Assembly: GCA_902785485.1 (NCBI GenBank)
Contig: CACZZA010000001.1
Coordinates: 1-51,222 of the forward strand
Origin: an uncultured Ruminococcus sp.
GTDB lineage: Bacteria; Bacillota; Clostridia; Oscillospirales; CAG-272
Reading direction: 5' to 3'
DNA length: 51,222 nt
The position numbers and the translations under genes were made by a program. Shown piece after piece: positions 1 to 51,222 of this stretch (position 1 is its first letter; each line of letters opens with the position of its first letter). A model generated the notes under the pieces. The model had not been told where the DNA came from. It did no database searches and saw only the letters and a program-made list of their open reading frames with translations.

Positions 1-34
1 TTGTTTTGAGGCTGTTTTATCTTTTTTATTGAAC

Positions 35-76
35 AAAAAAGCGAGACACACCTTTTTTGATGTGTCTCGCTTTTTT
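35..76. terminator. Intrinsic terminator-like hairpin (bidirectional)
   Basis: AAAAAAGCGAGACACA (35-50) / TGTGTCTCGCTTTTTT (61-76) perfect inverted repeat with A- and T-tracts; itself enclosed by TTTGAGGCTGT (5-15) / ACAGCCTCAAA (92-102). Confidence 0.65.
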
Positions 77-266
77 CACGACTGTTTTTTTACAGCCTCA
101 AACCCCTTCTCTAAACCTTTCCTCTGTAAGGTTTTCGGAGGGCGCGGGACGAGGGATTCCCCGACGCTGATTTGAGAGCGTTGGGGATCCCTGCATTTTT
201 CTTCGCTGAATTCGCGCCGCCTGCCTACGCATCTGTCCTTCAAAAACAGGCAAATAATTCCGCGAC

Positions 267-295
267 TTGACTCGAAAGCGCGATTATGATAAAAT
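267..295 (+). promoter_or_regulatory. Sigma-A-type promoter for cohesin-dockerin gene
   Basis: TTGACT-17 nt-TAAAAT with TG extended -10, about 30 nt upstream of AAGGAGG RBS/ATG. Confidence 0.6.
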
Positions 296-327
296 AATAT
301 CAGTTATCCGAAAGGAGGGTCCGGACG

Positions 328-1011
328 ATGAAGGGAAGCGCGTTTGCGTTGAAACTCGCAGTTTTCGCTCTGCTTTTTGCGGTCATATCGGCTTTTTTGT
401 TCGGATCCGCCGTCCGCGCCGACGGGAACGCCGTCGTGGAGTTTTCGGACGCACTCGCGCTTTCCGGCGGAAAGGCGAGGGTCTCGGTCACTTTGAAAAA
501 CAGTCCGGGAATCGCGTGCTTTATGTTCAAGTTGAGCTACGACCCCGCGCTCACTCTTGTCGACGCGGAAAGCGGAGCCGACGATCCCGGCGGAAACGCG
601 GCTTTTCTCGAGGCTTCTTCCGGCGGGCAGGCGAAAGTCATCTGGTTCAGTATGACGGATGAGGTCAAGGGAGACGGCGAGGTCGCGGTATTGACATTTG
701 TCACTCCGGGCGGTCCCGAAAAAACGTACCGCGTCGGCGTTTCATACGGCGAGAACGATATTCTGAACTCCGCCGCGGAGAAGGTGGACGTTACGGTCAT
801 AGAGGGATGCATTACGACGTCTCTATGCGGAGACGCAAACGACGACATGACTGTTGACGTCAATGACGTCGTAAGACTGAAAAGGTATTTCGCCGAATAC
901 GACGAAAAGACCGGATCTCCCGTCGTACTCGGACCAAGAGCCGACGCCAACGGGGACGGAGGCATCACCGCGCTCGACGTCGTCAGGCTGAAAAGACAGC
1001 TTGCCGAATAA
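328..1011 (+). CDS. Secreted cohesin + dockerin domain protein (adaptor scaffoldin-like)
   Basis: Signal peptide ending VRA; cohesin-like segment (VSVTLKNSPGIACFMFKLSYDPALTL...GEVAVLTF); two dockerin Ca-binding repeats GDANDDMTVDVNDVVRLKRY and ADANGDGGITALDVVRLKRQL; RBS AAGGAGG. Confidence 0.8.
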   Translation: MKGSAFALKLAVFALLFAVISAFLFGSAVRADGNAVVEFSDALALSGGKARVSVTLKNSPGIACFMFKLSYDPALTLVDAESGADDPGGNAAFLEASSGGQAKVIWFSMTDEVKGDGEVAVLTFVTPGGPEKTYRVGVSYGENDILNSAAEKVDVTVIEGCITTSLCGDANDDMTVDVNDVVRLKRYFAEYDEKTGSPVVLGPRADANGDGGITALDVVRLKRQLAE

Positions 1012-1051
1012 AAATGAAACGGGATCGGATCATCCGGCTTGAAATAAAAAC

Positions 1052-1083
1052 AACGGACTGCCGCAAAAACGCGGCGGTCCGTT
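1052..1083. terminator. Hairpin terminator between convergent genes
   Basis: AACGGACTGCCGC / GCGGCGGTCCGTT stem with flanking A/T runs. Confidence 0.6.
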
Positions 1084-1103
1084 TGTGTTTCCTGCGATAG
1101 CCT

Positions 1104-2153
1104 TCATCCGCGCCGCACGGCGTAGACGTTGACGTCCCACGCGGGGACTCCGGGGAGCTTGCGTAGATAAAGGTCGTAGTCCTGCCGCAAGGACTTTATC
1201 AGCGCAGGCAGGGCGAATATGTCTTCGTTGCGGTGGTAGGCGGAAACAATAAGGTCGGGAGAGTATTCTTTTATCGTGCGCTCCGTTCCGAGCAGGGCGT
1301 CGCGCTCCGCGCCTTCGACGTCGTACTTGATAAAGTCGATCTTGCCGTCTGTCAGAGAGTCGATCCGCGCGCATTTTACGTCCGCGGTCTTTCCCCCGCG
1401 CAGGGGAGAATACACGTTCGCGTTGCGGTTTGCCGACGCGTCGAGGGTCAGATCTCCGTCGAATGAATAAGCGGCGGCGTTGACCGGCGTCACCCGCGGC
1501 TCGCTTTCTGCGTAGGCGAGCAGTTTTTTGTAGGTTTTCGGGTCCGGCTCGAGCGTGTAGATCCGTTCGAGCGTCGGATAAAGCGACAAGTATTTTTTCG
1601 CGGTGTCGCCGTTATAAGCCCCGGCGTCGACCGCCGTGCGGTAGCCTCCGCGAAGGAGACCGTCCGCGTCTCTTTCTTCGACCTCGGCCTTTCGCAGATA
1701 CTCGAGCCTTCCGGTCAGCTTGTATTTTATGATGTTATCGTAGGTCTCTTTCGATCTTTCGTCGCAGAACAGCTCGCGCGCCGAGTTTATTTCTTTTTCG
1801 TGCGCCGCGAAGAACTCCGCGTCGAACGTCCCGCCTCCCGCGACGGGAACGTCCGGAGCGAAAAGCTCGTGCTTTTCTTCGACCTTACGTATCGCTTCAA
1901 GCACGTCGGGAAGGGAAGTCCCGAAGGACAGCAGGACCGTGAAGTCGCCGTATTTTTCTTCAACTTCGCCGAGAGTCAGCACGCGTTTACCGTGGAATGA
2001 GTGACCGCGGACGAACGAGTCGGACGCGAAGAAATCAGAGACGACGATACCCTTTTCCGCGCACCGGGCGAGTATTTTGTCCGCACCGTTGCCCATTCCG
2101 TACATAACGACGGGTCTATCGGACGTTTTCAGATATTGCCAGATGTCGTTCAC
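1104..2153 (-). CDS. FkbM family SAM-dependent methyltransferase
   Basis: VDAGAYNGDT, LEPDP, IDFIKYDVEGAE, SAYH motifs; start re-assigned to GTG at 2153 behind AAAGGAG RBS (the ORF-track extension overlaps mrnC). Confidence 0.85.
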   Translation of the reverse strand: MNDIWQYLKTSDRPVVMYGMGNGADKILARCAEKGIVVSDFFASDSFVRGHSFHGKRVLTLGEVEEKYGDFTVLLSFGTSLPDVLEAIRKVEEKHELFAPDVPVAGGGTFDAEFFAAHEKEINSARELFCDERSKETYDNIIKYKLTGRLEYLRKAEVEERDADGLLRGGYRTAVDAGAYNGDTAKKYLSLYPTLERIYTLEPDPKTYKKLLAYAESEPRVTPVNAAAYSFDGDLTLDASANRNANVYSPLRGGKTADVKCARIDSLTDGKIDFIKYDVEGAERDALLGTERTIKEYSPDLIVSAYHRNEDIFALPALIKSLRQDYDLYLRKLPGVPAWDVNVYAVRRG

Positions 2154-2294
2154 GCTCAATACTCCTTTCCGCAGATTAAAAATACTATAACATTCTTTTT
2201 GAGATTTGTCAAAAAAATCCGCAAAAAATCTTGCCATAGCGAAAAAAGTGTGATAAACTGAAAACACGAAAAAAATACGCAACGGAGACTTGAA

Positions 2295-2672
2295 TTGAGA
2301 CCGGAAGAACTCAACGGTTCGACCCTCGCCTACCTCGGCGACGCGGTGATCGAACTTATGGTACGGGAGAAAGTCGCGACGTCGGGAATGAACGACGTCG
2401 GCAAGATGAACGAAATAGCGCGCAGTTATGTCCGTGCGACCGAGCAAAGCCGGGCGGTCGACCGGATAATCGACTTTTTGACCGAGGAAGAACTGACGTA
2501 TTTCAAACGCGGGCGCAACACCAAGGGAAACACTCCGAAGTCGGCGTCTGCGGTCGAATACCGCCGCGCGACGGGGATGGAATCGCTTTTCGCTTATCTC
2601 TACCTCAAAGGCGATACCGAAAGGATGCGTTTTCTCTTCGGCGAGGCTTATAAAGACCACTTTAATAATTAA
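2295..2672 (+). CDS. mrnC: Mini-ribonuclease III
   Basis: LAYLGDAVIEL, KRGRN, YRRATGMESLFAYLYL signature; 125 aa; TTG start after GGAG. Confidence 0.92.
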   Translation: MRPEELNGSTLAYLGDAVIELMVREKVATSGMNDVGKMNEIARSYVRATEQSRAVDRIIDFLTEEELTYFKRGRNTKGNTPKSASAVEYRRATGMESLFAYLYLKGDTERMRFLFGEAYKDHFNN

Positions 2673-2689
2673 ATAAAGGAGAAACCATT

Positions 2690-3157
2690 ATGTGGAAAAA
2701 GTTTAAGGAATTCGCGTTCAAAGGCAACGTGATCGACATGGCAGTCGGCGTCGTCATCGGCGGCGCGTTCGGAAAGATCGTTTCGTCGTTCGTGGCGGAC
2801 ATCATCACCCCTCTGATCAGCCTGATCACCGGCAAAGCCAACTTCACCGAGCTTTTCGCGATCATCAGCAACCCGAATAACGTAGATACCTCCGCTATCA
2901 ACACCATCGAAGCGGCAAAAGAAGCCGGACTCGGCACTCTGAACTACGGTACGTTCATTCAGACCATCATCGACTTCTTCATCATCGCTCTGTCGATATT
3001 CTGCTTCGTCAGCATCATTCAGAAGGCGCGTGATAAGAGCGAAGCCAAGAAGAAAGCCGCCGAAGCAAAAGAAGAGGCTCCCGCAGAGGATCCCAAACCC
3101 ACGACCGAGGAACTCCTCGCCGAGATCCGCGATCTTCTCAAGGACAAAAAAGACTGA
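2690..3157 (+). CDS. mscL: Large-conductance mechanosensitive channel
   Basis: FKEFAFKGNVIDMAVGVVIGGAFGKIVSS and EELLAEIRDLLK motifs. Confidence 0.96.
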   Translation: MWKKFKEFAFKGNVIDMAVGVVIGGAFGKIVSSFVADIITPLISLITGKANFTELFAIISNPNNVDTSAINTIEAAKEAGLGTLNYGTFIQTIIDFFIIALSIFCFVSIIQKARDKSEAKKKAAEAKEEAPAEDPKPTTEELLAEIRDLLKDKKD

Positions 3158-3184
3158 AAAACGTGATCTGATCGGAGACGCAAA

Positions 3185-4132
3185 ATGTACAGGATAGGGA
3201 TAGACCTCGGCGGGACCAACATCGCCGCCGGGATCGTCGACGGTGATTATAAGATCGTCAGCAAGGGGAGCGTCCCGACGATCGCGCACCGCGACGCGGA
3301 CGAGATCGTCAAGGATATGGCGGCGCTCTGCAAGGCGCTGCTAAAGGACGCGGGTCTCACTCTCGCGGACGTCGAGCTTGTCGGAGCGGCAAGTCCCGGC
3401 AACGTCGACCGCGATTTGGGCGTCGTCGTTTACGCCAACAATATCAAAATGAAGAACTATCCGCTCGCCGAAAAACTCGGCAAAGCGCTTGGCTTTGATA
3501 AGATCGAAGTCGAAAACGACGCCAACGCGGCGGCGCTCGGAGAAGCGATCGCAGGCTGCGGCAAGGGCGTTTCCTCGTTCGTTATGGTCACGCTCGGAAC
3601 GGGCGTCGGCGGAGGTATCGTCATCGACGGCAAGATCTATTCCGGCTACAAGGGCGCCGGAGCCGAACTCGGACACATGGTGATCGAGCATAACGGCGTG
3701 CCCTGCACCTGCGGACGGAGAGGCTGTTTCGAGAGTTACAGCTCCGCGACGGGTCTTATCCGTATGACGAGGAACAAAATGCTCGAGGACAAGTCGAGTT
3801 CGATGTGGCGCCTCGTTGAGGGCGACATCGACCGTGTTTCCGGAAGGACCGCTTTCAAGGCGGCGGCGGGCGGCGACAAGAGCGCCCGCGAAGTCTGCGC
3901 CGAGTATATAGACTACCTCTCCTGCGGACTTGCCAACGTCATCAACGTTCTGCGTCCCGAGATACTCGCGCTCGGAGGCGGCGTTTCGCACGAGGGTCCC
4001 GCCCTCATGGAGCCGCTTATCGAACGGGTCCTGAGCGAATCGTACGGCGGCGGACTCGTGCCGATGACCGAGATCGTTCAGGCGACACTCGGCAACGACG
4101 CCGGCATCATAGGCGCCGCGTACATTTCGTGA
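3185..4132 (+). CDS. ROK family sugar kinase (glucokinase-like)
   Basis: IGIDLGGT, ENDANAAALGE, TLGTGVGGG, ELGH, CTCGRRGCFE, GNDAGIIGAA. Confidence 0.92.
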   Translation: MYRIGIDLGGTNIAAGIVDGDYKIVSKGSVPTIAHRDADEIVKDMAALCKALLKDAGLTLADVELVGAASPGNVDRDLGVVVYANNIKMKNYPLAEKLGKALGFDKIEVENDANAAALGEAIAGCGKGVSSFVMVTLGTGVGGGIVIDGKIYSGYKGAGAELGHMVIEHNGVPCTCGRRGCFESYSSATGLIRMTRNKMLEDKSSSMWRLVEGDIDRVSGRTAFKAAAGGDKSAREVCAEYIDYLSCGLANVINVLRPEILALGGGVSHEGPALMEPLIERVLSESYGGGLVPMTEIVQATLGNDAGIIGAAYIS

Positions 4133-4147
4133 GATCATAAACGCACG

Positions 4148-4182
4148 AAAAGGACCGTGTTGCAACGCACGGTCCTTTTTTT
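4148..4182 (+). terminator. Intrinsic terminator of mrnC-mscL-ROK operon
   Basis: AAAAGGACCGTG / CACGGTCCTTTT stem followed by T-run. Confidence 0.8.
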
Positions 4183-4278
4183 CGTCACATTCTGAGTCAC
4201 GTACCGAAAACGTCGCATGAAATGTTGTAATATGTACCCGTAAAGAAAAAACAACACTTTTTTACGGAGGTAATTACA

Positions 4279-4461
4279 ATGTTTTGCGGATGGGACACCT
4301 TTTTTGACACAGTGCCGGACCTCGATATGAACGGCAAACACGATTTTGTCGATTTTCTTATTTTCGACAGCATCCTGACCGAAGAAGAAAAAGAGAACGA
4401 AAGCGGAGACTCTTTCGACTCTCTCGACTTATGGGACGACGAAGATGACTCCGATTTTTGA
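4279..4461 (+). CDS. Small acidic hypothetical protein with one Ca-binding-loop-like motif
   Basis: Strong GGAGGT RBS; 60 aa, very D/E rich, DLDMNGKHDFVD loop. Confidence 0.6.
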   Translation: MFCGWDTFFDTVPDLDMNGKHDFVDFLIFDSILTEEEKENESGDSFDSLDLWDDEDDSDF

Positions 4462-4519
4462 AAAACCGGATCGGCGCGTAAAACAAAACGCCTCTGCTTC
4501 ACTTTCCGTGAAACAGAGG

Positions 4520-4747
4520 TCATTTTTTGCCTTCGTATTCCTTCCCGGTGATGAGGTAGTCTACCGAAGCTCCGAAGTATTCGGATAGACGGAGCAGCAT
4601 CTGTATATCCGGCGACCGCCTGCCGTTCTCGTAATACGACAGCGCCTCGCGGCTGATATTCAGGTCCATCGCGACCTTCAGCTGACTGAATCCCTTTTTC
4701 CTGCGTATCTCACGCAGACCGACCATCTTGTTTTCAAACTCCGCCAT
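4520..4747 (-). CDS. XRE/Cro-CI helix-turn-helix transcriptional regulator
   Basis: LREIRRKKGFSQLKVAMDLNISREALSYYENGRRSP...VDYL; start at ATG 4747 behind GGAGGT. Confidence 0.9.
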   Translation of the reverse strand: MAEFENKMVGLREIRRKKGFSQLKVAMDLNISREALSYYENGRRSPDIQMLLRLSEYFGASVDYLITGKEYEGKK

Positions 4748-4771
4748 ACGCAAAAACCTCCACAATACCTC

Positions 4772-4821
4772 TTGACTATATTGTAACAATATGTTACAAT
4801 AATTATGTAACAGTCTGTTAC
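4772..4821 (+). promoter_or_regulatory. Promoter overlapped by two palindromic operators (GTAACA-N3-TGTTAC)
   Basis: TTGACT(4772)-17-TACAAT(4795) with TG; palindromes ATTGTAACA-ATA-TGTTACAAT (4780-4800) and GTAACA-GTC-TGTTAC (4807-4821). Confidence 0.75.
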
Positions 4822-4848
4822 GCAATAAAAACAGAGAGGGTTGATTTT

Positions 4849-5184
4849 ATGAAATTTTGTTCAAGTTGCGGTCATCAAAACGAGGATGCTGCAAGATTTT
4901 GCGAGAAGTGCGCGGCTCCTTTTGACGACGTTCCGGAGAACGCCGATGGAATGTATAATCATCGCGAAGAACCGGAGATCTCAGAAGTCAGGCGTTTTGA
5001 ACTCGCGTTGATATGCGGTCTGTTTGGTTCTCTCGGAGCGCATAGGTTCTATACCGGTAAAAAAGGAACGGGACTTCTATGGCTTTTTACGCTTGGCGTG
5101 TTCGGATTTGGTACCTTGATAGATCTTTTGATGATCTGCTCCGGCGACTTCAAGGATTATTGGGGCAGAAGGATCATACAATAA
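4849..5184 (+). CDS. Zinc-ribbon + TM2 domain membrane protein
   Basis: CSSCG...FCEKC zinc ribbon; GSLGAHRFYTGKKGTGLLWLFTLG...IDL TM2 motif. Confidence 0.88.
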   Translation: MKFCSSCGHQNEDAARFCEKCAAPFDDVPENADGMYNHREEPEISEVRRFELALICGLFGSLGAHRFYTGKKGTGLLWLFTLGVFGFGTLIDLLMICSGDFKDYWGRRIIQ

Positions 5185-5219
5185 TTTTGTGCATCTTATT
5201 ATTAGAAGAAACATAGTCT

Positions 5220-5267
5220 TCAAACAGCCGACGTCCGTCAAAAGGTCGTCGGCTGTTTGAGTTTTTT
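5220..5267 (+). terminator. Intrinsic terminator
   Basis: TCAAACAGCCGACG / CGTCGGCTGTTTGA stem then GTTTTTT. Confidence 0.75.
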
Positions 5268-5352
5268 AATCAAGTTTTTATAACGAATTGATTTTATTGT
5301 TCGTTTGTGGTACAATGTAGTTTGTAATACGCGGATTAAAGGAGTATGACTT

Positions 5353-6411
5353 GTGGATGCGGGTAACATTCCGGAAAGCAATCAAAGAAAAGCCTATCTC
5401 GATCATTTCAGGATCCTTGCCACTCTTTTTGTCGTGGTACTCCACGCTTCAGCTCAGAATTGGACTAACGCGGGAGTCAGCACGTTAGAGTGGCAAACAT
5501 TCAACTTTTTTGACAGCATCGCAAGATGGTGCGTTCCCGCTTTCGTTATGATAAGCGGAGCGCTTTTTCTCGATCGGGAGATCCCGCTGAAAAAGCTTTA
5601 TACAAAATACTGTCTCAGGCTCGTGTGCGCGTTTGTGTTCTGGTCGGCGGTGTATATGATGTTCACCGAGGGTACTTTGAAAGAAAGACTTCTGACGTTC
5701 ATCTCGGGACACTATCATATGTGGTTTATCCTGATGATGATAGGCTTATACGTATGTACTCCGATCATCAAAAAGATCGTAAGCGACATTAAAATCGCGA
5801 AATACTATCTTATACTCTCGTTCGTGTTTGGTTTCGTGATCCCGGAAACGGTAGTATTTCTCGGCGACTTTGCGGGAAAAAACGTTAACCTCGTTGCCGG
5901 GGCGCTTTATTCCGACGTTGTGGGAATGAATATGCAGCTTGTGCTTGGTTACACCTGTTATTACGTCTGGGGGTATTATCTCAGCAAGACCGAACTCAGC
6001 AAAAAGCAGAGGATCTGGATATATCTGCTCGGATTGGCGGGATTCGCGGCAACAGTTATACTCGACTCCGTTGTCGCGCTCAGGACTCAGCAACCGTGTC
6101 AGAATTATTACAGTCTCTTCACGGTCAACGTTATGTTTGAGACCACCGCTCTCTTCACTTGGTTCAAATACAGAAGGTACGGCTGCGGGAAAAAGGAAAA
6201 AATATTTGCCTTGCTTTCAAAATACAGCTTCGGCGCTTATCTTGTTCACGCTTTGTTCCTGGAGCTTGCGGAAACGAAACTCGGTATCAACACCCTTTCG
6301 TTCAACCCCGTTCTGTCTGTCGTATCGATCTCGCTGTCTGTTTGCGTGATCTCGTTTATCGTGTCCGCGATCATCAACCGAATACCGTTTATAAATAAAT
6401 ATATCGTTTGA
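5353..6411 (+). CDS. Acyltransferase family 3 (membrane O-acetyltransferase)
   Basis: YLDHFRILATLFVVVLH, CVPAFVMISG, YHMWF, SFGAYLVH; multiple TM helices. Confidence 0.88.
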   Translation: MDAGNIPESNQRKAYLDHFRILATLFVVVLHASAQNWTNAGVSTLEWQTFNFFDSIARWCVPAFVMISGALFLDREIPLKKLYTKYCLRLVCAFVFWSAVYMMFTEGTLKERLLTFISGHYHMWFILMMIGLYVCTPIIKKIVSDIKIAKYYLILSFVFGFVIPETVVFLGDFAGKNVNLVAGALYSDVVGMNMQLVLGYTCYYVWGYYLSKTELSKKQRIWIYLLGLAGFAATVILDSVVALRTQQPCQNYYSLFTVNVMFETTALFTWFKYRRYGCGKKEKIFALLSKYSFGAYLVHALFLELAETKLGINTLSFNPVLSVVSISLSVCVISFIVSAIINRIPFINKYIV

Positions 6412-6454
6412 ACAGCCGTGTTTTACGGTCGTCCGGGCGCGGAGGCCCGAAACA

Positions 6455-7327
6455 ATGAAACTCAACGCAACGTGCAGGAAATGCCTGCTTGACAAATATC
6501 TCGCCGGCTATCCGGAGTCAGCTCCTCCCGAAAGGATCGCGGAATACAGGCGGATCGTCGAAGACGCTGTCGCGAACGACGGGGGCAGGACTTCGCCCGA
6601 ACTCGTCGAATATTTCACGAGGGAGAGCGAAAGACTGTTCGGTCCGGGAAAGGACTGGACGGAGATCAAAAGCCGGTACAACCGGCTTATGCTGACTTTT
6701 GAAAAAACAATGGAGAGCGGTATCCGTTCGTCGCGCGATCCGCTCCTTACGGCGGTACGCTACGCCATGATCGGCAATTACATCGACTTTGCCGCCGTCG
6801 ACTCGGTGGACGAGGGCAAGCTCGGAGAGTTGCTCGAAGACACGGAAAGATTTCGCGTCGACTCAGACGTTCTCTCCTCTCTCAAAAGCGATCTTTCGCG
6901 CGCCGGAAGGCTTACGTACGTCCACGACAACTGCGGAGAGATCGTCGCGGACAAGCTGCTTATAAAAACGGCGAAGACGCTTTCTCCCGGCCTTGAAGTC
7001 TTTTCGGTCGTGCGCGGAGAGCAGGTCATGAACGACGCGACCGAGGAAGACGCGTATGAGGTCGGACTCGACGCTGCGTCGACCGTCATCGGCTCGGGCA
7101 ACGGAGTCGGCGGCTGCGTTATGGAGCGTTTGTCTCCCGAGGCGCGGCGCGCGATGGAAAACGCGGACGTCGTGATCTCGAAAGGACAGGCAAACTACGA
7201 GACCCTCGCCGGGTGCGGACTCAACGTTTACTATATTTTTCTGTGCAAATGCGACAGGTTCATTTCGGAGTTCGGCGTGCCGAGATTTACGGGTATGCTG
7301 ACCCGTGAAAAAGACTTCAGGGGGTGA
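6455..7327 (+). CDS. ARMT1-like / DUF89 damage-control phosphatase
   Basis: CRKC N-terminus, GNYIDF, DNCGEIVAD, NDAT, SKGQANYETL, CKC. Confidence 0.88.
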   Translation: MKLNATCRKCLLDKYLAGYPESAPPERIAEYRRIVEDAVANDGGRTSPELVEYFTRESERLFGPGKDWTEIKSRYNRLMLTFEKTMESGIRSSRDPLLTAVRYAMIGNYIDFAAVDSVDEGKLGELLEDTERFRVDSDVLSSLKSDLSRAGRLTYVHDNCGEIVADKLLIKTAKTLSPGLEVFSVVRGEQVMNDATEEDAYEVGLDAASTVIGSGNGVGGCVMERLSPEARRAMENADVVISKGQANYETLAGCGLNVYYIFLCKCDRFISEFGVPRFTGMLTREKDFRG

Positions 7328-7331
7328 TTTT

Positions 7332-8249
7332 TTGGAGAAAGTTATTGAAATAAGAGACCTCAACAAATCGTACGGCGACGTCAAAGCCGTGCGCGATCTG
7401 ACGCTTCAGGTCAAAAAGGGCGAGTTTTTCGCCTTTCTCGGGGTGAACGGCGCGGGAAAATCGACGACGATCTCGATGATATGCGGTCAGCTCAAACGCG
7501 ACAGCGGGACGGTCCTCGTCTGCGGACGGGACGTCGACCGCGATTTTGAATACATCAGCCGCCGCATCGGCGTCGTTTTTCAGTTTTCCGCGCTTGACGC
7601 TCAGCTTTCGGCGCGCGACAACCTGCGTAGCCGCGCCGCGCTCTACGGCATCACCGGAAAAGCGTTTGAAAAAAGATACTCCGCTCTTTCGGAACTGCTC
7701 GATTTCGGCTCCTTCGCCGACCGTCCGCTGAACAAGCTCTCGGGCGGGCAAAAGAGGAGAATAGACATCGCGCGCGCCCTCGTCCACGAGCCGGAGATCC
7801 TCATTCTCGACGAGCCGACGACCGGACTCGACCCCCAGACCCGCAAGCTCCTTTGGGACGTCATCGGCTCTCTGCGCAAAGAAAAAGGACTTACGGTGTT
7901 CCTCACCACGCACTATATGGAAGAGACCGCGGACGCGGACTACGTCGTTATCCTCGACTCCGGAAAGACCGCGGCTTCGGGCACTCCGCTCGACCTCAAA
8001 AACCGTTTCGGAGGCGACTACGTTACGCTTTATCACGTTTCCGAGGACGAAATAAAGCCGCTCGGCGTTCTGTATGAAAAGGTCCGCGACGGCTTCCGTA
8101 TCCCCGTCCCGGATACGTCAAAGGTGACGGAAATGATAATTTCCCGTCCCGAGCTTTTCAAGGATTACGAAGTCGTCAAGGGCAAGATGGACGACGTGTT
8201 CCTCGCCGTCACCGGCAAGGCTCTGACGGAAGGAGGCGTCGAAAAATGA
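7332..8249 (+). CDS. ABC-2 type exporter ATP-binding subunit
   Basis: Walker A GVNGAGKS, LSGGQ, ILILDEPTTGLDP, TTHYMEE; probable TTG start at 7332. Confidence 0.92.
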   Translation: MEKVIEIRDLNKSYGDVKAVRDLTLQVKKGEFFAFLGVNGAGKSTTISMICGQLKRDSGTVLVCGRDVDRDFEYISRRIGVVFQFSALDAQLSARDNLRSRAALYGITGKAFEKRYSALSELLDFGSFADRPLNKLSGGQKRRIDIARALVHEPEILILDEPTTGLDPQTRKLLWDVIGSLRKEKGLTVFLTTHYMEETADADYVVILDSGKTAASGTPLDLKNRFGGDYVTLYHVSEDEIKPLGVLYEKVRDGFRIPVPDTSKVTEMIISRPELFKDYEVVKGKMDDVFLAVTGKALTEGGVEK

Positions 8250-9148
8250 AAACTCTTTCACGCATCGTGAAACGCGATCTCAAGCTTTTTTTCAAGGACA
8301 AGGGAATGTTCTTCTCGTCCCTTATAACGCCGATCATCCTGCTCGTTCTCTACGCCACGTTCCTCGCGAAGGTCTACCGCGACAGCTTCGCCTCGTCGCT
8401 CCCCGACGGATTTTCGATCCCCGATAAGCTGCTCGACGGAACGGTCGTCAGTCAGCTCGTTTCCGCGCTCCTCGCGGTCTCCTGCGTGACGGTGTCGTTC
8501 TGCGCGAACCTGCTTATGATCCAGGACAAAGCGAACGGCACGATACGCGATTTCACCGTGACTCCGGTCAGACGCTCGGTCGTCGCGTGGGGGTATTATA
8601 TCGCGACCTCGGCAAGCACGCTGATAGTGACTTTTTCCGCGCTCGCGGTGTCGCTCGCGTACCTCTCGACGCAGGGGTGGTATATGTCGTTCGGCGACGT
8701 GCTATGCGTCATACTCGACGTGCTTCTGCTGACTTTGTTCGGCACGGCGCTCTCGTCGTGCGTCAACTTCTTCCTCAGCACCAACGGGCAGGCGTCCGCC
8801 GTCGGGACCATCATCAGCGCCGGCTACGGATTTATCTGCGGCGCGTATATGCCGATAGCCAGCTTCGGAGAGGGACTGCAAAAGGTCCTTTCGTTCCTGC
8901 CCGGCACATACGGGACCTGCCTGCTTAAAAATCACATGATGAACGGAGTTTTCGCCGAGATGCGCAACGTCGGTTTCCCGTCGGAGGTCGTCGAATCGAT
9001 CAAGGACAGCGTCGACGTGAACCTGTACTTTTTCGGAAGCAAGGTCAGTATCCCCGCGATGTACGCCGTTATAGGCGGCTCGGCGGCGTTCTTTTCCGGA
9101 CTCTTCGTCCTGTTTCACATCCTAACCAAAAACAAACGCAAAGCGTGA
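8246..9148 (+). CDS. ABC-2 type exporter permease
   Basis: Six hydrophobic helices, GFICGAYMP motif, ATGA overlap with ATPase gene. Confidence 0.88.
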   Translation: MKTLSRIVKRDLKLFFKDKGMFFSSLITPIILLVLYATFLAKVYRDSFASSLPDGFSIPDKLLDGTVVSQLVSALLAVSCVTVSFCANLLMIQDKANGTIRDFTVTPVRRSVVAWGYYIATSASTLIVTFSALAVSLAYLSTQGWYMSFGDVLCVILDVLLLTLFGTALSSCVNFFLSTNGQASAVGTIISAGYGFICGAYMPIASFGEGLQKVLSFLPGTYGTCLLKNHMMNGVFAEMRNVGFPSEVVESIKDSVDVNLYFFGSKVSIPAMYAVIGGSAAFFSGLFVLFHILTKNKRKA

Positions 9149-9224
9149 CTCTTTAAAAATCAAAAAAAGCAAGATCCGTTGGGGCACCCTCCGTAAGGAA
9201 GGTGCTTTGAGGAAGCAATCAGCA

Positions 9225-9475
9225 GCGCAAAAGAATAGGAAACCGGCGCGACTGCAAAGATCGCGCCGGTTTTGCCGCTTGGCTTTTGGGATCAAAATCC
9301 GATGCTCGTTATAACTGTGGACAGGGGTCTCCCTGCCACAGCCATTCGCTTTCGCCGTTCTCTCCGAACATTGTTCATGCCCCGGAGTCTCACCGCAGCT
9401 TCGCTGCGCTCGTCCCGTTTGTGGGAGTCTTGGCACGGTCATATCCTGTTCGGACGGTCATTCAGTTTTCCTTTG
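9225..9475 (-). ncRNA. Candidate structured non-coding RNA (mobile element-derived)
   Basis: Minus strand: TCCGAACA/TGTTCGGA long-range stem, CGCAGC-GAA-GCTGCG, GC-GAAA-GC, CTGTGGCAGG-GAGA-CCCCTGTCCACAG, final AAACCGGCGCGA/TCGCGCCGGTTT hairpin; no credible ORF. Confidence 0.45.
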
Positions 9476-9504
9476 AGGTAGTCTTCTTTGACTTTCCCGA
9501 GCAA

Positions 9505-9767
9505 ATAAAAAAAGCCGATTTACACAACCCCTTGCCGAAAGGATAGAAATACCCTTTCAAAGCAAGAAGTCATGTAAATCGGCTTTGTGATAAAGTCGAA
9601 GCCTGTTTGTGCGCCGTCCTGTCAACAGGCTGAAAACATGGGATGGCGTCGGCGTTTGATAGCAGCCGAAGCATTAGCGGCGACTCAGGCGCGCCGCAGC
9701 CCGTGGCATGAACCACGCAAATTTTTGCTTCTCGGATATTCAATTGTGTGCTTCCTAGAGAGGAGCA
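9505..9767 (-). ncRNA. Candidate leader/small RNA ending in a long terminator hairpin
   Basis: Directly downstream of promoter 9774-9802; ends in AAAGCCGATTTACA...TGTAAATCGGCTTT ~75 nt hairpin plus T-tract; no credible ORF. Confidence 0.45.
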
Positions 9768-9773
9768 TAAATT

Positions 9774-9802
9774 ATTTTACTGAACATTTGTGCGATTGTC
9801 AA
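9774..9802 (-). promoter_or_regulatory. Sigma-A-type promoter facing non-coding region
   Basis: TTGACA-17 nt-TAAAAT on minus strand. Confidence 0.65.
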
Positions 9803-9850
9803 GTCATAATGGTGGATCATTAGGGCCTGAAAGCACCGCTTGACCATCAT

Positions 9851-11455
9851 TCAATCTCCAACCATGTAAATACCATCTAAAGAATCTTTTACTTTTTCTT
9901 TTAGGTTGTGGGTGATAATGATGACTCCCAACGTGGGATCTTGAACAAGGTTCTGTTCTATCTCAAGGGCATTTGCCTCGTCAAGCGCAGATGTACCTTC
10001 GTCCAGTATAATGAGATGAATATTTCTCAGCATTGCCCTTGCGATTGCAATCCGTTGGCGCTGGCCGCCGGACATATTTTTACCATCTTCTTCTATGACG
10101 CTATCCAAACCGTTGGGTAATGAAGCGACATAGCTTTCCAGGCGGCAGCGCCGCAATGCGTCGTTTATCCTATCCTCGGGATAATCTTTTCCGAGGGTTA
10201 GGTTGAATCTGACGGTATCCTGAAATAGATACACCTTTTGCTCAACATATGCTATGTTTTCAAATATAATTTCCGCTGAAAGATCTCTTAGCTCAGATGA
10301 ACCGTAAAGGATACTGCCAGTATAGTCTGGCAATAGGCCCATTAGGAGCTTGACAAGAGTGGTTTTTCCGCTCCCGCTTTCGCCTACAATGGCATATTTC
10401 CCGTTTGCCCGGAATGCTGTATCCTTAAAGTGGAGCTCTTGACTGTCGCTGTAATGATAGGAAAGCCCTTCAATTCGGATTTCCTCAATCTCTCCGGGCA
10501 GCGCTTTCTTTGTTTCTTCCAATGAGTCCACTTTGAACTTCTCCCAAAGTGTCTTTGAAGCCTTCAGGCGAGTAAAAGAGCCTGCTGCTTCGCTAACATT
10601 CCCGAAGAAGCTTCCGGCGAGATTTCCCACGGCAAGGACTGCGCCGATAGGCGCTACACCGAGGATCGCAGCAAGCACGGTAAGTGAAAGTAGGATCGTT
10701 TGCCCCACAAGGCTCGTAGATATAACGAATGTCTGTACGCCAACATTTTTCTTTTGGAAATTGTAGTTGCTTTGCTCCAGCCGAGAGGACGAGGCGGCGA
10801 TTCGATTGGAAAACTCAGTAAGGCGATTGGACATCAAGAAGACCGGCAGGCCCATAACAGCATCCTTAAAGCTCTCAACACCCTTTTCCTGCGCAGCTGA
10901 CCTCTTTTTATTCTCCTTCTGCAGTCCTTTGGTCAATAGCTGTGGCAGAACAGATACGAAAAAGAAAAGGACTACAGCTGCGATTCCGACATAAATGCTG
11001 ATAAAAGATAAAGCGCAGATCGAGAACAGCGCCGTTACGGTACCTGATAATACGGAAAACAATGACGAGAAGGACTGCTCCATAATGGATTCTGTATCAT
11101 TCGTGAGCCAAGACACATAGTTACCGGAGTCCATATCCATAAACTCATCATAACGGATGGAAACGATTTTCCGGGAGATCATGCGCCTGAGATCGTTTTT
11201 CATAAATGCCATGGCTTTTGCCTTCAGCACCCCGGATGAATAGTAGAACACCAGAGCTCCCAGCCAAATCAATAGCACCAGTATACCATCCCTAATGAGA
11301 TCATCTACTGCATTTTCTGTGCTCTCATAACTCCGCACAATAAAAGAAAGGGAGTAGCCGGCGTAGACCATTGCGAAGGATGTGGCTATACTGATAACGG
11401 CACACAGTAGAAGACGCCATTTGTTTTTTGAAATGATTAGCCAAAAGTCTCTCAT
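9851..11455 (-). CDS. ABC exporter, fused permease/ATP-binding protein
   Basis: N-terminal TM domain; GESGSGKTT, MSGGQRQR, IILDEGTSALD, ITH. Confidence 0.92.
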   Translation of the reverse strand: MRDFWLIISKNKWRLLLCAVISIATSFAMVYAGYSLSFIVRSYESTENAVDDLIRDGILVLLIWLGALVFYYSSGVLKAKAMAFMKNDLRRMISRKIVSIRYDEFMDMDSGNYVSWLTNDTESIMEQSFSSLFSVLSGTVTALFSICALSFISIYVGIAAVVLFFFVSVLPQLLTKGLQKENKKRSAAQEKGVESFKDAVMGLPVFLMSNRLTEFSNRIAASSSRLEQSNYNFQKKNVGVQTFVISTSLVGQTILLSLTVLAAILGVAPIGAVLAVGNLAGSFFGNVSEAAGSFTRLKASKTLWEKFKVDSLEETKKALPGEIEEIRIEGLSYHYSDSQELHFKDTAFRANGKYAIVGESGSGKTTLVKLLMGLLPDYTGSILYGSSELRDLSAEIIFENIAYVEQKVYLFQDTVRFNLTLGKDYPEDRINDALRRCRLESYVASLPNGLDSVIEEDGKNMSGGQRQRIAIARAMLRNIHLIILDEGTSALDEANALEIEQNLVQDPTLGVIIITHNLKEKVKDSLDGIYMVGD

Positions 11456-12543
11456 CAGTTTCCCTCCTCATCGGTTAGCTTTCGGAAGAGCATAGAAAGT
11501 CTGCCATCCGTTCTGGCATCATTCTCTGATACATAGTAAGACAGGCCTTCCATTGCTGTTGTGCCAAAATCATCTGCCAGCATTGTTCCCTGCAGGGTAG
11601 TCGTAAATTGAAAACTGCCTTCAAGATAGAAGGAGGGGGCCAGATCAAACTGCCTTGCCACGGTAATCGCTTCCGAAAGAGCCTTTTCTGCTTCCTGCAT
11701 ATGGTTGAGTAGGATATTGATCGTTGCGATTTCACAAAGAATTACCGTCCGGCTCTTGTCAAGGCACTTGCTGTTCGCAGGGCTGCGCACCATTTCGAGA
11801 ATGTCCCCCAACATCTGCGCTGCAGAAAGAGCAGTATCATAATCTCTCCGGCTGCAGTAAACTGCCGAATAGCCTAAAAGGATGCGGAAAAGGCAGTCAT
11901 AGGTGGAAGCAAAGCTCCTGTCAAGATAGGAACATGCCTCGTTTTCTCGGCCAGACCTAACTGCAAGGATATAGCCGATATAGCTGTCATTTGAGCCGTT
12001 TATATTGTTCTCCTTAAGATAATCCAGCCCTTTGTTGAACTGGCCTAATACAATATTCAATAGGGCTATATTCCCAAGAATGCTGTTTTTCACATGGTCA
12101 GCCTGTGTATAGGGATCAAATAATTCAAGGGAACGCTCATACAGTTCAAGAGCTCTCTCACTGAGCTTGCGCTCGTGTGTGTTACTGCTGATGGTCATAT
12201 AAGCATCGGCGCTTGCTGTAACAAGTAAAAAACTATTGGGAAATCTACGGAGAGATTTTTTTATATGATCTTTACAAGCAGAATAATCACGCTGCTCCAG
12301 CAATGTGCCAATGACATCAATGCATTCGTCAACCTTTTTCAAGCTAAGATTTACACCCAGAAGTGTATCTGTTGAGACTCCAAATACCTCTGCCATTTCC
12401 ATAAGTACCTGAATATCGGGTGTGGAAAGACCTTTTTCCCACTTGGATATTACACCAAGAGAGACATCCAGAGCATCCGCAAGCTGTTGTTGGGTTAGAC
12501 CTCTTTCTTTTCTGTATGTGCGCATATTATCAGAAAAAGCCAT
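11455..12543 (-). CDS. XRE HTH regulator with C-terminal TPR-like helical domain
   Basis: RKERGLTQQQLADALDVSLGVISKWEKGLSTPDI...VSTDTLLG then ~290 aa helical repeats; GGAGG RBS; stop overlaps ABC start. Confidence 0.88.
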   Translation of the reverse strand: MAFSDNMRTYRKERGLTQQQLADALDVSLGVISKWEKGLSTPDIQVLMEMAEVFGVSTDTLLGVNLSLKKVDECIDVIGTLLEQRDYSACKDHIKKSLRRFPNSFLLVTASADAYMTISSNTHERKLSERALELYERSLELFDPYTQADHVKNSILGNIALLNIVLGQFNKGLDYLKENNINGSNDSYIGYILAVRSGRENEACSYLDRSFASTYDCLFRILLGYSAVYCSRRDYDTALSAAQMLGDILEMVRSPANSKCLDKSRTVILCEIATINILLNHMQEAEKALSEAITVARQFDLAPSFYLEGSFQFTTTLQGTMLADDFGTTAMEGLSYYVSENDARTDGRLSMLFRKLTDEEGN

Positions 12544-12749
12544 AATAATTCCTCCGGTTCGTTTGTAATTGCGGTATAGAGATGATGGCCGTCACGTCTA
12601 TTTAAATTATAGCGAAAAACCGCAGAAATGAAATAGACAACCATCACAGTTATAAAAATATTTTTTCAACGTCACGTTGATTTTTTTGAGTGACACTCTT
12701 CTGTCAAATTATAAAAAGCGGCGGAGATTGCTCCCCGCCGCCTGATACA

Positions 12750-13127
12750 TTATGCGTAGATCAGTTCATGATTTATGATTTTCATTGCCCGATCCCGGAT
12801 GTTATTCATCTTCTGCACCTAAAGCATTTGATCCTGAGCCTTGAGCTGTTCGGTGACGCCCTCACGGGCGGCAAACTGCTTTACCAGCTCAAAAAACATA
12901 GCTTCTGCCTGCTCGTTCAGATCGGCCAGATAACCGTTCAGTTTTCCGGTGACCTGCAGCTCGGTGTACAGTGCCTTACTGTGTTGCCGGAGATACCACA
13001 GATGCCGTTGTCCCCAAATGCCGATGGGGCGCTGTTCTTCATCGGGCAGCTTCAAGCGAGGAATGTAGTAATCGCCTTGCAGCTCGTACCAAAGACCAAC
13101 TTTCGTGTCATAGATATACTTTTTCAT
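12750..13127 (-). pseudogene. tnpV: TnpV-like transposon protein, interrupted by in-frame TAG
   Basis: YELQGDYYIP...IGIWGQRHL...GVTEQLKAQDQML*VQKMNNIRDRAMKIINHELIYA; TAG (12819-12821) sits where TnpV proteins have W(V), and the frame continues to TAA at 12750. Confidence 0.8.
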
Positions 13128-13295
13128 GATGTAATCCTCCAAATTAAGATTGATTTCTGCAATTCAATCATTCTGGCTGATTACAAAAGCCCGAAGGGAG
13201 GCAACTTCCTTACGAAGTGCCTCCCTTAAAGATCTTGCTTTTTTGTTCGGTAACTGTTTTTGCGAAGTGTCGCCGCGAGACCCGGAGTCGAAAGT

Positions 13296-14375
13296 TTATT
13301 TTACGATCCTCTCGTACATCGAGCGGAGGACTTCGGTCGTCAGTTCGGTCGGGAAGTTGCGGAGCCTTACGGGGTTGACGGAGTTCGTCAGAGTGTCGAT
13401 GTCGGTCGCGCGGTCGGTCGACTCCGGATATCCCATCTCGAGTTCGACGAGCAGAGCCTTGAACCAATCGAGGGTGACCGGGATCTCTTTGAGCGTTGCG
13501 GACAGATACTCGATGCCTCTGTGGTCGATGCACTTTTCGGGGTGATCGAGCATATATCCCCAGACCTCGGGCAGGCAGATGGCGACAGCCGCGCCGTGCG
13601 GGATCCTGAACAGAGACGTGATCTTGTAGCTCATCGCGTGAGCTGCGGTCGTCTGGGTGATGTTGATCGCCTGACCCGCGTAGTTCGCCGCGATCATGAT
13701 CTGATTTGCCGCCTCGTCGTCGTTCTCGAAGATGTACTTCTTGTAGTTCGCGACGATCATTTCAACGGCTTTGCGGGAGTAGACCTTGCTTTCGTCCGTG
13801 GAGTTGACGGACCACCAGGATTCGATGCCCTGGCAGAGCGCGTCGAGCATGGTCGCTTTCTTCTGCCTGAGCGGCAGGGTCTTGAGGACGCTGTGTTCGA
13901 GGATGACGTAGTTCGGAATGATGCTTTCGTGCGTTACGGACTGTTTCTTGCCCTCGAAATAGATGACGGCGTAGCGGGTGGACTCGCTTCCGGTGCCGGC
14001 GGTCGTCGGGATCGCGATAAGCGGGACTCCGCTGTCCTTGTATTCCTGTTTGAGGTAGTTTTCCTTCGGGTCCATCTTGCAGTAGAGCTTGATGCACTTC
14101 GCAACGTCGATGGTGCTTCCGCCGCCGATCGCGAGGATCGTGTCGCATCCGTTCTCTCTGTAAAGGTCAACGCCCTTGCAGACCTGCTCGTAAAGTGGGT
14201 TGGGGGTGAATTCGTTGAACAGGACGAGCTTGTCTTTGTGATCGAAATAGATGTTCTTTACCTTGTCGGGCAGAAAATCGAACGCTTCGTCGCAGACAAA
14301 CAGCATTTTTTTGGGATTGAGTTCTTTGAACAGCGTTTCAAAATATTCCGCGCCGGTCTTGATGATCTGAGCCAT
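13296..14375 (-). CDS. Phosphonoacetaldehyde reductase-like iron-containing alcohol dehydrogenase
   Basis: FTPNP, IGGGSTIDVAK, IPTTAGTGSEST, DALCQGIESWWSVNST, INITQTTAAHAMSYKIT...HG, VNPVRLRN; adjacent to AEP transaminase. Confidence 0.82.
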   Translation of the reverse strand: MAQIIKTGAEYFETLFKELNPKKMLFVCDEAFDFLPDKVKNIYFDHKDKLVLFNEFTPNPLYEQVCKGVDLYRENGCDTILAIGGGSTIDVAKCIKLYCKMDPKENYLKQEYKDSGVPLIAIPTTAGTGSESTRYAVIYFEGKKQSVTHESIIPNYVILEHSVLKTLPLRQKKATMLDALCQGIESWWSVNSTDESKVYSRKAVEMIVANYKKYIFENDDEAANQIMIAANYAGQAINITQTTAAHAMSYKITSLFRIPHGAAVAICLPEVWGYMLDHPEKCIDHRGIEYLSATLKEIPVTLDWFKALLVELEMGYPESTDRATDIDTLTNSVNPVRLRNFPTELTTEVLRSMYERIVK

Positions 14376-14468
14376 GATAATTCCTTCTTTCAGTCAGATT
14401 GAATAATGTCGGTATGCAAGACGAGACCGCGCCCGGGATGCGGGCGGCGGTCTTGGGTCTTTTTATAT

Positions 14469-15602
14469 TCAGTTCTTGTAAACGACGGGGGTCTTGACTC
14501 CGCACTCTTTGAGCGCTTCCTTGAAGACTACGAAGAAGTCCTTGATGTCAGCTTCGTCGATGGCGCCGAGCGAGCAGAGACGGAAGGTGTTGGTCGTGCT
14601 GATCTTTCCGGGATAGATGGTGAAGCCTCTCTCGTAGCAGTAGTCGTGGACCTTCTCAAAGCTCCAGTTCGGATCGTCCGGATAGATCGCGGAAGAAACG
14701 AGTCCCGTTCTCCACTCGGGTCTGATGACCTGACGGAAGCCGAGTTCGTCGAGTCCGGCGTTGATGGCGTTGAATACTCTCGTATGTCTTGCCCATTTTG
14801 CTTCCTCGCCCTCTGCCCAGTACTCTTTGAGCGCCTGGATGGTCGCGTAGATGGTCTGTACGGGGGGAGTGAAGTGCATCTCGCCAGTCTTCTCGAAGTA
14901 TTCGTACTGCATATAGAGGTTGCAGTAGTAGGATCTCTTCGGGAAGTTCTTGCTCTCTACGAGCTTTGCTCTGTTGCCGACGACGAACGAAAGTCCGGTG
15001 AACGCCATAAGACCCTTCTGAGCCGACGCCATACAGAAGTCAATGTTGTCCTTCTCGATGTCGATGGGACGCATAGCGTATGCGGAAGTGGTGTCTACGG
15101 TGAAGGTAGCGCCGTATTTGTGAACGATTGCGCCGATCTCACGGATAGGGTTCATGATACCGGTTCCGGTCTCGTTGTATGTGGTGTGGACGAGCGCGAC
15201 GTCGGGGTTGTTCCTGAGGGTCTCTTCGACTTTTGCAAGGTCGGGTCTCTCGTCAACGGGGAACTGGAGGTTGATGTGCGGCAGACCGTAGTACTGGCAG
15301 ATCTCGACCGCTCTCGCGGAGTACGCGCCGTTGTTGATGACGAGCACTTTTTTGCCCTCGGGGAGAAGGCTGTTGATGCAGACGTCGATGTTGATGGTGC
15401 CGCTTCCGCAGAAGAGGACGCTGGTGTATTTGTCAAGGTCGCCGTGTACGATCTTGACGAGGTCTTCGCGCAGACCCTTCATAAGGCCGGCAAACTCTTT
15501 TTCTCTCGGGCAGATGTCCGGTACGACCTGTGCGTACTTTACGGTGTCGGTAGTGGTCGAGGGACCGGGATTGAGCAGAATGTTTCTTTTGATGGGTTCC
15601 AT
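14469..15602 (-). CDS. phnW: 2-aminoethylphosphonate aminotransferase (PLP class V; PhnW/AepZ type)
   Basis: ILLNPGP, DICPREKEF, NNGAY, ETGTG, SAQKGL, FTPPVQ, GFTIYPGK. Confidence 0.9.
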   Translation of the reverse strand: MEPIKRNILLNPGPSTTTDTVKYAQVVPDICPREKEFAGLMKGLREDLVKIVHGDLDKYTSVLFCGSGTINIDVCINSLLPEGKKVLVINNGAYSARAVEICQYYGLPHINLQFPVDERPDLAKVEETLRNNPDVALVHTTYNETGTGIMNPIREIGAIVHKYGATFTVDTTSAYAMRPIDIEKDNIDFCMASAQKGLMAFTGLSFVVGNRAKLVESKNFPKRSYYCNLYMQYEYFEKTGEMHFTPPVQTIYATIQALKEYWAEGEEAKWARHTRVFNAINAGLDELGFRQVIRPEWRTGLVSSAIYPDDPNWSFEKVHDYCYERGFTIYPGKISTTNTFRLCSLGAIDEADIKDFFVVFKEALKECGVKTPVVYKN

Positions 15603-15642
15603 GTTTGTTTCTCCTTATATTGTGTGATTTGTAATATAGTTT

Positions 15643-17163
15643 TCAGTTGTTGACCGATATTTCTTCTTTTCCGGTGAGGAAACGTCTTTGCTTGAAGTAG
15701 AAGACTACTCCGAGGGCGATCCACGCGCCGAACATTATGTAGCTCGGCAGTTCAAAGTGGACTCCGGTGAGTCCGGGGATCGGGATGAGCTGAAGTCCCA
15801 TAAAGATTATGCTGAACGCAAGGCTCGTCCACGCCATGACCTTGATGAGTTTCGTCGCGTCGCCGCAGCGTTTAGCCGTGACTATCGTGCAGAGGGACGT
15901 GAACATATATCCGATGGAAGCGCCGATGGAGCTCATATCGACGAACCAGCCGAGCGCCTCGCGTCCGAGGATCGGTCCGAGCAGGCTGACCGCGATGCAG
16001 AAAAGCATTGCGTTCTTCGGGGTGCCGTGCTTGGGATCGACTTTGCCGAACCATTTGGGGAGATAGCCTTCGCGCCCCATCGAGAGCATAAGTCTCGACG
16101 ACGCAAGATAAAATCCCATGATGCCCGAAAGCACCGCGCAGGAGACGCCGACTCCGACGAGGATCTTGCCGAAGACTCCGAGCAGGTTCTCAGCCGCTAC
16201 GAGGACTACCCATTCGCCCGCCATTACCTGTTCGGTCCAGTTTTCGACCGCGGCGGCTGCGATGGTGTTGTTTGAAGTATATACGAAGCATCCGAACGCG
16301 ATCGAGATGACCATGATGAAGGATACTTTCTTGAAAGAGAAGTTGAACTCCTCCGCTTCCTGAGGGATGGACGCGAATCCGACGTACGCCCAGGGAGTGA
16401 TGGCGAAGGTCGCGAGGATCGCGGTCATGATGCCGGAAGGTCCTTCGTGGGGCGTTACCGCCACCTGAGCCAGGTCTCCGCCTTCCTTCGCGATCTTTGC
16501 GGCGAGCGCTTTGTCGTAGTCAAAGCCCCATACGGGAGCGAGGTTGACGCCCTTCGCTTTCGAGCTGACGAGCGCCGAGACGAACAGTACGACCACGCTC
16601 GAAACGAGCAGGACCGTGAGGATCGTCTGGATGAATCCGGCTTTGTGTACGCCGATGATGTTGAGGTAGCCGAACAGGATGAGTATAGCCATCGCGAACA
16701 GCATCTCGCCGAGGTATATGTCCATTCCGGCTATAGTGTAGAGCGGGGACATCCCGAAGCTGAGGATGCGCTGTCCCGGACCGTCGAGTCCGTCGACGAT
16801 AAGTCCGATAGCCGTGCTGTTCATAGGCACGTTCGTAAGGTAAGCGACGACGAGGAACCATCCGCAGAAGAACGCCGCCTGCTTGCCGAAGCAGTTTTTC
16901 GTGAAGGCGAATTCGCCGCCCGCGACCGGGTATTTGGGTACCATGTAGGCGTACATGAAGGCGATTATCACCATCACGAGTCCGCCGAGGAGCATCGCTA
17001 TCGCGGTACCAGCCACGCCCGAATTAGGCAGGAATTTTTTGCCCGGGTTGATGAACGAGCCCCAGCCGATGATGCATCCGAAAGCGATCGCCCAGACGTA
17101 AGTCGGGGAGAGCTGCCTCTTCAGCTCGCCGTTGCCCGTACCGGTGTGCGTTTGTTTGTCCAT
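15643..17163 (-). CDS. APC family amino acid/amine permease
   Basis: WAIAFGCIIGWGSF, YPVAGGEF, WAYVGF, SSRLMLSMGREGYLP; about 12 TM; start at ATG 17163 after AAAGGA. Confidence 0.9.
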   Translation of the reverse strand: MDKQTHTGTGNGELKRQLSPTYVWAIAFGCIIGWGSFINPGKKFLPNSGVAGTAIAMLLGGLVMVIIAFMYAYMVPKYPVAGGEFAFTKNCFGKQAAFFCGWFLVVAYLTNVPMNSTAIGLIVDGLDGPGQRILSFGMSPLYTIAGMDIYLGEMLFAMAILILFGYLNIIGVHKAGFIQTILTVLLVSSVVVLFVSALVSSKAKGVNLAPVWGFDYDKALAAKIAKEGGDLAQVAVTPHEGPSGIMTAILATFAITPWAYVGFASIPQEAEEFNFSFKKVSFIMVISIAFGCFVYTSNNTIAAAAVENWTEQVMAGEWVVLVAAENLLGVFGKILVGVGVSCAVLSGIMGFYLASSRLMLSMGREGYLPKWFGKVDPKHGTPKNAMLFCIAVSLLGPILGREALGWFVDMSSIGASIGYMFTSLCTIVTAKRCGDATKLIKVMAWTSLAFSIIFMGLQLIPIPGLTGVHFELPSYIMFGAWIALGVVFYFKQRRFLTGKEEISVNN

Positions 17164-17311
17164 TTCGTGTTGTGTCCTTTCGGTGAAAAGAGTATGAAAC
17201 GTCCGCATTTTTGCTGCGTACGTAACGAACGCGAACGCCGTATTCCGACGTTCGAGCCGGAAAAAAATATCTTCCGGCTGCGTTTGTTACATAATTATTA
17301 TTGTATTTTTG

Positions 17312-17340
17312 ATTGTATCACCCGGCTCGTTTTTTGTCAA
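17312..17340 (-). promoter_or_regulatory. Sigma-A-type promoter of permease-phnW-reductase operon
   Basis: TTGACA-17 nt-TACAAT with TG extended -10 on minus strand. Confidence 0.7.
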
Positions 17341-17600
17341 GCGAAACGGGGTCAAAAAAAGGCAAAAACCGCCGTTTTTTCGCCCTTTTTTCCGACTTTG
17401 CAACGTTATTCCGCAATGATGGCAAAATAACGTTTTAACATGGTCGCGCCCGTTCCCGGAAATGGACGGGGAAAAGGAAAAAGCGGCTGTAAAAATCTCC
17501 GCTGAAGACAGAGCAAGAATTTAGCGGAGGAGAACGCAAGGGGAACCTTTTAAGGAAAGGTTCCCCTTGACCCCTCTAAACCTTTCAAAGGGGAAGGACA

Positions 17601-17910
17601 ATAAACAAGAATTTAGCGGGCTAACGACAGCCTTTACAGACGATAGCCACAGACTCTACCTCGAGCCGGCGAGCGAACGCCTATGTCAATAGCTCACCCC
17701 TCTGGGGGAGCTGTCAGCGCAGCTGACTGAGAGGGCACGCGTGCGGTTGGTTACTATTCGTAAAACCCTCTCCGTCACGGCGGGACGGACACCGCCGCGC
17801 CACCTCTCCCAAAGTGAGAGGTCCCCGTTAGTGGTCGCCTGTTGCCTCGAGGTGGAGTCTGTGGCTATCGTCTGTAAAGGCAATCGTTAGCCCGCTAAAT
17901 TCTTGTTTAT
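17601..17910. repeat. MITE/REPIN-like element with 65 bp terminal inverted repeats
   Basis: 17601-17665 and reverse complement of 17846-17910 match at 62/65 positions; interior has GC-rich REP-like hairpins; no ORF. Confidence 0.8.
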
Positions 17911-17940
17911 CTTCCCCTTCTGTGAGTTTTTTGAAAGAGC

Positions 17941-17974
17941 GCGAGAGGACTTTTTTTCAAAAAAGTCCTCTCGC
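17941..17974. repeat. Perfect hairpin (REP-like/terminator downstream of MBL-rubredoxin gene)
   Basis: GCGAGAGGACTTTTTT-TC-AAAAAAGTCCTCTCGC. Confidence 0.6.
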
Positions 17975-17998
17975 AAAAATATCTCCGTTATTCTGTTT

Positions 17999-18955
17999 TC
18001 AAGCCTTGTTGAATTTCGTCTTGTCCTGCTTGCAGCGCGGGCAGCGCCAGTCGTCGGGAAGGTCCTCGAAGGCGGTGCCGGGAGCGACGCCGCGGTCGGG
18101 GTCGCCGAGGGCGGGATCGTAGACGTAGCCGCAGATACCGCAGATATATTTTCCGGTCGCGGTCTTATAGACGATCTCGCCTACGGGGATGCTTTCGGGC
18201 GGGGAGAGAAGGTCGACCACTTTGAGCGACTCGAGGTTTTCATATCCGAGCGGTGTATGTGTCGAAAGGTAGACCGTCGGGTGGTTCGAAATGAACTCGC
18301 GCACCGTATCGAGCGTTTTTCTTGCGGCGGAGGCGTCCTCGTAGACCACCGAGAGCTTGTTTGCGTAGAGCGCCTCGTCGGTGTAGGTTATATCGCCGTG
18401 GAACATCAGAAAGAGGCCGTCGTTTTCGGCGATGACGATGCTGTTGCCTTTGGTATGCCCTTTCGCCTCGATCAGACGGACTCCGTCCGCGACGATCTGC
18501 GAGGCGGGGAAGTTGTAGTAAGGTCCGTCGGAGTAGGTCGCGCGGACGATATTCTCACCTTTGAGACCGAGCGCGTCCGCGTCTTCGGGAGAAATGTATA
18601 TTTTAGCGTTCGGAAAGGAGCGCAGCTCTCCCGTGTGGTCGTCGTGCTTGTGCGTGACGAGGATCTTCGACACCTGCTCCGGCTTGTAACCCGCGTCCGC
18701 GAGCGCCGAAACGTAGTCCTTGACGCGGCTTCCCATATATATAACGGTATTTTCGTCCGGGACGGCGTCGGGAGCTTCGAGCGGCATACCGGTATCGACG
18801 AGGATGACCTCTTTCCCGGTGTCGATAAGGAAGTTCTGAAGGGACGAACGGTAGCGCACCTTCGGGTCGAACGCGCCGGGACCCTCCTCGCCGCCGAAGG
18901 CGAAGGGCTGGGTCATAAAGCCGTTCTCGTAGAGCTTGATGGCTTTGAATTTCAT
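17999..18955 (-). CDS. Metallo-beta-lactamase-fold hydrolase fused to C-terminal rubredoxin
   Basis: [25 protein letters not shown]; C-terminus [35 protein letters not shown]. Confidence 0.9.
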
Positions 18956-18980
18956 ACGTTTTTCTCCTATATAATATATC

Positions 18981-19934
18981 TCAGTTTTTCGTGATAAGCT
19001 CGAGGTCTATCGTGAACATGGCGCTCGAGAACCTATTGGGGAGATCCCGCTCGGACGGGGATGTGATCTCACTTCCGTCCTTCATAACGAATGTGACAGA
19101 TTTGTCGGAGGCGCTTTTGAAGGCCATTTTTGGGAAGTATCTCCAAATGAGCATATATGAGTTTTTGACCCCGTCGAGGATCGTTTTCACCGTTTCCGCG
19201 GAGATCTCTTTTTTGCTTTCGTAGACCGTCGGATCGTCAAATTTTTGCTTTTTCTCGCTTATTCCCGTTCCGTCCGGGAGCAGGGTGAGCTTCGCGCTCG
19301 AAAAGCCTCCGTCTTTTCTCGTTTCGGTGAACGTCAGCGAAACGACGTCTTTGACGTCGGGAACGTCGACCTTTTCACCGGCGAGAGCGTTCTCAAAAAC
19401 TTCGATCACTTTGTGCGCGAACGGACGTTTGATTATCGGAGCCTGATTGTCGGAAAAGCCTATCCTCTCGCCGCTCGCGTATTCGATCCTGACTTCCCCT
19501 CCGAAGTTTTCCGGCAGACCGTGAGTCCTCGAGTGATAGCCGTTTTTCGCGGCGAGATCGTATTCCTTCACGATAGACACGAGACCGGGCATCACGTCGG
19601 CCTTGACGAACCCCGAAACGTCGCGGTTTGCCTCGGGCTTCCACTCGAAACCCTCGGTGTGGAGCCAGAGGAACGTTCCGGTCTCCGTTTTGACGGCAAA
19701 CGCCGATACGCGCATCAAGGGATCGCTCTCGTCGGACGTTCCGTGTACGTCGTATCCGAGCGCCGAGTCGACGTTGAACAAGGTCATCTCGTCCGAGGTA
19801 ATCGTCTTCGGAGCGCGGGTGTCGATAGAGGAGTCCGTGCCTCCGCACGCGAGGGGATCGCTTCGACTGATGATCCGGATCCCGTCGTCTTCGATGGCGG
19901 TGTCGTCTTTTTTCTTTTTGAAGAAGCTGAGCAT
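18981..19934 (-). CDS. Hypothetical protein
   Basis: 317 aa ORF with host-like codon usage, GGAGGA RBS before ATG 19934, co-oriented with MBL-rubredoxin gene. Confidence 0.7.
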
Positions 19935-19986
19935 CGCTTGTTCCTCCGTGTTTCGCCGCGGTCCGCACATCTCTCCGACGGGCGAC

Positions 19987-20102
19987 CCTTCCGCGGCAAT
20001 TTGCGAAAAGGCGGAGCCTCCCGCTGTGTTTGTATTGCGGCGGAGCCTTCCGCGGCAATTTGTGAAAAGGGCGGAGCCTCCCGCTGTGTTTGTATTGCGG
20101 CG
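19987..20102. repeat. Tandem duplication of a ~59 bp unit with ~30 bp sub-periodicity
   Basis: CCTTCCGCGGCAATTTG(C/T)GAAAAGG(G)CGGAGCCTCCCGCTGTGTTTGTATTGCGGCG at 19987 and 20046. Confidence 0.85.
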
Positions 20103-20301
20103 TTTTGTATTTTTCTTATGTTATTATACAATATCCAAACTCGAAAATCAACCCCAACCACGGTCGCGATCATGGTCTTTTCCGTGCCCGACTCGCCCGA
20201 AAATGAAAACTTTTTGTGAATAAAACGAAAATAATACATTTCGTTTTTTGCCGATTTAACTGAAAAAATTGATTTTCCATAATGATCCTCAGGCTTTTTT
20301 G

Positions 20302-20330
20302 TTGACAAGCCTGTCCGCGCGTGCTATAAT
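20302..20330 (+). promoter_or_regulatory. Consensus sigma-A promoter of polysaccharide locus
   Basis: TTGACA-17 nt-TATAAT with TG extended -10. Confidence 0.85.
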
Positions 20331-20396
20331 GAATAGAGTTAATGTGAAAAAAATATCACTTATATATTTTAGAATAAGATTTTAGGAGTAATCGAT

Positions 20397-21698
20397 ATGT
20401 CTTTTAAAGCCGATCCGTCACTGAAACCTTTTGAAAAACACATTTATCTCAGCAGTCCGACTATGCACGGCGAGGAAGCCGAGTATATGATGGAGGCGTA
20501 TAACACCAACTGGATGAGTACGGTCGGAAAGAACATCAACGAGATCGAAGCGAGAATCGCGTCTCTCGCCGGAGTCAGATACGCCGTGGCGCTCAGCTGC
20601 GGGACTGCCGCTCTCCATCTCGCGACCAGACTCGCCGGAGAAAGGCTGTACGGACAGGCGCGTCCCAACGCGGGAACGCTCGCGGGTAAAACCGTGTTTG
20701 CAAGCGATGTAACGTTCGACGCGTCGATCAACCCTATCGCATACGAGGACGGCAACGCCGTTTTTATCGATACAGAGTACGACACCTGGAATATGGACCC
20801 CGCAGCGCTCGAAAAGGCGTTTGAACTTTATCCCGATACAAAGCTCGTGGTCGTAGCGCATCTTTACGGCACTCCCGGAAAGATGGACGAGATACGAAAG
20901 ATATGCGACGCGCACGGCGCGCTCATCGTTGAGGACGCGGCGGAAAGCTTCGGCGCGAAATACCTCTCGGACGGAGTCTGGAAGGAGACGGGCGCGCTCG
21001 GAGACTATAACTGTATCTCCTTCAACGGAAATAAGATCATCACCGGATCGAGCGGAGGAATGTTCCTTACCGACAGCAAGGAGGACGCCGACAAGGTCAA
21101 AAAATGGAGTACTCAATCGCGTGAGGACGCGCCGTGGTATCAGCACGAGGAAATAGGCTTCAACTATCGGATGAGCAACGTCATCGCCGGGGTCGTCCGC
21201 GGTCAGCTTCCTTATCTCGATACTCATATCGCGCAGAAAAAAGCGATCTACGAGCGCTACAAGGAAGGCTTCAAGGACCTTCCGGTAAAGATGAATCCTT
21301 ACGACGAAACAAAGTCCGTACCGAACTTCTGGCTGAGTTGTATGATAATTGATCCCGAGGCGATGTGTCCTCAGGTCAGGGACGACTCGAAGGCGCTCTA
21401 TACTCCCGAAAGCGGGAAAAGCTGTCCGACAGAGATATTGCAGACTCTTTCGGCTTACAACGCCGAAGGACGCCCGATCTGGAAGCCGATGCACCTTCAG
21501 CCGATCTACCGCGCGCATCCGTTCGTCACAACGAACGGCAACGGCAGAGCCCGGAGCAACGCCTACATTCAGGAGACCGGTATGCGAGACGTCGGAGCCG
21601 ATATCTTCTCCCGCGGTCTCTGCCTGCCCTCGGACAACAAAATGACGCCCGAACAGCAGGACGTTATAATAGAATTGATCAAGGATTGTTTCAAATAA
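20397..21698 (+). CDS. DegT/DnrJ/EryC1/StrS sugar aminotransferase (UDP-4-keto-6-deoxy-HexNAc type)
   Basis: LSSPTMHG, SCGTAALHLA, EDAAESFG, SFNGNKIITGSSGG, GFNYRMSN, RPIWKPMHLQP, GLCLPS. Confidence 0.92.
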   Translation: MSFKADPSLKPFEKHIYLSSPTMHGEEAEYMMEAYNTNWMSTVGKNINEIEARIASLAGVRYAVALSCGTAALHLATRLAGERLYGQARPNAGTLAGKTVFASDVTFDASINPIAYEDGNAVFIDTEYDTWNMDPAALEKAFELYPDTKLVVVAHLYGTPGKMDEIRKICDAHGALIVEDAAESFGAKYLSDGVWKETGALGDYNCISFNGNKIITGSSGGMFLTDSKEDADKVKKWSTQSREDAPWYQHEEIGFNYRMSNVIAGVVRGQLPYLDTHIAQKKAIYERYKEGFKDLPVKMNPYDETKSVPNFWLSCMIIDPEAMCPQVRDDSKALYTPESGKSCPTEILQTLSAYNAEGRPIWKPMHLQPIYRAHPFVTTNGNGRARSNAYIQETGMRDVGADIFSRGLCLPSDNKMTPEQQDVIIELIKDCFK

Positions 21699-21699
21699 G

Positions 21700-22440
21700 A
21701 TGACAACTGAAAGAAAACGTTCGTTCTACGAGAGGTTCGTGAAAAGAACGTTGGATATAATATGCGCTCTTCTCGCTTTGATCGTGTTCGGATGGCTGTA
21801 CATACTCATCGCGGTCATCGTGTTCATAAAAATGGGAAGACCGGTGTTGTTCAAGCAGCCGCGTCCGGGTCTCATAGATCCCAAGACCGGAAAAGAACGG
21901 ATATTTTACATGTATAAATTCCGCACCATGACCGACGAACGGGACGAGAACGGAGAACTCCTCCCCGATGAGGTGAGGCTCGGAAAATTCGGAAAAGCTT
22001 TACGGGCGACCAGCCTGGACGAGCTTCCCGAAGCATTCAATATTCTGAAAGGCGATATGAGCATAATCGGACCTCGTCCGCAGCTCGTCCGCGATATGGT
22101 CTTCATGACGCCCGAGATACGTATGCGACATACGGCGAAGCCGGGACTTTCGGGACTGGCTCAGGTGATGGGACGCAACGCGATCAGCTGGGAAGATAAA
22201 TTCAAATGGGACCTTAAATACATCGAACGCGTTTCTTTTGCGAGCGATTTCAAAATAGTGTTCAACACCGTTAAAAAAGTGTTCGTTAGGTCGGATATGA
22301 CCGAATCCGACGAAGAGACCGACGTCACGCTCGATTACGGCGACGCTTTGCTCGCGGAGGGAAAAATAAACGCTGAAGAATATCGGGCGGGACTCACGGA
22401 AGCAAAAAGGTTGCTTGCGGGAAAAGTGGCTGAAAAATGA
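21700..22440 (+). CDS. Priming phosphoglycosyl transferase (bacterial sugar transferase, PglC-like)
   Basis: KRTLDI, FKQPRPG, YKFRTM, LRATSLDELP, GDMSIIGPRP, PGLSGLAQV. Confidence 0.92.
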   Translation: MTTERKRSFYERFVKRTLDIICALLALIVFGWLYILIAVIVFIKMGRPVLFKQPRPGLIDPKTGKERIFYMYKFRTMTDERDENGELLPDEVRLGKFGKALRATSLDELPEAFNILKGDMSIIGPRPQLVRDMVFMTPEIRMRHTAKPGLSGLAQVMGRNAISWEDKFKWDLKYIERVSFASDFKIVFNTVKKVFVRSDMTESDEETDVTLDYGDALLAEGKINAEEYRAGLTEAKRLLAGKVAEK

Positions 22441-22458
22441 TCTACGGCGGTATTATAT

Positions 22459-23358
22459 ATGGAGCGTAAAATTGATTTCAAAACGATACGGCTCGGCGAA
22501 AACACCGGACATGGAAATGCGCGCAGAACTTCGCTTGCAAATTGCTCGTATTCTTTAGTGGCTTTGATGGACGCTGACGATATATGCGAAAAAAACCGCT
22601 TTGAGCTTCAGCTGAAAGCATTTGCTTCTGACAACTCGCTTAGTATCGTAGGGGGACAGATCACCGAGTTTATCGGCGATCCTGCTAATATCACCGGTGT
22701 TAGGCGTGTCCCCGAAAAGAACGGTGAGATACTGGAATATATGAAGAAAAGATGCCCCATGAATCAGGTATCGGTAATGTTCAGGAAGGAAGAGGTAGAA
22801 AAAGCTGGCGGATACATTGACTGGTACTGTGAAGAAGACTATTATCTTTGGATAAGAATGGCTGAGACAAGGTGTGTTTTTTCAAACCTTCCCGAAATCC
22901 TTGTCAACGTCCGTACAGGAAAAGAAATGGCTTCGCGCAGAGGGGGCTGGAAGTATTTTTGCAGCGAGAGGAAGCTCCAGCGGTATATGCTGAAAAAAAA
23001 GATCATCGGATTTTGGCGTTACCTGTATAACGTCGCGGTGAGGTTCGGCGGCGAGATCGTTGCTCCGGACAGCCTGCGCCAAAAACTTTTTTCCTTGTTG
23101 AGGTCGAAACCCGCGAACATTTCTTTATCAAATGATACCTCTCCGATTGTTTCCAAAAAAAAAGAAAATGATCTTCCGGCCTTTTCAGTGTCGATGTGTG
23201 TTTATTCCGGAGACAATCCGGAGTGGTTTGATACCGCACTTCTGAGCGTTGTAGAACAGACTGTATTACCTGATGAAATTGTTTTAGTCATTGACGGTCC
23301 GATCGGCGAAGGACTTGAATCAGTCATAGAAAAGTACCGTGATCTGTGCGGAGGATGA
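22459..23358 (+). CDS. GT2 glycosyltransferase (AmsE-like), apparently circularly permuted
   Basis: ENTGHGNAR, LMDADD, EDYYLWIR, RRGGWKY; the canonical N-terminal block FSVSMCVY...QTVLPDEIVLVIDGP is at the C-terminus. Confidence 0.85.
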   Translation: MERKIDFKTIRLGENTGHGNARRTSLANCSYSLVALMDADDICEKNRFELQLKAFASDNSLSIVGGQITEFIGDPANITGVRRVPEKNGEILEYMKKRCPMNQVSVMFRKEEVEKAGGYIDWYCEEDYYLWIRMAETRCVFSNLPEILVNVRTGKEMASRRGGWKYFCSERKLQRYMLKKKIIGFWRYLYNVAVRFGGEIVAPDSLRQKLFSLLRSKPANISLSNDTSPIVSKKKENDLPAFSVSMCVYSGDNPEWFDTALLSVVEQTVLPDEIVLVIDGPIGEGLESVIEKYRDLCGG

Positions 23359-23390
23359 TCCGTACAGATATGTTTGAGGAGATTTTGACG

Positions 23391-24206
23391 ATGCGAAAAA
23401 TTGAACTTGATGAACTGAAAAGAATTGAGTTTGAGTTGCTTTGCCGTCTTGACGAAGTGTGTAAAAAGAACGCCATAAAATACTCGCTTGCATACGGCAC
23501 GTTGCTCGGAGCTGTCAGGCACAAGGGATTTATTCCCTGGGATGACGACGTGGACGTTTTTATGATGCGAAATGATTACGAGCATTTTCTCAGGGTATGT
23601 TCAGAAGATGATGTTCCTTTCAAGCTTGTGTCACACGGTACCTGCGAATGGTATAATTACCCGTTTTCGAAAATATACGACGATGAAACGGTGCTTAAGG
23701 AAAAAAATACATATTTCGACGGCAAGCTCGGAGTTTTTATCGATATTTTTCCGATAGATCCTTTGGGAAAAACAGAAAAAGAAGCGGAAAAAAACTACAA
23801 AAAAACCGCTTTTGTAAGAGAACTCATAACCGCTTCTAACTGGAAAAGATTTTTCAGAAGCAAAACCCGCTCTGTACTTATAGAGCCGGTCAGACTGTTC
23901 TTCTATCTCGCTTCAAGACTGACCGATCCGAAAAAGCTGCTGCGCAAGCTCGAAAAACCTTTTTTGGAGATTGAAGAGAGCGAGGCGAAGTTTTTCGGGA
24001 GCATTTACAGTCCATACAGGATAAAAGAGATCGCGCCGTCGGAAATATACGAGTGGTCATCAAAAGTCGAATTCGAGGGCAGGACTTTTTGTTCGATCAA
24101 AAATCCCGAAGCGTATCTGACAAAGTTTTACGGTGATTATATGAAGCTTCCGCCTGAAGAAAAAAGGGTGTCTCACCATCTTTTTGAGGCTTGGAGCAAT
24201 AAATGA
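23391..24206 (+). CDS. licD: LicD family phosphotransferase
   Basis: YGTLLGAVRHKGFIPWDDDVD, IDIFPID, YGDYMKLPP; ATG 23391 after GAGGAG. Confidence 0.92.
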   Translation: MRKIELDELKRIEFELLCRLDEVCKKNAIKYSLAYGTLLGAVRHKGFIPWDDDVDVFMMRNDYEHFLRVCSEDDVPFKLVSHGTCEWYNYPFSKIYDDETVLKEKNTYFDGKLGVFIDIFPIDPLGKTEKEAEKNYKKTAFVRELITASNWKRFFRSKTRSVLIEPVRLFFYLASRLTDPKKLLRKLEKPFLEIEESEAKFFGSIYSPYRIKEIAPSEIYEWSSKVEFEGRTFCSIKNPEAYLTKFYGDYMKLPPEEKRVSHHLFEAWSNK

Positions 24207-24230
24207 TTCAGTTTTTTTGCAGAGGTTAGC

Positions 24231-25517
24231 ATGGTGTTCGACAACGACAGACTTAGGGTACTGGTGATCAGCCACAACGTCTTTTCAGACAATACAAGTA
24301 TGGGCAAGACTTTATCATCGTATTTTTGCGGTTTTGACCCGGACAATGTTGCCCAGTTGTTTTTTCATTCGGAGACGCCCTCTTCCGGGGTTTGCGATCT
24401 GTATTACCGTATTACCGATAAAGAAATGATAAAGTCGGTATTTTTCCGAAAAAGCGGCACGGTCGTCTCCTCAGTCAAAGACGCTGCACCCCTCCGGTCT
24501 CCCCGCAAAGAAAACGGAGTAGAGTCTTCTCTGTACCAGAAGGGGAGAAGACGCACCCCAATGATATATTTCCTCAGAAATCTCTGGTGGAAGCTCGGAA
24601 AATGGAATACGAAGGCGCTTCGGAACTGGATAGACGATTTTTCTCCGGACTGCGTGTTTTTGGCGTCGGGCGACTACTCGTTCGCTTATGATATTGCCCT
24701 GTTTATTGCAAAAAAGCGCGGTATTCCGCTCTATATCTCGTGCATGGACGATTATTATTTCAACAATAAGAATTCCGACTCCGTATTCGGCAGGATTGTC
24801 CATAAGTCATTCATGAAGCACGTCGGAAAAGCGGTTGATTACTCAAACGCCATATTCTGTATCTGCGACAAGATGTCGCGCGATTATTCAGCGTTTTTCA
24901 ATAAAAAATGTGTGACGCTCCATACCTCCGCATCCTTTGACGGAAAGCTTTCCGAGCCTAAGGAACGCTGCATCTCTTATCTCGGGAACCTCGGGCTCGG
25001 CAGAGCGGACAGGCTCGTCGAGATAGGAAGGGCTCTTAAAGCGTTGAACGCGGATATTGACCATATCGACGTGTATTCGTCTGAAACGAGAGAGAGCATA
25101 CTGTCGAAGCTGACTCCTGAAAACGGGATAGTTTTTCACGGAAAGATCGGAGCCGACGAAGTAAAAAGAGTTATCGGAAAGAGTCTCGCAGTTATCCACA
25201 CCGAATCGTTCGGAGAAAAAAGCGAGAATAAAGTGAAGTATTCCGTTTCGACGAAGATAGCCGACTCGCTTATGAGCGGTACCTGCATATTCGCTTACGG
25301 TCCAAGCGACGTCGCGTCAATCGAGTATCTTGAACAGAACGGCGCGGCCCTTTGCGTCACGTCTCCCGAAAAGCTTTCGGAAGGACTTAAAACTCTTTTG
25401 ACCGATTCTTTCACAGTTGATAATATCTTGGTCCGGTCTGTCGAGCTTGCAAAAAAAAACCATACGAAAATGAACAGTTTTAATGTGATCAAATCCGAAC
25501 TGGCTTTTCTCGCGTAG
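24231..25517 (+). CDS. Putative GT-B fold glycosyltransferase
   Basis: Position in polysaccharide operon; YLGNLGLGR, HTESF, YSVSTKIADSLMSG resembling a GT4-like C-terminal domain. Confidence 0.65.
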   Translation: MVFDNDRLRVLVISHNVFSDNTSMGKTLSSYFCGFDPDNVAQLFFHSETPSSGVCDLYYRITDKEMIKSVFFRKSGTVVSSVKDAAPLRSPRKENGVESSLYQKGRRRTPMIYFLRNLWWKLGKWNTKALRNWIDDFSPDCVFLASGDYSFAYDIALFIAKKRGIPLYISCMDDYYFNNKNSDSVFGRIVHKSFMKHVGKAVDYSNAIFCICDKMSRDYSAFFNKKCVTLHTSASFDGKLSEPKERCISYLGNLGLGRADRLVEIGRALKALNADIDHIDVYSSETRESILSKLTPENGIVFHGKIGADEVKRVIGKSLAVIHTESFGEKSENKVKYSVSTKIADSLMSGTCIFAYGPSDVASIEYLEQNGAALCVTSPEKLSEGLKTLLTDSFTVDNILVRSVELAKKNHTKMNSFNVIKSELAFLA

Positions 25518-25568
25518 TAAGATTGCTATTCTTTTATTATTTGTTGTGAGAGTTGAATTGAGAACTGA

Positions 25569-26807
25569 ATGAAAATGAAAATTTGTCAAATAAACTGTGT
25601 TTACGGTTCAGGAAGTACTGGTTCTATCGTTGAAGAGATTCATACGGAATTGATAAAAAGAAATATCAAATCTATTGTGATAGTTCCAAAAACAAAATCT
25701 AAAGATAAAGGCGTATACACTGTATCAAACCGATTACTCAATGACCTCAGTGCGTTTTATCGACGATTTTTCGGACGCCAGTTCGACGGAGCTTTTGTTC
25801 AGACGAACCGTATTTTGAATATTTTAAAAAAAGAAAAACCGGATTTAGTCCATCTTCATTGTATTAATGGCAATGATATAAATGTTTACAGGCTGATGAA
25901 CTATCTCAGCAGCAATAAAATAAAAACGGTTTTGACTCTTCACGCCGAATTCCCGTATACAGGAGGGTGCGCTCACGCCTATAGTTGTCAAAAATGGCTG
26001 GATGGTTGCGGTGATTGCTATCGATTTAAGAAAGCGACTAATTCATGGATTTTCGATCGCACAGCACGCACGTGGAAAAAACAAAAAGATTGTTTCGGAA
26101 AATTCGATGACAATAAACTCGTAATAGTTTCTGTTTCTCCATGGTTGAATTCCAGAGCAGGAATATCTCCAATGCTGACGAAATTTAAAAAGATAGTTAT
26201 CTTAAACGGATGCGATACATCGATATTTTATCCGAGAAAAACTAATAACTGGAGAGAAAAATTAAATATTTCTCCAGATAAGATTATTGTTGCTCATATT
26301 ACAGCGTCATTTAATCCGGATTCAAACGACTCCAAGGGAGGACGTTTCATATACCAACTTGCCGAGCAGTGCAAAAATGATAATATTGTTTTTGTTGTTG
26401 CGGCTAACTCAGGTAAAGTGGATACTCCGCCAGATAATTTGCTGTATGTGGGTAGAGCCCCGTCTGCAGAAAGTCTTGCTGAATTGTACTCAGAAGCTTC
26501 TTGCACTGTAGTGACCAGTAAACGCGAAACATTCAGTATGGTCCTAGCTGAAAGTATATGCTGCGGGACGCCTGTTGTGGCATTTAAGGCAGGAGGACCT
26601 GAAAGTATTTCAGTACAGGACTTTACTGATTTTGCAGAATACGGAGACATTGAGGAACTGTATAAAAAACTTATGATGATGGTGGAAGAACATCATAATC
26701 GGCAAAAAATAGAAGAATCCGGGAAGAATAAATATGATAAATCTCGTATGGTTTCTGAATATATCAATGAGTATTTTGAGTTATTCAACTGTGCTGACAA
26801 GTCTTGA
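25569..26807 (+). CDS. GT4 glycosyltransferase (WcaC-like)
   Basis: QINCVYGSGSTG, PDLVHLH, LTLH...TGGCAH, ETFSMVLAESICCGTPVV. Confidence 0.88.
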   Translation: MKMKICQINCVYGSGSTGSIVEEIHTELIKRNIKSIVIVPKTKSKDKGVYTVSNRLLNDLSAFYRRFFGRQFDGAFVQTNRILNILKKEKPDLVHLHCINGNDINVYRLMNYLSSNKIKTVLTLHAEFPYTGGCAHAYSCQKWLDGCGDCYRFKKATNSWIFDRTARTWKKQKDCFGKFDDNKLVIVSVSPWLNSRAGISPMLTKFKKIVILNGCDTSIFYPRKTNNWREKLNISPDKIIVAHITASFNPDSNDSKGGRFIYQLAEQCKNDNIVFVVAANSGKVDTPPDNLLYVGRAPSAESLAELYSEASCTVVTSKRETFSMVLAESICCGTPVVAFKAGGPESISVQDFTDFAEYGDIEELYKKLMMMVEEHHNRQKIEESGKNKYDKSRMVSEYINEYFELFNCADKS

Positions 26808-26835
26808 AATATGAAAAAAAGTGGGGATTTCTTTA

Positions 26836-27921
26836 ATGAGTATCGAAATTGACAGACCTGTAAGTGTTGGTATTGCCACATTTACTGATGCTTTGAATTA
26901 TGGGGCTTTGCTTCAATCCTACGCTTTGGGAAGTTTTTTATCATCATTGGGCTATCAAGTATTCTACGTTAACAGAAATAATGAAGGGAAAGTAAGAAAC
27001 AATAAAAAAAATATTATCAAACGATTGTTTTATGCCCTGATTGTAGAAAAAAGAAAATCAGAGAAAAATGATCAATTTGAAAGATTCAAATCTGAGAATT
27101 ATTCATTTGTGAAAAGTGCTAACGAAGTTGATATTTTGGTATGCGGAAGCGATCAGATTTGGAATCCGGAGATAACTAAAGGTTTCGATCAGTTATTTTT
27201 TGGAGGGGCATGCAACTTTTCTGTAGCTTACGCAGCAAGCTGTGGTGATTTGTCTGTGCTTATGAACAAGACAGATGAGTTTTTTTTAAAACTTTCAAAC
27301 TTTGATTCAGTTTCCAGCCGCGAGGAAGATCTTTCGCGGTTTATCACAGTTAATACAGGACTGGACTGTCCAGTTGTTTGCGATCCGGTATTTTTGCCAG
27401 ACTTGAGTGTTTACAAAGAAATCGAAAAAGAAAGCCTTGAAGAAAAAAGATATCTTTTGATTTATCAGATGAATAAAGATAAGTTTCTTTACAAGCTTGC
27501 AAAGTATATTTCTTCAAAGTTTCATCTCGATATCGTAGAGATAAATAATGATCTATACGACTGCAGGCTGATTAAAAGCAATTGTTATTATTCTGTTTCT
27601 CTTGAAACCTTTTTATCGCTTATTGACCATTCTTCGTTCGTTATAACCAACTCCTTCCATGGAACGGCATTATCTATTTTATATAAAAAGCCTTTTTTCA
27701 GTGTTAAGAGCAACAAGAGAAATTCGAGAATATCAAGTCTGTGCAACTCCCTTGGACTCGGCGACAGATTTATCGATAGCGGAATAAAGCTCAGTTCGTT
27801 GGATCTGTCGGCAATCGACTATGGAGAAGTTTCAAAAAAAGTCGAATTATTTTCCGATAGTTCAAAACAATATTTGAAAGAAACATTATTAAAGATATCG
27901 GAGAAGATAAATGTCAAATAG
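26836..27921 (+). CDS. Polysaccharide pyruvyl transferase family protein
   Basis: NYGALLQSYAL, CGSDQIWNP, YAAS, SSRE, CDPVFL, TNSFHGTALS. Confidence 0.88.
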   Translation: MSIEIDRPVSVGIATFTDALNYGALLQSYALGSFLSSLGYQVFYVNRNNEGKVRNNKKNIIKRLFYALIVEKRKSEKNDQFERFKSENYSFVKSANEVDILVCGSDQIWNPEITKGFDQLFFGGACNFSVAYAASCGDLSVLMNKTDEFFLKLSNFDSVSSREEDLSRFITVNTGLDCPVVCDPVFLPDLSVYKEIEKESLEEKRYLLIYQMNKDKFLYKLAKYISSKFHLDIVEINNDLYDCRLIKSNCYYSVSLETFLSLIDHSSFVITNSFHGTALSILYKKPFFSVKSNKRNSRISSLCNSLGLGDRFIDSGIKLSSLDLSAIDYGEVSKKVELFSDSSKQYLKETLLKISEKINVK

Positions 27922-29350
27922 GCTACAAAAAGAAAAGAAACTGATCAAAAATACGATTTGGTATTTTATGGGATCATTTTCTTCAAAAGCAATTTCTTTT
28001 TTACTTGTTCCGCTATATACGAGTATTCTTACAACAGCAGAATACAGTATTTCAGATATAATTTCGACAACTGTAAGTCTTTCATTACCGTTCTTTACTC
28101 TTATTATAAGTAGTGCGGTATTTAGATTTGTGCTTGACAAAAAAGGCAATTACGATAAGATCTTCACACTCGGTTTTTCAACAGTTATAATTGGTTTCAT
28201 ACCTCTTGCAATTATTTCTTTCGTGGTATTTATGTGTATTGACACGTTAAGAAATTATTGGTTGTATTTTGTTCTATACTATATTCTCAGCGCCATTGCC
28301 ACCCTAGAGTCTGAGTTTCTAAAGGGACAGGAAAAGGTCAAGACTGTTGCCTTGGTGGGTTTTATTTATACAGTTGTCGTTATTGGGCTTAATATCTTAT
28401 TCCTTGTAGTATTGAAAATGAGGATAGAAGGATATCTAATTGCTCATCTCATCAGCTCAGGCGTTTCCGTTATAATGTATGCTATCCTCGGCAAAACACA
28501 TCGATATATAATAGATCCGCGTAAAATAGGCCCTGATCTGCGGAAAGAAATGTACAAGTATTCGATCCCGATGATTCCAAATTCTGCCATGTGGTGGATT
28601 ACAAACTCGTCGGATAGATATTTTGTTTCCGCGATGGTCTCCATCTCTGCAAACGGACTCCTGTCGGTGTCTTACAAAATTCCGTCGCTTCTTGCGGTGT
28701 TTATTAGTATTTTTCATAGTGCGTGGGAACTGTCGGTCGTAGAGGATTTTGAAAAAGACAGCGGAAAAGCTTTCTTCAACGAAATATATCAAAAATACAT
28801 CGAATTCAATATTATTATAACAGCTTTTTTGGTAATAACTTCGAAACTTTTGGGATCTTTTTTATACGCATCAGATTTTTTTGAGGCGTGGAAATATTCC
28901 GCGATTCTCGTCGTTGGTTATTCTTTCCATTCTATGGCAGGTTTTTTGGGAACTGTATTTACTACTGTAAAAAAAACCAAACTGCTTTTTATATCAACTT
29001 TCATCGGTGCCGGATCAAACCTTATTTTGAACTTCGTTCTTATCAATTTCTTCGGTATCATCGGTGCGGTTATCGCAACAGTAGTAAGTTACTTTTTAAC
29101 GTTTGCTGTCAGATTGATCGGAGCTAAAAAACTGATCACGCTCACAACGAAATTGACAAAAAATGTGCTTTCTTTCTGTCTTATTATTGTGGAAGCGATT
29201 CTTGTTTTCTTTGATACGTTTTACGGATTTATAGTTGCCGGCATTATTTTTGCTGCACTTATTGTAGTCAACAGAGCTTTCTTTACTTATGTATTTAATA
29301 TAATATTCACAATGTTAAAGAAATTAATAAAACGCAGGAGTGAAAAATGA
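27911..29350 (+). CDS. wzx: Wzx-type polysaccharide flippase
   Basis: LIKNT...FLLVPLYT, YSIPMIPN..WWITNSSDR; about 14 TM. Confidence 0.88.
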   Translation: MSNRLQKEKKLIKNTIWYFMGSFSSKAISFLLVPLYTSILTTAEYSISDIISTTVSLSLPFFTLIISSAVFRFVLDKKGNYDKIFTLGFSTVIIGFIPLAIISFVVFMCIDTLRNYWLYFVLYYILSAIATLESEFLKGQEKVKTVALVGFIYTVVVIGLNILFLVVLKMRIEGYLIAHLISSGVSVIMYAILGKTHRYIIDPRKIGPDLRKEMYKYSIPMIPNSAMWWITNSSDRYFVSAMVSISANGLLSVSYKIPSLLAVFISIFHSAWELSVVEDFEKDSGKAFFNEIYQKYIEFNIIITAFLVITSKLLGSFLYASDFFEAWKYSAILVVGYSFHSMAGFLGTVFTTVKKTKLLFISTFIGAGSNLILNFVLINFFGIIGAVIATVVSYFLTFAVRLIGAKKLITLTTKLTKNVLSFCLIIVEAILVFFDTFYGFIVAGIIFAALIVVNRAFFTYVFNIIFTMLKKLIKRRSEK

Positions 29351-31074
29351 AAAATGTAGTCTTCATCGTTATGGATTCGGTGTTCGAAGAAATACTTAAT
29401 GCTAACGATAACGTTTGTCCGTTCATCAATTCGATCAGAGGCAAATCTTTGTATTTTTCTAATGTGTATTCTCAAGGCCCATATACGGAAGCAGGAACAA
29501 AAGGACTTCTATGCAGCGAAGACACGTTAGACAACGAGGCGTATCTTCATAGGTATTCAAACGCTAAGAACTTTATCTCAAGTATTTTCAAAGACAACGG
29601 ATACAAAACAACAAGTTTGATTTACCCGACTACTTTGTATAACAAAAAGATAATAGAAAAACTGGACAACATTTTCTTTTCTTCTGTATTTCTGCCGGAT
29701 GTGTTCTGGAACCAAAAGTTGCTTTTTTATAAAAGCGTTAAAGAAGAGAACGGACTCGACGAAAGTGATTACGTCAGAATATTCGGAATACTTGAAGATG
29801 TATTTGATTTTTGGCTTTATTCTCTCGATAGGAAAGAGCACCCTGATAACTTTAAGATGCTCGATAAATATAATTCTGGATTTCCTTGGGAAGATCTATA
29901 TAGATCCGTAGAGAACGAAAGGGAAAAATACCAATACGATAAGAAGGCATATGTAGATTCATTGCTTTTGTCGAATAACAACTTTTTACAGACAAAAACG
30001 TTTGCCGAGACTGATATTTTGAAAAACAACGCCTTGAAAAAAGCAATAAAAAAGAGACGTGCTTTTTGCCTGAAATTGTCTTTTTTTCAGCTGTTCCGCG
30101 AAGTAAAGAATTTGAACTTGTTGTTCTCGTTGACAAAGAAAGAAAAGTCAAAGTCAGAGAGAAAAAAGCTCAGAAAAGCGTGGCTTACCTCAGTAAAACG
30201 GGCATTCGATATATTTACTGTCAAGAAAAGCAAAGATTTCAAACTGTTACTGTCGGCAGGGGCTCAATTGGATTTTGCCGCTGATTATCTTATCAACAAT
30301 CAAAAAGAACCTCAGTTTTTGATGGTGCACATAGAAGAACCTCATTATTATAACACATTTTTCTCTTACGACTGTGAAGACATTGATAAGATCGTGGGGG
30401 AGTTTGACTATGCAGACGAGTACTTGCGGTCCGTCAAAAAGACCGGATACAGCGGATTTGCTTACTATGACCTGTCGCTGAGATATGTTGATTTACAGAT
30501 CAAGAAACTGTTCGATAAGTTGAAAGCCAACGGGGCTCTTGAAAATACCATAGTGGTTTTGACTTCTGACCATGGTTCGTCATATACTGGGAGGTTCATC
30601 AGGCCGAGAAGTGTAATCAATTTTCATAAAGAAAATTATCACATTCCTTTTATCATATACGGAGACAATATTTCCGGAAAGACAGTCGACAAACTGTCTT
30701 CAAATTTGGATATTATTCCGACGCTTCTAAAATTTCTGAATCTTTCTTCACCAACCGATCTTTCCGGAAAAGATATTCTAAGCACAGAAGCAAGGGATCA
30801 TATATTGATCGAATTTATGGGGGCGGGGTGCCCGGATATCCATTTGAAGCCTGCTTGGATAGCCGCAAAAAGTAATTATTGTCAAGTGTCTTATATTGGC
30901 TCGGTCTTGAAAGAATTCAAGTGTGACAATATCGATGCGGTATACGATTTGAAGGAAGACCCCGATCAGTATAATAATTTGAATGGAAGAAACACGGGAA
31001 TAGAAGCAGAAAGGCTCATCGGCTGTATCAAGGCAAGACTCGAACAGTTAAGAAAAGAGTATAGCAGCGAATGA
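29347..31074 (+). CDS. Alkaline-phosphatase/sulfatase superfamily protein with Thr nucleophile
   Basis: NVVFIVMDS, SQGPYTEAG, EPH, LTSDHG, HIPFII, DIIPTLL, YDLKEDP. Confidence 0.75.
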   Translation: MKNVVFIVMDSVFEEILNANDNVCPFINSIRGKSLYFSNVYSQGPYTEAGTKGLLCSEDTLDNEAYLHRYSNAKNFISSIFKDNGYKTTSLIYPTTLYNKKIIEKLDNIFFSSVFLPDVFWNQKLLFYKSVKEENGLDESDYVRIFGILEDVFDFWLYSLDRKEHPDNFKMLDKYNSGFPWEDLYRSVENEREKYQYDKKAYVDSLLLSNNNFLQTKTFAETDILKNNALKKAIKKRRAFCLKLSFFQLFREVKNLNLLFSLTKKEKSKSERKKLRKAWLTSVKRAFDIFTVKKSKDFKLLLSAGAQLDFAADYLINNQKEPQFLMVHIEEPHYYNTFFSYDCEDIDKIVGEFDYADEYLRSVKKTGYSGFAYYDLSLRYVDLQIKKLFDKLKANGALENTIVVLTSDHGSSYTGRFIRPRSVINFHKENYHIPFIIYGDNISGKTVDKLSSNLDIIPTLLKFLNLSSPTDLSGKDILSTEARDHILIEFMGAGCPDIHLKPAWIAAKSNYCQVSYIGSVLKEFKCDNIDAVYDLKEDPDQYNNLNGRNTGIEAERLIGCIKARLEQLRKEYSSE

Positions 31075-31120
31075 GCGGTAAGAATGAGAAGAATACGTTT
31101 GTTTCAATTGAGGTCGGTAT

Positions 31121-32323
31121 ATGGAACTGAAAAAAGTATTGCTTTACTTGATATTGATAATGTCGACATTTTATGCATTTATTCAGGCGGCCGGAATTAT
31201 CAGGATTGATGTTCTTTTGATTATAATGTTTGTTATGACGGTCGTTCTGCTTTTTATTGCAAAAAAAGTTCGTTTCAATAACACAGCGGCACTGTATCTG
31301 TTAGTTTTGCTGTTGATGTGTATCAGTCTTTTTTATACGGTCGACACAGAACTTACCGTGACATACATCTACGTTATGGTCTACGGATTTGTTTTGTTTG
31401 TTTGTTGTTTGTCTCATAAAGACGCTCCCGATTGCCTTATCAAGGTACTGCTTGCTTTTTCTCTGATAAACGTTTTTGCCACAATTTTTTCTATTTTAGC
31501 GGGCGACTCTTTCACCAAGTTCGTTTCCGCTTTATTTCCGAAATTGAATACTAAGTTTGAGTTTGCATCGGGAATGTTGGGTCAAACCGGGACAAACTCA
31601 TATGTTATCGTTTATTCCTGTTTATATTATTGGATAAATATAATTGCCTCTTCGGAAAAGAAAACAAAACATCTGATTTTTCTTCTCTTATCTGTATTCG
31701 CTTTGCTTTTGACGGGAAAAAGAGGACCTCTGATATGGCTTGTTGCAACTGCTATGATAGTTGATTTAGTCTTTCAAAATCATACAAAAGCTTCAGACCT
31801 GTTAAAAAGCGTTTTCAAATACATAGGAATTATTCTTGTGATTGTCTTGTTCTTTGTTACAGTTGATAATATTGACATAGTAAGCAACGCTCTGTCCAGG
31901 TTTATTGTTGATCAGGAGAAAGACTTCTCATCAGGAAGATTCAAACTGTACGAAAAAGGGATTCAATATATTAAGGATAACTTTTTTTTCGGGGTCGGAG
32001 CCGGCGCTTATAACCATTTTGGACAAGGAGTTCATAATGACTATTTGCAAATCATAGCAGAAAACGGGATCTTTAGTTCTCTGTTGTTTTTTGCCTTTAT
32101 ACTGTTAAATCTAAAAAACGCTTTTCGAACTTTCAAAAAAACCTATAATAAAATAATACCGTTGTATTTTTTGGGATTACAGATTTTTATGGCTCTTAAT
32201 GCACTTACGGGGACATCATATCTTCATTATGGGTTATTTTTCATTTACATTGAAGTTTGCTCGTGCAACTATGTTTTGTATTACCATGATGAAATCACAG
32301 AGATAAAAGCTGCTTCGCAATGA
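31121..32323 (+). CDS. Wzy/O-antigen ligase-like polymerase
   Basis: About 10-11 TM; LLTGKRG, SSGR, FGVGAG, HNDYLQIIAENGI. Confidence 0.82.
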   Translation: MELKKVLLYLILIMSTFYAFIQAAGIIRIDVLLIIMFVMTVVLLFIAKKVRFNNTAALYLLVLLLMCISLFYTVDTELTVTYIYVMVYGFVLFVCCLSHKDAPDCLIKVLLAFSLINVFATIFSILAGDSFTKFVSALFPKLNTKFEFASGMLGQTGTNSYVIVYSCLYYWINIIASSEKKTKHLIFLLLSVFALLLTGKRGPLIWLVATAMIVDLVFQNHTKASDLLKSVFKYIGIILVIVLFFVTVDNIDIVSNALSRFIVDQEKDFSSGRFKLYEKGIQYIKDNFFFGVGAGAYNHFGQGVHNDYLQIIAENGIFSSLLFFAFILLNLKNAFRTFKKTYNKIIPLYFLGLQIFMALNALTGTSYLHYGLFFIYIEVCSCNYVLYYHDEITEIKAASQ

Positions 32324-32338
32324 TGGAGCCAAAGAAAA

Positions 32339-32366
32339 ACAGACCAATATTATGTTATTGGTCTGT
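32339..32366. terminator. Hairpin between convergent wzy and cytidylyltransferase genes
   Basis: ACAGACCAATA / TATTGGTCTGT stem; T-tract follows on minus strand. Confidence 0.55.
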
Positions 32367-32422
32367 AAAAAAATAATAAAGAATAATTCATATGACATTG
32401 TGAAAAACGGCAAGTTGAGTTT

Positions 32423-33316
32423 TTACACGTCGTAAGTCTTGTCTATCGCTTTAAGTTCGCGGAAGGTGTCGATCTCGACTATATCCTCTTCCCTGCAGGG
32501 ACGGACTTCGACCCGGTACTGTCCCTTATAGACCTGATTCGGCACGGTTTCCCAGTATCTTTCCTTACCGCCGGGAGCGAGATAAGCCTCTTTTATATGT
32601 TCGGAGAGCTTTGCGCCGTCGGAGGCGTTCCAGTAGTAGATGCCTACCATCTGATAGGTGTTGAGCCCGCCGACCTTTTCTTCGGTGACGAAACCGTCTT
32701 TGTCGGTATCGAGACACCAGTCGTCGGTGCGTTCCTTATAGATACCCAGAACGTCGGAATTGTAATGATACTTTGTGATGATAGCCGGATTCGAGAGCAG
32801 CAGATCCGCTTCGAATACGTATGAGTTCTGCATCAGATACCGCGCCGCCATCGCCGAGCTGATGTTATTGGCTTCGTTGTAGCTCGGGTTTTCTATGAAC
32901 TTTATCATAGGGTATTTGTAGAGCAGCTGATCGAACTGTTCCGAAAGGTATCCGCGTACGATATAAATTTCATCGATACCCGCGTCCAGGACTGCGTCGA
33001 TAAGAGTGTCTATGATGCGCTTGCCGTTCACACGGACGAGCGGCTTGGGTGTGTTCAGCGTCACGGGGACAAGCCGCGTACCGAAACCGGCGGCGATGAA
33101 CACCGCTCTCTTAGCTCTGTATGGTTCGAGCGCGTCGGTTCCCGCGGGTGTGATAGTCCCGTTTTTCAAATACCCCGCTTCAATAAGGTCTTTAACTCCC
33201 TTGTTCACGGTCCCGAGGCTGTATCCGATCTTTTTTTCAAGTCCTCTCTGTGTCAGTTTTTCCTTTGAAGTTGCAATCGTCGATAGAATGTCGAATTGGA
33301 TCCTGGTGAGAGACAT
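32423..33316 (-). CDS. LicC/PntC-like cytidylyltransferase with N-terminal winged HTH
   Basis: TQRGLEKKIGYSLGTVNK HTH; IAAGFGTRLVPVTLNTPKPL, NNISS, EADL, EIDTFREL; ATG 33316 after AAAGGA. Confidence 0.85.
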   Translation of the reverse strand: MSLTRIQFDILSTIATSKEKLTQRGLEKKIGYSLGTVNKGVKDLIEAGYLKNGTITPAGTDALEPYRAKRAVFIAAGFGTRLVPVTLNTPKPLVRVNGKRIIDTLIDAVLDAGIDEIYIVRGYLSEQFDQLLYKYPMIKFIENPSYNEANNISSAMAARYLMQNSYVFEADLLLSNPAIITKYHYNSDVLGIYKERTDDWCLDTDKDGFVTEEKVGGLNTYQMVGIYYWNASDGAKLSEHIKEAYLAPGGKERYWETVPNQVYKGQYRVEVRPCREEDIVEIDTFRELKAIDKTYDV

Positions 33317-33376
33317 AATGTATTTTCCTTTCATTGTGTTCAAAAAATGACTCTGAATGTTGTTTTACTGAACACT

Positions 33377-33468
33377 ATTATACCTCTGAAAAATAATTTG
33401 TCAATAGAAAAATGTGTCAACTCAGTGCTCAATAAAGTCGTTGACAAATATTCCATAACAGTTATAAT
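33377..33468. promoter_or_regulatory. Back-to-back divergent sigma-A promoters (cytidylyltransferase / licD2)
   Basis: Minus: TTGACA(33404)-16-TATAAT(33382); plus: TTGACA(33441)-16-TATAAT(33463). Confidence 0.7.
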
Positions 33469-33608
33469 AATAAATGAACCGGTGTTTATGTCAGGAGAAC
33501 AGCATTAAAAATGTATCGGAAAAGGGAAACGTCGATTTCAGTTTTCCAATGACTGCATTTTTCGATAATATTTATGCGGCATTTTTTCTTCAGCACAAGG
33601 AGCAATAA

Positions 33609-34481
33609 ATGGAAAAAGAACTCTATAAGACCAACGAAGATCTGAAAGAACTTCAGGAAATAACGTTCAAAATACTGATGTATTTAAAGGGAATCTGTAA
33701 AGAGTTGGGACTAAGGTATTTTCTTGCGTACGGCACCCTGATAGGCGCGATAAGACACCACGGTTTCGTGCCGTGGGACGACGATATCGACGTTTGGATG
33801 CCGAGAGAGGATTTTATGATCCTTTTGGACTATCTTTGTAAAAACGAAGACGAGAGATACACCGTATCTACCGGCAAATACAAGATCAAAGGGGAATGGC
33901 CCGAAAAACTCCAGATCAAGATTCTGGACAAGTACGTCGAGGTCGAAAGAGGGTGGGAAAAGAAAGGTCATTTTATATCGTCACACCCGTGGATCGACGT
34001 TTTTGCGCTTGACAACGCCCCCGACAAGCGCGAGGATTTTATTAAAAAATTCAGAAAAAAACGCGTCTGGTATCAGCTCTGCAGAAGCAAATTTTTTAAT
34101 ACGGATCTTAATAATATCATGGGAACGATAGACCGGACAGTCTATTTTATGTACAATAAAATGCATCTGCTCCGCCACGTTTTGAACTATGATAAGGCGG
34201 GAGAACGTTTGTTCGAAGCGGTGACCGCGTGCAGAAACGATCCGTCCGGAAAGCAGTATTTCTGTAACGCCGCGGTATACGTCCACAAGATCGACAAGTG
34301 CTTCTTCGACAAAGAATGGTTCGCCGATTCGATAGAAGTTCCGTACGGTGACGGGATGTTCTCGGTTCCTTCGGGATACGACGCCATTTTGACCAAGATC
34401 TACGGAGATTACATGACGCCTCCGCCGCTTGAAGCACGTACCGGGGGACACTTCGGTAAGATACTTTCAAGAAAAGATTAA
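33609..34481 (+). CDS. licD: Second LicD family phosphotransferase
   Basis: YGTLIGAIRHHGFVPWDDDID, WIDVFALD, YGDYMTPPP. Confidence 0.92.
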   Translation: MEKELYKTNEDLKELQEITFKILMYLKGICKELGLRYFLAYGTLIGAIRHHGFVPWDDDIDVWMPREDFMILLDYLCKNEDERYTVSTGKYKIKGEWPEKLQIKILDKYVEVERGWEKKGHFISSHPWIDVFALDNAPDKREDFIKKFRKKRVWYQLCRSKFFNTDLNNIMGTIDRTVYFMYNKMHLLRHVLNYDKAGERLFEAVTACRNDPSGKQYFCNAAVYVHKIDKCFFDKEWFADSIEVPYGDGMFSVPSGYDAILTKIYGDYMTPPPLEARTGGHFGKILSRKD

Positions 34482-34556
34482 CGGCATTTTAACGGTTTAA
34501 TATAATAACGTCGGAGAAAAACGGAAAGTCAATGACCGACCAAAAGGAGATTAAAA

Positions 34557-35594
34557 ATGAGTGCATTCAACGGCGCAACGTTAATGATAACTGGCGGTAC
34601 GGGGAGTTTTGGAAACACCGTGCTGAAACATTTTCTGTCATCGGATATCGGAGAGATCCGCATCTTTTCCCGCGATGAGAAAAAACAGGACGACATGAGG
34701 CACGATCTTCAGGCAAAATATCCCGACCACGCGGGCAAGGTCAAATTCTTCGTAGGCGACGTGCGCGATCCACGGTCCATCTCAGATGCGATGCCGGGGG
34801 TGGATTACATATTTCACGCGGCGGCGCTGAAGCAGGTGCCGTCATGCGAATTTTTCCCGATGCAAGCGGTCAAGACCAACATAGAGGGGACCGACAACGT
34901 CCTCCACGCCGCAATAGAAGCGGGAGTAAAAAAAGTCGTATGTCTTTCCACCGACAAAGCGGCGTATCCGATAAACGCCATGGGTATCTCAAAAGCGATG
35001 ATGGAACACGTCATCTACGCCAATGCGAGAGTTGCGGCTGAGCGCGGCGGTACGGTGATCTGCTGTACACGTTACGGAAACGTTATGTGCAGCCGCGGAT
35101 CGGTCATTCCGCTCTTCATCGATCAGATCAAGTCCGGAAATCCCATTACCATCACTAACCCGGCAATGACTCGTTTTCTGATGAATCTTGACGAGGCTGT
35201 CGAACTTGTCCGCTTTGCCTTCAATAATGCCAACCCCGGCGATCTTTTCATCCAAAAAGCGGACGCATCGACGATAGGCGATCTTGCAAAGGGAGTCCAG
35301 AAGCTCTTCGGTGACACCGGGACGAACATAATCGGCACACGCCACGGCGAGAAGCTTTACGAAACTCTGATGACACGCGAAGAAAGATTGCGTTCCGAGG
35401 ATATGGGGGATTATTTCCGTGTCGCCGCAGATAACCGCGACCTCAATTATGATAAGTTCTTTGTCGAAGGACAGGTGCTGACCGAAGCCGAAGAGAGCTA
35501 CACGAGTCATAACACGAGACTTCTTGACGTGGACGGAGTAATAAAGAAAATACTGACGACCGATTACGTAAAAGAAGCGCTTGAAAAGAATTAA
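34557..35594 (+). CDS. fnlA: UDP-GlcNAc 4,6-dehydratase/5-epimerase (FnlA/CapE/WbjB)
   Basis: ITGGTGSFG, FSRDEKKQDDMR, HAAALKQVPSCEFFP, RYGNVMCSRGSVIPLF, DNRDLNY. Confidence 0.9.
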   Translation: MSAFNGATLMITGGTGSFGNTVLKHFLSSDIGEIRIFSRDEKKQDDMRHDLQAKYPDHAGKVKFFVGDVRDPRSISDAMPGVDYIFHAAALKQVPSCEFFPMQAVKTNIEGTDNVLHAAIEAGVKKVVCLSTDKAAYPINAMGISKAMMEHVIYANARVAAERGGTVICCTRYGNVMCSRGSVIPLFIDQIKSGNPITITNPAMTRFLMNLDEAVELVRFAFNNANPGDLFIQKADASTIGDLAKGVQKLFGDTGTNIIGTRHGEKLYETLMTREERLRSEDMGDYFRVAADNRDLNYDKFFVEGQVLTEAEESYTSHNTRLLDVDGVIKKILTTDYVKEALEKN

Positions 35595-35605
35595 GGGAGA
35601 ATAAT

Positions 35606-36766
35606 ATGGCGGACTGGAAGAACGACGGAAAACTCAAGCTACTGATTATTGTCGGTACACGTCCCGAAATAATCAGACTTGCCGCAGTGATCAAAAAATG
35701 CAGAAGATATTTCGACACGATCCTTGCCCATACCGGGCAGAACTACGACTACAACCTCAACGGAGTGTTCTTCAAGGATCTTGCGCTCGATGAACCCGAA
35801 GTATATCTCAATGCGGTTGGCGCAGACCTCGGAGAAACTATGGGAAACATCATTTCGAAGTCTTATAAACTTATGGCAGAATTGTCCCCCGACGCGGTGT
35901 TGGTTTTAGGAGATACAAACTCGTGCCTTTCCGTGATCGGCGCAAAGAGGCTCCACATACCGATCTTCCATATGGAGGCAGGTAACCGCTGCAAGGATGA
36001 GTGTCTTCCGGAGGAAACGAACCGGAGGATCGTCGATATCATTTCGGATGTCAACCTTGCTTACTCCGAACACGCGCGCCGCTATCTTGCTGAATGCGGA
36101 CTTCCCAAAGAGCGTACTTACGTAACCGGATCGCCTATGGCTGAAGTCCTTCGTGAGAATTTGGAGCAGATAGAAAAAAGCGATATTCATTCACGTGTAG
36201 GACTTGAAAAAAGAAAATACATTCTTTTGTCCGCGCATAGGGAAGAGAACATCGACACCGAGAAGAATTTTATGTCGCTTTTCGGCGCCATAAACGAAAT
36301 GGCGAAAAAATACGATCTTCCTGTGCTTTATTCCTGTCATCCGAGAAGCAAAAAGCGTCTTGACTCGACCGGATTTGTCCTTGACAAGAGAGTCATCCGT
36401 CACGAACCGCTCGGGTTTCACGATTACAACTGTCTGCAAATGAACGCGTTTTGCGTCGTTTCAGACAGCGGCACGCTTCCCGAGGAGAGCTCGTTTTTCA
36501 CCTCGATCGGAAAGCCTTTTCCCGCGGTATGCATCAGGACATCGACCGAACGTCCCGAAGCGCTTGACAAGGGGTGCTTCATACTTTCAGGTATCGACAA
36601 GTCGGGATTGCTTCAAGCGGTCGACACGGCAGTCGAAATGGTGAAAAACGGTGACAACGGGATCCCTGTCCCCGATTATACCGACGAAAACGTCAGCGAC
36701 AAGGTAATAAAGATCATCCAGTCTTATACCGGAGTCGTAAATAAGATGGTGTGGAGAAAAGAATGA
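35606..36766 (+). CDS. wecB: UDP-N-acetylhexosamine 2-epimerase (FnlC/CapG/WbjD type)
   Basis: VGTRPEIIRL, HTGQNYDY, GDTNS, HMEAGNRC, PEETNR, HREENID, SDSGT, TERPE. Confidence 0.9.
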   Translation: MADWKNDGKLKLLIIVGTRPEIIRLAAVIKKCRRYFDTILAHTGQNYDYNLNGVFFKDLALDEPEVYLNAVGADLGETMGNIISKSYKLMAELSPDAVLVLGDTNSCLSVIGAKRLHIPIFHMEAGNRCKDECLPEETNRRIVDIISDVNLAYSEHARRYLAECGLPKERTYVTGSPMAEVLRENLEQIEKSDIHSRVGLEKRKYILLSAHREENIDTEKNFMSLFGAINEMAKKYDLPVLYSCHPRSKKRLDSTGFVLDKRVIRHEPLGFHDYNCLQMNAFCVVSDSGTLPEESSFFTSIGKPFPAVCIRTSTERPEALDKGCFILSGIDKSGLLQAVDTAVEMVKNGDNGIPVPDYTDENVSDKVIKIIQSYTGVVNKMVWRKE

Positions 36767-37989
36767 GCCGTTTGAACGACGGACAGAAACTGCTCCTCAA
36801 GCTCGTTTCGTCCGAGATTACCGGTAATAAGATCGATATTTCAGATAAAAATGTAAACGATACCGACTGGAAAGCCTTGTTCAAGGAAGCGGTATATCAG
36901 TCCGTCCCGATAATGGCAGCCGAGGCGGTGTCGCCGTACAAAGATAAGATATCAGTTTATCCGGAGATCGAAAAATACGTAATGAGGTGCGTTTATTCCA
37001 ACGTTCGAAATCTCGGATACGAGGAAGAACTCGGGGTACTGCTCGGCAACAAAAAATATGCGATCATAAAAGGAACGTCTTCCGCATCTTACTATTGTAA
37101 ACCGTTTGAACGGGCGCTCGGAGATATAGATTTTTTGATCGATCCGTCCGACAGAAAAGAGATCACGGATATTCTTCTCAAAAACGGATTTGAAAAAAAC
37201 GGCGAATACCATATCTGCCACGACGTTTTTACTTGCGGCGGCGCTCATCTTGAGATGCATTTTGAAATAGCCGGGATCCCGTACGGCGAATGCGGAGACG
37301 TTGTCCGGCAAGAAATGAAACGCGCACTCGATTTTGTCGTAACTAAAAGCAGCGAAGGGCATACGTTTAAGTGCCTTGACGACTATTACCACGGGATAGT
37401 CATTCTTCTTCATATGCAGCATCATATGCTCGGAGAGGGAATAGGACTCAGGCATTTGTGCGATTGGGCTTGCTACGTAGAAAAAACCAGGAACGAACCT
37501 TTTTGGGAAAGATTGCTCGCTTTTTTCAAAAAAATCGGATTGTTGACTTATGCCAAGGCAATGACAAAGACCGGAGCGCTTTGCTTTTCATTGGAATGTC
37601 CGGAGTGGGCGGCAGACTTTGAGGAAGATCTTTGTTATGATATAGCAATGGATATATTTACCGGAGGAAATTTCGGTCAAAAGGATAAGACCCGTGCCAA
37701 CAGCGGAGCGTTGATTTCCGATCACGGCAAGAACGGCACGCGGGACGGCGTTTTTTCAAATTCAAAGAGAGCGTTTCTCAATTCAGTAAGAAACAACTAT
37801 CCGATAGTAAAAAAAGTACCCGTGTTATGGGCAATATTTGCTCCGGTAGGGGCGCTGAGACTGCTCTTACTTTCTGCGACCGGGAAAAAAGGTTTGAACA
37901 AAGACATATTCAAAAAGGCGGAGGAAAGACTCAGCTTATACGAGCGGCTTCGCGTTTTTGAAACCGAAGATAAGGACAATAATAAATGA
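36763..37989 (+). CDS. Uncharacterised nucleotidyltransferase family protein (NTP_transf_5-like)
   Basis: IIKG...Y...R..GDIDFLI, LEMHF, H..HH...GIGLRHLCDW, GGNFG; overlaps both neighbours by ATGA. Confidence 0.78.
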   Translation: MSRLNDGQKLLLKLVSSEITGNKIDISDKNVNDTDWKALFKEAVYQSVPIMAAEAVSPYKDKISVYPEIEKYVMRCVYSNVRNLGYEEELGVLLGNKKYAIIKGTSSASYYCKPFERALGDIDFLIDPSDRKEITDILLKNGFEKNGEYHICHDVFTCGGAHLEMHFEIAGIPYGECGDVVRQEMKRALDFVVTKSSEGHTFKCLDDYYHGIVILLHMQHHMLGEGIGLRHLCDWACYVEKTRNEPFWERLLAFFKKIGLLTYAKAMTKTGALCFSLECPEWAADFEEDLCYDIAMDIFTGGNFGQKDKTRANSGALISDHGKNGTRDGVFSNSKRAFLNSVRNNYPIVKKVPVLWAIFAPVGALRLLLLSATGKKGLNKDIFKKAEERLSLYERLRVFETEDKDNNK

Positions 37990-39182
37990 AGATCTTAGTT
38001 ACCGGAGCCAAAGGCTTTGTGGGAAAAAATTTGGTCGAAAATCTCAAAAACATTCGCGACGGGAAAAACCGTACGCATCCGGAACTCGATATCGAAGAGA
38101 TTTTTGAATACGACGTTGACTCTGCTCCCGAGGAGCTTGACGAATACTGCTCAAAAGCGGATTTTGTGTTCAACCTTGCGGGGGTAAACAGACCTAAAGA
38201 TCCGAAAGAGTTCAATGAAGGAAATTTTGGTTTTGCATCGACTCTGCTCAATACTTTGAAAAAACACGGAAACAAGTGCACCGTGATGCTCTCTTCATCT
38301 ATTCAGGCGACTCTTATCGGAAGGTATGACGGAGAATACGGCAGAAGCAAAAAGGCCGGGGAAGAGTTGTTCTTCACGTACGCCTCAGAAACCGGAGCAA
38401 AAGTGCTTGTATACCGTTTTCCTAATCTTGCGGGCAAATGGGTACGTCCAAATTACAACAGCGCCGTGGGGACTTTTTGTAACAATATTGCAAACGGTCT
38501 GCCGATACAAGTAAATGATCCTTCGGTCGAATTGGAGCTTCTTTTCATTGACGATCTCGTTGAAGAAATGTTCAATGCACTTTCCGGAAATGAGCACAGG
38601 TGCGAATTCGACGGAATAAAGACGGTACTGTGTGAAAACGGAAAATATTGTACCGTTCCCGTGACTCACCGCGCGACGCTCGGTTACATTGTAGAGTGTC
38701 TCGAGTCGTTCCGCGACCAACCGAACACCTTGATAATGCCGAAAATAGCTCCCGGAAGTTTTGAAAAGAAACTGTATTCTATGTATCTTTCTTACCTTCC
38801 CAAAGAAAAGGTCGCATTCGATCTCAAAATGAACGTCGATGAGCGCGGCAGTTTTACCGAACTTCTTAAGACTGTCGATCACGGTCAGTTTTCCGTGAAT
38901 ATCAGCAAACCGGGCATAACGAAGGGGCAGCATTGGCATAATTCCAAATGGGAATTTTTCATCGTTGTCTCCGGGCATGGACTAATTCAGGAACGAAAGA
39001 TCGGTACGGATGAAGTCATCGAATTCGAGGTCAGCGGTGAACGCATTCAGGCGGTACATATGTTGCCGGGATACACGCATAACATCATAAATCTCTCAAA
39101 GACGGAAGATCTCGTTACGCTGATGTGGGCGAATGAGATATTTGATCCTTCACATCCGGATACTTTCGGAGAAAAAGTCTGA
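37986..39182 (+). CDS. fnlB: UDP-2-acetamido-2,6-dideoxy-hexulose reductase with cupin domain (FnlB/CapF/WbjC)
   Basis: ILVTGAKGFVGKNL, NLAGVNRP, SSSIQA, YGRSK, RPNYNSAV, DERGSFTE, KGQHWH, PGYTHNI. Confidence 0.9.
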   Translation: MKILVTGAKGFVGKNLVENLKNIRDGKNRTHPELDIEEIFEYDVDSAPEELDEYCSKADFVFNLAGVNRPKDPKEFNEGNFGFASTLLNTLKKHGNKCTVMLSSSIQATLIGRYDGEYGRSKKAGEELFFTYASETGAKVLVYRFPNLAGKWVRPNYNSAVGTFCNNIANGLPIQVNDPSVELELLFIDDLVEEMFNALSGNEHRCEFDGIKTVLCENGKYCTVPVTHRATLGYIVECLESFRDQPNTLIMPKIAPGSFEKKLYSMYLSYLPKEKVAFDLKMNVDERGSFTELLKTVDHGQFSVNISKPGITKGQHWHNSKWEFFIVVSGHGLIQERKIGTDEVIEFEVSGERIQAVHMLPGYTHNIINLSKTEDLVTLMWANEIFDPSHPDTFGEKV

Positions 39183-39185
39183 ATA

Positions 39186-39224
39186 ATACCGAAATCACCC
39201 CGCCGTGCGGGGTGATTTCGGTAT
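39186..39224. terminator. Perfect 18 bp hairpin closing the polysaccharide locus
   Basis: ATACCGAAATCACCCCGC-CGT-GCGGGGTGATTTCGGTAT; weak T-tract. Confidence 0.55.
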
Positions 39225-39248
39225 AAGACGAAAACAAGGAGAACTGAC

Positions 39249-41594
39249 GTGAATTTTATCAAACGAATTTTCGGGAAAGCGGCGCGCAAGGCGGTGTCTT
39301 TCTTTATGGGAACCGGACTTGAGCAGGAGAGCGTCGGTGTTGGAGACGGCGCGGCGGACGGCGCCGGGAATGCGGGAGGGAAGGCGTTCCCGGGGATGCC
39401 GGAGCTATTACGCGAGGCGGCGGCGGACGGATGTGTCCTGCTCCGTAACGACGGGATACTCCCTCTTTCGGACGGGAGCAGGGTCTCCGTGTTCGGGAGG
39501 ACCGCGTTCGACTGGCACTTCGAAGGCTACGGGAGCGGAGGCGACGTCCGCGCTCCGTACAAGGTCGATCTGATCTCCGCGCTCGCTGAAGCGGGAGCGG
39601 CATACGACAAAGAGCTTGCCGGTATCTACTCCTCGTGGCGGGCAAAGGCGCGCAACGCGGCTGATCCGGGATTTTGGGGACACTGGCCTCTTTGTCATCC
39701 TGAAATGCCGATAGATACGAAAACCGCGGAGTCAGCGGCGAAGCGCAGCGGCGTTGCGCTTGCCGTTATCGGAAGAGCGGCGGGAGAGGACCTTGATTCC
39801 GTTCCGGAAAAAGGCGGATATTATCTTAACGACGGCGAACTTGAAATGCTCGACAGAGTGACCTCGGCGTTTGAGAAAACGGTCGTCATACTGAACGTCG
39901 GGGGAGTTATAGACCTTTCGTGGGTCAAAAAGTACGGAGACCGTATTTCCTCTCTGCTCGTCGTCTGGCTCGGAGGAATGGAGAGCGGACGCGCCGTCTG
40001 CGACGTTCTGTACGGAAAGGTCTCGCCGTCGGGAAGACTTCCGGATACCTTCGCATCGTCATACGGCGACTACCCGAGCAGTATAAATTTCGGCGACGAG
40101 TACGTCACCGAGTATGAAGAGGGGATCTACGTCGGTTACAGATATTTCGACCTCCATCCCGAAAAAGTCATATATCCATTCGGATCGGGGAAGAGCTACA
40201 CGAGCTTTGAAACGAGTCTCCTTTCGTTATCTCGAGAAAAGGCGGTATTCCGCGTGACGAATACGGGAGACCGGAGCGGCAAACATTCGCTTCTTCTGTT
40301 CTGCCGTTTGCCGGAAGGAAGGCTCGACAAGCCACGTCGCGTTCTTGCCGCCTTCGGAAAAACGGGACTTTTGTCTCCCGGAGAGTCGGCTGACTTAACT
40401 CTTGAAACAGACCGTAAAACGCTTTCGTCGTTCGACGGGGAGAAAAACCGCTTTATTCTTGAAAAAGGGCGCTACGTCTTTGAAGTCGACGGGAAAGAGA
40501 TCGGCTCTTTTGAAATATACGAAGACGAAACGGTCGAAAAATGCACCGAGATCTTCGACGGATCGGATGAACTGAAAAAACGCATACTATCGGGTCTTCC
40601 GGGAAACGACGGTGAGAAAAAACACGATCCGTCGGTTTGCTTCGACGCCGTCAGATCGGGAAAGGTCACGCTCGATGCGTTTATCGACAGCCTTTCCGAC
40701 ACGGAGCTTGAGGCGTTGACACGCGGACACGGGATGATGGGGTCGAAATACGGCACTCCCGGCAACGCGGGGACGTTCGGAGGGATCATACCTTCGCTCA
40801 TCTCCCGCAAGGTTCCCGCTGTAAGCTGTTGTGACGGTCCCGCGGGATTGAGAATGAAAGCGTCGTGCAGTCTGCTTCCGTGCGGGACTCTGCTCGCCGC
40901 GACGTTTGACGTCTCTCTTGTGCGCAGGCTTCACCGCAAGCTCGGGGAGGAAATGTGCGCAAAGGGCGCGGACGTTATTCTTTCTCCGGGAATGAACATC
41001 CACCGCGACCCGCTTTGCGGACGGAATTTCGAGTACTATTCCGAAGACCTGCTCCTTGCCGGAAAGATCGCGGCGTCCGCGATCTCCGGAATAAAGGAAT
41101 CCGGAAAAGAAGCCTGTCCCAAGCATTTTGCCTGCAACAACCAGGAGAAGGGAAGGAACAAAAACGACTCGCGCGTATCCGTACGCGCTCTGCGCGAGAT
41201 CTACCTTCGTCCGTTTGAAATCGCGGTAAAAGAAGCCGCCCCCGGCTGCATAATGACGAGCTACAACAAGGTCAACGGAGTCTATTCTCACTACTCGTAC
41301 GATCTCGCAACGTCGGTCCTGAGAAACGAGTGGGGGTTTGACGGCGTCGTTATGACCGACTGGTGGATGAAAAAGGGCAGGTCTCCCGAATTCCCGCTTC
41401 TGCGAGACAACGCGTACCGCGTCCGTGCGGGAGTAGATATCCTGATGCCGGGAGATATGGCTCATACCGCGCGAAAGTATAAGTCCGACGGGACTCTTCT
41501 CGAAAGTCTCGGACGTGAGGGCGGCATTACGCGTGGCGAGATAAAGCGCAGCGCGCGCAGAACGCTCGAACTGATGCTCAAACTGAAAAAATGA
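39249..41594 (+). CDS. Glycoside hydrolase family 3 (beta-glucosidase), inverted domain order
   Basis: N-terminal VLLRNDGILPL...PSGRLPDT...YVGYRYFD...YPFGSGKSY; C-terminal DGPAGLR, GMNIHRDPLCGRNFEYYSED, KHFACNNQE, VMTDWW. Confidence 0.92.
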   Translation: MNFIKRIFGKAARKAVSFFMGTGLEQESVGVGDGAADGAGNAGGKAFPGMPELLREAAADGCVLLRNDGILPLSDGSRVSVFGRTAFDWHFEGYGSGGDVRAPYKVDLISALAEAGAAYDKELAGIYSSWRAKARNAADPGFWGHWPLCHPEMPIDTKTAESAAKRSGVALAVIGRAAGEDLDSVPEKGGYYLNDGELEMLDRVTSAFEKTVVILNVGGVIDLSWVKKYGDRISSLLVVWLGGMESGRAVCDVLYGKVSPSGRLPDTFASSYGDYPSSINFGDEYVTEYEEGIYVGYRYFDLHPEKVIYPFGSGKSYTSFETSLLSLSREKAVFRVTNTGDRSGKHSLLLFCRLPEGRLDKPRRVLAAFGKTGLLSPGESADLTLETDRKTLSSFDGEKNRFILEKGRYVFEVDGKEIGSFEIYEDETVEKCTEIFDGSDELKKRILSGLPGNDGEKKHDPSVCFDAVRSGKVTLDAFIDSLSDTELEALTRGHGMMGSKYGTPGNAGTFGGIIPSLISRKVPAVSCCDGPAGLRMKASCSLLPCGTLLAATFDVSLVRRLHRKLGEEMCAKGADVILSPGMNIHRDPLCGRNFEYYSEDLLLAGKIAASAISGIKESGKEACPKHFACNNQEKGRNKNDSRVSVRALREIYLRPFEIAVKEAAPGCIMTSYNKVNGVYSHYSYDLATSVLRNEWGFDGVVMTDWWMKKGRSPEFPLLRDNAYRVRAGVDILMPGDMAHTARKYKSDGTLLESLGREGGITRGEIKRSARRTLELMLKLKK

Positions 41595-41677
41595 GGAGCG
41601 TATTTTCGCTTTTCTCTTGAAAAAAGACGTTTGCGGGAGTATTATTGAAGTGTAAGAAAAAACGGAGGCGAGGTCTT

Positions 41678-41941
41678 ATGAACAGATTTCTTGAACACGC
41701 CGCGGGAATGTTGTTTTTTCTGTTCTTCCGCGTTTCGTCGTGGATGTGTTCCGTCCCTATGTGGCTGACTCTGATACTTCATTTTACGGTCGGTCTTTCG
41801 ATATGGTGGTTCTGGGGGACGCTCGCGGTATGGCTCCTTGCCGGGGCGCTGCGTTATTGCCTTATAAATTTCGCCCGTTGGGGAGCCTATGAAGGTACTC
41901 CGTACCGGGAAAACAAAAATCCGTATTCAAACAAAAAATAA
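41678..41941 (+). CDS. Small hypothetical membrane protein
   Basis: GGAGG/GAGG RBS, hydrophobic Trp-rich helices, ENKNPYS tail. Confidence 0.6.
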   Translation: MNRFLEHAAGMLFFLFFRVSSWMCSVPMWLTLILHFTVGLSIWWFWGTLAVWLLAGALRYCLINFARWGAYEGTPYRENKNPYSNKK

Positions 41942-41969
41942 TTTGAAGATCATAAAGAGGTGCTGAAAA

Positions 41970-42929
41970 ATGAGACCTGTACGCTGGCTCGATATGACGC
42001 CTGAAGAATTCATCGAAGCGAGGGCTGAACGCCCCGTCGCTTACGTTCCGTTCGGACACGCCGAGGCGCACGGCGTCGTGAACGCGCTCGGAATGGACTG
42101 GTACTGCGCGGACTCGTTCTGCGTCCGTATGGCGGAAAAATACAAGGGCATCGCCTGCCCGGGATTCCAGTACCACGTTGACGAAGAGCCGTATATGAAC
42201 TGGGGCATCAACTCCTGCAAGATGGGCGAGCAGTTCTGCTCGGGCATTTCAAACTCGCTCTTCCTGCACAATATGCTCTATCAGATACGCCTGCTCGACG
42301 CGAGAAAGTTCAAGGCGGGTCTTCTGATCGGAGGTCACGCGGTCCCGAACCTGCGCAAGGACGCGGCTCTGCTCATCGAATATTATAAAATGATGACCGG
42401 CTCTCCGATCCAACTTGAATATCTTGTTTATCTTGACTTGGACAAACAGGCAAAAAAACGCTTGTTTCCCAACGAAAGAATAATTGACGGACACGCGGGG
42501 TTCGTCGAGACCGCTCTCCTTATGGCGTTCAAGCCCGAGCTTGCGCATCCCGAGCTTCTCGGAACGGAGGCGCGCTATCCCGAATCCGGCGGCGGTCGTG
42601 AAGGAATGTTCGACGCGTACTGCGCTCCGCATACTTTCGGCAAGAACGACGGACAGCTCCTTCCCACAGCTGAGCGCGGAGAGATGCTGATACAGGCTTA
42701 CCTCGAATCTCTTGGGAAGAGAGCGGACGAACTCCTCTCCGCATACGACGAGACCGACGGACGCCCCGAGGCTCCGAACTTCGACGAGCTTGAAGGTATT
42801 TGGGCAGGCTTCTACGAGGCGACGTTCAGATACTGGGGATCTCATATGAGCTACGTGGATTACGAGGAAAAAAGGCCGATGCCGGTGTTCCCCGGCTGGG
42901 ATTTTTTGGGTATCAAGGGCAGAAAATAA
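41970..42929 (+). CDS. Creatininase family amidohydrolase
   Basis: MTPEEF, YVPFGHAEAHG...GMD, GGH, GHAGFVETALLMA. Confidence 0.8.
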   Translation: MRPVRWLDMTPEEFIEARAERPVAYVPFGHAEAHGVVNALGMDWYCADSFCVRMAEKYKGIACPGFQYHVDEEPYMNWGINSCKMGEQFCSGISNSLFLHNMLYQIRLLDARKFKAGLLIGGHAVPNLRKDAALLIEYYKMMTGSPIQLEYLVYLDLDKQAKKRLFPNERIIDGHAGFVETALLMAFKPELAHPELLGTEARYPESGGGREGMFDAYCAPHTFGKNDGQLLPTAERGEMLIQAYLESLGKRADELLSAYDETDGRPEAPNFDELEGIWAGFYEATFRYWGSHMSYVDYEEKRPMPVFPGWDFLGIKGRK

Positions 42930-42944
42930 CATAAAAATAAAAAG

Positions 42945-42981
42945 CGCGGTGAAAGCCTTTTGCGAAAAGGCTTTCACCGCG
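42945..42981. terminator. Bidirectional intrinsic terminator
   Basis: CGCGGTGAAAGCCTTTT-GCG-AAAAGGCTTTCACCGCG with A-run before and T-run after, between convergent genes. Confidence 0.85.
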
Positions 42982-42996
42982 TTGTTTTTTTATTAT

Positions 42997-44298
42997 TTAT
43001 TTTGCGTAGGTGAAGTCAACTCTTGCAAGCTCTGCCTCTCCGGCGGGTATTCCTGCGGTGAGTACGAAGGTGTATTCGCCGCTTGCGAGGTCTTCGAAGA
43101 GTCTGGGAGCATACTTGCGGAAGTCCATTTTCTGTGAGGACGTACCCGGTTGGGAATCATCGTAGTCAAGCGTGTTATGTTTTGCGTAACGGGCGGCGAT
43201 GCTGCCGTCTTTGTTGAATATCTCAAACAGCAGGAAACGGAAGTAGGAGTTTGTCTCGACTGAGCCTACGAACGCGCCTTCCGCGAGGTCGTCGGCATTT
43301 ATTTCTCTCGTCAGACCAATATACATCGGGATCGTGTTTCCTTCCGTATATTCCTTGATCGTGGAGGGAACGTAGCCGTCCGAGAACAGGTCTTCGTAAG
43401 TATAGGTATGATCGACGTACCAAGTCGTTTTGACTCCGTCCTTGCGCTGTGCATCGAACTTGTTGGTCTGCTCGATAGTGGTGACATAGCTCTTTCTTCC
43501 GACGATGCTTCCGTCGCTCTTTTTCTCGACGTGATTATCGTGGATCATACGTACGTGCGCCGCGCGTTTCTCGTTCATATGCATAATAACGTCGCCCTTT
43601 TGCAGGAGCGAGTAGCATTCGTTCATCTTGGCGGGCTTGTTTGCGTTAGTGATGTCGTACGTTGAAACCATTTCCTCATTGTACGTATAGTCGCCTAAAG
43701 GTATAGCCTGGAAGCTCTTCTCGAACGGGCAGAAAGCAACCGAATATCCGTGGATGTCCGCAAAATGAGCAAGCGACGTTATGACGGACGAGGCGCACTC
43801 GAGACCGGGAATGGACTGCCACGCCTTACCGAGCCATTTATCGGGGGACGTATTGAAACGCCTTTGCGGATCGAGATAACGCTCGAACTCTTCTACGGTC
43901 GAATAGGAGTTCGCGTAAGGCAGTCCGTGATATTCTTCTCCTTTTTTATAATCGAGGCTGATGCCCCAACCCTGTGCTTCGAAGTTTTCGCTGGTAGAAA
44001 AGTCCTGTCCGCAGTACCATACGACGTTCGCCGCCTCGAGCATATAGTCTATCGCCGCTTGACGGAAGTCTGTCGGAAGTTCAAATTCTTTATAGGTGAA
44101 ATACTTTGAATAGTCGGTCTTTTTGATCTCGTTTTCCGGAGTCTGAGTTTCTTCGGTATTCTTGGTCTCCGCCTTTTCGGTGACCGGTTTGGTCTCCGCG
44201 GAAGTCTCTGAAACTTCCGTGTTTCCGCACGATACAATGACAGTCGCGATAACGGCGAAAATGGTCAGCGCTGCTAAAAGTTTCAACACGTTTTTCAT
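42997..44298 (-). CDS. Lipoprotein with possible NlpC/P60-like Cys-His domain
   Basis: ATG 44298 after AAGGAG; lipobox IVS-C; T/E-rich linker; GLPY, GLECASSV, LQKGDVI...HVRMI...IEQ. Confidence 0.72.
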   Translation of the reverse strand: MKNVLKLLAALTIFAVIATVIVSCGNTEVSETSAETKPVTEKAETKNTEETQTPENEIKKTDYSKYFTYKEFELPTDFRQAAIDYMLEAANVVWYCGQDFSTSENFEAQGWGISLDYKKGEEYHGLPYANSYSTVEEFERYLDPQRRFNTSPDKWLGKAWQSIPGLECASSVITSLAHFADIHGYSVAFCPFEKSFQAIPLGDYTYNEEMVSTYDITNANKPAKMNECYSLLQKGDVIMHMNEKRAAHVRMIHDNHVEKKSDGSIVGRKSYVTTIEQTNKFDAQRKDGVKTTWYVDHTYTYEDLFSDGYVPSTIKEYTEGNTIPMYIGLTREINADDLAEGAFVGSVETNSYFRFLLFEIFNKDGSIAARYAKHNTLDYDDSQPGTSSQKMDFRKYAPRLFEDLASGEYTFVLTAGIPAGEAELARVDFTYAK

Positions 44299-44414
44299 TT
44301 TGGATCTCCTTTTTGAAAAAATAAGCATTCCGTGACGTACAATGTAATTATACTCCCGGAATGCCTTAATGAAAATATCCAAAACAATTGTGAGTGGACA
44401 AAATAACGCAATTT

Positions 44415-45008
44415 TTATTTCTGCGGGTCGAGATACTTCCAATAATCTTTGAAGTAAATTATCCCCGACAGCACCGTCATAAACGCCATGGCGCCCATCG
44501 AAACGTAGCTGAGGATATGCTTTTGTCCCATTGCCGTATTTCCGAACAGCACCGGTTCGAGCAGAAGGACGAACACGCAGACGATCTGAGCGACGGTCTT
44601 GACTTTGCCGGGCCAGTTGGCGGAAATAACGAGCTTCGCGTTGCCGCGTACGATCATACGAAGCGACGTGACGGAGATCTCGCGAAGGATGACGATGAAC
44701 GTCGCCCAGACGAGCGTTTTGAACAGCGCGTCGTCGTTGCGTACCGTCGTCAGCAGAGCCACGAACGCTCCGAGGATCATCAGCTTGTCGGCGACGGGAT
44801 CGAGAAATTTGCCGAAGTCGGTCACGAGTCCGTATTTCCGCGCGATCTGACCGTCGAGAAAATCGGTCAGCGACGTTACGGCAAAGATCACAGAGGCGAC
44901 TATCCGCATCGTAGTATCCTCGAATATCGGGAATACGATGACGGCGATATAAAACGGGATCAGTATGACGCGCATAAGCGTCAGCTTGTTTGGAAGATTC
45001 ATTTTCAT
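44415..45008 (-). CDS. pgsA: CDP-diacylglycerol--glycerol-3-phosphate 3-phosphatidyltransferase
   Basis: MNLPNKLT..R, TDFLDGQIARKYGLVTDFGKFLDPVADK, RE...LR, GKVKT..Q. Confidence 0.95.
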   Translation of the reverse strand: MKMNLPNKLTLMRVILIPFYIAVIVFPIFEDTTMRIVASVIFAVTSLTDFLDGQIARKYGLVTDFGKFLDPVADKLMILGAFVALLTTVRNDDALFKTLVWATFIVILREISVTSLRMIVRGNAKLVISANWPGKVKTVAQIVCVFVLLLEPVLFGNTAMGQKHILSYVSMGAMAFMTVLSGIIYFKDYWKYLDPQK

Positions 45009-45027
45009 AATGCAATCGCGGTCGTTT

Positions 45028-46353
45028 TCAGACCGTCTCTCCGATCAGATCGTAATCTAAAACGTCGGTTATCCGAACGTTGTAAAACTTGCCTTCGGCG
45101 AGTTTTTTTCCGCACTTGAAGTAGATCTTGCCGTCGATCTCCGGCGCGTCCGCTTCACTTCTTCCGTAATGCATACCGGAAACGGGATCAAATCCCTCGC
45201 AAAGCACGCGAACGCATTTGCCTATCATTTTTGCGTTGTTTTCGTCGTTTATCTCCATCTGCATCCCCATAATGACGTCCCGTCTGTCCGCCTTTACCTG
45301 CTCGTCGATCTGATTTTCAAACGAGTACGCGGGGGTGTCTTCCTCTCTGGAGTAGGTGAAAGCGCCGAGACGCTCGAAGCGGGTCTCCTTGAGGTATTCG
45401 CACAGCTCTTCAAACTCTTCCTCGGTCTCTCCGGGGAAACCCGTGATGACGGTCGTACGCAGGGTAATATCCGGAATTGCCGCGCGCAGACGTTTCACCG
45501 CGTCGACGATGACTTCTTTTCCGCCGTGACGGTTCATCCGGCGCAGGACGTCGGGAGAAATGTGCTGTATCGGCATATCTATATATTTTACGATACGCGG
45601 CTCGTTTTTCATGACGTCGATCAGTTCGTCCGTGATCTTGTCGGGATAGCAGTACAGAATGCGGATCCATTCGATCTTCGTTTCGTCAACGAGGCGGCGG
45701 AGCAGGTCGGACAATGCGTATCTGCCGTAGAGATCCTGACCGTAGCGCGTGGTGTCCTGCGCGACGAGGGTGAGTTCCTTGACTCCGAGCTTTTCGAGAT
45801 CCTTGGCTTCCGAGATTATCTCGTCCATGGGTCTCGAACGGAAGGGACCGCGTATCGCGGGGATGGCGCAGTAAGTACAGCGGTTGTCGCATCCCTCGGC
45901 TATTTTGAGGTACGCCATATATTCGGGAGTAGTGACGAGCCTCTCTCCGCCCGTGTAAGACGCGGTGTCGGAATAGCTTTCGTAAAACTTCCTGTTTTCG
46001 ACAGACTTGACCGCCTTGACGATGTCGTGGAGCGACGCCACTCCGAGCAGGGCGTCGCATTCCGGGATCTCTTTTGCGACTTCGCCTTTGTAGCGCTGGG
46101 CGAGACACCCGGTAACGATGATCCCCTTGCAGGACGCGTTCTTTTTCAGCCACGCGGCGTCGAGGATAGAGTCTATCGACTCCTGTTTTGCGCTCTCGGT
46201 GAAAGCACAGGTGTTGACGACGATTATATCCGCCTCGTTCTCCTCGGGAGTGATCTCATATCCTGCGTTATGCAGATCGCGCAGCATGACCTCGGTGTCG
46301 ATGAGGTTTTTGGAACAGCCGAGCGATATAAATCCGACTTTGGTCTTTTTCAT
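45028..46353 (-). CDS. rimO: Ribosomal protein S12 methylthiotransferase
   Basis: SLGCSKNL.D.E, NTCAF, GCL.QRY, KIAEGCDNRCTYCAIP, DAPEIDG, TRAM end. Confidence 0.95.
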   Translation of the reverse strand: MKKTKVGFISLGCSKNLIDTEVMLRDLHNAGYEITPEENEADIIVVNTCAFTESAKQESIDSILDAAWLKKNASCKGIIVTGCLAQRYKGEVAKEIPECDALLGVASLHDIVKAVKSVENRKFYESYSDTASYTGGERLVTTPEYMAYLKIAEGCDNRCTYCAIPAIRGPFRSRPMDEIISEAKDLEKLGVKELTLVAQDTTRYGQDLYGRYALSDLLRRLVDETKIEWIRILYCYPDKITDELIDVMKNEPRIVKYIDMPIQHISPDVLRRMNRHGGKEVIVDAVKRLRAAIPDITLRTTVITGFPGETEEEFEELCEYLKETRFERLGAFTYSREEDTPAYSFENQIDEQVKADRRDVIMGMQMEINDENNAKMIGKCVRVLCEGFDPVSGMHYGRSEADAPEIDGKIYFKCGKKLAEGKFYNVRITDVLDYDLIGETV

Positions 46354-46844
46354 TCTTCCGTATTACCGTCCGTGTTTTCTTTGATTATGACCCCGAGCGC
46401 GTATTTCATTTCGGGGTATGAATATCCGCTCCGCGCGAGCGAGCCCGCAACGTTTTTGCGTGTCTCTTTGTCGAGAAATTTGCTTTCGAGACCCTTGCGG
46501 CGCACGAGTTTGAGGCAATTGCCCTTGAAGTCGATGTCTGACGTATATTCGTCGAACACGCCGTCGATAAGGTCGCGGTCAAACCCCCGTTTCGCAAGCT
46601 CGGGTTTTAGCCTCGCGCGTCCGTACAGCTTGCGGTTCGCGAGATATTCTATCGTATTTCGTATCAGCCGTCCGTCGTTGACGAGTCCCGCTTCGCGAAG
46701 CAGCTCTATGGCTTCGGAGACGGTACCGTCATCAAAGCCTTTTTTGCTCAGCTTCTCGCGGAGCTTCTTTTCGGTGTTGTCGGCGAATATCAGTATCCCC
46801 GACGCGACCGAGACCGCGCGGTCGACTTCGCTTTTATTATTCAT
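46350..46844 (-). CDS. recX: Recombination regulator RecX
   Basis: Directly after recA; [34 protein letters not shown]. Confidence 0.82.
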
Positions 46845-47946
46845 CGCCCTCTATACCGATAGCGGAGAGGTCAAGCTCACTGTCGTCGAGATCGATCTCC
46901 TCGTTAGCCTCCGCTCCGCCGTTCTTGAATTTTTCCATTATGCGGTCTTCGAGTTTCTTGAAGAGTTCGGGATCGTTCTCTATCGCCGCGCGGGCGTTGT
47001 CGCGTCCCTGCGCGAGTCTTTCGCCGTCGACGTAGAACCACGCGCCGCTTTTTTCGATGATGCCGAGCTCGACGCCGAGTTCGATGATCTCGCTCGATTT
47101 CGAGATGCCCTTTCCGTATATGATGTCGAATTCCGCCGTTTTGAAGGGAGGAGCGACCTTGTTTTTGACGACCTTGCATTTGACGCGGTTGCCGTAAGTC
47201 TCGCTTCCGTTTTTGAGAACTTCGGATTTGCGTATGTCGATACGTACCGACGCGTAGTATTTGAGCGCGTTTCCGCCCGAGGTGACTTCGGGGTTGCCGT
47301 ACATAACGCCTATCTTCATACGGAGCTGGTTGATGAAGATGACGATGCAGTTGGATTTGGAGATAGAGCCGGAAAGACGGCGCAGAGCCTGCGACATAAG
47401 TCTCGCCTGACCCGCGACCTGCGCGTCTCCGATGTCTCCGTCGATCTCCTGCTGGGTGACGAGCGCCGCCACCGAGTCTACGACGACTATGTCGAGGGCT
47501 CCCGAGCGAACGAGGCTGTCGAGTATGCCGAGCGCCGCTTCGCCGCTGTCGGGCTGGGAAACGAGGAGTTCGTCTATGTCTACTCCGATAGCCGACGCGT
47601 ACTGAGGATCGAGCGCGTTTTCGACGTCTATGTAAGCCGCGGTGCCGCCGGACTTCTGTACTTCGGATACGACGTGGAGCGCGAGTGTGGTTTTACCCGA
47701 GGATTCCGGTCCGTATATTTCTATTATCCTTCCCTTGGGAACGCCGCCGATGCCGAGAGCCATATCAAGCGTGAGAGAGCCGGTCGAAACGGCGCTGACC
47801 TGCATACCGGTATTTTCGCCGAGCTTCATTATGGCGCCTGCGCCGTGATCCTTCGCGATCTGCGCGAGAGCGGTCTCGAGAGCTTTTTTCCTTGCGTCTC
47901 CGTTCTGAGAAGCGGCTTCGGGTTTCTTCTGCTTTGCTGGTTTCAT
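46837..47946 (-). CDS. recA: Recombinase A
   Basis: [56 protein letters not shown]. Confidence 0.98.
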
Positions 47947-48036
47947 TTTTGTATGTTTCCTTTCAAAAGATAAAGATTACGTTACCATTTTATCAAAGGC
48001 CGGGAGAATACGCTCCCCCTTGCTCATATTTTTTTT

Positions 48037-48065
48037 ATTATACAACAATAATATCAAAAAGACAA
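48037..48065 (-). promoter_or_regulatory. Probable recA promoter
   Basis: TTGTCT-17 nt-TATAAT on minus strand about 90 nt upstream of recA. Confidence 0.55.
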
Positions 48066-48215
48066 GTGCATTTTGTTAAAAATCGTCCGCGGAACGAAAA
48101 ACGGACCGATGTTTTTTCACGAACAAAAATATTTTCATTATTTACAATTTAATCACCATTTTTGCGCGATATTGTGATATAATACGTTTAACTGTAAATA
48201 CACGGAGGGAATACA

Positions 48216-49367
48216 ATGTCCGATAAAAATAAATCCTGCCGTCTCGGCAAGGTCGGAGGTCAGGCGCTTCTCGAAGGAGTCATGATGAAAAACGTCGATT
48301 CCTACGCCGTCGCGCTCCGTATGCCGGAAGGCAATATCAAAGTCGTCAAGAAAGAGTGGACGAGCATAAAAGACAGGCACAAGATACTCAATATACCGAT
48401 CATCCGCGGACTCGTCAACTTTATCGAATCGCTCAAGCTCTCGTTCACTACGCTGATGCTTTCGACGGAAACGTTCGGTCTCGAGGACGAGGAAGAGTCT
48501 AAGTTCGAGAAATGGCTCCGTGAAAAATTCGGAAAGTCCATCCTCGATTTCGTTATGGTCATATCGACTATCCTCGGAATAGGACTCGGCATCGGGATCT
48601 TCTTCTTCCTGCCTCTGCTCGTTTCTCAGAAAGCGTCGGGCGGTACGACGAAGTGGTATTCGACAATTATAGAGGGACTTATCAAAATGGGGATATTCGT
48701 CCTGTATATCTGGGCGGTCTCGTTTATGAAGGACATCAAACGCACGTTCCAGTACCACGGGGCGGAGCATAAATCCATCGCCTGTTACGAATCGGGCGAC
48801 GAGCTTACTCCCGAAAACGCCAAGAAACACACCCGTTTCCATCCGAGATGCGGTACCTCGTTCGTTTTCGTGATGCTCCTGCTCTCGATCCTCGTTTACG
48901 CGCTCGTCTATATGATCCCCGTGATGCGGGAAAATCTGTGGCTCAAATTCGGATCGAAGATCATAATCCTTCCGCTGATAGTGGGTCTCGGATACGAGTT
49001 CATCCGCTACGCGGGACGCCACGACAACGTCATCGTCAAGATCTTTTCGTTCCCCGGTCTCCTTATGCAGCGCCTGACCACTAAAGAACCCGATCTCGAA
49101 CAGCTTGAGGTCGCGATCTATTCGCTCAAGGTCGCTCTTTCCGATGAATTCCCGGAGGCGCAGACTTATCTTGACGAAAGCAAGGCGTACGACGAAAGAA
49201 AGGCGGCTGAACGAGAAGCGCGCAGAAACGGCGTCACCGATACGGGGGCAGCCCCGACGGACGCGCCGTCCGATAACGCCGCAGGCTCCGACGGACATTC
49301 TCCCGCGAACAAGAGCGAAGAGGAGCGTCCCGCGACGCCGGAAGGCTCCGACGCTCAAAACGGATAA
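48216..49367 (+). CDS. DUF1385 (YqhQ-like) membrane protein
   Basis: GGQALLEGVMM, FQYHGAEHKSI.CYE, RFHPRCGTSF, PGL..Q.LTTKEP; usual position before prmC. Confidence 0.92.
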   Translation: MSDKNKSCRLGKVGGQALLEGVMMKNVDSYAVALRMPEGNIKVVKKEWTSIKDRHKILNIPIIRGLVNFIESLKLSFTTLMLSTETFGLEDEEESKFEKWLREKFGKSILDFVMVISTILGIGLGIGIFFFLPLLVSQKASGGTTKWYSTIIEGLIKMGIFVLYIWAVSFMKDIKRTFQYHGAEHKSIACYESGDELTPENAKKHTRFHPRCGTSFVFVMLLLSILVYALVYMIPVMRENLWLKFGSKIIILPLIVGLGYEFIRYAGRHDNVIVKIFSFPGLLMQRLTTKEPDLEQLEVAIYSLKVALSDEFPEAQTYLDESKAYDERKAAEREARRNGVTDTGAAPTDAPSDNAAGSDGHSPANKSEEERPATPEGSDAQNG

Positions 49368-49427
49368 GATCGGATGATCGAAAAGCAATAAACGAACCGT
49401 GATCAAGCAAACACAGACAGAAACGAT

Positions 49428-50153
49428 ATGAACGATCTTGACATCTTAAAAGCTTCGCTTAAGGGGGAGACCCTCGAAAAGGCGATCATAAAGTACAACG
49501 CCGGGACTCCCGCGGCGTACATCCTCGGAAAATGGGAGTTCATGGGAGATACGTACGAGATCACGCGCGACGTGCTTATCCCGAGGCTGGACACCGAGCG
49601 GCTGGTCGAAAAGTTAGTTGCGATCCTTCCGAAAAACGGCAGTTTTATCGACATCGGCACGGGATCCGGATGCGTCTCCATCTCGACCTTGAAACGCCGT
49701 CCCGACGTCATCGGTTTTGCCGTGGACGTGTCGAAAAAGGCGCTTGAAGTCGCGATACGCAACGCGGATTCCAACGGAGTTGCAGACAGGCTGACGTTTT
49801 TCACCTGCGACGTACTTAAATTTGCTCCCGAGCTCGGGGACAGATTCGACGTCGTAGTTTCCAATCCGCCGTATATTCCGTCGCTCAGCGTGGACAGACT
49901 CGATATTTCGGTCCGAAAAGAACCGCGCATCGCGCTCGACGGGGGCGAGGACGGGCTCGATTTTTACCGCGCGATCTTTCCGGCGTGCAATAAGATCCTT
50001 TATCCGGGCGGCAAATATCTGTTCGAGATAGGGTTCGATCAGAAGGACGCGATCGAAGCGCTCGCGCGCAAATACGGCGCCGGGTCAGAATTTTATAAAG
50101 ATTATTCGGGAAATTGGAGAGTCGCTCTCCTTATTCCCGATCTGAAACAGTAA
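49428..50153 (+). CDS. prmC: Release factor glutamine N5-methyltransferase (short N-terminus)
   Basis: P..YILG.WEF, VLIPRLDTE, DIGTGSGC, VSNPPYI, EPRIALDGGEDGLDFYR, FEIG.DQ. Confidence 0.93.
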   Translation: MNDLDILKASLKGETLEKAIIKYNAGTPAAYILGKWEFMGDTYEITRDVLIPRLDTERLVEKLVAILPKNGSFIDIGTGSGCVSISTLKRRPDVIGFAVDVSKKALEVAIRNADSNGVADRLTFFTCDVLKFAPELGDRFDVVVSNPPYIPSLSVDRLDISVRKEPRIALDGGEDGLDFYRAIFPACNKILYPGGKYLFEIGFDQKDAIEALARKYGAGSEFYKDYSGNWRVALLIPDLKQ

Positions 50154-50180
50154 GGCGGAAATACCGCCCGGAGACAAAAT

Positions 50181-51128
50181 ATGAAAAAAATCATCGCTTT
50201 TTCGGTATTGCTCCTTCTTTGCGTGCCGCTCCTGTTATCTTCATGTTCCAAAAACGTCATGAAGGTCGGAGGATTCAACGTAAGCTACGACTTTTACCGC
50301 TATATCTTCCTAAATACCAGAGCTACCGCCGAGGAGTACGGCTCCTATCCGGAAGGCGCGGACAAAACGGAGTATCTGCGTTCTCTCGCGCTTGAAAGCA
50401 TCCGCTCCGCGTACGCCGTCGAAAGCCTTGCGGAAAAGTATGAAGTAACTTTGACTAAAGAAGATGAGGCGAACATCGAAGCGGATATCCTCGACGCCCG
50501 CGGAAAACTGACCGACGAGGAGTTCAAAACGGAGCTTGCGGGATCGTATATGAACGAAGAAGTCTACCGTTACGCGCTTCGTCTTCAGTATCTTGAAAAC
50601 AGACTTTACGCATATATGATCTCAGAGGAGAACGGCGTCATCATCAGCGACGACGCGTCTCTCGAAAAGTCGCTCGCGACGGATTTCGTCAGAGTCGAGC
50701 ACATACTCCTGCGATACGACGAGAACAATTATTCCGAAAAGCTCGCGCTCGCGGACGAGATCTTCGCAAAGCTCAAGAGCGGAACGGATTTTGAGGCCTT
50801 GCGCAAAGAATACTCCGACGACACTTCCGAAAGCGGCGGAGCGACCGGATATTATTTCACCAGGGGCGAATTCGAGACTCCGTTCGAGCGAGAGGCTTTT
50901 GCTCTTGCAGAGGGGGAGACCTCGGACCGCGCGGTTACGACTACGTCGGGAATACACATAATGAGAAGACTTCCGCTCGACAGGAACTATATCGACGCTC
51001 ACTATGAGGAGCTGAGGCGAGAATACGCGACGATGCGCTATTACGAGATAAAAGCGGAGACCGCGGAATCGCTTGAAACGGATCTCAACTCGTCTTACGA
51101 CGAATTTACGTACGACTATGCCGGTTGA
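50181..51128 (+). CDS. PrsA-like parvulin peptidyl-prolyl isomerase lipoprotein
   Basis: Lipobox LSS-C; VEHILL, DFEAL.KEYSDD, YFTRGEFETPFE..AFAL..GE.S, GIHIMRR. Confidence 0.85.
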   Translation: MKKIIAFSVLLLLCVPLLLSSCSKNVMKVGGFNVSYDFYRYIFLNTRATAEEYGSYPEGADKTEYLRSLALESIRSAYAVESLAEKYEVTLTKEDEANIEADILDARGKLTDEEFKTELAGSYMNEEVYRYALRLQYLENRLYAYMISEENGVIISDDASLEKSLATDFVRVEHILLRYDENNYSEKLALADEIFAKLKSGTDFEALRKEYSDDTSESGGATGYYFTRGEFETPFEREAFALAEGETSDRAVTTTSGIHIMRRLPLDRNYIDAHYEELRREYATMRYYEIKAETAESLETDLNSSYDEFTYDYAG

Positions 51129-51222
51129 TAAAAGCTTTGTCAATACGGGACACGGGATCATACTCAAAGGCGTCGGAGGTCTTTACGAGATAATGCTCGA
51201 CGGAGGGGTACGCGTCGAGTGC
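51118..51222 (+). CDS. rsgA: Ribosome small subunit-dependent GTPase A, 5' fragment (runs off window)
   Basis: MPVDKSFVNTGHGIILKGVGGLYEIMLDGGVRVEC matches the RsgA N-terminal G.IIKG.GG.Y.V...EC pattern. Confidence 0.65.
   Translation, partial: MPVDKSFVNTGHGIILKGVGGLYEIMLDGGVRVEC

Follow-up and report, generated by a model that had tools for sequence, protein, structure and literature searches.

The window, a 51,222-nucleotide stretch of contig CACZZA010000001.1 in the assembly of an uncultured Ruminococcus sp. (GCA_902785485.1), carries on its minus strand an operon of three intact genes, encoding an APC-superfamily permease, a 2-aminoethylphosphonate (AEP) transaminase and an Fe-alcohol dehydrogenase (Fe-ADH), and, among polysaccharide genes, an intact LicC/PntC-like cytidylyltransferase gene and two intact licD genes (Table 1). 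All of these had been named in the preliminary description, as had a promoter of the operon's own, for which we find a promoter-like site (a consensus match only, with 11 such sites in the scan versus 3.7 ± 2.3 in shuffles). A TnpV gene and a terminator-like hairpin 3' of the Fe-ADH gene had been missed. An Rfam scan of positions 12000–21000 (E up to 0.1) gave zero matches, and thus no known riboswitch or leader precedes the operon; remnants of pepM, ppd and phnX sought in 12501–13300 amounted to chance-level matches only, the interval being occupied by TnpV.

Table 1 Features of the window discussed in the text.
Feature	Coordinates	Strand	Remarks
Terminator-like hairpin closing the transcription unit	12716..12743	-	12 pairs, 8 GC, T-rich tail
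TnpV (mobile-element protein)	12819..13142	-	Directly 3' of Fe-ADH
PhpC-type Fe-alcohol dehydrogenase	13296..14375	-	PF00465 + PF25137; candidate phosphonoacetaldehyde reductase / HEP dehydrogenase
AepZ-type 2-aminoethylphosphonate transaminase	14469..15602	-	TIGR03301 PhnW-AepZ
APC-superfamily permease	15643..17208	-	Probable start 17163 after AAAGGA; PF13520
Promoter-like site 5' of permease	17312..17340	-	TTGACA-17-TACAAT, TG-extended, 11/12; consensus match only
Polysaccharide genes, first part	20397..32323	+	DegT aminotransferase, Bac_transf priming transferase, GT2, LicD no. 1, 428-aa protein
Polysaccharide genes, rest	20397..32323	+	GT4, pyruvyl transferase, Wzx-type flippase, sulfatase/LtaS-like, Wzy-like polymerase
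LicD-family phosphotransferase no. 1	23346..24206	+	
wHTH(MarR-like)-LicC-like cytidylyltransferase	32423..33343	-	Orthologue of the cassette's PntC-type enzyme
LicD-family phosphotransferase no. 2	33609..34481	+	Divergent from the cytidylyltransferase gene
Sugar-nucleotide genes	34557..39182	+	Polysacc_synt_2 dehydratase, UDP-GlcNAc 2-epimerase family, NTP_transf_5, epimerase + Polysacc_synt_C

Both LicD proteins matched PF04991 (163.5 and 137.9 bits; cut-off 22.6) and were the only matches to that family genome-wide. A LicD tree of 29 rows had long branches and no split by AEP or HEP context, with neither protein in a well-supported group. LicD-family enzymes can also draw on other CDP-activated donors; CDP-glycerol and CDP-ribitol were set aside, no TagD or TarI candidate having been seen in the genome, where PF01467 matched CoaD, NadD, a PepM fusion and a di-domain protein on contig C6, and where there was one IspD match. 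The adjoining sugar-nucleotide genes may be a set for L-FucNAc synthesis. The part of the polysaccharide locus between 25.6 and 32.3 kb has a GC content of 36%.

In the preliminary description the window was read as a salvage system that makes no C–P bond, in keeping with the lack of pepM, ppd, phnX, phnA and choline kinase genes. Those absences hold for the window, but genome-wide family searches located ppd and a pepM fusion with a PF01467 cytidylyltransferase domain on contig C23 of the same assembly, each in one copy and on that contig only; the same description had itself named pepM and ppd elsewhere in the genome among the things that would refute salvage. The C23 PepM scored 403–405 bits on TIGR02320 (cut-off 319.55) and matched the PEP mutase motif EDKXXXXXNS (EDKTGLKKNS, at residue 259), and the adjacent ppd product scored 445 bits on TIGR03297 (cut-off 312.5); no transaminase gene lies beside the pair. 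Family searches of the genome found no phnX, phnJ or phnA and zero PF01633 choline kinase matches (two candidates scored), and tblastn with the phnX proteins of two genomes of the kin sample (G028 and G001) matched this genome through their PhnW half only, on the window's aepZ. As pepM and ppd belong to the same genome, the locus looks like part of a known pathway in dispersed form, not like a scavenging-only system. The assembly comprises 210 contigs (94.3% complete, 2.2% contaminated) and the pathway is spread over three of them, so that C23 or C6 could come from another organism; mis-binning of C23 was considered and set aside, as composition singles out neither C23 nor C6 (tetranucleotide correlation to the genome mean, 0.96 for C23 versus 0.942 for C1), although this is weak evidence and not decisive.

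The transaminase is the only copy above the AepZ cut-off in the genome (453.9 bits on TIGR03301, cut-off 360.8, over profile positions 1–354 of 355), and on TIGR02326, the model for catabolic PhnW, its 286.5 bits do not reach the required 400.8. Its closest relatives stand in biosynthetic surroundings, a further contradiction of the salvage claim: among the best 80 of 559 relatives (84–90% identity), aepZ lies directly upstream of pepM in 79 loci, 72 contain ppd and 71 a LicC-like gene, and the usual order is HTH-LicC-like, aepZ, pepM, ppd. Within these best 80 loci, 63 LicC-like matches reached at least 55% identity and included the HTH. Cassettes combining an HTH-fused PntC with an AepZ of 84–90% identity occur in records named Clostridia, Treponema, Schwartzia and Muribaculaceae.

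The cytidylyltransferase has a LicC-like nucleotidyltransferase fold (PF00483, E 9.7e-12; PF12804, E 1.4e-8) and aligned over its full length to Spn-LicC (1JYK, E 2.7e-28), and to Tde-PntC (6PD1, E 1.8e-11) over the N-terminal 112 residues only. Pocket positions were indexed by hand and calibrated on D105, R129, D192 and E216; on this scale Glu178 and Glu265 of the window enzyme correspond to D105 and D192 of LicC and to E104 and E196 of Tde-PntC, and among 59 rows of cassette orthologues Glu occupies the first position in all and the second in 58. According to the accessible part of PMC6697681 (section 8), Tde-PntC has Glu at two positions where Spn-LicC has Asp, and Ari-PntC retains the aromatic box; the conserved aromatic residue W209 (LicC W136) is therefore no argument for choline. 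Not every such enzyme has both Glu residues: in another type, which lacks the HTH and whose gene is embedded between pepM and ppd, 8 of 10 rows show Asp at the second site. PntC enzymes are recognized in the accessible part of PMC6697681 by a gene near ppm; here pepM lies on another contig, whereas the cassette orthologues stand immediately 5' of aepZ-pepM. Three PepM-negative class-mates (G037, G345 and G236) encode homologues of 56–62% identity whose second Glu is replaced by D, S or G, and have no permease gene within 10 kb, no aepZ and no LicD1-type neighbours; in G345 the gene lies 3' of one for a GHMP (galactokinase-like) kinase. Considered as salvage cases, these three were read instead as a different substrate class. 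Judged by its pocket residues and the company its orthologues keep, the window enzyme would be a PntC that makes CMP-AEP.

The Fe-ADH has the expected fold (PF00465, 131.9 bits; PF25137, 83.4 bits) and scored 142.2 bits on TIGR03405 (Phn_Fe-ADH / PsrA; cut-off 423.7), a model whose cut-off is also missed by the pepM- or phnX-linked relatives tested (134.9 to 156.5 bits). Homologous ADH genes occupy 14 places in 13 class-mates, 11 of them adjacent to pepM, 2 adjacent to phnX and 1 fused to a di-cytidylyltransferase gene with pepM on another contig; in the kin sample, the gene stands beside phnX in G028 and G001 and within a polysaccharide locus in G040. The window's enzyme groups with the pepM-adjacent enzymes, apart from the phnX-linked clade (support 81/89), and its second-closest relative by identity adjoins phnX. 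Over 373 aa, the free PF12804+PF01467 protein on C6 shares 60% identity with the N-terminal half of a triple-fused PepM whose gene overlaps, by 4 bp, that of an ADH of the window's kind. The gene context of homologues thus backs the proposed role of the Fe-ADH as an enzyme of phosphonoacetaldehyde (PnAA) and 2-hydroxyethylphosphonate (HEP), and an HEP branch probably exists in this genome, if by a narrow balance of the evidence.

The permease belongs to generic families (PF13520, 136.2 bits; PF00324, 81.2 bits) and reached no specific NCBIfam cut-off (TIGR00909, 118 versus 556.8; ethanolamine permease, 48.8 versus 381.75). It is rare, with one homologue in 398 class-mates, 1.4 kb from a cassette, and it is dispensable, since it is missing from 75 of the 80 cassettes (best 80 of 559). 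Where present, it keeps a consistent position: in all six permease-seeded metagenome loci whose sequence extends upstream, its gene comes directly after a PntC-like one, and the same holds for four of the five permease-containing loci among the AepZ-seeded ones (best 80 of 559), so that AEP uptake as a supplement is plausible. The Glu/Glu signature is found in all six informative PntC–permease metagenome loci, four of which (L116, L120, L121 and L122) have the pair without aepZ directly downstream; what comes after the pair in L120 is a gene for a TagF-like transferase instead of aepZ-pepM-ppd. From its family and neighbours, the permease could be a phosphonate importer, a role that we put forward tentatively.

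The genes present, their families, their orthologues and their neighbourhoods are best explained, with a probability of roughly 0.8, by a dispersed de novo Pnt (phosphonyl tailoring) pathway that has an AEP branch, probably an HEP branch too, and an accessory permease; its de novo AEP part we consider very probable. What each protein acts on, which way the permease transports and which glycan is the acceptor are predictions in this scheme. PepM and Ppd from C23 would convert PEP to PnAA, which the window's AepZ would aminate to AEP; the wHTH-LicC-like enzyme, as PntC, would form CMP-AEP, and LicD would move AEP onto the repeat unit of the Wzx/Wzy polysaccharide. In a second branch the co-transcribed PhpC-type Fe-ADH would reduce PnAA to HEP, which may be activated by a PF01467-type domain, either that on PepM or that of the free PF12804+PF01467 protein on C6, before transfer by LicD. 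The permease would be an accessory of the cassette, and its likeliest cargo would be AEP or a closely related compound, imported and then activated directly. The display half of the preliminary description is thus supported in silico, given a PntC-type cytidylyltransferase and LicD proteins in a Wzx/Wzy locus of a genome in which no choline kinase was found.

Four other readings were weighed against this dispersed pathway. That environmental AEP is imported, optionally converted to HEP by AepZ and the Fe-ADH and displayed through the cytidylyltransferase and LicD, with no C–P synthesis at all, would suit a window without pepM and ppd, an operon joining the permease to both interconverting enzymes, and the Glu/Glu pairs lacking aepZ directly downstream, and phosphonates need no kinase (PMC6697681, accessible part). 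Nevertheless, the single pepM and ppd complement the single aepZ, an AepZ would be superfluous in such a cell and yet all of the best 80 of its 559 relatives belong to biosynthetic cassettes, and the PepM-negative class-mates lack a nearby permease and the second Glu; this reading is highly improbable. De novo synthesis might instead be combined with import of AEP (or HEP) by the permease, feeding PntC directly in a LicB-like but kinase-free manner, as the recurrent position of the permease after PntC-like genes and the composition of L120 would suggest. AEP is an amino-acid-like zwitterion and hence a plausible APC substrate, and it was first found in rumen material. Its discovery is dated to 1959 in the accessible part of PMC8942020. 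Against import, the best family matches of the permease are generic, it might just as well bring in an amino donor or send out a product, pepM may stand elsewhere in the genomes behind L120 and L121, and most cassettes do without it, and we give this combination somewhat less than even odds. More speculatively, the PntC–APC permease pair may form a two-gene module for AEP salvage, in which imported AEP is cytidylylated directly without a kinase; here it would be pulled apart and would supplement de novo synthesis, with one PepM–Ppd pair feeding both head groups, AEP and HEP, through a separate cytidylyltransferase and LicD for each. This fuller picture is doubtful.

A classical Lic pathway, with CDP-choline as the product, phosphocholine added by LicD and the AepZ operon unrelated, would account for Spn-LicC being the best solved relative, for W209 and for the fact that, within NCBIfam, both LicD proteins match a cholinephosphotransferase model best (below its cut-off), but it is hard to reconcile with zero PF01633 choline kinase matches in the genome, with Glu at both pocket Asp positions of LicC and with orthologues that adjoin aepZ-pepM-ppd. 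The aromatic box is kept by Ari-PntC too and so lends choline no support, and we regard the Lic reading as extremely unlikely. The operon could alternatively be catabolic, scavenging nitrogen by importing AEP, transaminating it for its amino group and detoxifying PnAA to HEP with the Fe-ADH, without a link to the glycan. Its gene order resembles an uptake-and-conversion unit, PhpC-type ADHs are known in degradative clusters (PMC13576164, accessible part) and the ADH is paired with phnX in G028, G001, G132 and G356:C12; however, searches of this genome found none of the phosphate-releasing phnX, phnA and phnJ, the transaminase scores as AepZ and not as catabolic PhnW, and the ADH lies outside the phnX-linked clade, which makes a catabolic role very unlikely.

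The preferred dispersed pathway resembles the Pnt pathway (Rice et al. 2019, as far as the accessible part of PMC6697681 describes it) in its PepM, Ppd and AEP transaminase, LicC-like CMP-AEP enzyme, LicD-like phosphotransferases and glycan genes, and also in its PepM–PF01467 fusion and the Glu residues shared with Tde-PntC. It differs in being split over three loci, in a cytidylyltransferase that carries an N-terminal MarR-like wHTH and is closer by sequence to Spn-LicC than to Tde-PntC, and in the attached APC permease and PhpC-type ADH; the words transporter and salvage are absent from that part of PMC6697681. With the Lic pathway of Streptococcus pneumoniae and Haemophilus (LicB, LicA, LicC, LicD) it would share import, cytidylyl activation and LicD transfer to a glycan, with LicC as the best solved homologue, whereas here the permease is of APC type, no choline kinase was found, Glu replaces the LicC Asp and the substrate would be made de novo. 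PhpC/FomC-type reductases and degradative PhpC HEP dehydrogenases (PMC13576164, accessible part) have the same Fe-ADH fold, with homologues adjoining pepM-ppd (HEP synthesis) or phnX (HEP breakdown), and Fom1, which makes CMP-HEP, likewise has PF01467 fused to PepM (PMC6697681, section 6). Unlike in those systems, the ADH here is far from pepM, below the TIGR03405 cut-off and co-transcribed with AepZ, an enzyme of the branch treated as competing by Li and Horsman (PMC8942020, accessible part), and no downstream antibiotic-type tailoring genes were seen. A phosphonate substituent on an extracellular polysaccharide is also a feature of the Stackebrandtia HEP exopolysaccharide and the Bacteroides fragilis AEP capsule (both cited in the accessible part of PMC8942020), whereas here both head groups may come from one PepM–Ppd pair in one organism.

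Neighbourhood-based phosphonate surveys would misclassify this genome: C23 has pepM-ppd without a branch-point enzyme and the window has a transaminase and a reductase without pepM, and whole-genome bookkeeping is therefore needed. The spread of closely similar cassettes across named groups points to a surface-decoration trait that is often exchanged between bacteria of the gut and rumen. In addition, the recurrent pairing of a PntC-like gene with an APC permease gene, of which we found no description in the accessible parts of the phosphonate literature searched, is a concrete candidate for phosphonate uptake coupled to display; as the pair also stands without adjoining aepZ-pepM-ppd, phosphonate display may be possible in cells that make no C–P bond.

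Family searches of the whole assembly from which the window derives (as contig C1; 2.34 Mb, 210 contigs, completeness 94.3%, contamination 2.2%) recovered one phosphoenolpyruvate (PEP) mutase gene, pepM, on contig C23 (405 bits, cut-off 319.55), with a phosphonopyruvate decarboxylase gene, ppd, directly 3′ of it (445 bits, cut-off 312.5). The 431-aa PEP mutase (PepM) carries an N-terminal PF01467 cytidylyltransferase-like domain and the Ppm motif EDKTGLKKNS. The genes around pepM and ppd encode an enolase, a regulator of HTH type and a type I restriction system, and no transaminase was found among these neighbours; the 2-aminoethylphosphonate (AEP) transaminase gene of the window, aepZ, is the sole match above cut-off in the genome, so that the two loci, with each gene in single copy, are complementary. 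The tetranucleotide profile of C23 (correlation to the genome mean of 0.96, versus 0.942 for C1) is compatible with, but does not prove, origin from the same organism. The preliminary description had proposed that the cell salvages AEP and displays it at its surface without forming the C–P bond itself, by a pathway invisible to pepM surveys. The genome-wide search that it had suggested agrees with it on phnX (nothing above cut-off in the whole assembly; best match, 25 bits) and on choline kinase (no match there, as for PhnJ and PhnA), but the presence of pepM and ppd removes the salvage-only reading, and this genome would not escape a pepM survey because it has the gene. Beside pepM–ppd (positions 447-7240 of fetched locus L004, from C23), the restriction system, with R, M and S components, is of the EcoAI family, and a further gene encodes a CAP12/Pycsar-type TIR-domain protein.

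The predicted three-gene operon was borne out, with permease, transaminase and Fe-alcohol dehydrogenase (Fe-ADH) genes all on the minus strand behind a promoter-like site, as were the cytidylyltransferase and two LicD genes of the polysaccharide locus; the latter are the only LicD matches in the assembly. New to the account are the TnpV gene and terminator-like hairpin after the Fe-ADH gene, and TnpV, placed between the two, may be a trace of mobile-element rearrangement at this end of the operon. The interval from the operon promoter to the next gene contains an 81-nt inverted repeat pair (17596-17915, 88% complementary, 158 nt apart), which had no Rfam match; a blastn search of 17561-17950 against its own genome matched 84 segments spread over many contigs, at least ten of them with 77-90% identity over 270-384 nt, identifying the repeat as dispersed and MITE-like. 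Further on are a metallo-beta-lactamase-fold protein with a C-terminal rubredoxin fusion (17999-18955, minus strand) and a gene without a Pfam match (18981-19970).

Features of the phosphonate and polysaccharide genes (window positions unless a contig is named)
Feature	Position	Strand	Evidence or remark
Terminator-like hairpin, 12 pairs	12743-12716	-	Beyond TnpV; closes the transcription unit
TnpV gene	12819-13142	-	PF14198, 115.6 bits; same strand as, and directly after, Fe-ADH
Fe-ADH	13296-14375	-	PF00465, PF25137
Class-V aminotransferase AepZ	14469-15602	-	TIGR03301 (PhnW-AepZ), 453.9 bits, cut-off 360.8; profile 1-354 of 355
APC permease	15643-17208	-	PF13520, 136 bits; likely start ATG 17163 behind AAAGGA
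Promoter-like site TTGACA-17-TACAAT with TG	17340-17312	-	Consensus match
Start of polysaccharide locus	20397		DegT aminotransferase, Bac_transf priming enzyme, GT2
LicD no. 1	23346-24206
428-aa protein without assignment, GT4, pyruvyl transferase			After LicD no. 1 in polysaccharide locus
Wzx-type flippase, sulfatase/LtaS-like protein, Wzy-like protein			Polysaccharide locus
HTH-nucleotidyltransferase, 306 aa	32423-33343	-	MarR-type HTH (residues 12-59) and nucleotidyltransferase domain
LicD no. 2	33609-34481
Sugar-nucleotide genes	up to 39182
PF12804+PF01467 di-domain protein, 380 aa	contig C6 13607-14749 (9608-10750 of fetched locus L110)	-	Free-standing, among housekeeping genes

Relatives of AepZ place these genes in a common cassette. 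A scan with one genome per species found 559 relatives, and the best 80 of the 559 loci (84-90% identity; by record title chiefly rumen or gut Clostridia, and less often Treponema, Schwartzia or Muribaculaceae) were searched by tblastn with the window and C23 proteins (E ≤1e-10, one segment covering at least half of the query). Some record titles are strain names, such as Ruminococcus flavefaciens YL228 and Schwartzia succinivorans DSM 10502, and not those of metagenome bins. Among these best 80, pepM lies directly downstream of aepZ in 79, and matches were found to ppd in 72, the LicC-like gene in 71, LicD in 13, the permease in 5 and Fe-ADH in 2, with some of the misses being contig ends, since several of the loci are short contigs. 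The usual order is an HTH-LicC-like gene, sometimes the permease, aepZ, a cytidylyltransferase-pepM gene and ppd. The window keeps the order cytidylyltransferase, permease, aepZ on its minus strand, with a gap of about 15 kb (17209-32422, taking in the 36%-GC section of the glycan genes) between the first two and with Fe-ADH and TnpV in the place of pepM–ppd, from which we infer a cassette broken at two points. Across the 80 loci, with titles that include Ruminococcus, Lachnospiraceae and Saccharofermentans, AepZ is 84-90% identical, whereas Ppd is only 59-65% identical to that of C23; this contrast points either to horizontal transfer of the cassette or to constraint that differs strongly between its genes.

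Orthology and pocket residues mark the window cytidylyltransferase as PntC-type, that is, as a candidate AEP-activating homologue of LicC. Of solved structures, Spn-LicC (1JYK) matches it best, over the full length (E 2.7e-28), and Tde-PntC (6PD1) aligns over the N-terminal 112 residues only. In the portion of Rice et al. (PMC6697681) available, E104 and E196 of Tde-PntC contact the AEP amine, with the smaller D105 and D192 there in Spn-LicC; their counterparts in the window enzyme are E178 and E265 (Spn-LicC/Tde-PntC alignment hand-indexed, with numbering checked on D105, R129, D192 and E216). From 63 HTH-bearing cassette matches, four were dropped as ORF-caller fragments, and in the other 59 position 178 is Glu throughout and position 265 is Glu in 58 (Ser in locus L031). 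The HTH-less type found between pepM and ppd has Glu at position 178 in 9 of 10 and Asp at position 265 in 8 of 10, which confines the diagnostic value of Glu/Glu to enzymes with the HTH. Homologues at E ≤1e-50 occur in 11 of 398 sampled class-mate genomes, 8 with PepM and 3 without. The four PepM-positive ones at ≥55% identity are all Glu, and the three PepM-negative ones (G037, G345 and G236; 56-62% identical) show D, S and G in place of Glu265, with no permease, aepZ or pepM within about 10 kb and no choline kinase above cut-off in these genomes. The G345 gene (L164:9506-11707; 56% identical, Ser at the second pocket position) lies 3′ of a galactokinase-like GHMP kinase gene, a pair that probably belongs to a pathway for a different phospho-substrate. 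The MarR-like winged HTH is kept in all 63 cassette orthologues (about 296 aa), and the window gene is divergent from that of LicD no. 2 across 265 bp; HTH-PntC may combine ligand-sensing regulator and enzyme in one protein.

The permease is rare, with a homologue at E ≤1e-80 in 1 of the 398 class-mates (G400, 68% identity), where 1.4 kb, including a UDP-glucose dehydrogenase gene, separates it from the cassette downstream. Scanning metagenome contigs with the permease as query yielded eight loci, two of which (L117 and L123) begin at or inside the permease; in all six with upstream sequence, an HTH-PntC-like gene, in each case Glu/Glu, stands directly 5′ of it. As aepZ-pepM-ppd follows in only two of them (L118 and L119) and not in the other four (L116, L120, L121 and L122), the permease appears linked to the activating enzyme rather than to the C–P-forming enzymes, and by this gene order it would look like an importer of the substrate to be activated. 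The idea of a salvage pathway invisible to pepM surveys is left as no more than a hypothesis, concerning the permease and PntC-permease loci elsewhere. On L120 (6993-10985), a TagF-like (PF04464) transferase gene comes after the HTH-PntC-like gene and permease, an NRPS gene lies upstream, and aepZ-pepM-ppd is absent within 7 kb. In a literature search no report of an APC-type transporter for AEP was listed; PMC6697681 uses neither 'transporter' nor 'salvage', and the single 'transporter' in the accessible part of PMC8942020 concerns PhnCDE.

Gene context clearly identifies the Fe-ADH as PhpC-type, although it falls below the TIGR03405 cut-off (142 versus 423.7 bits), as do its context-linked relatives. 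Among the class-mates, 14 homologous places were found in 13 genomes (E ≤1e-60), of which 13 were fetched; the 14th, in G157, is on a contig of 2 kb, where a 671-aa PepM ORF adjoins the ADH. pepM adjoins Fe-ADH at 11 of the 14, most commonly with the PF12804+PF01467+PepM triple fusion before and Ppd after Fe-ADH, and often close to one, two or three LicD genes (L146, a repeat of the L040 arrangement, does not count as independent); in G108 the Fe-ADH is fused to a di-cytidylyltransferase, with pepM on another contig, and in two (G132 and contig C12 of G356) it adjoins phnX or a phnX-phnW fusion. Among 40 sampled kin genomes, two without PepM (G028 and G001) have a bona fide phosphonatase (345 and 300 bits, cut-off 220) beside the ADH, in G040 the ADH gene is the last of a polysaccharide operon, ppd and a gene for triple-fused PepM being in other places, and G029 holds the fourth match (35% identity). 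In a 17-row tree the window enzyme groups with three pepM-adjacent ones at moderate support (81/89; nearest neighbour G175, 59% identity), and the three PhnX-linked enzymes fall in a clade of their own (98/96). These contexts fit PhpC homologues, which, in the portion of Piazza et al. (2026, PMC13576164) available, interconvert 2-hydroxyethylphosphonate (HEP) and phosphonoacetaldehyde in biosynthetic and degradative clusters. Fe-ADH ORFs of 752, 612 and 614 aa (L143 in G108, L145 in G104 and L147 in G192), with cytidylyltransferase-like matches abutting the ADH, look like ADH-nucleotidyltransferase fusions.

The di-domain protein on contig C6, near genes for CTP synthase, glutamine synthetase III, the shikimate pathway and a dockerin protein, is 60-65% identical to the N-terminal halves of triple-fused PepM proteins elsewhere (60% to that of L040, ungapped over 373 residues); the L040 fusion gene overlaps by 4 bp an ADH gene whose product is 45% identical to that of the window. 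With this protein, the genome keeps branch-specific parts of two modules, HTH-PntC, aepZ and permease for AEP and Fe-ADH and di-cytidylyltransferase for HEP, with just one PepM-Ppd pair and two LicD proteins. The PF01467 domain of Fom1 makes CMP-HEP (Rice et al., PMC6697681), and AEPT and PhpC have been treated as competing branch points, with mixed neighbourhoods left out of the 'AEPT' class (Li and Horsman, PMC8942020); dual decoration with AEP and HEP is therefore our own proposal, at slightly better than even odds. A LicD tree assigned neither LicD to an AEP or HEP context. Inside the glycan locus, a 575-aa sulfatase/alkaline-phosphatase-superfamily protein (29347-31074, plus strand), which weakly matches LtaS, YejM and MCR-like proteins, might attach another phospho-substituent on the outside of the membrane.

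The available portions of PMC6697681, PMC8942020 and PMC13576164 do not describe a winged HTH fused to PntC, an APC permease coupled to PntC, or a transcription unit shared by AepZ and a PhpC-type reductase. As judged from sequence, the window is part of a fragmented member of the known phosphonyl tailoring (Pnt) pathway, which it resembles in C–P synthesis, cytidylyl activation and LicD transfer, with the genes here scattered over several loci; de novo C–P synthesis would feed cytidylyl activation and then LicD transfer onto a Wzx/Wzy polysaccharide.
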